The notes below the pieces were generated by a model. The model saw only the letters and a list, made by a program, of their open reading frames with translations, searched no databases and was not told the DNA's origin. This document shows positions 1-32,000 of a stretch of DNA of 32,000 nucleotides, piece after piece. Within the stretch, counting starts at the first letter, position 1; every line of letters starts with the position of its first letter. Both the position numbers and the translations under genes were made by a program. Origin of the DNA: Patescibacteria group bacterium (lineage in GTDB: Bacteria; Patescibacteriota; UBA1384; XYA2-FULL-43-10); contig JBAYVT010000003.1 in NCBI GenBank assembly GCA_041674405.1, forward strand, positions 119,990 through 151,989, in the 5' to 3' direction.

Positions 1-2196
1 AAAGTTGTTATATTCATCCTTGTCATCCGGAACATCGTCGCCTGACGGAATGAAACCTTCCGAGCCCGTATCAGAAACCAGAACGTCTCTGGGTTTGGCA
101 CCATCGGCCGGCCCGATTGCCCCGTTTTCTTCCAGAATATCTAGAAGCCGTGCAGCCCTAGCATACCCTATTCGAAGCCGTCTTTGCAAAAGTGAAGCCG
201 AAGCCTTGCCTGCTTGCATCACAACTTTAAGCGCATCATCATACAAATCGTCCTCGGCTGAACCATCACCAAATGCGCCGCTTGACCCTTTGGACGATTT
301 AAATTGCAATATTGTGTCATCATAATCAGGCGGGCTCAATTCTTTCAAAAAATCAACCAAGTCATTGATTTCTTTATCAGACACGAAACAACCTTGAATA
401 CGGCGTGGCTTTGTGAGTCCATTGCCGACAAACAGCATGTCGCCGTTGCCAAGTAGTTTTTCCGCGCCGGACATATCAAGAATCGTGCGCGAATCAACTT
501 GTGAAGCAGTAGCAAAGGCAATTCGGCAAGTAATATTTGCCTTGATCAAACCTGTTAGAACATCAACGGATGGGCGCTGCGTTGCAACAATCAAGTGCAT
601 CCCGGTTGCTCGCGCCATTTGTGCCAGGCGGACGATCGAACCCTCAACCTCGTTGGCTGAAGTCGCCATAAGATCCGCTAACTCGTCGATAACAATGACA
701 ATATAAGGTAACTTTCCTTCTGGGCCGGGGCTCTCATTATAAGCAGTGATATTCCTCTTCCCTAATTCTGAAAACATTTTGTAACGGCGTTCCATTTCCC
801 AAATTGCCCACTTTAAGGCAGACACCGTTTTGCCGACCTCGGTCACAACTGGCGTCAAAAGATGTGGAATATCATTGTAGTTTGTAAGTTCAACTCTCTT
901 TGGGTCAACCATTAGCAGTTTCAGGTCGTTTGGCGAATTATGGAAAAGAAACGTCGTAATGATTGTATTGATACAGACCGATTTGCCCGAACCGGTAGCA
1001 CCAGCGATTAAGACATGGGGCATTTTTTCAAGGTCAACAGCATATGAGGTACCGGCCACATCTCGCCCAAGGGCAATGGTTAGCTTTGACTTAACTGCCT
1101 TGAATTCTTGCGAGACCATCACCTCTTTCAATGTAACTTTTGCCGGCACTTTGTTCGGATTCTCGATGCCGACAGAGGATTTGCCGGGAATCGGTGCTTC
1201 CATACGAAGGCTCTTGGATGCTAGGGCGAGCGCCAAGTCGTTGGCGCGAGCAGTAATCTGATTTAACTTCACGCCCTCAACCGGCTTAAAAGTGTACTGC
1301 GTGACCGTTGGGCCAATATTGACTTCCCCCATTACTATGTCAATTCCAAAGTTTTTGAGTGTTTTTTGAATAACTTCAACATTTTTCTGAATATTGCCCG
1401 GATTGGCAACGTCGTCAGAGTCCTTTAAAATTTCAACCGGCGGATACTGCCAGCTCATATCTCTGGCAACAATTCTTGGTTCTGCCTCAATCACCGGTGC
1501 CTTCGCCACCCCCTCTCGCGGTTTCTTCATCGATGCTAGCTTGTTTCTTAGTGTCTTAAAAACCGAAACCCGGTTTCCACGATTTACCTTAACATCATCG
1601 TCGTCTTCCTTGTTTCCTTTCGCACTCTCCCAGCCAAATAACTGAGTGAATGAAATATTAAAAATCATCATCAGCGCAATAACGTCTAGTGCAAATGTGA
1701 TAAGAAAAGATGCAAACAAACCGACGCCCTTTCGAAGCGGATCAGAGATCATATAACCCAAAATCCCTCCGCCAGAACCCGCAAATGCGGCCTCTCGAGT
1801 GTCTAAAAGCGGGATAAAAAGATGAAGTGTTGCAGATAAAAATATGATCAACAGGATAAACCCGATGAACCTAGAAACCCTTTGCTTGTCGCGATTCGGA
1901 AATAAAAGGAGCACGCCGAACCAAAAAATAATTATTGGGAAAACATAGCCAGGAAAACTTCCAAAGATTTTGCGTATTATATGCGCTACCGAACTGCCAA
2001 AATTTCCCGCCATTTCAAAATAACCCAAAAGTATGACTACAGCAAAAATAAGGACTAGAATGGCAAAAATTTCCCGCCAGGTGCCAGCTCCAAGGCCAAG
2101 GGTAAAATCAAAGACAAAATCACCCCAATCATTTTCTTTCTGATACCACTTTGGATGCTTCTGCTTGTGTTTCGGATACTTCCGTTTGCGACCCAC
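1..2196 (-). CDS. ftsK: DNA translocase FtsK/SpoIIIE; 3' end leaves the window (about 732 codons visible)
   Basis: Absent from the ORF track because it is open-ended. My own minus-strand translation starts at GTG 2196-2194 with GGAGGGG just upstream. It gives N-terminal TM helices, Walker A PHVLIAGATGSGKSVCINTII (about 1020-960), IVIDELADLM, VATQRPS and the gamma wHTH SLLQRRLRIGYARAARLLD. The frame is still open at base 1. Confidence 0.9.
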   Translation of the reverse strand, partial: MGRKRKYPKHKQKHPKWYQKENDWGDFVFDFTLGLGAGTWREIFAILVLIFAVVILLGYFEMAGNFGSSVAHIIRKIFGSFPGYVFPIIIFWFGVLLLFPNRDKQRVSRFIGFILLIIFLSATLHLFIPLLDTREAAFAGSGGGILGYMISDPLRKGVGLFASFLITFALDVIALMMIFNISFTQLFGWESAKGNKEDDDDVKVNRGNRVSVFKTLRNKLASMKKPREGVAKAPVIEAEPRIVARDMSWQYPPVEILKDSDDVANPGNIQKNVEVIQKTLKNFGIDIVMGEVNIGPTVTQYTFKPVEGVKLNQITARANDLALALASKSLRMEAPIPGKSSVGIENPNKVPAKVTLKEVMVSQEFKAVKSKLTIALGRDVAGTSYAVDLEKMPHVLIAGATGSGKSVCINTIITTFLFHNSPNDLKLLMVDPKRVELTNYNDIPHLLTPVVTEVGKTVSALKWAIWEMERRYKMFSELGKRNITAYNESPGPEGKLPYIVIVIDELADLMATSANEVEGSIVRLAQMARATGMHLIVATQRPSVDVLTGLIKANITCRIAFATASQVDSRTILDMSGAEKLLGNGDMLFVGNGLTKPRRIQGCFVSDKEINDLVDFLKELSPPDYDDTILQFKSSKGSSGAFGDGSAEDDLYDDALKVVMQAGKASASLLQRRLRIGYARAARLLDILEENGAIGPADGAKPRDVLVSDTGSEGFIPSGDDVPDDKDEYNNF

Positions 2197-2211
2197 AATC
2201 CCCTCCGGGGT

Positions 2212-2322
2212 AAATTACAAATTACAAGAAACAAATCACAAATAATATCCAATCAGCAATTTCCAATCTCGATACCTTTAGTTGGAATTAATTTGATATT
2301 TGGAATTTGTCATTTGTAATTT
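2212..2322 (-). promoter_or_regulatory. ftsK 5' leader: extended imperfect AU-rich hairpin built from reiterated words
   Basis: AAATTACAAAT (2212-2222) pairs perfectly with ATTTGTAATTT (2312-2322). Inner segments ACAAAT/ATTTGT and AATTTCCAA/TTGGAATT also pair. The element lies between the predicted -10 (2329-2334) and the SD/GTG. Confidence 0.4.
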
Positions 2323-2328
2323 GATTTC

Positions 2329-2357
2329 ATTATATCTCCATTGAACACAATGCGCAA
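2329..2357 (-). promoter_or_regulatory. candidate ftsK promoter
   Basis: Minus strand reads TTGCGC (2357-2352), 17 nt, TATAAT (2334-2329). Confidence 0.4.
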
Positions 2358-2370
2358 TAAATGGTATCTT
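2341..2370 (+). promoter_or_regulatory. candidate promoter of ORF 2424, overlapping the divergent ftsK promoter
   Basis: TTGAAC (2341-2346), 18 nt, TGgTATCTT (extended -10, 2362-2370). RBS GGAAAGGA lies 6 nt before ATG 2424. Confidence 0.35.
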
Positions 2371-2423
2371 TAGTTTTAATCCGCTCTACGATAGCGGCAA
2401 CCTAGAACCGGAAAGGACAGACT

Positions 2424-2948
2424 ATGTTACCGTATCTTACGGTTTTGCTAGTAGCCGTAGTTGTGGTAGCAGTTGCAGTAACACTCGTGCGGTCAAGGAA
2501 TATTGCCGCATTCGCAGACAAGGCTGTTGCAGACCTTGCGTCGGGATCATGCGAGATCCGCTTCAGGCGGATCGAGCACACAATCGACGGCCATCATAGA
2601 GGAGTGCTGCTTATGATGTGCCTTCACGAACCGGTCGAGCGCTTTACGCGTCTTTCGATTATGCGTCGCGTTAGGGTTGTTGTTGAAGTCGAGGGAGAAT
2701 TCCCCTATCGTTGCACGCCCTACAAAATGGAACTCTCAGTGCGCGATGCCGACCTCGCTGGTGTTGCATACCTAACGCTAAGGGGCAAAACCCCTCTTTG
2801 GGTTGTCGATCCAGTCTGGAAGCATACGTTCGCAGTGCTCGTGCCCGAAAGCTTGCAACCAGGAGGGTCGGAGAAATTTATAACCCGAATAAGGGTAACT
2901 CTACCAACCTGGCCGAGTAAGCGTAAACTCGAGCTAACAATTCCTTAA
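2424..2948 (+). CDS. hypothetical protein, N-terminal TM anchor plus about 140-aa beta-rich domain (high-GC islet 1)
   Basis: 174-aa ORF with an RBS. N-terminus is LLVAVVVVAVAVTLV. GC is higher than the flanks, and a strong terminator follows. No family recognised. Confidence 0.55.
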   Translation: MLPYLTVLLVAVVVVAVAVTLVRSRNIAAFADKAVADLASGSCEIRFRRIEHTIDGHHRGVLLMMCLHEPVERFTRLSIMRRVRVVVEVEGEFPYRCTPYKMELSVRDADLAGVAYLTLRGKTPLWVVDPVWKHTFAVLVPESLQPGGSEKFITRIRVTLPTWPSKRKLELTIP

Positions 2949-2967
2949 GCCGCCCAGAACCGCGAAC

Positions 2968-2992
2968 GCCACCCCGGTCGGGGTGGCGTTTC
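2968..2992 (+). terminator. intrinsic terminator of ORF 2424
   Basis: GCCACCCC (2968-2975), loop GGTC, GGGGTGGC (2980-2987), then GTTTCC. Confidence 0.7.
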
Positions 2993-3052
2993 CACGTTAA
3001 ATTGCTATTTTGTTTTCCCTGCGGACTAAGGACTACTCACTACTATCTAGTC

Positions 3053-3082
3053 CTAAACCTCAATAACTACAAGGATGACCAC
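3053..3082 (-). repeat. decayed in-frame duplicate of the last 9 codons plus stop of rnj
   Basis: 3057-3082 matches 3159-3184 at 22/26 positions, offset by exactly 102 nt (34 codons). It reads VVILVVIEV-TAG versus the genuine MVIPVVIEV-TAA. Stops intervene between the two copies. Confidence 0.5.
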
Positions 3083-3154
3083 CCCACTTCGCCAAGGCTA
3101 CGCGGGGCAAGACTCATTTCAGAGCAAGAGTCGATAATAGATAATCGTTGTGCA

Positions 3155-5116
3155 TTATACCTCGATCACTACAGGGATGACCATTGGCCTTCGTTCTGTC
3201 TCCGTATATAGGAACTCTCCCATGTCGTCGCGGATTTTCTGCTTGATCAGATTCCAGTCGGGCTGGGTTTTGGCTTCGGTGTGTTTGGCAAAAAGCCGTT
3301 TGATCTCAGCACGGGATTTGTGCACCAGCTGTTCGTTTTCACGCATATAGATGAAGCCGCGAGAAATGATATCGGGAGAGGTAACAATCTCGCCAGTCTT
3401 GTGATCAACGGTAACAATAATGACAAAAATTCCATCCTGGGCCATTGCCTTTCTGTCGCGAAGAACGATGTTGCCTACATCGCCAACGCCGAGGCCGTCA
3501 ACCATCACATAAGATGCAGGAACGCGCTTGTTGGTAACCGAGCCCATATCTTTTGAGAATTCAATTACCTGGCCGTTATCGGCAACGAGGCAATGCTCTT
3601 CGTCGACGATTCCCATATCTTGGGCAATCTGCGCGAGTAGCATCAATCTGTGGCGTTCGCCGTGGGTCGGGATCAAATATTTCGGGCGGACAAGCGCGAT
3701 CATCAATTTCAGGTCTTCCTGCTTGGCATGGCCAGAAGTGTGAACATCCATAAGTTTTTGATAGATTACGCGCGAGCCGGCGCGATACAGATTGTCCATA
3801 AGCTCGGAAACAGATCGCTCATTACCTGGAATTGGCGAGGCCGAAAGAACAGTCGTGTCGCCTCTTTTTATCTTGATTTGGCGATGTTCACCAAGGGCAA
3901 TTCGGGTCAGGGCAGCGCGGTCTTCTCCTTGCGAACCGGTACAAACAATTATTACCTTATTATCCGGATAATTTTTTAACGCATGAACATCGATGACGGT
4001 ATCCTTCGGCACGACAAGAGCGCCAAGCGAGGTAGCAATCTCGTATGATTGGAGCATCGATCGGCCAACAAAAGTAACTTTGCGGTCGAATTTCTTGGCG
4101 ACATTCAAAATTTGCTGAATACGCGAGATCAAAAGTGAGAATGTTGCGATGATTAGGCGCCCTTTGACCTGATCCATGATTTTGAAAATCGTATCTTCGA
4201 TTTCTCGCTCAGATATTGAAACCCCTGGTTTTTCGACATTGGTACATTCGCAAATTAGCGCCGCTGGTTTCTCTCCGCCGAGCATAGCAATCTGTGAAAA
4301 ATCGACCGGCTTGCCATCAGCTGGGGTATGGTCAAATTTCCAGTCGCCAGTATGAATAACCAGACCTTCTGGCGTGTCGATCGCAAAACCCATCGCCTGT
4401 GGAATTGAGTGAGTAAGCCGAAAAGTCCTTACCTTAAATACCCCAAGCTGAAGTACATCTTTGCCAGCTTCGATCGTATTTAATTTAGCTCCCTCGGCCA
4501 GGCCAAATTCTTCCATCTTGCCACGAATAAGGCCGATAGCAAGGGGCGATGAATAGATCTGGGGCGAGCCAAGCTTTTCATAGATGTAAGGTATGGCCCC
4601 AATGTGATCCAAGTGGCCATGAGTGATGAGAAGGGCACGAATTTTATGCTTGTTTTGCTCAAGATACGAGACATCGGGAATGACGAAGTCAATGCCTGGC
4701 ATATCCTGGTCCGGAAACATAAGCCCGGCATCGATAATGATAATGTCGTTCTTATACTCTAGAACCATCATATTTTTACCACCAGTTTCTTCATTGCCAC
4801 CGATAGGAATGATTCGAAGCTTTGGCTCTATAAAAAATTTGGTGTTTTTGCCTTCGGTTGATTGGGCAGTAAATCTTGGTTCATCAACTTTTCCCGAAAT
4901 TTTAGCATAGTCAAAAGATCTGCCACCCTCGGGTTTTTGCACAGGACGAGAATTTCGTTTATGCGGTGTTTTCTGACCGGATGATCGGCTAACAAAAGCC
5001 TGATCGCCCGCAACGGTGCGCACAGGTGAAGAAACGCTGTGTTTTGGCACAGGTTTGTTTGCTCGGATGTTTCTCGTTGTCCGTCCACCTGTGTTTACTC
5101 TTTGCATTTTTTCCAT
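3155..5116 (-). CDS. rnj: ribonuclease J (metallo-beta-lactamase/beta-CASP) with an N-terminal basic extension of about 100 aa
   Basis: 653 aa. Motifs KLRIIPIGGNEETGGKNM, ITHGHLDHIGAIPY and HTSGHA. The N-terminal 100 aa are K/R/S/P-rich and low-complexity. Confidence 0.9.
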   Translation of the reverse strand: MEKMQRVNTGGRTTRNIRANKPVPKHSVSSPVRTVAGDQAFVSRSSGQKTPHKRNSRPVQKPEGGRSFDYAKISGKVDEPRFTAQSTEGKNTKFFIEPKLRIIPIGGNEETGGKNMMVLEYKNDIIIIDAGLMFPDQDMPGIDFVIPDVSYLEQNKHKIRALLITHGHLDHIGAIPYIYEKLGSPQIYSSPLAIGLIRGKMEEFGLAEGAKLNTIEAGKDVLQLGVFKVRTFRLTHSIPQAMGFAIDTPEGLVIHTGDWKFDHTPADGKPVDFSQIAMLGGEKPAALICECTNVEKPGVSISEREIEDTIFKIMDQVKGRLIIATFSLLISRIQQILNVAKKFDRKVTFVGRSMLQSYEIATSLGALVVPKDTVIDVHALKNYPDNKVIIVCTGSQGEDRAALTRIALGEHRQIKIKRGDTTVLSASPIPGNERSVSELMDNLYRAGSRVIYQKLMDVHTSGHAKQEDLKLMIALVRPKYLIPTHGERHRLMLLAQIAQDMGIVDEEHCLVADNGQVIEFSKDMGSVTNKRVPASYVMVDGLGVGDVGNIVLRDRKAMAQDGIFVIIVTVDHKTGEIVTSPDIISRGFIYMRENEQLVHKSRAEIKRLFAKHTEAKTQPDWNLIKQKIRDDMGEFLYTETERRPMVIPVVIEV

Positions 5117-5146
5117 TTAGTTTTTCCTTTAGTTCAAAAGAACATA

Positions 5147-5779
5147 TTATATTAGTTTTGTTTGAATTGGCTTATCGTCGTTATCTGGTTTGATATTCCC
5201 TTTAGTCTCCTGCTCTTTGATTTTTTTAAGAACCGCTGGTACTTTTTTAAAATCGTCCATAAGCGTGCCTCGCAATCCGCCATTGTGCAGGGCTGCCGCC
5301 GGGTGGTAGAGGGCGAAGTAAACTTGGCCATTCGGCCGTTTGACCGCTTTGCCATGGAGCTTAGAAATCCCACCTGCTGCCGGTATAAATGTATTGCATG
5401 AGTGCCGGCCGAGGCAAACGATGAGTTTGGGTTTTATAATTTCAAGTTGACGATTAAGATACGATTTGCAAGCCTCTTTCTCCGTATCTTCCGGATCCCG
5501 ATTTCCCGGGGGTCTACATTTTACCGTGTTTAGAATAAAAACTTTTTCACGTGTGAGGCCAATAGAGGCTAGCATTTCGTCTAAGAATTTTCCGGCGGCT
5601 CCGCAAAAAGGGATGCCTGCCAGATCTTCCTTCTCCCCCGGCGCTTCGCCAACAAAAAGTATGTCAGCGTCGGGGTCTCCGCTTCCAGGAACAGTATTAG
5701 TCCTTGATTTCGAAAGTGGGCATAGTGCACACTTAGAAACTTCACCTGCAATAATATCGAGTTCTTCTTTCTTATTCAT
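5147..5779 (-). CDS. udg: family 4 uracil-DNA glycosylase (4Fe-4S type)
   Basis: Motifs CxLC...FVGEAPGEKED...GIPFCGAAG...NTVKCRPP...LYHPAAAL. The ORF track extends to 5833, but MNKKEEL at 5779 fits the family length. Confidence 0.85.
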   Translation of the reverse strand: MNKKEELDIIAGEVSKCALCPLSKSRTNTVPGSGDPDADILFVGEAPGEKEDLAGIPFCGAAGKFLDEMLASIGLTREKVFILNTVKCRPPGNRDPEDTEKEACKSYLNRQLEIIKPKLIVCLGRHSCNTFIPAAGGISKLHGKAVKRPNGQVYFALYHPAAALHNGGLRGTLMDDFKKVPAVLKKIKEQETKGNIKPDNDDKPIQTKLI

Positions 5780-5844
5780 CAAAAAGAGAAATAAATGATT
5801 AAAAAATCGCTTAATTAGAGTCCTGTCCCTCAAAAGTTAATCTC

Positions 5845-5873
5845 ATTGTACCAGGTGCGAATAAAAAAGTCAA
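5845..5873 (-). promoter_or_regulatory. candidate udg promoter
   Basis: Minus strand reads TTGACT (5873-5868), 17 nt, TACAAT (5850-5845). Confidence 0.55.
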
Positions 5874-5888
5874 TAGATAAAGGTGGTG

Positions 5889-5909
5889 CCCCCGCCTAGA
5901 CGGCGGGGG
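5889..5909 (-). terminator. GC hairpin overlapping the stop codon of ORF 5896-6345
   Basis: CCCCCGCC (5889-5896) pairs with GGCGGGGG (5902-5909). The TAG stop sits in the loop. A T-rich stretch follows on the minus strand after a short gap. Confidence 0.5.
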
Positions 5910-6345
5910 GTTCGTGTTCGGTTGCCCGATCGGTGATCCGCTTAAACAAAGTTTCAACACCGATCAAAGGCATGGCTGCTTGGAATGCAGCCTGTATGGT
6001 TGTGCGGTCAAGCGGCTTCCATCCGCTCGAGCCGCATTGAACAAGCGCGCGGACTTGTTCAAAAAGTTGTTCCGTCGGGACCCTGCCGGTAGCATTGGTA
6101 TAGCCACCGGATATCCCGCCGCAGACTGAACGTGCTGTCAGCCTGAGAAGTTGGGCATTTGGTTCGCCTTGGGGCTTGTTCGTTCGGACAGACACGATTA
6201 GTCCTGTTCGGTTAGAATCATTCCAGAAGTAGAATTCGGATTCCTCGGTGCCATCATAGCTGCGCTGTCCCGTATAACATCCGATGTACCGATATCCGAG
6301 AGGCGCCAGCTTTCTCTGAAGCCTTTTCAGCGCTATCACCTCCAA
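5896..6345 (-). CDS. hypothetical protein (high-GC islet 2); start codon uncertain
   Basis: 149-aa ORF. A GGAGGTGAT anti-SD match sits at its extreme 5' end, so the true start may lie a few codons in. It has its own promoter and terminator. No family recognised. Confidence 0.5.
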   Translation of the reverse strand: MEVIALKRLQRKLAPLGYRYIGCYTGQRSYDGTEESEFYFWNDSNRTGLIVSVRTNKPQGEPNAQLLRLTARSVCGGISGGYTNATGRVPTEQLFEQVRALVQCGSSGWKPLDRTTIQAAFQAAMPLIGVETLFKRITDRATEHEPPAV

Positions 6346-6357
6346 GCGATCTAAATT

Positions 6358-6387
6358 AATATATCAATAAGAGTGACATAAATTCAA
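6358..6387 (-). promoter_or_regulatory. candidate promoter of ORF 5896-6345
   Basis: Minus strand reads TTGAAT (6387-6382), 18 nt, TATATT (6363-6358). Confidence 0.4.
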
Positions 6388-6517
6388 TCTAAATAAAGAG
6401 CCGGAAATGCAAGGCTTAAGAAAACTTTTTAGAAATTATCCATAGATTTTGACCTACTCGACTCTAGAATTTTCTGTTAGTGGCTGATTAGTGCTCGTAA
6501 ATAATTTTTTGCAAATG

Positions 6518-6547
6518 TTGAATTTTCTCTCCGCCTGGTGCTACAAT
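6518..6547 (+). promoter_or_regulatory. candidate purN promoter
   Basis: TTGAAT (6518-6523), 18 nt, TGcTACAAT (extended -10; TACAAT at 6542-6547). RBS GGAAGGAG precedes ATG 6593. Confidence 0.55.
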
Positions 6548-6592
6548 TTTTTTGAGGCGTTTCTACTCACAGACTACGGAAGGAGAATTGTC

Positions 6593-7207
6593 ATGAACAA
6601 GCTGTTGTTGGGCGTCTTGATCTCAGGAGGGGGCACCAACCTCCAAAAGATCATTGATCGTATCGGGGATGGCACCCTTTGTGCTGAGGTCGCTGTAGTG
6701 ATCTCGAACAAAACCGATGCTTACGGCCTCGAACGTGCCAGAAATGCTGGCATTCGGGCTGTATTCCTTGACCCGAAAAGCTTCTCCAGCAAGCACGAGT
6801 TCGACCAGGCAATAGCCGAGGAACTTCAGCACTCAGGCGTTCAGCTCGTGGTTATGGCCGGATACATGAGGCTGCTCGGCAAGGAAGTCCTCGACGCCTT
6901 CCCGGGCAAGGTAATCAATCTTCATCCCGCTCTGCTGCCCTCATTCAAGGGGGAGCACGGGATTGCGGATGCCTTCGCCTATGGGGTTAAGGTCACCGGG
7001 GTAACCGTGCATTTCGCCGATGGCGAGTATGACACTGGCCCCATTATCGCGCAAACGCCAATCGCTGTGCTTGAGGACGACACAGTGGAGTCGCTCGAGC
7101 AGCGCATTCATGATGCTGAGTACAAGATCCTACCTCGAGTCATCCAGTTATTCTCGGAGGGCCGCGTCAAGATCGATGGTCGCCGCATTCACATCGACCA
7201 GAGGTAA
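6593..7207 (+). CDS. purN: phosphoribosylglycinamide (GAR) formyltransferase
   Basis: 204 aa from the RBS-supported ATG 6593; the ORF-track start at 6491 lies in the promoter. Motifs ISGGGTNLQ, NLHPALLPSF and HFADGEYDTGPII. Confidence 0.85.
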   Translation: MNKLLLGVLISGGGTNLQKIIDRIGDGTLCAEVAVVISNKTDAYGLERARNAGIRAVFLDPKSFSSKHEFDQAIAEELQHSGVQLVVMAGYMRLLGKEVLDAFPGKVINLHPALLPSFKGEHGIADAFAYGVKVTGVTVHFADGEYDTGPIIAQTPIAVLEDDTVESLEQRIHDAEYKILPRVIQLFSEGRVKIDGRRIHIDQR

Positions 7208-7224
7208 GCCACCGAGGTTCGTCT

Positions 7225-7270
7225 GAAAAAGGCTCTGCACTCCTTTATCCTCTTCAGGCGAGCCTTTTTC
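7225..7270 (+). terminator. purN terminator
   Basis: GAAAAAGGCTC (7225-7235) pairs with GAGCCTTTTTC (7260-7270), an 11-nt perfect inverted repeat around a 24-nt loop, with a T-run at the end. Confidence 0.55.
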
Positions 7271-7288
7271 TATTCATAGAATATGATT

Positions 7289-7324
7289 AAAAAAATTCCC
7301 CGAAGAAATTCGGGGAATTTTTTC
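7289..7324. terminator. bidirectional intrinsic terminator (pnp 3' end)
   Basis: A-run, TTCCCCGAA (7296-7304), loop GAAA, TTCGGGGAA (7309-7317), T-run. Confidence 0.75.
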
Positions 7325-7345
7325 TATGAGATTAAATTTTTACAA

Positions 7346-9496
7346 TTAGTTATTTCCGGCCAATGCTTTCATTGAAAGTGAAATCCTGCCCTTCATTGGG
7401 TCGACTTCAATCACTTTGGCAGTGACCATCTGTCCAACTTTGAGAACATCAGAAACCTTTTCGATTCGTTTGTCGGAGATTTGCGAGATGTGAATCATGC
7501 CGTCGATCTTCGGGGTGATTTGGACAATTGCACCAATCTCTTTTCCAGACATCCTGTCCTTCTTGATATCGATGATTTCCCCGGTGATGATTTCGCCTGG
7601 CTGAACCTCACGCATCATCGCCTTGATTTGCGAGATTGCTTTGGCGCCCATCTCTTGATCAGTTGAGGAGACAAGCACCGTACCGTCGTCTTCGATATCG
7701 ATACTGATGATTTCTTTGCCACCGCAATCTTCGACAATCTTCTTGACATTCTTGCCGCCCGGGCCAATAAGCTCTCCTATCTTGTCAGGATTGATTTTGA
7801 TCGATTCAATTCTAGGAGCATACTTGGACATTTCTGCCTTTGGCGCAGGCATGACTTTGGCTATTTCGTCGAGAATCTCAAGCCGGGCCTTTTTTGCCTG
7901 TGCTAGCGTGTCGCGGACGATATCCATAGTCAATCCCTCAATCTTGGTATCCATCTGGATCGCTGTCACACCATCGCGAGTTCCGGCAACCTTGAAATCC
8001 ATGTCGCCAGAAAAATCTTCAAGTCCCTGAAGGTCGGTAAGGATTTTATATACAGATGCGTCTTCATTTGTGACCAAACCCATGGCAATACCAGCAACCG
8101 GTTTCTTGATCGGAACGCCGGCATCCATAAGCGCCAAGGTCGAGCCGCAAGTTGCCGCCATCGATGTTGAGCCATTGGATGAAAGGATTTCCGAGACTAG
8201 TCTAATAGTATAAGGAAACTCTTCGCTTGATGGGATCATTGGCTTTAAGGCTTTTTCTGCCAAATAACCATGGCCAATTTCACGCCTGGAGGCACCGCGA
8301 ACGGGGCGAACCTCGCCGGTGGAGAATGGCGGGAAATTATAGTGGTGCATAAATCTCTTCGTGGTATCTTCTCCCATCGTGTCAATCAATTGTTCCATGC
8401 CGGGAGATCCAAGCGTAGCGACGGTCAATGATTGAGACTCTCCGCGGGCAAAAAGGCCTGATCCGTGAGTGCGTGGAAGAAGGCCAATTTCAATATGCAA
8501 TGGCCTGATTTCTTCCATACCTCGTCCATCGGGGCGTGAGTCATGTTCAAGTATACTCTCTCGCACTTCGTTGTTCACAACTTTGGCAAAGGCACCCTTT
8601 AAGTCAATCTGTTTGTACGTTCCCTCAAAGGTCTGTAGTATCTCCTGTTCAAAGGCCTTGATCGTTTTTTCGCGCGATTCCTTGTCAAGCGCCCGAAGCT
8701 CGGCTCGCAACCTATCTGCAACCAAATTATGAACCTCTGCATGAATTGCTACAAACGGATCGGGTGCAAATCCCTTTTCCTCTTCAGTAACAATTTTCCT
8801 GTGTTCCGCACCAATCTTTTTCTGAATATCAAGAACAGGCTGAATTGAATCAACCGCAAGCTTGATTCCCTCAAAAATTTGTTCTTCCGGAATTTCATTT
8901 GATTCGGTTTCAAGCATCATTACTCTGTCCTTTGCGGCAGCAACTGTCAGAAATAGGTCAGATGCTTCGATTTCATCCTCTGTCGGGCAAACCTTGAGTT
9001 TGCCATCAACAAGCGAGACATTTACCGCTCCGACAGGTCCCTTATATGGAGCCTTGGTCATCAAAAGTGCCGTGGATGCGGCAATGATTGAGATTGCATC
9101 AGGCTCATGAACGCCATCGTAGGAAAGAACTGTCACGACAACCTGGACATCATTTCTATAAGTTTTTGGGAATAGAGGGCGGATTGGCCGGTCAATTTTG
9201 CGCGCTGCAAGAATTGCCGCCTCAGAGGGCCTTCCTTCACGCTTAATAAAACGGCTACCGGAAATTTTTCCTGCAGCATAAAATCGCTCTTCGTAATCAA
9301 CGAGAAGCGGAAAGAAATCAACTCCTTCGCGGGTATCATCGGCAACCACTGCAGTTGCTAAAACAACCGTCTCGCCATACGTAAGTGTAATTGCGCCCTC
9401 CGCAAGCCCTGCTAATTTCCCCGTTTCGAACACTAGTTTCTCACCGGCAAAATCCACCTCGTAACGATGGACCTTATACTCTTCTACCTTCGCCAT
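7346..9496 (-). CDS. pnp: polynucleotide phosphorylase
   Basis: 716 aa. It has two RNase PH domains (FPLLVDYEER, GSTSMAATCG), a KH domain (IGPGGKNVKKI) and an S1 domain. Confidence 0.95.
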   Translation of the reverse strand: MAKVEEYKVHRYEVDFAGEKLVFETGKLAGLAEGAITLTYGETVVLATAVVADDTREGVDFFPLLVDYEERFYAAGKISGSRFIKREGRPSEAAILAARKIDRPIRPLFPKTYRNDVQVVVTVLSYDGVHEPDAISIIAASTALLMTKAPYKGPVGAVNVSLVDGKLKVCPTEDEIEASDLFLTVAAAKDRVMMLETESNEIPEEQIFEGIKLAVDSIQPVLDIQKKIGAEHRKIVTEEEKGFAPDPFVAIHAEVHNLVADRLRAELRALDKESREKTIKAFEQEILQTFEGTYKQIDLKGAFAKVVNNEVRESILEHDSRPDGRGMEEIRPLHIEIGLLPRTHGSGLFARGESQSLTVATLGSPGMEQLIDTMGEDTTKRFMHHYNFPPFSTGEVRPVRGASRREIGHGYLAEKALKPMIPSSEEFPYTIRLVSEILSSNGSTSMAATCGSTLALMDAGVPIKKPVAGIAMGLVTNEDASVYKILTDLQGLEDFSGDMDFKVAGTRDGVTAIQMDTKIEGLTMDIVRDTLAQAKKARLEILDEIAKVMPAPKAEMSKYAPRIESIKINPDKIGELIGPGGKNVKKIVEDCGGKEIISIDIEDDGTVLVSSTDQEMGAKAISQIKAMMREVQPGEIITGEIIDIKKDRMSGKEIGAIVQITPKIDGMIHISQISDKRIEKVSDVLKVGQMVTAKVIEVDPMKGRISLSMKALAGNN

Positions 9497-9505
9497 ACTG
9501 AAAAA

Positions 9506-9520
9506 TCCTTTCTAGAAGGA
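9506..9520 (-). promoter_or_regulatory. small hairpin sequestering the pnp Shine-Dalgarno sequence
   Basis: Minus-strand RNA reads UCCUU-CUAGA-AAGGA. The AAGGA arm is the only SD-like element and lies 9 nt from AUG 9496. Confidence 0.35.
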
Positions 9521-9730
9521 TGAGAGATGAGTTCGTGAAAGTGAAAGGAAACGACAATCCGTTGATACAATCGTTTATACAGTAGTTGAACCAGTAGTAA
9601 TACTATTGTTTTAACAACCGTATCAACTACCGAGTTAACTATGTGTCAACTGAGTTCCCGGAAATTTCTTTTGCAATTTCCTCTCACCTACCAACCCATC
9701 CTTCTTGTTACTAATTTATATTGTATTTAC

Positions 9731-9838
9731 CTCACAGAATTTTTTCACAGAATTTCACAGATAATTTCGCTGGTCATACCCACACTGAACCTTTTTCATG
9801 AGCGTTTTCTGTGTCCTTCTGTGAATTTTTCTGTGGAG
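9731..9838 (-). promoter_or_regulatory. three-tier CACAGAA/TTCTGTG word hairpin between rpsO and pnp (rpsO terminator and/or pnp leader processing stem)
   Basis: CACAGA occurs at 9733, 9746 and 9756. TCTGTG occurs at 9808, 9818 and 9830. They pair outer-to-outer as 7+7+6 bp around a 43-nt loop. Confidence 0.5.
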
Positions 9839-9851
9839 TAATATTCCGCTC

Positions 9852-10139
9852 TTATTTCCGTAAACCTAAATCGGAAATAAGCTTCTCGTATTTCTTCTCA
9901 TCTGACTTTTTCAGATAATTCAGAAGTCTTCGTCTTTTACCAACCATCGAAAGAAGACCGCGGCGGGAATCAAAATCTTTCTTGTGCTCCTTTAAATGCT
10001 TGGTAAGATCAGAAACCTTTTTGGTCAAAACTGCGACCTGTACCTCTACTGAACCTGTATCGTCTTTATGCGATCTGTATTTCTTAATCAGATCAACCTT
10101 TTCCCCTGCCTTCTTCGTGTTTTTCTTTACTTCTGCCAT
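9852..10139 (-). CDS. rpsO: 30S ribosomal protein S15
   Basis: 95 aa from ATG 10139 ([10 protein letters not shown]...[25 protein letters not shown]). The track start at 10205 lies inside the leader hairpin. Confidence 0.9.
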
Positions 10140-10162
10140 GTGTATTGGCTGCGCCAAGTAGA

Positions 10163-10223
10163 AAGTGTAAAGCGTAAAGTGCAAAGTTTTTGAATCGCTT
10201 TTCACTTTGATCTTTTCACTTTA
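10163..10223 (-). promoter_or_regulatory. rpsO leader: bipartite hairpin of about 21 bp made of AAAGTGAAAAG words
   Basis: Two 11-mers CTTTTCACTTT (10199-10209 and 10213-10223) pair 10/11 with AAAGTGCAAAG (10177-10187) and AAAGTGTAAAG (10163-10173). A UUGGC-GCA-GCCAA hairpin follows, then AUG. Confidence 0.5.
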
Positions 10224-10291
10224 ACCTGACGAAGTCTCCTAATTACTTATTAACAAATTGATATTACAACATTTTGCTTGTTTTTACAAGC

Positions 10292-11476
10292 TTAATTCGT
10301 CTTCGGTTGTTCTACTGGCTGAACCAGTTTACCGTTCATCTCTTTCGTGTATTCCCGAATTTTTTGAATAATGGCCGACGAGCCGTTCTCAAGCGTAACA
10401 TCAGACACTTCGAAACCGGCAGCTTGCGAATGGCCGCCCCCAGAAAATAGTTTCGCTATAGCAGAAACGTCGACACCTTTTTCGACTGAACGAAGCGAGC
10501 CGTTCAAAATTCCGCCTTTTTCAGAGAGTAAAAGAACAAATTTGGCGCCAGAAACGGTTTTCAAAAGCTCGTCGATCACTCCACCAGATTCAGACTCAGC
10601 TGCACCCACTTCAACATAATCATTGGCAGAAAGAGAACTCCAGACAAAGCCATAATCTTTTTCGTCGTGGATATTGGCGAGTGCTCGGCCCCAAAGTCGT
10701 AGTGTTGAAAGAGGCCGTGTTTTATAAATATTTTTGATAATTTCGTCGCGCTTGGCACCAGCTGCTACCAACTGGGCTGCGACAGTAAGCGATTTCGGAG
10801 TTGTATTCGTATTTTGGAACGAGCCGGTATCGGTGACTATTCCGGTAAGTAAAAGGGTGGCAATCTTTTCATCGAATGGCGATTTTTCCGGCGATAGTGC
10901 TTCCAACAAAGAAACCAATATCTCTGCAGTTGAGGTTGATGTCACATCGACCAAGTTCACTTGGCCAAAATAATCATTGCCGGAATGATGATCAATGTTT
11001 ATGACCGGTGTCTCATAAAACAGATCGGGATTTTTTTCAAATGGCGTGCCCAACCGTTCGAGATCTGGAGAATCCAATACTATAATAAGATCAAAATTGA
11101 AGCCCCCTTCCGGAAATTCAACCATCTCTTTCGTAAATACGCCCGATTTCGGCGAAATGATAATATTGAGCTTATCATCAGAAACCTTATACATTATTTT
11201 GTCAGCTTTCACATCCTTGGTCGAAAGGGAGATAACAAAATCGCGAACACCGGCAAAATCACGGGAAATTTCGGAGACATTTGGCAAAAAATTGAAGACC
11301 TCCGGAGTAGGCTCGTTGCAGACGGAAATTGCTTCCTTGCCGATGTTTTTGAAGAATGACAAAAGCGCCAGAGAGCTGCCAAGAGCATCTCCATCAGGAT
11401 CCTTGTGGGTGAGAATTAAAATCTTTTTCGCCTCCTTAATTCTCGTCACCGCTTGTTGTTTGGGCGAAAGTTCCAC
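10292..11476 (-). CDS. nrnA: DHH/DHHA1 phosphoesterase (NrnA-like oligoribonuclease/pAp phosphatase)
   Basis: 394 aa with a GTG start. Motifs HKDPDGDALGS, NIDHHSGN and FSGGGHSQAAG. Confidence 0.8.
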   Translation of the reverse strand: MELSPKQQAVTRIKEAKKILILTHKDPDGDALGSSLALLSFFKNIGKEAISVCNEPTPEVFNFLPNVSEISRDFAGVRDFVISLSTKDVKADKIMYKVSDDKLNIIISPKSGVFTKEMVEFPEGGFNFDLIIVLDSPDLERLGTPFEKNPDLFYETPVINIDHHSGNDYFGQVNLVDVTSTSTAEILVSLLEALSPEKSPFDEKIATLLLTGIVTDTGSFQNTNTTPKSLTVAAQLVAAGAKRDEIIKNIYKTRPLSTLRLWGRALANIHDEKDYGFVWSSLSANDYVEVGAAESESGGVIDELLKTVSGAKFVLLLSEKGGILNGSLRSVEKGVDVSAIAKLFSGGGHSQAAGFEVSDVTLENGSSAIIQKIREYTKEMNGKLVQPVEQPKTN

Positions 11477-11483
11477 TTAGTTA

Positions 11484-11567
11484 CTTAAGAACTTAGAAAC
11501 TTATGAACCCAAGAACAGCTTGATACAATTTTGTCCTTTGGTTCTTCAGTCCTTTCGTTCTTCAGTT
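11484..11567 (-). promoter_or_regulatory. nrnA 5' leader with AAGAAC/GTTCTT word repeats
   Basis: AAGAAC-like words occur at 11487, 11495, 11503 and 11511. GTTCTT occurs at 11541 and 11557. The element lies between the predicted -10 and the GTG start. Confidence 0.35.
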
Positions 11568-11582
11568 AATGATAAACACTCG

Positions 11583-11611
11583 AATATAGCGGAAGGTGTT
11601 TTGAAAGTCAA
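11583..11611 (-). promoter_or_regulatory. candidate nrnA promoter
   Basis: Minus strand reads TTGACT (11611-11606), 17 nt, TATATT (11588-11583). Confidence 0.5.
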
Positions 11612-11640
11612 GATGAATTTAAATGCAAACCGCAGTTCAA

Positions 11641-11707
11641 TGGCTAGCCTTGGCTAGTCGCCGCGCTGCTAGTCAATTTTCTAGCTGCTGTCTAGCCAAG
11701 TCTAGCA
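11641..11707. repeat. 67-bp three-segment palindrome carrying six CTAG tetramers
   Basis: CTTGGCTAG (11649-11657) pairs with CTAGCCAAG (11692-11700), a perfect 9 bp. It is flanked by a 7/8 and a 5-bp segment. The element lies between the divergent nrnA and rpsT promoters. Confidence 0.5.
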
Positions 11708-11729
11708 ATATTTCGGCTATCATTATTCC

Positions 11730-11758
11730 TTTACAATTGTTTTTCTTTCTGCTACAAT
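11730..11758 (+). promoter_or_regulatory. rpsT promoter
   Basis: TTTACA (11730-11735), 17 nt, TACAAT (11753-11758). RBS AAGGAAA precedes ATG 11785. Confidence 0.65.
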
Positions 11759-11784
11759 CAGTTTCGTATCAATAAGGAAATATT

Positions 11785-12045
11785 ATGCCAATCAAAAAAT
11801 CAGCAAAAAAGACACTACGCATAGAGCACACAAGAACTGCACAAAACGACCTTACTAGGGCTAAGATTAAGGGTGCACTCAAAGGCGCAAAGATTGCTAT
11901 AACCAAAGGCGAGAAAGATGCCGATAAAAAAATTTCCGCCGCATACAGAGAGCTCGACATCGCTTCAAAAAAGAACGTCATCCATAAAAATAAAGCCGCC
12001 CGTCTTAAATCAAGGTTGGCAAAAAAAGTTTCTAAATCTGCATAG
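11785..12045 (+). CDS. rpsT: 30S ribosomal protein S20
   Basis: 86 aa, reading MPIKKSAKKTLR...HKNKAARLKSRLAKK. Confidence 0.9.
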   Translation: MPIKKSAKKTLRIEHTRTAQNDLTRAKIKGALKGAKIAITKGEKDADKKISAAYRELDIASKKNVIHKNKAARLKSRLAKKVSKSA

Positions 12046-12048
12046 ATT

Positions 12049-12084
12049 AAAAAAATCACCAAGGATACGCCAAGGTGATTTTTT
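12049..12084. terminator. bidirectional terminator shared by rpsT and the surface-protein gene
   Basis: AAAAAAATCACC, loop, GGTGATTTTTT, with A- and T-tracts on either side. Confidence 0.75.
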
Positions 12085-12098
12085 ATTTTGCAAAAATT

Positions 12099-15000
12099 TT
12101 ATTGCCCAAATATTCTGACCCAGCTAAATGCTTTTTGAAAGGCCTGAATAATCAGATTAAGCGCCGATTGCTGGGCCCGTTGTGTGATTACGGCGTTATC
12201 TTCACTCAAACCAATATTGCCGGCAGCATCTTTAGACACTGCACGCAAATGATAAGTTTTTGAGGGATCTAGATTGGAAATAACCACTACATGGGCATTC
12301 GAATACGAGAGATCTTCTTGAGTTTTCGATCCATATGAATCAGACGATACTCCTTCGCCATATTCAACTTGTGATGTTCCCGGCTCATCTGTTCTCCAGG
12401 AAACCACAATCTGTGCTTTATTTCCATCACTGCCCGATGCGGTTTTCGACTCAATAGTTAAATCAGTAACTACTGGCGGCCTGGAATCCAGGGCGGTCTT
12501 AAAAGTATTTGTATCAGAAGTGGCAGTATTTCCATACTGATCAATGCCGGTTGCGTAGACCTGATACTGCGTGTTGTCGCTTAAATTACCAATCTCCAAA
12601 GAATGCTCCTTTACTTTCTCCGATGAAGAAATTTCTTTGAAACTGCCACCGATGGGCCCGAAATGGATCGAGGAAGTGGTTTCCACATTTGTGGTCCACG
12701 TGACGCTCATAGTGGCGTATGGCTTATCCGTGACCGGTTGAAAGCGCAAATTGGTTATTTTTGGCGCCGGCGGTGTAGCGAATGTTGCACCACCAGAAAA
12801 ATCCGCGCCTAACGAAGTGACCGCGTCAATCGCAATCTGATAATTTGTTCCTGGCTCTAAGTTACTAAGCTCATATGTGAAGGCTGTTGCTTGGCCAGGC
12901 AAAGGCACAGGATCCCCGTAAACCCCTGCCCCATACCGAATCGAAATACTGGATAAATAATTTGTTTGAAATGAAAGTAACGCCCGCGTCGGGGAAATTG
13001 TTTCTGCTTTGGGATTAATTATTCGCGGAGTAGTTGCCGTAGTTGTTTCAAACCATTCGGATTCTCCAGCGTTCGCCGACTGATCAAGCCACACAAGCTT
13101 GTAGCGGTACGTTTTTTCCGGTTTCAAGCCGACTACCGTTACATTATGCGATAAGCCATAAGTTTGATTACCCTGTTCTGACACATAGACATTGCCATCA
13201 TATACTTGAACAAGCGAGGTTGTATTTTTGCTTGATGTCCAAGTAACCGCCATCGATGACGGCCCTGCAGTGACATAGGGCCCATCTATGATGTGGGCAA
13301 TGCCGGTGGAACAGAAAATTGCCGTTTGCCAAGAGGATAAATTACCAGCATGATCTTTTGACCTTACATAGAAAACGTTGTCACCTTCCTGCATCGGGGA
13401 CACCGTCATTGTGGTGTCTGTAATAAATGCCACTGGCCCATTTGTCCAACGTTTATATTCATATCCCGCCAGGCTGGATCCGCCAGAATCCGAGGCATCC
13501 GGCCAGGTGAATGTAAATGTTGATGCCGTTGAACATCCCGTTGGAGAAGCATTGATATATTCTGGTGGTTGAGGCGTAACAGTTTCATATTTGTAGACAA
13601 GATATACCTCTGGGGCAACCAAATCATTAGGCGGACCGGCATCATTTTGTGTCTGGATGATTAGATAATATGTGCTGCCCGTCACAAGCTCATCTGATAC
13701 GGTATAATTCTGAGTTGCCCCAATCGCTCCTACATGTGCTTGATAATCACCCGCAGTAGAAGGAATAGCAGACGGATCCGTTCCAAAATATACCCAATAC
13801 CCTTTTATGCCAGATTCATTGTCTGCTGCTCCCGACCATTCAAAGTACGGAGCCCCGAAATTATACCAATTATTGGTGGTAAGTTCGGTCCCTTTTGCTG
13901 CAGTGTCATATGCATGAAAAGTAGTCGGATTTTCTGGTGGGGTTACATCGCCTTGCTCTTCAGCGGATAACGATAAAAAAGTATCTGGAGCACTCTGGTT
14001 GTTGTATTCGGTCAAAAGCCAATCGGCGCTGCGGGCAGTACTTGATACTCTGATATCCTCCAAACTGCCTTGAAAATTTTTCTCGTAAGCCAAAGAGCCG
14101 CTTGATTTTCCTATCAATAAACTACCGGTATTGGCAGCTATTGCCATGGCTTTTGACTTAGTCCCTTTTGAAACGCCGTTTTCTAAAATTGTCAGGGTAC
14201 TGCCATCGTATGTTCCTGCTACTTGTGTCCATGTACTCGCAGCTAATGCATCGGATGAATATACTGCCGCACCTTCCCCTGTCTGCCAAATTGCATGGTT
14301 AGTATGATCCGGAGTAGTAAATATTTTTCCATCATACACCCCGGCACTCACTACACCGGCGCCATATGTGGCTGCCTTTGTCCACCCAACACCGTCATCA
14401 TATCTTTCAAGAGTCCCCAGATAATTGCCTCCTCTTGTGCCCGCATAAAGCTTTCCATTGTATGAAACTAACGCATAGACATTGTATGTGGTGGCAGTGC
14501 CAGACAAGGCAGTCCAAGTTGTGCCACCATCAAAACGATAGGCAGTAGTGGTAGCTACAGAAGCATATATTGTATCGTTAAATACCAACAATTTGCCCAC
14601 ATTACCCGGGGATCCGATACTGGTCCATGTCGTGCCTCCGTCGTAGCGATAAACTCCAGTACCGCCAGCATATAATTGGCCATTGAAAATGACCAAGCTA
14701 TTCACACCGGCCATTGCGCCCGGGCACCCCACGCTGGTCCATGTCGTGCCTCCGTCGTAGCGATAAACCACGCAGGCCGCACCATACGTCCCTGCATAAA
14801 TTTTTCCATTGTATACAACCATCGAATTTACCCCGCGGTTCAGCGAAGAGCCAACTGCAGTCCACGTGGTATTTCCATCCCATTCAAAGATTGTGCCTGT
14901 ACCATTACTCCCCGTACCCGTACCGATGTAAAGTTTTCCACCAAACACTACGAAGCTGGCGGCGCCATTCCATGTCATATTGGTTATAGTACCTACGCCT

Positions 15001-15920
15001 GTCCAGGTTGGGCCATCATCGAGCCGATATATAGTACCATTATCGCCAAAAATAAATAATTTTCCGTTAAAGACAATTTGAGCCGGCGTCCACCAAGTCC
15101 CGGTTGCAGGATTTCCGAGATTTACCGCCGTCTCAGCACCGGTTGTAATCTGAAAATATGGCTTGTCATCATGACCAACTTTCAGAGAGTAATTGCTTTT
15201 CGACACCACACTATTTATCTCTGAACCAGAATCGCGTTTGACCCAACCCTGAAGAGTTAGGTTTGATGTAATATCAAGACTATCGGAATCCCCGACAGAA
15301 ACCTGCCCAGTTAATCCATCAAACCCGAGTGCTTTATTGATTTCACCCGTTGCACCGTATGTAATTCCGCTCGCAGAGGCAGTGCCATCGTTATTATTCG
15401 CAGTTGAATCATAAAGCGTGCCTGATGCTTCATTATAATGCTGAACCATTTTATAATTTGTATCCCAAACATTGGTTGGATCAGCTTGCGGAGAGCAAGA
15501 ATCATTGCCATAGTACAAATACAATATGGTATCGGAAGTTGAAGAAATATTGGATTTAACCCACGCAACTGTTGCTCCCGTTGAAGAATTGTAGTTCTCA
15601 AGCTCATACGGAATTTTGGTCGATCCGTCGGAGGACGTGAACAATAAATCGTCGCCATCAGTTTGAGCATGGGCGACAATATCGGAGTCTGACGCAAGTT
15701 TAATAAGGACCGGAAAGCTGGACTGATTGGAAGCAACTAACGTGTGGTCTATCGTAACAACTTTCCGATAACGCCAAGCATAATCATACCAAGACGATGC
15801 GTTTGCTTTTTTCTGGTCCTGCCGCATAAGAAAAGTATTCACAACAGCAAAAGTGACAATGGATATTATCACCAAAATCAGCAAGAAGCTATTCCTTTTT
15901 CCCTTCTTTCCCCTCAACAT
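12099..15920 (-). CDS. giant membrane-anchored surface protein: DUF2341-like plus LamG split by a beta-propeller-like repeat block, then FN3-like modules
   Basis: 1273 aa with an N-terminal TM helix. WYDYAWRYRKVVTIDH...PVLIKL resembles DUF2341 (from memory). The LamG halves flank six to seven YRYDGGTTWTxxG blades. At least five FN3-like units occupy the C-terminal half. Confidence 0.85.
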   Translation of the reverse strand: MLRGKKGKRNSFLLILVIISIVTFAVVNTFLMRQDQKKANASSWYDYAWRYRKVVTIDHTLVASNQSSFPVLIKLASDSDIVAHAQTDGDDLLFTSSDGSTKIPYELENYNSSTGATVAWVKSNISSTSDTILYLYYGNDSCSPQADPTNVWDTNYKMVQHYNEASGTLYDSTANNNDGTASASGITYGATGEINKALGFDGLTGQVSVGDSDSLDITSNLTLQGWVKRDSGSEINSVVSKSNYSLKVGHDDKPYFQITTGAETAVNLGNPATGTWWTPAQIVFNGKLFIFGDNGTIYRLDDGPTWTGVGTITNMTWNGAASFVVFGGKLYIGTGTGSNGTGTIFEWDGNTTWTAVGSSLNRGVNSMVVYNGKIYAGTYGAACVVYRYDGGTTWTSVGCPGAMAGVNSLVIFNGQLYAGGTGVYRYDGGTTWTSIGSPGNVGKLLVFNDTIYASVATTTAYRFDGGTTWTALSGTATTYNVYALVSYNGKLYAGTRGGNYLGTLERYDDGVGWTKAATYGAGVVSAGVYDGKIFTTPDHTNHAIWQTGEGAAVYSSDALAASTWTQVAGTYDGSTLTILENGVSKGTKSKAMAIAANTGSLLIGKSSGSLAYEKNFQGSLEDIRVSSTARSADWLLTEYNNQSAPDTFLSLSAEEQGDVTPPENPTTFHAYDTAAKGTELTTNNWYNFGAPYFEWSGAADNESGIKGYWVYFGTDPSAIPSTAGDYQAHVGAIGATQNYTVSDELVTGSTYYLIIQTQNDAGPPNDLVAPEVYLVYKYETVTPQPPEYINASPTGCSTASTFTFTWPDASDSGGSSLAGYEYKRWTNGPVAFITDTTMTVSPMQEGDNVFYVRSKDHAGNLSSWQTAIFCSTGIAHIIDGPYVTAGPSSMAVTWTSSKNTTSLVQVYDGNVYVSEQGNQTYGLSHNVTVVGLKPEKTYRYKLVWLDQSANAGESEWFETTTATTPRIINPKAETISPTRALLSFQTNYLSSISIRYGAGVYGDPVPLPGQATAFTYELSNLEPGTNYQIAIDAVTSLGADFSGGATFATPPAPKITNLRFQPVTDKPYATMSVTWTTNVETTSSIHFGPIGGSFKEISSSEKVKEHSLEIGNLSDNTQYQVYATGIDQYGNTATSDTNTFKTALDSRPPVVTDLTIESKTASGSDGNKAQIVVSWRTDEPGTSQVEYGEGVSSDSYGSKTQEDLSYSNAHVVVISNLDPSKTYHLRAVSKDAAGNIGLSEDNAVITQRAQQSALNLIIQAFQKAFSWVRIFGQ
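14621..14768 (-). repeat. 34-nt exact direct repeat inside the propeller block
   Basis: tggtccatgtcgtgcctccgtcgtagcgataaac occurs at 14621-14654 and again at 14735-14768, which is 114 nt (one blade) apart. Confidence 0.85.
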
Positions 15921-15954
15921 GTTACCTACATTTTATCCATTTTCAGGCAATCAA

Positions 15955-16512
15955 TCAAATATTATATCTCGGCAATCCAACTCCTTGAAAAACCGGGTAA
16001 ATCATAAATATCGCTTTGCCAACAAAAAATCGTTTTTCCACCGGGCCGAAATATCTCGAATCATTTGATTGGGGCCGATTGTCGCCCATTAAAAAATATT
16101 CATTATTTTTCAGCGTCCACGTGCCGGATGGAAAAATCTCTGTCCCAGGCGAAATATATGATTCTTCGAGAGCTTTTCCGTTGATATAAACTTTATTTTT
16201 GGCGATCACCACCTTTTCCGTCGGCAGGCCGATTACTCTTTTTAAATATTGTTTGTTTTGCGGATCGCCAGGATACTTAACAATTACTACTTCTCCTCTC
16301 TCCGGGTCAGCCTCTCCGCGATAAAAACTTTTGTCAGATAGCATCATTTGCTTATTCATGAAGCTCGTTTCCATCGACACCCCGTCAACAAGAAATATCG
16401 AGTACCAGTATGAGTTTATTATCGTTACGACGATAACGACTAAAATTAACCATTTCAAGATATCAAAAAAAATACCCCCGCCATACAACAATTTTGAAAT
16501 CGATGAATTCAT
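15955..16512 (-). CDS. lepB: signal peptidase I
   Basis: 185 aa. Motifs GVSMETS, KRVIGLPTEKV and GDNRPQSNDSRYFG. The ATG overlaps the upstream stop as TAATG at 16510-16514. Confidence 0.9.
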   Translation of the reverse strand: MNSSISKLLYGGGIFFDILKWLILVVIVVTIINSYWYSIFLVDGVSMETSFMNKQMMLSDKSFYRGEADPERGEVVIVKYPGDPQNKQYLKRVIGLPTEKVVIAKNKVYINGKALEESYISPGTEIFPSGTWTLKNNEYFLMGDNRPQSNDSRYFGPVEKRFFVGKAIFMIYPVFQGVGLPRYNI

Positions 16513-18011
16513 TACTCAAATCCAGGTTCCCTAAGTGCGGCGAAACTACGCGCAACATAACTGACAATTGGAAAAAGAGATAGGCAAAATTCGTCTAAGC
16601 CGAGGCCGACCTTATCTGTCAAAAACCATTCAGGGATTATGAAATTGTGTTCTTCAAATCTCTTTGCCCATTCAACTTCGCAATCAAGGACAATTGCATA
16701 TGGCAGATATGCCTCAAATAATTCTATTACCGTCGGCGTATAAGGAATCGGTTTTGGGTTTGATAAAAATTTTTTAAAAGCCAACCAGTTGGACAGCGCC
16801 TCGTTGCCAATTTGCGTTCGAAGCGGAATATTTGAAGCGGAAAATGCTACGATCAGGGCCGAAACCATCATACCAACCCAGAAAAATGAGGAGTAAGTCG
16901 AGATAAGTTGGAATCTCAGGCTTAGGATGAAGGCGGTTAATCCAAAGAGGAAAGTCAGGATTCCAATCAATCGATATTTTGCATGAATACTTCTCGGGTT
17001 GACCTTGAAATAACCAAGCCGTGTTGTAATTGCATAAATCCCCGCAGAAACTATCGACATTTTTTTGCTGTAGAGGTGATTATTGATTCTACGCTCAATT
17101 TCGGCTCGGTCGGATGTCAAATTATTGCGAAATATTTTTGATAATAAAATTTTTTCATACCCCAAAAGACGATCATCAAACCTGCCTTTAGAGAAGGCAA
17201 ATCCCCGCTCCCGATCAAGTATGACTATGTCTTTACGGCGGGCAAGGTCAATCAGCGTGGCGGCAATCTCACGAGAACCGACTTTGCCGCGAAACAAGGC
17301 TCCGACAATAGCCGGCGGCAACGCCATCGGCGGCGCAGATATTTCACGATCAGGCGAATCAATTTTATTGATTCGGTAGAGATATCGCAGAAAAAATGTC
17401 ATATAAAGGAACGTAATAATCGGTAGAACAAGCGCCAGAAGAAGCCAAACATTAAATTCAAGCCCGCGGAAGAAATTGATTATCTGGTCAATGATCGGGT
17501 GGTTTATCACTCCTTTTGGGATTTGGGCAACAATAGTAATCGTGGCGTATGCCGAAACTTGTGAAGCGTCATATTCTATCGTATCTGGATCATTTACATA
17601 CGTCTGCGTTGACCCAACTCCATGAATCGCTAGAATTTCGTGCTTCGTTTTGTAAGCAGAACCTTTTGGTAAGCTGAGCAGAATCTTTAACTGGTCATAA
17701 TATTCACCGCCATTATCCAAGACCGGAAGGCGGATTTCATCATATCCGTTCACCAACTCCGTTTTACCGACATTCTTGCCGTTTAATCTGATAATGCCAT
17801 TATCGTCAACCGAGACACTAATAACAGAGTTTTGATTGCTATTCCCTATATTTATGCTCTCTACATCAGCCGAATATTTATTTGTTTGAATAAAGTTAAA
17901 TGCCAAAAACGCAAGCAGAAAAACTCCGCAAAAGAAAATAAACTTGCGTGAGTAAAATCCAATAAGACCACTCCGTCTCTTAGCTACTTTTGCTGCACTT
18001 TTTTTGTTCAA
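16512..18011 (-). CDS. DUF2207-like membrane protein
   Basis: N-terminal TM helix, an extracytoplasmic domain of about 170 aa, then multi-TM and cytoplasmic segments. The ORF track extends to 18119, but TTG 18011 directly follows GGAGGGAG. Confidence 0.6.
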   Translation of the reverse strand: MNKKSAAKVAKRRSGLIGFYSRKFIFFCGVFLLAFLAFNFIQTNKYSADVESINIGNSNQNSVISVSVDDNGIIRLNGKNVGKTELVNGYDEIRLPVLDNGGEYYDQLKILLSLPKGSAYKTKHEILAIHGVGSTQTYVNDPDTIEYDASQVSAYATITIVAQIPKGVINHPIIDQIINFFRGLEFNVWLLLALVLPIITFLYMTFFLRYLYRINKIDSPDREISAPPMALPPAIVGALFRGKVGSREIAATLIDLARRKDIVILDRERGFAFSKGRFDDRLLGYEKILLSKIFRNNLTSDRAEIERRINNHLYSKKMSIVSAGIYAITTRLGYFKVNPRSIHAKYRLIGILTFLFGLTAFILSLRFQLISTYSSFFWVGMMVSALIVAFSASNIPLRTQIGNEALSNWLAFKKFLSNPKPIPYTPTVIELFEAYLPYAIVLDCEVEWAKRFEEHNFIIPEWFLTDKVGLGLDEFCLSLFPIVSYVARSFAALREPGFE

Positions 18012-18178
18012 TCTCCCTCCGCGACACTTTATAAATCCAATAGTCCGTCGCGCCCCTCGTAGTGAAGATTTGTTTGCGAACCTGTAAGATTCGAGACAAA
18101 CCTGAACGAAGTGGGGCAACCACTCGTCAACAAACTACAAACAGGTTTTGCTTACCGCTTCTTAATATAATTTTACCA

Positions 18179-19129
18179 CTACATTGCAAGTTTCGCTACA
18201 ATCATATCTATCGCAATCCTTGGTTCGATTTCGCCGGTTTTTATTTCTGAATCAATTTTTTGCAAATACGAATAGACGCCGATTAGTTGGGCAAGTGAAT
18301 ATTTTTTCAGGATCGGCAAAGTTTTCTGCACGACAAAAGGATGCATCTTCGCTTTGCTGGCCAATCCAGCAACCGCCTCTCCTGATTCAATAAAATCTTT
18401 GAGAATAATCATATTCCTATACTGATATACAATCATGGATAAAATCTTGATCTCAGGCTCTCCAATTTTGATTAGGTTGTACAAATGCTGCGGTGCCATT
18501 TTTTGATTTTTTCCGGACAACGCCTCGACAAAATGAAAAACATTGGCATTGTTGTCCATCTCAACAAGTTCCAAAACATCTGCTTCAATAATTTTTTTTC
18601 TGCCCTGCGATTTTGCATACAAAATCAATTTTTGAAGTTCGTTCTCTAAGCGATTAAGGTCAGCAGAAAGGCCAGATGACAATAGCCTGACTGCCTGAAA
18701 ATCAATTTCCATACCGGATTTCTTGATATTTTCGAGAATAAATTTATCAATATCAGAGCCAACAAGTGGCGCAAAGTTTTCCGCATCAGCTGATAATTTC
18801 TTGAAAAGGCTGACCCTTTTGTCTGGGTCGCCAGATTCAAAAAATATAATGTCGACTTGATCCGAAATTTTCCCAATGCGATCAGCAATTTTAGATTTCA
18901 AATCGCTATCCTTATTTTTCGTAAGAAAATTCGTGATGATAACCAATCTTTTTTCAGCCAAAAACGGCATCGTCGAAATTGCACGATCGAAATCTCCATA
19001 TGCCATTTCGGCACCATCAATTTGTTCCAAATTCATTTTGTTTGGATCAGAAACCAAAAATTCGGCGAGTATCTCGCTTAATTTTTTCTTTGACCGATAA
19101 GTATCTTGTCCGTAAATTAGCTTTATCAT
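18179..19129 (-). CDS. holA: DNA polymerase III delta subunit
   Basis: 316 aa. N-terminus MIKLIYGQDTYRSKKKL, with the overall helical layout typical of HolA. Confidence 0.75.
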   Translation of the reverse strand: MIKLIYGQDTYRSKKKLSEILAEFLVSDPNKMNLEQIDGAEMAYGDFDRAISTMPFLAEKRLVIITNFLTKNKDSDLKSKIADRIGKISDQVDIIFFESGDPDKRVSLFKKLSADAENFAPLVGSDIDKFILENIKKSGMEIDFQAVRLLSSGLSADLNRLENELQKLILYAKSQGRKKIIEADVLELVEMDNNANVFHFVEALSGKNQKMAPQHLYNLIKIGEPEIKILSMIVYQYRNMIILKDFIESGEAVAGLASKAKMHPFVVQKTLPILKKYSLAQLIGVYSYLQKIDSEIKTGEIEPRIAIDMIVAKLAM

Positions 19130-19130
19130 T

Positions 19131-19159
19131 TTGAAAAATTTCTAATTTTGTGATATAAA
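19131..19159 (+). promoter_or_regulatory. candidate promoter of ORF 19182
   Basis: TTGAAA (19131-19136), 17 nt, TGaTATAAA (TATAAA at 19154-19159). It starts 2 nt from the holA start codon. Confidence 0.45.
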
Positions 19160-19181
19160 ATTTGCATACGTCCACTAAGGG

Positions 19182-19511
19182 GTGAATGGCTTGCAGATCG
19201 CAACAGGAATCAACGTCTTCGCTGGTGCACTCGTCTCCCTTGCCGGAGTCCAGATTGACTCCTTGATGCCCAACTTCGCTGCCGAACCCGAGTTCGTTCG
19301 CCTCATTGCCGAGAAGTTCGATATTGACCGTCTCAGCACGATGGACGTACAACTGCCGTCCAAGCCAACCTGGCTAGACGTCCGGAAGGTCCTAAGATCC
19401 ACGGCCTTGGCCTGCCTCATCAACAAGGACGCAGATGTTCGCCCATACTATGGCGACCGGATTCATTGTCCCGAAGGGGTTGACCCTTCGGACATCTACT
19501 TCTACGTATAG
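19182..19511 (+). CDS. hypothetical protein (high-GC islet 3); start uncertain
   Basis: 109-aa ORF from GTG. It is GC-rich and followed by a strong terminator. No family recognised. Confidence 0.45.
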   Translation: MNGLQIATGINVFAGALVSLAGVQIDSLMPNFAAEPEFVRLIAEKFDIDRLSTMDVQLPSKPTWLDVRKVLRSTALACLINKDADVRPYYGDRIHCPEGVDPSDIYFYV

Positions 19512-19537
19512 CCCCCATCGGGGCCAACGACCATTCG

Positions 19538-19577
19538 CCCGCTCCTGCAGCTTTTTCGCAGGGGCGGTTGCGTTTTT
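19538..19577 (+). terminator. intrinsic terminator of ORF 19182
   Basis: CCGCTCCTGC (19539-19548) pairs with GCAGGGGCGG (19558-19567): 10 bp with one G-U pair and a 9-nt loop, then TTGCGTTTTT. Confidence 0.75.
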
Positions 19578-19649
19578 ATAAATATTTAAAGTTTTGTTTT
19601 TGATATTTTTTATTTTGTTTGAAATTTGAAATTTGGATTTTGACATTTA

Positions 19650-20906
19650 CTACTTGCACTCCGCCCAACTGGCGCCCACCCCGGTCTCAACTTCTATCGG
19701 CACACAAAGGAAAATCGCGCTTTCCATCTCACGCTTCACTATTTTTTCGATCTCGGCCACATCTTTCTCTGCCGTCTCGATAACCAATTCATCATGAACA
19801 GTAAGAAGCATTTTGGCATCGGGGAATTTTTTTGCCAATACATTGTGCAAGTTTACCATCGATAATTTTAGGATCTCGGCCGCCGTTCCTTGGACCGGCG
19901 AATTGATGGCGATCCGCTCCTCCGCCTCCGAAATGTAGCGGTTTGGCGAATTGATATTTTGCAAATAGCGCTTGAAACCAAAAAGCGTCTCGACATAGCC
20001 TTGGTCTCGCGCTGTATCGATCATGCGGTTGCAATAATTCTTGATGCCCGAGTGGATCGAAAAGTAGCGCTCGATATATTTGGCCGCTTCTTCTTGTGGG
20101 ATGGATAGCGCTTGCGAGAGTCCATACGGGCTCATGCCATAGAGAATCCCAAAGTTTACGACTTTTGCGAGCCGTCTCTCGGCATGCGTAATTTTATCTA
20201 TCGGTAAAGCGAATATCTCCGACGCCGTTCTAGCGTGAATATCTTCTCCCGATTTAAACGCCGCCATCATCGTCTGGTCCTGCGCAAGGCAAGCAACTAC
20301 TCGAAGTTCAATTTGAGAATAGTCAGCCGAAATCAGTTTATTTCCTTTTTCCGCCACAAATGCCGCGCGTATTTCTGTCCCGTATTCGCCCTTGATCGGG
20401 ATATTTTGCAGGTTCGGTTCGGTCGAATTTATCCTGCCGGTCGAAGTTTCCATACCGTAATTTGTATGCAACCTTGAATTTTCATCAACAAGTGTTGGTA
20501 GTGGCTTCAAATAGGTCGAAATCAGCTTTGTTACCTCACGAAACTCAAGAATCGGCTTGATAATTTTGCTTTTGTCTTCAATTTTGGCGAGTTCCGATGC
20601 CGCCGTCGAGAATCCGCTCTGTGTCCGTTTGAGCCCCTCCGTCGAAAGTTTCATTTTCTCAAACAATATCTCCGCCATTTGCGATGGTGATGCAATATTG
20701 AATTTCTCGCCAGCAATCTTGTAAATTTCGCTCTCCAGTTTCCCAGCCTTCTTAGTCAGTTTTTTGCACAGCTTATCGATCGCAAGAACATCAAGTTTAA
20801 TCCCATTTTTCTCCATTTCACGCAAAACCGGCCTAACTTTCTCGTTAATTTCTTCTGATGTTATTTTGGGCAGTTTAACACCCTTTTCACTCAAATGTTT
20901 CCACAT
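19650..20906 (-). CDS. polA: DNA polymerase I, polymerase (fingers/palm/thumb) domain only
   Basis: 418 aa. Motif A is DYSQIELRV, motif B is RRLAKVVNFGILYG and motif C is TVHDELV. The ORF begins at the thumb, with no 3'-5' exo domain. Confidence 0.9.
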   Translation of the reverse strand: MWKHLSEKGVKLPKITSEEINEKVRPVLREMEKNGIKLDVLAIDKLCKKLTKKAGKLESEIYKIAGEKFNIASPSQMAEILFEKMKLSTEGLKRTQSGFSTAASELAKIEDKSKIIKPILEFREVTKLISTYLKPLPTLVDENSRLHTNYGMETSTGRINSTEPNLQNIPIKGEYGTEIRAAFVAEKGNKLISADYSQIELRVVACLAQDQTMMAAFKSGEDIHARTASEIFALPIDKITHAERRLAKVVNFGILYGMSPYGLSQALSIPQEEAAKYIERYFSIHSGIKNYCNRMIDTARDQGYVETLFGFKRYLQNINSPNRYISEAEERIAINSPVQGTAAEILKLSMVNLHNVLAKKFPDAKMLLTVHDELVIETAEKDVAEIEKIVKREMESAIFLCVPIEVETGVGASWAECK

Positions 20907-20920
20907 ATCTGCAATTTTGA

Positions 20921-20957
20921 CTTTATGAACTTTACAAACTTTATGGACTTTATGAAC
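20921..20957. repeat. CTTTATGAAC word repeats in the 5'-nuclease/polymerase spacer
   Basis: CTTTATGAAC at 20921-20930, CTTTATGGAC at 20939-20948 and TTTATGAAC at 20949-20957. Confidence 0.6.
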
Positions 20958-21970
20958 TAGAGCAATTTCAATTGCTCGTCCTTTTTTTTCTGCTCCTCTG
21001 TCGGTTTTCTTCCTTGTTTCGCCTCTGCGACACCGAATCTTGCAAGAAGCGATCGAAATCCAAGCTCTTCGAAGAGAGCCTTGAGCTTGTCCCTATCATA
21101 ATCTCCCCACTTCGCGTCTTCAAGAGAAAAATCGATAGGCACATCCCTGTGAATCGTCGCCAATTTCTGCGAAAGAAAAGCCTGATCTTTATTTGTCAGC
21201 AAAAGTTGGATTATTCTTGGTTTAACTTTAAGCTCTTTCGCGACACTTTCCACCATCTCATTGTTAAATTGTTGCATTGTCAAATTGTTAAGTGAGCAAT
21301 TTAGCAATTTAGCAATTTGACCATATAGGTTGTCCAGTGTATCGAACTTTTGGATTAGTTCCGTCGCTGTTTTCGGCCCAATTCCCGGGACTCCGGGAAT
21401 GTTATCGGACGGATCGCCGGCCAGCGCTTTCAAATCGATGAAATCATGCGGATCAAGATTATATTCCTCATAAATCGTAGCGTGATCGACGATTTCCAAT
21501 TTGTTAAGCCCATGCCGCAAACTATAAACCAAGACATTCCCATTTATAAGCTGATAAATGTCTTTATCGCCCGAGACAATATAAATCTGGATATTTTTAT
21601 CATCTTTAAGTCGCTCGACAATAGTGCCGACGACATCGTCCGCTTCGAATCCCTCTTTTTCATAGATTGGAATATTCATCGTTTTCACGATCTCTTTTAC
21701 TCGCGGAATCTGATCGTAGAGTTCCTGATCAGCCTTCACCCTCGTCGCTTTATAGTCTGAATACGCTTCGTGACGGAAAGTCGGTCCGGCAAGATCAAAA
21801 GAGCACGCGATATGCTCCGGTTTCAAATCCTCAAGTACCTTGATCAGCGTGGTCGTGAAGCCATACACCGCATTGGTAAGTTCGCCTCGCGAATTTGACA
21901 TATTCGGCGGAAGCGCATGATACGCCCGATGAATGATTGCGTTGCCATCTATCAAAACAAGTTTTTCCAT
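20957..21970 (-). CDS. 5'-3' exonuclease / flap endonuclease (Pol I N-terminal domain) as a separate ORF
   Basis: MEKLVLIDGNAIIHRAYHA...FEADDVVGT...GDKDIYQL...GVPGIGPKTA (H3TH). ATG 21970 is preferred because the track start at 21988 lies inside the predicted promoter. Confidence 0.9.
   Translation of the reverse strand: MEKLVLIDGNAIIHRAYHALPPNMSNSRGELTNAVYGFTTTLIKVLEDLKPEHIACSFDLAGPTFRHEAYSDYKATRVKADQELYDQIPRVKEIVKTMNIPIYEKEGFEADDVVGTIVERLKDDKNIQIYIVSGDKDIYQLINGNVLVYSLRHGLNKLEIVDHATIYEEYNLDPHDFIDLKALAGDPSDNIPGVPGIGPKTATELIQKFDTLDNLYGQIAKLLNCSLNNLTMQQFNNEMVESVAKELKVKPRIIQLLLTNKDQAFLSQKLATIHRDVPIDFSLEDAKWGDYDRDKLKALFEELGFRSLLARFGVAEAKQGRKPTEEQKKKDEQLKLL
20960..20987 (-). promoter_or_regulatory. 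candidate -1 recoding cassette: A_AAA_AAG heptamer plus hairpin
   Basis: On the minus strand an A8 run ends in the zero-frame heptamer A AAA AAG (20987-20981). After a 3-nt spacer comes GAGCAA-UUGAAA-UUGCUC (20977-20960), which ends at the 5'-nuclease stop codon. The -1 frame is open from here to the polymerase ATG. Confidence 0.3.
21295..21318 (-). repeat. 3 x 8-nt tandem AGCAATTT inside the 5'-nuclease CDS
   Basis: AGCAATTT occurs at 21295, 21303 and 21311. It is complementary (with G-U pairs) to two upstream AAATTGTT words at 21266-21273 and 21282-21289. It encodes IAKLLNCS. Confidence 0.7.
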
Positions 21971-21976
21971 ATGCCC

Positions 21977-22004
21977 ATAATAGCACATAAATAGTAAATT
22001 TGAA
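21977..22004 (-). promoter_or_regulatory. candidate promoter of the 5'-nuclease gene, giving a leaderless mRNA
   Basis: Minus strand reads TTCAAA (22004-21999), 16 nt, TATTAT (21982-21977), then exactly 6 nt to ATG 21970. No SD is present. Confidence 0.45.
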
Positions 22005-22015
22005 TGTAATTTTAG

Positions 22016-22043
22016 TTGAAAAACTGCCTATATTATGTATAAT
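22016..22043 (+). promoter_or_regulatory. promoter of ORF 22085
   Basis: TTGAAA (22016-22021), 16 nt, TATAAT (22038-22043). Confidence 0.6.
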
Positions 22044-22084
22044 GTCTTTTGTTCGCCACGATACTACGAAAGGGGCTGTTTTTC

Positions 22085-22720
22085 TTGAGATCATTCGGTT
22101 GCATGACGCCAATAGCCGTAATAGCCATAAGCTGTGCTGGAGTGATGACTCTCATGCAGGGGGCAAGAACGCACCAGCTCACCCTGATCCTGATGGGCAT
22201 TGCCGCGCTAGTAATGGCGAGATACCTAATCGCGATCGCCAACTACGGCAAACCCAAGATCTGCCGGCCAGGTGACTTTCCCAAGAAGTGCGAAGCTTTC
22301 GAGCAGATGCTCGAAAGAAAGTACGGCCAGCCAACCCCAAGAAAACCTCAGTATCTGAGGCCAACCCTTGAGGGATTCGGCATTACTAAGCTGTCCGTGC
22401 TTACGAGCTGTGCATTCCCCGATGGCGAAGGCCAGTCTTTTTGCCGAAGGGAAGCTCTGCTACCATCTGGCGAAGAAATCTGCCAGTTCCTGGACCAGAT
22501 GCTGAAATCCAAGGAGAATTGCGCAGTTGGCGACGAAGAAACCCGCTGCCAGCCGAATATCGAGATCATGGTCTATGGTGACATGGACCTGCACGCATTC
22601 CACGTTTGCGCTGCATTCTCGTATATGTCGAATGGCAATATAGTGCAAAATGTTGAGAGGCACTTCTACGGGGAACAACTATTCAAGATGATGCGAGGCT
22701 TCAACAGGAAGGCCTTCTAA
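22085..22720 (+). CDS. hypothetical Cys-rich protein with two N-terminal TM helices (high-GC islet 4)
   Basis: The ORF-track start at 22049 coincides with the predicted TSS. TTG 22085 lies 9 nt after GAAAGGGG, and ATG 22103 is the alternative start. Ten or more Cys residues sit in the soluble part. No family recognised. Confidence 0.5.
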   Translation: MRSFGCMTPIAVIAISCAGVMTLMQGARTHQLTLILMGIAALVMARYLIAIANYGKPKICRPGDFPKKCEAFEQMLERKYGQPTPRKPQYLRPTLEGFGITKLSVLTSCAFPDGEGQSFCRREALLPSGEEICQFLDQMLKSKENCAVGDEETRCQPNIEIMVYGDMDLHAFHVCAAFSYMSNGNIVQNVERHFYGEQLFKMMRGFNRKAF

Positions 22721-22796
22721 GGTCTGCCTCGCTACCCACAACCCAACGTTGCTCGCCACGGGCACCGCCGATCCCTCATCCACCTCGGGTGAGGGA

Positions 22797-22825
22797 TTGA
22801 CATTTATGGCCAGATGTGGTAGTAT
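22797..22825 (+). promoter_or_regulatory. promoter of ORF 22888
   Basis: TTGACA (22797-22802), 17 nt, TGgTAGTAT (TAGTAT at 22820-22825). Confidence 0.6.
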
Positions 22826-22836
22826 GCAGCCACGTT

Positions 22837-22880
22837 GTTCGCCAACTATACCGTTCGCCACAGAACGGCGAACAAGGAGG
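22837..22880 (+). promoter_or_regulatory. 5' UTR with two competing GTTCGCC arms for one GGCGAAC arm that abuts the SD
   Basis: GTTCGCC occurs at 22837-22843 and 22853-22859. GGCGAAC is at 22867-22873 and AAGGAGG at 22874-22880. ATG is at 22888. Confidence 0.35.
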
Positions 22881-22887
22881 AGTCTGT

Positions 22888-23214
22888 ATGATTCAGACGT
22901 TGAATCTGACTGGCGCGTTGGGCCTCGCCCTTTTCGGAGCGTTGCTCGCGCTCATCGGCTTTCGCTTCGGCGGCGCCAGCGTGATGCGCTGGTTGGCAGC
23001 CGTCGCCATCGCCATCGCCGGCGGATGGTCGGGCTACATCTACGCCGTCGCCATCGAGGCTGACTGGGTCCATGGGGGCTACATGCTCCTGAAATGGACC
23101 GGAGCCTTCGAGCTCGGGATCGCCTGCGCTGGGGTACTGCTCTTCGGGGTAGGATCGCTGTTCCTTTGCGGTCCCAGCTTCCGGCGGAAGCAGACTGCCA
23201 GCGACGACACGTAG
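22888..23214 (+). CDS. hypothetical small integral membrane protein (3-4 TM helices)
   Basis: 108 aa from ATG 22888, with a perfect RBS AAGGAGGAG. The track start at 22816 lies in the promoter. Confidence 0.6.
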   Translation: MIQTLNLTGALGLALFGALLALIGFRFGGASVMRWLAAVAIAIAGGWSGYIYAVAIEADWVHGGYMLLKWTGAFELGIACAGVLLFGVGSLFLCGPSFRRKQTASDDT

Positions 23215-23251
23215 CCGCACAACAACTTCATAGCGACGAGTTTCGCACCGT

Positions 23252-23290
23252 GAGTCCGACCTCCCTGAGGCCGGGCTCCGTTGTTTTTGT
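23252..23290 (+). terminator. terminator of ORF 22888
   Basis: GAGTCCGACC (23252-23261) pairs with GGCCGGGCTC (23269-23278), then CGTTGTTTTTGTG. Confidence 0.65.
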
Positions 23291-23480
23291 GAGTATAATT
23301 TTAAAAATATTTAAATAGTGGCTTCAGCCATACAAGAGCCCGAAACTGCAGGAGCGACGCGACTAAATTTTGGAGTGTCTTGAAGGCTGAGGCAATACAA
23401 TATATGCGTGCAGGAGTAGGGGTTTTAGGGGCTAGAGGGCTGCCCCGCAATTAAGCCCTCTGTCCCTAAAGAACGGCTGT

Positions 23481-24179
23481 TTAATTTGAACTAGAACTTT
23501 TCTTAAATTTTCTGACCTCTACGATTACCTTCCAAATTATTAGCGCGACGATGAGTAGGAAGAAAAGCCACCGCAAGGTGACAATTTTTATAATCGCACC
23601 GGAGCTGAAGTAACAAACTACACCCCAAAATCCGCACCACAGAACCGTCGCAATAAACGAGTAGACCAAGAACCTTTTAAAAGAATATTTCGTTATCCCG
23701 CAAGTCAGAGATGTGAGAGCGCCAAAGTTTGGATGGCCATACGTGAGCCAAAGCCACTTGTCACCGTGTTTTTCAAGGCTTGTTCTAGTCGACTCAACGC
23801 TATCTTTCAGCCCAAATCGGATAAACGCTTTGTGCAAGCCGTAATATCCGATCCAATAGTTCGCAATGTAAGTGATAATTATTCCCGCCGCAACGGTAAA
23901 AACTACGCCCCAGAGGTTCATCGTCCCCTGCCGACTCATCGCAGCCGCAAGAAGTATTACCGATGAGCCCGGAAAATAAATGTATATTATCGGGATCGAC
24001 TCGATAATGGCAGAAATTAATAAGACTGGGTACCCGTATATTTCGAAATAATGGCGGGCAACACCAACAAGTTCCTGATTTGTGGGTAGCCCTATCACAT
24101 TCCAAACAGCAAAAAGCACGATGATCGATATCAAAAAAATCACTGGAAATGCTAGCGCCTTTGCCATTTTCTTTACCAT
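23481..24179 (-). CDS. DedA/VTT-family membrane protein
   Basis: 232 aa and multi-TM. The IESIPIIYIYFPGSSV segment resembles the DedA E..P...PG motif (from memory). Confidence 0.6.
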   Translation of the reverse strand: MVKKMAKALAFPVIFLISIIVLFAVWNVIGLPTNQELVGVARHYFEIYGYPVLLISAIIESIPIIYIYFPGSSVILLAAAMSRQGTMNLWGVVFTVAAGIIITYIANYWIGYYGLHKAFIRFGLKDSVESTRTSLEKHGDKWLWLTYGHPNFGALTSLTCGITKYSFKRFLVYSFIATVLWCGFWGVVCYFSSGAIIKIVTLRWLFFLLIVALIIWKVIVEVRKFKKSSSSN

Positions 24180-24185
24180 AGAACT

Positions 24186-24194
24186 ATTCTAACA
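24186..24194 (-). promoter_or_regulatory. extended -10 of the DedA-like gene, giving a leaderless mRNA
   Basis: Minus strand reads TGtTAGAAT, then exactly 6 nt to ATG 24179. No SD is present. Confidence 0.4.
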
Positions 24195-24217
24195 TTTTCA
24201 ATATTGGTAATAAACGC

Positions 24218-24246
24218 GGAACGGGCCGAGATTACTCGGTCCGTCC
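24218..24246 (-). terminator. terminator of ORF 24257-24727
   Basis: GGACGGACCGAG pairs with CTCGGCCCGTTCC (one bulge, one mismatch) around loop TAAT, then GCGTTTATT on the minus strand. Confidence 0.55.
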
Positions 24247-24256
24247 GGTACTACTT

Positions 24257-24727
24257 TCATGCGGTGGCAGCCGCCTTCGCAGGCTGATCGAACGATCGCT
24301 CGCCAGCCCAGGCATAAGCCGCCGCAACTGCCTTCTCGCATTCCCACTCAGGCTGGTGTGGGCTTAGAGGCACCCCTCCGCGGGCATGGTCTATTCCCGC
24401 AAGCACGTAATCGTCGAGAGTGCTGTAGTGATGCCACTCTGGAGCAGTACCCCATGGGGTCTGCTCAGCGATAATCGCCAATTCAGCCAAGTTCAGTGCG
24501 GTTGCACACGCACAGAATCGCGCATCATCCTGGGCTATCAAAGCAAGATCGCTGCCCAAGAGGATGGATTCGATATCATCGCGAAGCTGTTGTCCCGACT
24601 GAGAGCCGTCGAGATATGAGTTGTAGGTTGCCCCTCCTAGGGCAAACGCAGTTCGGCACTGGTTGTGTGTAAGAAGTGCTTCCCTCTCCGCGGGATCACT
24701 TGGAAACATCCTAAGAGCGCCCTCCAT
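24257..24727 (-). CDS. hypothetical protein downstream of nadV (high-GC islet 5)
   Basis: 156 aa from ATG 24727, with GAGGAGG 8 nt upstream. It has its own promoter and terminator. No family recognised. Confidence 0.5.
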   Translation of the reverse strand: MEGALRMFPSDPAEREALLTHNQCRTAFALGGATYNSYLDGSQSGQQLRDDIESILLGSDLALIAQDDARFCACATALNLAELAIIAEQTPWGTAPEWHHYSTLDDYVLAGIDHARGGVPLSPHQPEWECEKAVAAAYAWAGERSFDQPAKAAATA

Positions 24728-24765
24728 GCCGACCACCTCCTCGTTGATATCTTGTGGTTAATTAA

Positions 24766-24793
24766 ATAATAGTCCTTGCAACAACAAAGTCAA
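24766..24793 (-). promoter_or_regulatory. candidate promoter of ORF 24257-24727
   Basis: Minus strand reads TTGACT (24793-24788), 16 nt, TATTAT (24771-24766). Confidence 0.5.
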
Positions 24794-24804
24794 ATAACAA
24801 AAGT

Positions 24805-24830
24805 GGCCGTCCCGATTGCTCGGGACGGCC
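24805..24830 (-). terminator. strong terminator of the nadM-nadV operon
   Basis: GGCCGTCCCGA pairs with TCGGGACGGCC, a perfect 11 bp with a 4-nt loop, then ACTTTTGTTATTT on the minus strand. Confidence 0.85.
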
Positions 24831-24878
24831 TTTAGCTCGTTGCTCTGCTTTACAACAGAGCCTGATATTCATGCGCGG

Positions 24879-26270
24879 CTAGATCGCCGCGCGCTCGCGG
24901 ATGTCCGCGAGAGTCTGGTCGATGAGGACCTCGCCATTCCGGAAGACCGGAATGAGAAGATCCTCGTAGCCCTGCACCGACGCGTCCTCTTGGCGCATCG
25001 TCGCATAGGCGTTGTCCTTATCGCAGACCAGGGCCAGCCGCCCGGCCTTCGAGCGCTTGCCCGGGTCAGTGACTGGGTCCTTCATCACGTCCTGCCAGCC
25101 GCCGTCGATCTGGACCGCGCTGCACTTGAAGGCGAACTTGCAGGTATCGCGGTTCATCTTCTGCAGGAGTCCGCCGCCGGAGCCGAAGGCGATGTTGTCA
25201 GCCGACCAGCCGGCAGCCTTCATCGTCTCGAGGATGGACCCAAGCATCGAGAAGTCGATGCCATCGCCCTGGATCACTCGGACTTTCGGGTTCAGGACTT
25301 TGAAGCCCTTGCCATTGACCTCGTAGCCGAAGGCTTCGCCCAGGGCTTCGAGGACATGCGGTACCACCAGGGTGGGGTTGCCGCTGTCCGGCCGGACGAC
25401 CAGGGTACCATCGCGCGAAAGGACCTCGCTCCGAAGCTGCTCGCCCCAGAGGCGGCTGCAGGCTTCGTAGATGTTGTAGCTGTCGGATACCACCGCCACC
25501 AGGCCGGAGGGGAAGGCGCGAAGCATATTGGCATAAGCCGCAACCTCGTTCTCCCGCCCCCACGAAGTGATGGTCGAGTGTTCCGCCGCCGGGATAGAGA
25601 ACCCTGCCATGCGCTCGCAGTAGTACTTGCGTGCCACGCGCAGCGCCTGCATCGTGTCGGTGCCCTGGAAGTTGACCAGATGGGCACAGCCTCCGATGCC
25701 CGCGGACTCGACCGTGGTCGAACCACGGAAGCCGAAGTCATGGAGCTTGAAGTTGATCCCGGCGGGGTCGCCGGTCTCCGTGAGATACCGGAGGATGATC
25801 CGCTTCATCTCGCGGCTCTGCGTCGCTACCGTGCACGGGTACCAGACCTGGCAGAGCAGCGTTTCAAGGTAGTTGGTCAGCCACGGAAGCTCGAGGTCGG
25901 TGTTCACCACCGTCATCATCACGTTGTGAGTTGGCACCGGCGTCCCCTCCGGAATAGCCCGGATCTCGACAGGCAGACACCCGCCGTGGACGTTGACGAT
26001 CCGCTCCCAGCCGGCTTGGTTGAACAGGCTTGTGTTGCCGAAGTGGAGCGCGAACTCCTCGCGCATCTCCTCGATGTCCTCGGCCGATACGACTGGGCCC
26101 GCGAGATAGCGCTTTGCGATGTACTGGAGGCCGAAGAAGACGACCTCCGGGAACTCGCCGCCTCGGCTCTCGTAGAAGGAGTAGACCCTCTGCGTCTGAG
26201 GCGGGTACTGCCGGAAGTGCGTCACCTTGTATGAATCCGTCGCTTCGATTAGGTTGAACTCTTTCATCAT
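24879..26270 (-). CDS. nadV: nicotinamide phosphoribosyltransferase (NAMPT)
   Basis: Motifs ATDSYKVTH, KLHDFGFRGSTT, VRVIQGDGI and AFGSGGGLLQ. The ATG at 26270 is favoured by AAGGA spacing (track start is 26276). GC3 is very high. Confidence 0.92.
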   Translation of the reverse strand: MMKEFNLIEATDSYKVTHFRQYPPQTQRVYSFYESRGGEFPEVVFFGLQYIAKRYLAGPVVSAEDIEEMREEFALHFGNTSLFNQAGWERIVNVHGGCLPVEIRAIPEGTPVPTHNVMMTVVNTDLELPWLTNYLETLLCQVWYPCTVATQSREMKRIILRYLTETGDPAGINFKLHDFGFRGSTTVESAGIGGCAHLVNFQGTDTMQALRVARKYYCERMAGFSIPAAEHSTITSWGRENEVAAYANMLRAFPSGLVAVVSDSYNIYEACSRLWGEQLRSEVLSRDGTLVVRPDSGNPTLVVPHVLEALGEAFGYEVNGKGFKVLNPKVRVIQGDGIDFSMLGSILETMKAAGWSADNIAFGSGGGLLQKMNRDTCKFAFKCSAVQIDGGWQDVMKDPVTDPGKRSKAGRLALVCDKDNAYATMRQEDASVQGYEDLLIPVFRNGEVLIDQTLADIRERAAI

Positions 26271-26297
26271 TCTCATCCTTTCGTCTCTGTTTCAAAT

Positions 26298-27185
26298 CTA
26301 CTTCGCGATGTATGCCTTGAGCATCTTCCCGAGCGGCAGATGATAATCTGCCAGGACCGCCTCAATCTCGTCGATCGGCACCCACGCGACAGCATCGATG
26401 TCGTCTCTCGCCTTGGCGTAGCCCCAGGTCCGGTGAGTGATGAACATGTGAGTCATCACCACATCCGGGGTGCCATGGTAGCGCCAATCGTCGATCTTGG
26501 TCGAGCCAATGTAGATGAAGGGGCCTTCGGTGCAGAGCCCTTCGACTTCCTCGTGGAGTTCACGGCTTGCTGCCGCTTCGAGCGAAGTGTCATCCGGATC
26601 GATGAAGCCACCGACGAAGCACTTCTTGCCCTGCTCGCGACTCTTCGTCGCAAGCAGAACTTCGCCTTCGTCGTTCATGACGGCCACATCGACCGTCACG
26701 TAGACCCGTGGTGTCCGAGTCTCTTCGCGGTAGATGATCCCGGCCCGAAAGTCGGGAGTGACGCTCACCCGCTCAGCGATCTGCGCCCGAGCGGAGGTGC
26801 CGTTGTCGTGGCACCGAGGCTCAAACACCTCAGTCGCGAAGTGTCCACCATAGACCCCAAAGAACGAATCCCTGGAGCCATAGAGGACAACATCGCAGCC
26901 GTGACAACGTTCGGCGATCAGCGCATCGAGCGTCTCCGACCAGTAAGCATCGGAGAGTTGGTCAGGTAGGCCGATGATCTCGACCTCCGGATATGCCTCC
27001 CGCACCATCGCCTCCCGCATGTGATATTCCAGCGGGTTGCGGTTGGTCGGAAGCGAACCGGGGATGCCTAGGACTACGAGCACCCGCTCACATTGCGCAA
27101 GCGCATACTCGATGAGGTCGCAGTGCCCCTGATGAAGCGCGGCGACCTGGAAACGGGCGACGACCACTCCGACTTTCTTGGTCAT
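26298..27185 (-). CDS. nadM: bifunctional NMN adenylyltransferase (NadM type) / ADP-ribose pyrophosphatase (Nudix)
   Basis: The N-terminus VVVARFQVAALHQGH is the (H/T)xGH nucleotidyltransferase motif. The C-terminus has an intact Nudix box, GGFIDPDDTSLEAAASRELHEEVEG. Confidence 0.9.
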   Translation of the reverse strand: MTKKVGVVVARFQVAALHQGHCDLIEYALAQCERVLVVLGIPGSLPTNRNPLEYHMREAMVREAYPEVEIIGLPDQLSDAYWSETLDALIAERCHGCDVVLYGSRDSFFGVYGGHFATEVFEPRCHDNGTSARAQIAERVSVTPDFRAGIIYREETRTPRVYVTVDVAVMNDEGEVLLATKSREQGKKCFVGGFIDPDDTSLEAAASRELHEEVEGLCTEGPFIYIGSTKIDDWRYHGTPDVVMTHMFITHRTWGYAKARDDIDAVAWVPIDEIEAVLADYHLPLGKMLKAYIAK

Positions 27186-27250
27186 TTTCGATCCCTCTTC
27201 CTTTGTTAATGTGCCTCTCGGAAGGACGCTTAACGATTCCCGAGTTACTT

Positions 27251-27267
27251 AGTGTATATGTTACACC
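27251..27267. promoter_or_regulatory. NrtR operator candidate 1 (over the TSS)
   Basis: AGTGT-ATATGTT-ACACc, with a GT-N7-AC core, preceded by CTT. Confidence 0.55.
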
Positions 27268-27275
27268 TTGGCATA

Positions 27276-27304
27276 GTTATACTCTCACCTCGTCTTAGTG
27301 TCAA
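27276..27304 (-). promoter_or_regulatory. nadM-nadV promoter
   Basis: Minus strand reads TTGACA (27304-27299), 17 nt, TATAAC (27281-27276). The -35 lies inside operator 2 and operator 1 covers the TSS. Confidence 0.55.
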
Positions 27305-27313
27305 TGCTACACT
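27297..27313. promoter_or_regulatory. NrtR operator candidate 2 (over the -35)
   Basis: tAGTGT-CAATGCT-ACACTa, with 6-bp perfect arms and a GT-N7-AC core. Confidence 0.6.
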
Positions 27314-27329
27314 ATGTATTATATACACT
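27313..27329. promoter_or_regulatory. weaker third operator-like site
   Basis: taTGT-ATTATAT-ACActa. The TGT-N7-ACA core is conserved but the outer arms are degenerate. Confidence 0.3.
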
Positions 27330-27363
27330 ATCTCCTGGCTTTCATCAGTCCTGGAGCTGATAA

Positions 27364-27388
27364 TAAAAAAATATCCTGCAGGATGTGC
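27364..27388 (-). terminator. nrtR terminator
   Basis: 12-bp palindrome ATCCTGCAGGAT (27373-27384), followed on the minus strand by a run of eight T. Confidence 0.5.
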
Positions 27389-27473
27389 AAGACATTTTTC
27401 AATTATTTACCGGGTTATTTAGAATTTCGATCTAGAACTTAATTGGCTCTTCGTTATTAGATATTAGTTTTAC

Positions 27474-28172
27474 TCAGATTATCTCAATATCCTTTATTGT
27501 TTCGGAGGCGAATTTGTAAAGCTGCGCCGGTCGATATGGTTCCCCGGTTTGCTTCTCGGAGAGTTCCTTAAGGACTTTGATTTTAGCAATTTTTTTACGA
27601 AAATTGCGCTTATCTTGCGGCACCCCCAGAATTTCCTCATATGCCTTCTCAAGCATTCCCAGCGTAAATTCTTTCGGCATTAGTTTCTGTATTAAGGTCG
27701 TGTAGCTAACCCTAGACCTTAGGCGCTTCAAAGCCTCAAAAAGCATCTCGTCGTGATCATATGAGAGCGGCTTAGCATCACCAACTTTAGCCCACCATGA
27801 TTCTGGAGTATCTTTTCTCTCTTTTTCGGAAAGTTTTTCCCATGGCACCATGGCAAGGTATGAAACTGACACCACCCTACCACGTGGATCACGATTCACA
27901 GCACTAAATGTGCGAAGTTGCTCTATATATAACTTTTTTTCAGAAACACCAGCTTTATCTTTGATAATGCGAACCGCCGCCTCTTCTGCTGTTTCCGTGG
28001 GACGGATCAAGCCTCCGGGAAAACCCTTGCTTCCCGCAGGAAATGCCGGCGGGCGATCAACGGCGATCAGGCGAACCACTAGCTCACCATCGCGTAGAGA
28101 AAACAAAACTACGTCGGTGGCAAGCACCGCAAACTTCAAATGTTCAGGTTTTGGACTCGGATATTTCTTCAT
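27474..28172 (-). CDS. nrtR: NrtR, Nudix-related transcriptional regulator of NAD metabolism
   Basis: 232 aa. The Nudix fold has a degenerate box, GGLIRPTETAEEAAVRIIKDKAGV (RE changed to RI, EE changed to KD). The C-terminal wHTH reads FTLGMLEKAYEEILGVPQDKRNFRKKI...YRPAQLYKF. Confidence 0.88.
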   Translation of the reverse strand: MKKYPSPKPEHLKFAVLATDVVLFSLRDGELVVRLIAVDRPPAFPAGSKGFPGGLIRPTETAEEAAVRIIKDKAGVSEKKLYIEQLRTFSAVNRDPRGRVVSVSYLAMVPWEKLSEKERKDTPESWWAKVGDAKPLSYDHDEMLFEALKRLRSRVSYTTLIQKLMPKEFTLGMLEKAYEEILGVPQDKRNFRKKIAKIKVLKELSEKQTGEPYRPAQLYKFASETIKDIEII

Positions 28173-28176
28173 ACTT

Positions 28177-28193
28177 AGTGTTAATAATATGAT
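28177..28193. promoter_or_regulatory. operator half-site over the nrtR -10/TSS (possible autoregulation)
   Basis: It shares the 8-mer CTTAGTGT (28174-28181) with operators 1 and 2. The right arm is degenerate (ATGAT). Confidence 0.3.
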
Positions 28194-28217
28194 AACCCTA
28201 ATTTACCTCTTCGTCAA
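28189..28217 (-). promoter_or_regulatory. candidate nrtR promoter
   Basis: Minus strand reads TTGACG (28217-28212), 17 nt, TATCAT (28194-28189). Confidence 0.5.
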
Positions 28218-28267
28218 TGCGCCTAGGCAGTCTTAAACTGGTGTGATTTTCTCGGTCGAAAATAATT

Positions 28268-29056
28268 TTACTCGTCCTTTTTTTCCTCACTAATTATCCG
28301 CTCTAGTCCATCTCTAGCATTAGACAATTTATTCATTATTTCGATACCGAATCTTTCACACAACATTTTTAAAAGTTTCAGAAAAAAATCAATAGCAACA
28401 ATTAAACCTTCTTCAATATTATTAGCCGACGGTACATCAAGGAAGGTCAAATTTTTGCCTTTCGATTGCACATAATCCCTCAAAGAATTTGCGCTTGGAT
28501 GAGTATATAAGCTCATGACCCAATAGATCTTTTCGTAGCTTTCGGTTTCTCCGATCTCTTCAGCCATATCTTTCATAGACCGTAATGACCAACTTTCCTT
28601 CTTGGTCTTCATGCCCTTTTCCTTCAAACAACGATATTCACGATCTCTTATTTTTGCAGTTTCTTCTCTAACCTCTGGAGTATAAATTTCCTCAAGGCTC
28701 TTTTTTTCAATTCCATTAAGCAGTCCATTATCGATTTTCTTAAAACCATCATAAAAGCCATGATATATAAATAATTTGGATCGGTTTTCTTCATCTTCAT
28801 CCAAGATATATTTAACATTAAGATAATTCTCAAATATTGTTCGAGCTAGAACGATGCAGTCTTCTCCAAAACCATATGATATTAATTTTATCGCTCTTAT
28901 GGTTTTCGAGCTCTTTACTAGAAGGCCAAGAATTACTTGGTCAGTTAAATTATTGCTTAATTTTCCGTCAGTTTGATTTTTAAAATCTTTCTCAAAAAGC
29001 TCCTCTACATCACTTAATAAATTTTGTATCGATTTTAGGTCTTTCATTTCTATCAC
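28268..29056 (-). CDS. hypothetical all-alpha protein, DUF5677-like (from memory); very AT-rich
   Basis: 262 aa. GEDCIVLARTIFENYLNVKYI and WSLRSMKDMAEEIG...YWVMSLYTHPS resemble my recollection of the DUF5677 pattern. The start could be GTG 29056 or ATG 29047. Confidence 0.55.
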   Translation of the reverse strand: MIEMKDLKSIQNLLSDVEELFEKDFKNQTDGKLSNNLTDQVILGLLVKSSKTIRAIKLISYGFGEDCIVLARTIFENYLNVKYILDEDEENRSKLFIYHGFYDGFKKIDNGLLNGIEKKSLEEIYTPEVREETAKIRDREYRCLKEKGMKTKKESWSLRSMKDMAEEIGETESYEKIYWVMSLYTHPSANSLRDYVQSKGKNLTFLDVPSANNIEEGLIVAIDFFLKLLKMLCERFGIEIMNKLSNARDGLERIISEEKKDE

Positions 29057-29213
29057 CGATCCTCTACCTAATCATTTTAAAATACTAGATTATTTGTCTA
29101 TCGTGTGGATTAGGATTAAATTTTTTAATCACTTTAGTTCACAAAAATATTTTTTGCTCATCAATACAATTGACATTTCAATTCTACCACAATGCCAAAA
29201 ATACTGAATCTCA

Positions 29214-29242
29214 TTCACATTCAGCCTCAAATCTGCTAGAAT
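29214..29242 (+). promoter_or_regulatory. candidate promoter of ORF 29283 / ychF
   Basis: TTCACA (29214-29219), 17 nt, TAGAAT (29237-29242). Confidence 0.5.
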
Positions 29243-29282
29243 GAATCTGTTACTGGCGGATCTAACTATCAAGGAGAGACAA

Positions 29283-29642
29283 ATGGACCCAAGGGAACCA
29301 AGAGGCATTCCTACCGAGCCGGAAAGAGATTCTGACGAACCATCATTTGACAGAGAACATATTGAGCGATTATCCAATGCAGAACTAGTTATTGGATATG
29401 TGGTTTTCAATGAGCTATTTGGCATCCTGACCGATCCTTTTACAGCCGAAGATACTTCAGGATTGAGAAAATTACTAGAACACAGGTTGGTCGCCAAAGT
29501 CCAAGCCAGAGAAGAAATAACACCTGCAAATTTTCAGGCGAAATTGCCGTTGCTCACAGAAGAAGTCAAGCGAACAATCGGAATATTTGAGAGCATTCTG
29601 ACCGAGCGAGGATATGACATCAGTGGTCAGGAACAACATTAA
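29283..29642 (+). CDS. hypothetical acidic protein
   Basis: 119 aa from ATG 29283, with RBS AAGGAGAG. The track start at 29241 lies in the promoter. No family recognised. Confidence 0.5.
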   Translation: MDPREPRGIPTEPERDSDEPSFDREHIERLSNAELVIGYVVFNELFGILTDPFTAEDTSGLRKLLEHRLVAKVQAREEITPANFQAKLPLLTEEVKRTIGIFESILTERGYDISGQEQH

Positions 29643-29669
29643 GACGATAAACAAGGAGCGATCATTTCT

Positions 29670-30749
29670 TTGCAAATAGGCATTGTTGGACTTCCTAACG
29701 TAGGTAAATCGACGTTGTTTAACGCCCTTATTTGCGGTGCCAAGGCCGATGCCCAGAATTATCCTTTCTGCACTATTGAGCCGAATGTCGGCGTAGTCGA
29801 GGTGCCGGATGAGCGCCTGAAACCACTTACCGAAATTTCGAAATCGAAGAAAATCGTGCCTACAGTAATCGAATTCGTCGACATCGCCGGTCTGGTCCGT
29901 GGCGCGAACAAGGGAGAGGGACTCGGGAATCAATTCCTTGCCCATATCCGCGAGTGCGATGCGATCGCCATGGTTGTCCGTATGTTCGAGGACCCGAATA
30001 TCGTCCATGTCGAAGGTAAAATTGATCCTGTCGAGGATATCAAAACGATCGAGACCGAGCTTCAGCTGGCTGATATTTCGACTGTTGAGAAGCGCTTATT
30101 TTCTGTTGAAAAAGAACTCAAATCGGGATCGAAGGAAGCCCAAGCAACGCACCATGCGCTGCAGAAGCTCAAAGACGAGCTCTATGCCGGCAAAAACGCC
30201 CGAGCGGCAGGACTTTCCAAGGAAGAAAAAGAAGCGGTTAAAGGGCTTTCTCTTCTAACATCGAAACCTATTCTGTATATAGCCAATTGTTCAGAGGAGC
30301 AACTCAAAAATTGGTCTTCCCTACAGACTAAGGACTACAAACTACCAACTGAATTGATCCCCATTTCTGCCAAGATTGAGAGCGATCTCAATGAGCTTGA
30401 CGAGTCTGAAAAGCAAGAATACCTCGAGACTCTAGGGATGGAAGATTCAGGCCTAAACCGATTGATCAAAGAGGCCTACAAAACACTCGGGCTTATCACC
30501 TATTTCACCTCCGGTGAGCCGGAAACTCGTGCCTGGACGATCAAGGAAGGTACTCTCGCCCCGCAAGCGGCTGGCGTGATCCACACCGATTTTGAGCGTG
30601 GCTTTATTGCCGCTGAAGTGATCCCCTGGCAGGACCTCGTAGCTAATGGTGGCTGGTCCGCGTCTCGCACCAAAGGCCTCGTCCGCACCGAAGGAAAAAC
30701 TTACATCTTCAAAGACGGAGACGTCGCACTATTCAGATTCAATGTGTAA
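29670..30749 (+). CDS. ychF: ribosome-binding ATPase YchF
   Basis: 359 aa with a TTG start. Motifs GIVGLPNVGKSTLFNAL, FVDIAGLVRGA and the C-terminal TGS-like region ERGFI.AEV. Confidence 0.93.
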   Translation: MQIGIVGLPNVGKSTLFNALICGAKADAQNYPFCTIEPNVGVVEVPDERLKPLTEISKSKKIVPTVIEFVDIAGLVRGANKGEGLGNQFLAHIRECDAIAMVVRMFEDPNIVHVEGKIDPVEDIKTIETELQLADISTVEKRLFSVEKELKSGSKEAQATHHALQKLKDELYAGKNARAAGLSKEEKEAVKGLSLLTSKPILYIANCSEEQLKNWSSLQTKDYKLPTELIPISAKIESDLNELDESEKQEYLETLGMEDSGLNRLIKEAYKTLGLITYFTSGEPETRAWTIKEGTLAPQAAGVIHTDFERGFIAAEVIPWQDLVANGGWSASRTKGLVRTEGKTYIFKDGDVALFRFNV

Positions 30750-30766
30750 TCAATAATATTCTTGAC

Positions 30767-30803
30767 AAAATGGCAGAAAATATTGCTTTTACTGCCATTT
30801 TTT
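30767..30803 (+). terminator. ychF terminator
   Basis: AAAATGGCAG (30767-30776) pairs with CTGCCATTTT (30792-30801) around a 15-nt loop, followed by a T-run. Confidence 0.7.
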
Positions 30804-30857
30804 GATAGTGTCTCTGCGAGCGAAGACGTACAAAACTACCCGAAGGGTGTGAACGCA

Positions 30858-32000
30858 ATGTATCAAAATATCTCGTTGCAGGTAGGGCTGGTGATGCTCG
30901 CGTACCTGCTGGGGTCGCTCCCCTTTGGGTACTGGTTCGGAAAGTTCGCGAAAGGTGGCGCATTCGATATCCGGAACTACGGTTCTGGTAATATCGGTTT
31001 CACCGCCATTGGGCGCGAAGTGAGCTGGGGAATCGCTATCCCGGTGCTGATCTTTGACGCACTCAAAGCTTGGGGGCCAGTAACACTGGCCAAAGCCGAG
31101 TTTGGCGTCGATTTCGGCATGCTGTGTCTCATCTTCGTCATGTTGGGCCACGCATATTCTCTGTACTTCTGGGTCACAGAGAAGCACCCTGGAGGCGGCA
31201 AGTCTGTTGCAGCCGCTCTGGGAGGCATCGTCGCCCTACACCCTGCAATAGCCGGCTGGAGCCTGGTCATCTGGGCAATCATCCTGCTATGCACCCGGAC
31301 CATGTCCATAGCCTCGATGTTGGGAAGCGTCTGTGCTTTCCTACTGACCTTACGTATTCACATCGGTCTGGGGCTCGACGTATCCTTCGGCTATGGCCTG
31401 GGACTGACCTGGAACATCTTCTTCGGCCTAGTGAGTGCGCTGATCGTCTACTTCCACAAGCGTAACATTGGCCGTCTCTTGCATCGCAACGAGAAGCCAT
31501 TGTTTGAGTGGAGAGACATATGCAAACTCTGGCAGAAGAGGCAAACCGTCCAAGACAATGAACTAGTCGTCTGGTTCATGATTCACCCGTTGCAGTGGAG
31601 CGACCTGATGCAATCCGTACTCATATGGTGGATCTACTGGATGGGTAAATGGCCACGGAGTGCCAGGATCGGCATCTGGATACTCTCCGTTCTGCCAGTC
31701 ATCGAGAACGCAGAGGTCACCGGCATCACCCTGAAAGACGAGAGACAGACCCGGGTCAAGATCAAAACCGGCGCCATCCTTTACCTCTCAGGGATGATCG
31801 AAGTAGTGAAGCTAGCAGAAGAGGTTGACGCTGGTCGCATGAAGGTGGGCTATGGGGAAGGCGAGGTTTCGCCAGAGCTGTACAAGAAGGCCTCACTACT
31901 TCGTGACCGGTTGTGGAAGCGCTTACAGAGCGGTACGGTGCAAGGGCGCCGCATCGGCTCTCACGTCGCGGGGCTAGGGGCACTCCTCTCCACCAGGTTC
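30858..32000 (+). CDS. plsY: glycerol-3-phosphate acyltransferase PlsY fused to a C-terminal COG5322/acyl-ACP-reductase-like domain; 3' end leaves the window
   Basis: Absent from the ORF track because it is open-ended. I translated 381 codons with no stop. The PlsY part (about 1-212) carries LLGSLPFGYW, YGSGNIGFTA, FDALKA, GHAYSLYF...GGGKSVAAALG and HKRNIGRLLHRNEK. Residues from about 235 onward read VVWFMIHPL ... VAGLGALLST. Confidence 0.85.
   Translation, partial: MYQNISLQVGLVMLAYLLGSLPFGYWFGKFAKGGAFDIRNYGSGNIGFTAIGREVSWGIAIPVLIFDALKAWGPVTLAKAEFGVDFGMLCLIFVMLGHAYSLYFWVTEKHPGGGKSVAAALGGIVALHPAIAGWSLVIWAIILLCTRTMSIASMLGSVCAFLLTLRIHIGLGLDVSFGYGLGLTWNIFFGLVSALIVYFHKRNIGRLLHRNEKPLFEWRDICKLWQKRQTVQDNELVVWFMIHPLQWSDLMQSVLIWWIYWMGKWPRSARIGIWILSVLPVIENAEVTGITLKDERQTRVKIKTGAILYLSGMIEVVKLAEEVDAGRMKVGYGEGEVSPELYKKASLLRDRLWKRLQSGTVQGRRIGSHVAGLGALLSTRF

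Follow-up and report, generated by a model that had tools for sequence, protein, structure and literature searches.

GC-rich accessory genes in an AT-leaning Patescibacteria backbone: a case for old lateral gains from several sources

Accessory genes can hold a composition of their own over long periods (PMC1557990), and single-gene transfer, mainly from CPR to CPR, is frequent among Patescibacteria (PMC12455944). The closest precedent for the locus described here comes from rhizobia, with their "accessory pool with its own composition"; our case differs from it in having the opposite sign and in working at the scale of single genes. The locus, a stretch of 32,000 nucleotides (the window), has the backbone of a Berkelbacteria-like CPR (Patescibacteria) genome, that of a small symbiont-type bacterium, interrupted by six GC-rich blocks. 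On balance, we favor a model whereby these islets are old lateral genes from several sources, whose GC-rich composition is heritable and actively maintained within the AT-leaning CPR backbone.

The GC mosaic and its support

The genomes closest to the backbone are Candidatus Berkelbacteria MAGs (exonuclease identity 64-72%), the exo53-polA-holA-DUF2207-lepB-DHH-rpsO-pnp gene order of the window is conserved, and its Pfam content comprises a split PolA/5'-3' exonuclease, FtsK, RNase J, PNPase, S15, holA and lepB. A DUF5677 gene is an AT-rich outlier in the window (GC 0.33). The six GC-rich blocks of the original prediction are confirmed as a real mosaic: the GC counts quoted for it are exact (26/60 at 8881-8940 and 37/60 at 25081-25140), and pooled GC is 0.565 in the blocks, which make up 24% of the window, vs 0.433 in the rest.

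Block 1, 2424-2992, GC 0.536
Block 2, 5889-7270, GC 0.513
Block 3, 19182-19577, GC 0.566
Block 4, 22085-23290, GC 0.565
Block 5, 24218-27185, GC 0.599
Block 6, 30858-32000, GC 0.556

By gene, GC is 0.33-0.50 (GC3 0.30-0.54) in the backbone and 0.52-0.63 (GC3 0.51-0.85) in the islets, the GC3 peak of 0.85 comparing with ~0.44 for the backbone; islets 1 (orf174, GC3 0.51) and 2a (orf149, GC3 0.56) are weak. The compositional steps match the boundaries of islet genes exactly, much as had been proposed, and in 25-codon bins they are sharp: GC3 is evenly high from first to last in nadV (0.76-0.92 in each bin), plsY and purN, and the rise does not extend to nrtR, ychF, udg or pnp. The codon shift is uniform across all amino acids, a generic "high-GC" usage. 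A GC-independent dinucleotide signature deviates from the backbone only in nadM-nadV (z = 3.1), plsY (2.6) and orf159 (2.0), and no foreign signature of this kind was found in islets 1 and 2a, purN, orf109 or islet 4.

The proposed AT-richness of the spacers holds for the three originally cited (6346-6592, GC 0.34; 24737-24804, GC 0.31; 27186-27473, GC 0.37) and fails for three others inside or beside islets (22721-22815, GC 0.61; 23215-23480, GC 0.50; 2949-3154, GC 0.51). That every islet has its own promoter and terminator is likewise true in part, promoter-like hexamers lying upstream of seven of the ten islet genes and clear hairpins 3' of nadV, orf149, orf109 and purN only. Mobile-element scars are indeed absent: the window has no tRNA gene and no Rfam match, a domain search of its proteins found no integrase or transposase, and a repeat search found none of the islets to lie between direct repeats.

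Because the source is a metagenome-assembled genome, foreign GC-rich reads might have been chimerically joined into a CPR contig during assembly or binning. We consider this highly improbable. An independent Logan contig from SRR6484325 does stop at 23433, close to where islet 4 ends on the right, but is 100% identical to the window over 23433-32000, a span that takes in islets 5 and 6 together with the junctions of both (the window itself ends at the NCBI contig end). Moreover, the same mosaic lies at orthologous positions in at least eight contigs from different studies and assemblers, the steps fall at start and stop codons, and native putative NrtR operators would drive the GC-rich operon.

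The nadM-nadV cassette and its regulatory region

Islet 5 and its surroundings contain the following features.

24257..24727, reverse strand: islet 5a, orf159, a 156-aa soluble Ala-rich orphan, GC 0.58
24805..24830, reverse strand: strong hairpin 3' of nadV resembling an intrinsic terminator, 11-bp stem with 9 G-C pairs, then a T-run
24879..26276, reverse strand: islet 5b, nadV, nicotinamide phosphoribosyltransferase, GC 0.63, GC3 0.85
26298..27185, reverse strand: islet 5c, nadM-Nudix, a divergent NMN adenylyltransferase fused to Nudix, GC 0.60, GC3 0.74
27248..27345, reverse strand: AT-rich promoter and putative NrtR-operator region upstream of nadM, inverted repeat I22, two boxes
27474..28172, reverse strand: nrtR regulator, Pfam NrtR_WHD and NUDIX, GC3 0.44

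The nadV assignment comes from NF006629 (612 bits) and Pfam NAMPT_N and NAPRTase, and that of nadM-Nudix from Pfam NUDIX with a weak CTP_transf_like match; matches of the latter to the NCBIfam bifunctional NadM-Nudix models are weak, under the model cut-offs. Upstream of nadM, in a spacer that aligns with L027 at 73%, lie a promoter-like site (27345-27318) and the two putative NrtR-operator boxes, ATAGTGTAGCATTGACACTAA and AAGGTGTAACATATACACTAA, with a GT-N7-AC core (motif as defined in PMC2330246); similar boxes occur in L026, L040 and Kaiserbacteria. The orphan orf159 (GAGGAGG Shine-Dalgarno; promoter-like site 24793-24766; AF2 model pLDDT 47) is also among the genes called on Logan contig L001, where its length is again 156 aa.

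nadM lies 5' of nadV without exception in relatives, Kaiserbacteria and the phage contig L041, and the pair is GC-rich in the same slot in 6/6 clade genomes. nrtR is functionally part of islet 5 and compositionally backbone, with a GC3 of 0.42-0.48 in all six and 0.72 in Kaiserbacteria. GC3 values are as follows.

Window: nrtR.44, nadM.74, nadV.85
L026: nrtR.42, nadM.53, nadV.67
L027: nrtR.48, nadM.78, nadV.85
L039: nrtR.46, nadM.63, nadV.74
L040: nrtR.42, nadM.74, nadV.85
L127: nrtR.48, nadM.61, nadV.68

The best NadV homologues are 65-73% identical, and every named one is CPR, plus a phage; by these similarities NadM-NadV appears to be a member of a CPR-wide, also phage-borne, NAD-salvage cassette. 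The nrtR-nadM-nadV module of a Kaiserbacteria genome with 59.5% GC is almost as similar as the in-clade copies, and backbone protein identity drops to 41-50% outside the clade. Across 45 viral loci, nadV GC tracks that of its genome (r = 0.95; offset +0.03 ± 0.03, vs +0.08 to +0.17 in the clade), and GC-richness is therefore not intrinsic to nadV.

These data bear on a tentative alternative, a migration-amelioration balance or recurrent in-situ replacement, in which the GC-rich genes would be overwritten again and again by xenologous alleles, drawn from a mobile pool of high GC that is supplied either by GC-rich CPR (Kaiserbacteria, for example) or by cassette-carrying phages. Repeated overwriting would explain why the genes never equilibrate, and homology confined to the gene or cassette would explain the gene-precise edges, much as when hosts and phages exchange auxiliary metabolic genes. 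For nadM-nadV, replacement under retained native regulatory DNA is conceivable: the AT-rich spacer holding the NrtR operator is conserved, and phage-like L041 carries only that pair, at identities roughly inside the clade's own ranges (NadM 45-55%, NadV 69-74%; in-clade 44-58% and 71-80%). The closeness of the Kaiserbacteria module also fits, as do the AT-type nrtR and operator spacer beside GC-type coding sequences, the frequent transfer among Patescibacteria (PMC12455944) and a NadV tree that is nearly an unresolved star (bootstrap of the in-clade group ≤ 2.5%). However, the L041 cassette (GC3 0.60-0.64) is less GC-rich than its cellular counterparts, which reach 0.85, no nadV copy in IMG/VR exceeds 65% identity, and the ~72-75% nucleotide identity between known copies is too low for homologous recombination. 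Residual synonymous identity is 0.13-0.23 among clade copies and ~0 with Kaiserbacteria or phage, no near-identical GC-native donor for any of the six lineages was found among 5.8 billion clusters, and purN, plsY and the small slot families are not naturally covered.

Distances between nadV copies are correlated with those between nrtR copies (Mantel r = 0.50, p = 0.037) and those between nadM copies are not (r = -0.06), a point that also suits replacement, so a strictly vertical, single-origin nadM-nadV cannot be claimed as proven. In the backbone tree, L026, with the module, branches deeper than the L002 group, without it; ancestral presence followed by loss therefore fits.

purN, plsY and the small slot genes

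The remaining islets comprise two further metabolic genes and several orphans.

2424..2948, forward strand: islet 1, orf174, ORFan with an N-terminal membrane helix, GC 0.52, GC3 0.51
5889..5909, no strand: 3'-end hairpin of orf149 at the left edge of islet 2, 8 G-C pairs, CCCCCGCC-TAGAC-GGCGGGGG
5896..6345, reverse strand: islet 2a, orf149, soluble orphan, GC 0.54, GC3 0.56
6593..7207, forward strand: islet 2b, purN, GAR formyltransferase, GC3 ~0.65; TIGR00639 at 232 bits, Pfam PF00551
7280..7333, no strand: bidirectional hairpin between convergent purN and pnp, inverted repeat I3, 25-nt arms, 84% complementary
19182..19511, forward strand: islet 3, orf109, small gene in the polA/holA gap on the opposite strand, GC 0.55, GC3 0.68
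22049..22720 (likely start 22103), forward strand: islet 4a, orf223, Cys-rich, two membrane helices, GC3 0.63
22816..23214, forward strand: islet 4b, orf132, three hydrophobic segments, GC 0.62, GC3 0.76
30858..32000, forward strand: islet 6, plsY fusion (PlsY with a C-terminal extension), GC 0.56, GC3 0.70; Pfam G3P_acyltransf

purN (promoter-like site 6518-6547) also occupies the udg/pnp slot of the closest relative, L042, with a GC3 of 0.67 vs 0.36-0.47 in its neighbours, and same-slot GC-richness is clear in two of three genomes. The closest named non-clade homologues of PurN are from Coriobacteriia/Actinobacteria (Actinomycetota-type); homologue L126, at 64% identity, belongs to a 67% GC genome. 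The adjacent orf149 (promoter-like site 6387-6358; AF2 model unusable, pLDDT 51) is missing from L042, where the layout is udg, 193 bp, purN, and the nucleotide alignment is interrupted at 5876-6597 of the window vs 105 bp in L042. In the suggested synteny comparison, orf149 is a clean insertion/deletion relative to the closest relative, the sole demonstrated indel among islet genes. The proposed accessory, lateral origin of islet genes, set in a conserved housekeeping backbone, is upheld.

The plsY fusion gene is cut by the contig end (the NCBI record labels the protein "partial", on a contig of 151,989 bp), and its homologues are ~600 aa long with a Rossmann-like C-terminal domain. It adjoins ychF in 3/3 genomes, with a GC3 of.70 in the window,.72 in L027 and.66 in L045 (ychF.38-.54), and positional identity is 36-52% for plsY vs 71-79% for ychF, an unusual divergence of GC-rich positional orthologues that recurrent replacement would accommodate. 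The family is tiny, and a homologue search of 5.8 billion clusters found no donor.

For orf174 (Shine-Dalgarno GGAAAGGA upstream; one hydrophobic segment), no homologue besides itself was found among 1.84 billion protein representatives and no match in Pfam, NCBIfam, PHROG or PADLOC. The polA/holA gap of orf109 (hairpin 19557-19572) holds, in L004, L006 and L007, a family of 116-119 aa in the same orientation (mutual identity 34-36%; GC 0.50-0.54 vs backbone 0.40; ΔGC3 = +0.10), to which a small search gave orf109 a weak match (E = 4e-4, 27% identity across 79 aa). No homologue of orf223 (promoter-like site 22016-22043, 11/12 matches) was found in relatives, whose slot upstream of exo53 holds its own GC-rich ORF family (ΔGC3 +0.17). 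orf132, with GGAGGAG ahead of an internal ATG and a promoter-like site at 22797-22825, likely encodes a 108-aa protein with three membrane helices starting at 22888; domain and family searches matched no database family. Calling the six orphans mostly membrane-anchored was an overstatement, helices being predicted in three. Counterparts of orf174, orf223, orf132 and orf159 were not found in relatives, and only such lineage-specific orphans, orf149 included, look comparatively recent as gains.

Age and maintenance of the GC excess

In a family-level GC3 test (15 loci, 20 families, 125 genes; ~20 kb examined per relative), 14 backbone families have a ΔGC3 of -0.04 to +0.02 and six are consistently at +0.10 to +0.28; the offset is a family trait (ANOVA F = 20, p ~1e-26, ICC 0.75). 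ΔGC3 exceeds +0.12 in 34% of lineage-specific ORFs vs 0% of widely conserved genes. nadM-nadV, plsY, purN and, more weakly, the polA/holA-gap gene are GC-rich in the same slot in relatives that have reached saturation of dS in the backbone and a dS of 0.9-1.6 or more in nadV, and 4-fold sites are only 0-0.23 more identical than composition alone predicts. The same families being GC-rich in the same slots of near-saturated relatives, the excess is probably not an unameliorated relic of recent transfer.

Recent, repeated gene-sized imports from one high-GC donor, possibly the host of an episymbiont, are accordingly improbable, and for nadM-nadV, plsY and purN this reading is already contradicted. 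The uniform high-GC codon usage, the gene-precise edges, the Actinomycetota-type nearest non-CPR relatives of PurN, the absence of orf149 from the closest relative and the five other orphans without counterpart (orf109 having a weak match only) would all suit it. Yet at least four of the six islets recur in relatives with the same slot and excess, and the sources are heterogeneous, the named relatives of NadV being CPR, a phylum in which a host is not plausible. NadV, PurN and PlsY searches of 5.8 billion clusters brought up no near-identical donor that is itself GC-rich; the best non-self matches are 73%, 78% and 50% identical, respectively, and where the context of the best ones is usable, they come from syntenic relatives of AT type. 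Neither the single donor or host nor the recency of the original prediction is therefore supported. Vertical inheritance with the same GC, which it had set against lateral gain, is seen in part: for nadM-nadV (6/6), plsY (3/3) and purN (closest relative), and less clearly for the orf109 slot family. These comparisons show most islet acquisitions to be, in all likelihood, old, preceding the clade radiation or common within the clade. NadM, PlsY and the slot families diverge far more than their neighbours (36-58% vs 70-79%), a pattern that xenologous replacement could equally yield.

In a simple relaxation model, with the GC3 of the backbone (~0.44) taken as neutral equilibrium for every gene, ~0.36-0.5 of the ancestral GC deviation would be left today, and a present GC3 of 0.85 needs an ancestral GC3 > 1. 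Given that assumption, a GC3 of 0.85 in three lineages rules out passive amelioration, and the composition must therefore be maintained or renewed.

In our favored model of old gains from several sources, single genes or two-gene units would have been acquired laterally, at different times and from different GC-rich sources, entering intergenic slots of the AT-leaning informational backbone scar-free. purN may come from an Actinomycetota-like lineage, as its homologues suggest, nadM-nadV from a NAD-salvage cassette circulating among CPR classes and phages and wired to the resident NrtR operator, and the plsY fusion from a small family. GC-rich codon usage would then be a heritable, actively maintained property of each gene family, for which the candidate causes are selection that acts on the synonymous composition of particular genes, GC-biased gene conversion, and a mobile GC-rich pool from which the same genes are re-seeded time and again.

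Compositional mosaic of the window

The window as a whole has a GC content of 46.5%, ranging from 0.29 to 0.65 in 300-bp windows, and the six GC-rich blocks (islets), which cover 24% of it, have GC contents of 0.51–0.60 (pooled 0.565 versus 0.433 for the remainder). The 60-nt counts quoted in the original prediction were reproduced exactly (26/60 GC at 8881–8940 and 37/60 at 25081–25140). In a gene map built from ORFs together with Pfam, NCBIfam and PHROGs scans, the islets hold orf174 (islet 1), orf149 and purN (islet 2), orf109 (islet 3), orf223 and orf132 (islet 4), orf159, nadV and nadM-Nudix (islet 5) and a plsY fusion (islet 6). The AT-leaning backbone between them comprises ftsK, rnj, udg, pnp, rpsO, rpsT, lepB, holA, nrtR and ychF and genes for a DHH phosphoesterase, a 1273-aa surface protein, DUF2207, a PolA domain, a 5'-3' exonuclease, a VTT/DedA protein and DUF5677. 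Backbone genes have a GC of 0.33–0.50 and a GC3 (GC at third codon positions) of 0.30–0.54 versus 0.52–0.63 and 0.51–0.85 for islet genes, islets 1 and 2a (orf149) being weak cases. In 25-codon bins, nadV has a GC3 of 0.76–0.92 throughout, plsY and purN are evenly high from the first bin to the last, and none of the excess spills into nrtR, ychF, udg or pnp. The shift in codon usage affects all amino acids (Phe TTC from 0.30 to 0.91, Ile ATC from 0.33 to 0.90, Lys AAG from 0.35 to 0.85) and is a generic high-GC signature; a GC-independent dinucleotide signature departs from the backbone only in nadM-nadV (z = 3.1), plsY (z = 2.6) and orf159 (z = 2.0).

Further features of the window
2212–2323: long AT-rich imperfect inverted repeat (41-nt arms, 76% complementary) in the ftsK/orf174 spacer, upstream of orf174
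6593: true start of PurN
11785–12045 (+): 86-aa ORF in the 622-bp gap between the DHH and large surface protein genes; conserved in 9 loci, backbone composition
12099–15920 (−): gene for the 1273-aa surface protein (Laminin_G_3, fn3, DUF2341, PAP-N) between lepB and DHH, with internal DNA repeats at 14437–14827 and 14605–14768
19650–21988 (−): DNA polymerase I, split into 5'-3' exonuclease and polymerase-domain genes and lacking a 3'-5' exonuclease domain
24816–26234 (+): 472-aa ORF antisense across nadV; not a gene
28268–29056 (−): DUF5677 gene, an AT-rich outlier (GC 0.33, GC3 0.30) adjoining nrtR
30858–32000 (+): plsY fusion, a "partial" protein at NCBI, at the end of the 151,989-bp Patescibacteria contig

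The antisense ORF is an expected by-product of the nadV GC3 of 0.85, which leaves few stop codons, and a gene caller that favors the longest ORF would choose the wrong strand here. Three spacers within or adjoining islets are GC-rich, promoter-like hexamers lie upstream of seven of the ten islet genes, and clear hairpins follow nadV, orf149, orf109 and purN.

Several causes of the mosaic could be ruled out. Translational selection does not account for a shift that is uniform over amino acids, and the genes for ribosomal proteins, EF-P and GroEL of these genomes use AT-type codons. A strand or regional effect would not let GC-rich and AT-type genes alternate along one strand over stretches of a few hundred bases. 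GC-rich non-coding RNA explains none of the islets, Rfam returning no match in the window. The window is also free of tRNA and tmRNA genes, of direct (att) repeats bracketing any islet and, among ORFs of at least 80 aa scanned with Pfam, NCBIfam and PHROGs, of integrase, recombinase, transposase or other mobility domains. The reported absence of mobile-element scars around the islets was thereby borne out, and without integrase, tRNA and att repeats they cannot be read as classical genomic islands. No phage structural, replication or lysis genes are adjacent in the window; a phage-type context was seen only on a separate contig, L041. Finally, an assembly artefact is likewise ruled out: window 23433–32000 is matched at 100% identity by a Logan contig from SRR6484325, and the same mosaic recurs in contigs of other studies. 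This independently assembled contig stops in the intergenic region between orf132 and the VTT gene, next to islet 4, the slot of which differs in content among relatives, and its end at 23433 may reflect strain-level variation at the junction.

Relatives and the histories of individual islets

With the 5'-3' exonuclease (exo53) as query, 24 loci were found in species-representative genomes, the nearest being Candidatus Berkelbacteria-type CPR MAGs at 64–72% identity, and the gene order exo53-polA-holA-DUF2207-lepB-...-DHH-rpsO-pnp is kept in eight of these relatives. At E < 1e-5, no islet gene has a detectable counterpart in any of the eight. Each relative carries GC-richer small genes of its own in the same intergenic positions (slots), namely the polA/holA gap, upstream of exo53, lepB/DHH and DHH/rpsO. 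In the polA/holA gap, the proteins of L004, L006 and L007 are mutually 34–36% identical and weakly match orf109 of the window (E = 4e-4); this family is conserved at the protein level and therefore coding, which rules out a non-coding reading of it. The proteins encoded upstream of exo53 in L002, L006 and L007 are likewise mutually homologous, and other GC-rich genes in relatives encode PlsX, a PyrD-like DHODH, UbiA, an M23 peptidase and Amidase_3. The GC mosaic as it was first described is confirmed.

We made several further observations. Members of the GC-rich class lie at L045 3058–3864, 7475–8191 and 13155–15164 and at L002 641–1708 and 18550–19458; AT-type genes such as gpsA, ychF and those for ribosomal proteins are interspersed, on one strand, with the UbiA, M23 peptidase, Amidase_3, PlsX and PyrD-like genes. 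Relatives have extra genes between the parts of the split polA (e.g., L005 6429–6806, L006 4546–4839, L007 8171–9202 and L008 11168–11752). Their lepB/DHH slot holds unrelated small genes, often GC-rich; the large accessory surface protein gene in this slot of the window matches the backbone in composition, which shows that accessory genes are not GC-rich without exception. The DUF5677 gene is missing from its slot in relatives, L026 having Fic and SocA there, which are likewise AT-rich, and it is probably a further accessory insertion of opposite compositional sign. None of the orphans, nor DUF5677 or orf133, matched a defense system in PADLOC. The 86-aa ORF looks like ribosomal protein S20 (rpsT), judging by eye from its N-terminal sequence.

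In the NAD-salvage islet, NadV scores 612 bits against NF006629 (cut-off 405) and matches Pfam NAMPT_N and NAPRTase, and NrtR matches NrtR_WHD (Pfam, E = 1.8e-21). NadM has a clear Nudix domain, a weak N-terminal cytidylyltransferase-like match (E = 8e-4) and scores far under the cut-offs of the NCBIfam bifunctional models; its architecture and its position 5' of nadV are conserved. The AT-rich nrtR/nadM spacer, 73% identical to that of L027, contains, at about 27248–27313, two palindromes with the GT-N7-AC core of the NrtR operator motif (Rodionov et al. 2008, PMC2330246). Relatives and Kaiserbacteria have similar boxes as well, and these putative NrtR operators in a conserved AT-rich spacer would mean that the GC-rich operon is driven by AT-type regulatory DNA clade-wide. 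The arrangement resembles the NrtR-regulated nadM-nadV salvage II operon (PMC2330246) in that nrtR adjoins nadM-nadV and the palindrome core is shared, but differs from it in the short NadM (295 aa), under the NCBIfam cut-offs, and in the sharply different composition of regulator and target. In six genomes, nrtR has a backbone-like GC3 of 0.42–0.48, while nadM has 0.53–0.78 and nadV 0.67–0.85.

Context of the NAD genes in relatives
L026: ychF...nrtR-nadM-nadV...exo53-polA
L027: plsY fusion-ychF...nrtR-pnuC-AAA28-nadM-nadV
L040: ychF...nrtR-nadM-nadV...exo53
L039 and L127: nrtR-nadM-nadV

The best non-self NadV homologues are 65–73% identical, and all named ones are CPR (Kaiserbacteria, Campbellbacteria, Parcubacteria, Liptonbacteria and Pacebacteria). 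In a Kaiserbacteria genome (L029/L030, 59.5% GC), the entire nrtR-nadM-nadV operon is compositionally native. Window NrtR is 61% identical to the Kaiserbacteria protein (61–68% in the clade) and NadV 70% (71–73% in the clade), whereas backbone proteins fall to 41–50% outside the clade; this near in-clade similarity is indicative of exchange between CPR classes at the level of the module. The phage-like contig L041 (JGI 3300068441, Ga0613821_001284, 1–16136; DnaC-like loader, RusA, PAPS reductase, sigma factor, repressor) carries the nadM-Nudix-nadV pair alone, without the rest of the module and with a GC3 of only 0.60–0.64. Its proteins are 69–74% (NadV) and 45–55% (NadM) identical to clade copies, about as near to most of them as these are among themselves, and L041 may represent a CPR phage with an NAD-salvage auxiliary cassette. 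A metagenome scan with NadV was of no use for synteny, its eight loci coming mainly from non-CPR genomes to which nadV is compositionally native. When viral sequences were scanned by exact words, NadV, orf159 and orf223 gave a single distant match or none; the alignment-based scan of IMG/VR with NadV gave more than 560 matches, the best 65% identical, and no phage reservoir nearer than the cellular copies, so that these loci served only for a control of composition.

PurN has close homologues of 69–78% identity on short contigs and then a 60–66% group, the four named members of which are all Actinobacteria/Coriobacteriia; one of these, at 64% identity, is encoded on a contig of 1.66 Mb and 67% GC, where purN has a GC3 of 0.87. 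The closest relative found, L042 (RNase J 82% and UDG 85% identical), has the order rnj-udg-purN-pnp, with a purN GC3 of 0.67 versus 0.36–0.47 for its neighbors. It lacks orf149: udg and purN are 193 bp apart, and the alignment breaks at window 5876–6597 against 105 bp in L042. Between the window and L042, synonymous divergence of purN falls between the values of its two neighbors. The purN of L043 (69% identical) is moderately GC-rich, with a GC3 of 0.55 in a contig of 45% GC. The plsY fusion belongs to a tiny family of three proteins at 47–50% identity (stand-alone PlsY at most 38%), and in L027 and L045 it is likewise next to ychF and GC-rich (0.72 and 0.66). These proteins of about 600 aa occur on a handful of contigs only (P0242–P0244, L027 1–1617, L045 10001–11848), gpsA following in L045, and their C-terminal extension of about 400 aa weakly matches Rossmann-type families (Shikimate_DH, 2-Hacid_dh, THF_DHG). 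The orphans match no family in any library (Pfam, NCBIfam, PHROGs, PADLOC). A search of 1.84 billion representatives with orf174 returned only itself, and the other orphans have good Shine-Dalgarno motifs. The orphans had been described as mostly membrane-anchored, and membrane helices are predicted in three of the six only. Single-sequence AF2 models of orf149 (pLDDT 51) and orf159 (pLDDT 47) were too poor for a fold search.

Age and persistence of the GC-rich state

The deviation is a property of gene families. In a ΔGC3 test covering 15 loci, 20 families and 125 genes, 14 backbone families deviate by −0.04 to +0.02 and six families by +0.10 to +0.28 in every genome sampled (F = 20, p ~1e-26, ICC 0.75). 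The direction is the same in divergent genomes (nadV GC-rich in 6/6, plsY in 3/3), and ΔGC3 exceeds +0.12 in 34% of lineage-specific ORFs versus 0% of widely conserved genes. Accessory genes are patchily distributed, the slot contents differing among L002–L009. The GC excess is no inherent property of nadV, whose GC tracks that of the genome across 45 viral loci (r = 0.95) with an offset of +0.03 ± 0.03, compared with +0.08 to +0.17 in the clade.

Recent independent imports of the islet genes are unlikely because searches of 5.8 billion clusters with NadV, PurN and PlsY found no near-identical GC-native donor (best non-self matches 73%, 78% and 50%); in the GC-native genomes that were found, the copies are only 64–70% identical. 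Clade copies share 44–80% amino-acid identity, too divergent for a recent common donor. For backbone genes, dS from the window to relatives is saturated, and the apparent dS of nadV (0.9–1.6) is an underestimate at that composition. At conserved residues, identity at 4-fold sites exceeds compositional expectation by 0.13–0.23 for nadV in the clade, by about 0 against Kaiserbacteria and phage and by −0.04 to 0.21 for ychF. In a simple relaxation model, the residual deviation per lineage is about the square root of this excess, roughly 0.36–0.5; with a GC3 of 0.85 today and an equilibrium of 0.44, the model would require an ancestral GC3 above 1. On this model, passive amelioration after a single old transfer is therefore excluded, unless islet genes have a different equilibrium.

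In the backbone tree, the window pairs with L005 (76% bootstrap) and adjoins the L002–L007 group, and the module-bearing L026 branches deeper. The simplest reading is that the NAD module was present ancestrally and was lost from its slot in L002, where ychF and vtt are about 1 kb apart. A serious rival is that islet genes were recurrently replaced, including by phage-mediated re-seeding. It would fit the unusual divergence of GC-rich positional orthologues, the failure of nadM distances to co-vary with those of nrtR and the star-like NadV tree, which, with a bootstrap of at most 2.5% for in-clade monophyly, we dropped as proof of a single origin; the backbone tree, however, fits an ancestral module, and nrtR and nadV distances do co-vary (Mantel r = 0.50, p = 0.037).

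Altogether, the best-supported model is one whereby the islets would stem from old, gene-sized acquisitions from several sources, the foreign GC-rich composition having become a heritable family trait across the clade. Of the gene-sized acquisition proposed originally, the lateral origin thus stands and the recency does not, given that nadM-nadV (L026, L027, L040), plsY (L027, L045) and purN (L042) share the same slots and the searches with NadV, PurN and PlsY turned up no near-identical donor. Nor is a single or host donor upheld: the named NadV relatives are CPR, the named 60–66% PurN relatives Actinobacteria/Coriobacteriia, and the search with PlsY yielded no donor. Comparison for empty sites gave a mixed outcome, orf149 being absent in L042 and the NAD block in L002, and nadM-nadV, plsY and purN being occupied in other relatives. 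We further speculate, as a possibility that we rate somewhat below even, that CPR genomes of this clade are divided into two compositional compartments at single-gene resolution. In the second, genes for metabolism and the envelope that came in laterally would possess a much higher equilibrium GC3 (up to 0.85 versus 0.44), actively maintained far past synonymous saturation. Candidate maintaining forces would be selection on the synonymous composition of particular genes, GC-biased gene conversion and continual phage- or transformation-mediated re-seeding.

Known systems and implications

Compositional anomaly is routinely taken as a sign of recent HGT, and amelioration is used for dating transfers. 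In the amelioration model that Lawrence and Ochman are said to have put forward in 1997, compositional deviation marks lateral genes and decays towards the host. As in classical islands and this model, the deviation here marks laterally acquired genes; unlike in them, the genes do not form multi-gene islands, they deviate towards GC rather than AT and the predicted decay is not seen. Vibriophage KVP40 reportedly encodes a NadV/NatV NAD-salvage pair. Phage NadV and NadM/Nudix pairs (PHROG 448) involve the same two genes, on L041 and on more than 560 IMG/VR contigs, but the window copy is chromosomal, predicted to be NrtR-controlled and syntenic, and the closest viral copies are 65–69% identical to it versus 70–73% for cellular CPR copies.

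In the Rhizobium leguminosarum genome, nod genes are consistently lower in GC3 than any host (Young et al. 2006, PMC1557990). As in this accessory pool (PMC1557990), a composition apart from the core persists across divergent hosts and divergence excludes a recent radiation, the argument in both cases being for persistence instead of a recent transfer yet to ameliorate. The sign, however, is reversed, the accessory genes of the window being GC-richer than the core; its units are single genes or two-gene operons among housekeeping genes rather than plasmids or tRNA-associated islands; and GC3 offsets reach +0.4 versus about 5–25 points in the rhizobial pool, in the reduced genome of a CPR host. 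Single-gene HGT in Patescibacteria is mostly from CPR to CPR, with some from other phyla including Actinomycetota, and a mean donor-recipient divergence of ~24% indicates that most events are not recent (mSystems 2025, PMC12455944). The islets resemble these transfers as single-gene HGT into CPR; that study assumes that ancient transfers turn invisible by amelioration, whereas the anomaly in the window outlasts synonymous saturation and is conserved per family. In targeted searches of the literature on GC-rich or horizontally acquired genes in Berkelbacteria/Patescibacteria, we found no description of this pattern.

If the anomaly were taken as recent, the gain of key gap-filling functions (NAD salvage, purine and lipid steps) by ultra-small symbionts would be wrongly dated, and false links to hosts could be implied. 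Our analysis also brings to notice a phage-borne nadM-nadV cassette that lies inside the diversity of cellular CPR copies. If the GC-rich state is actively maintained, amelioration-based dating of HGT would fail systematically in the CPR genomes of this clade, and neighboring genes, one in the same regulon, that are 0.4 apart in GC3 would constitute a clean natural system. Such a system could separate synonymous selection, biased gene conversion and gene flow, and would thus bear on the long-standing question of what determines bacterial GC content.
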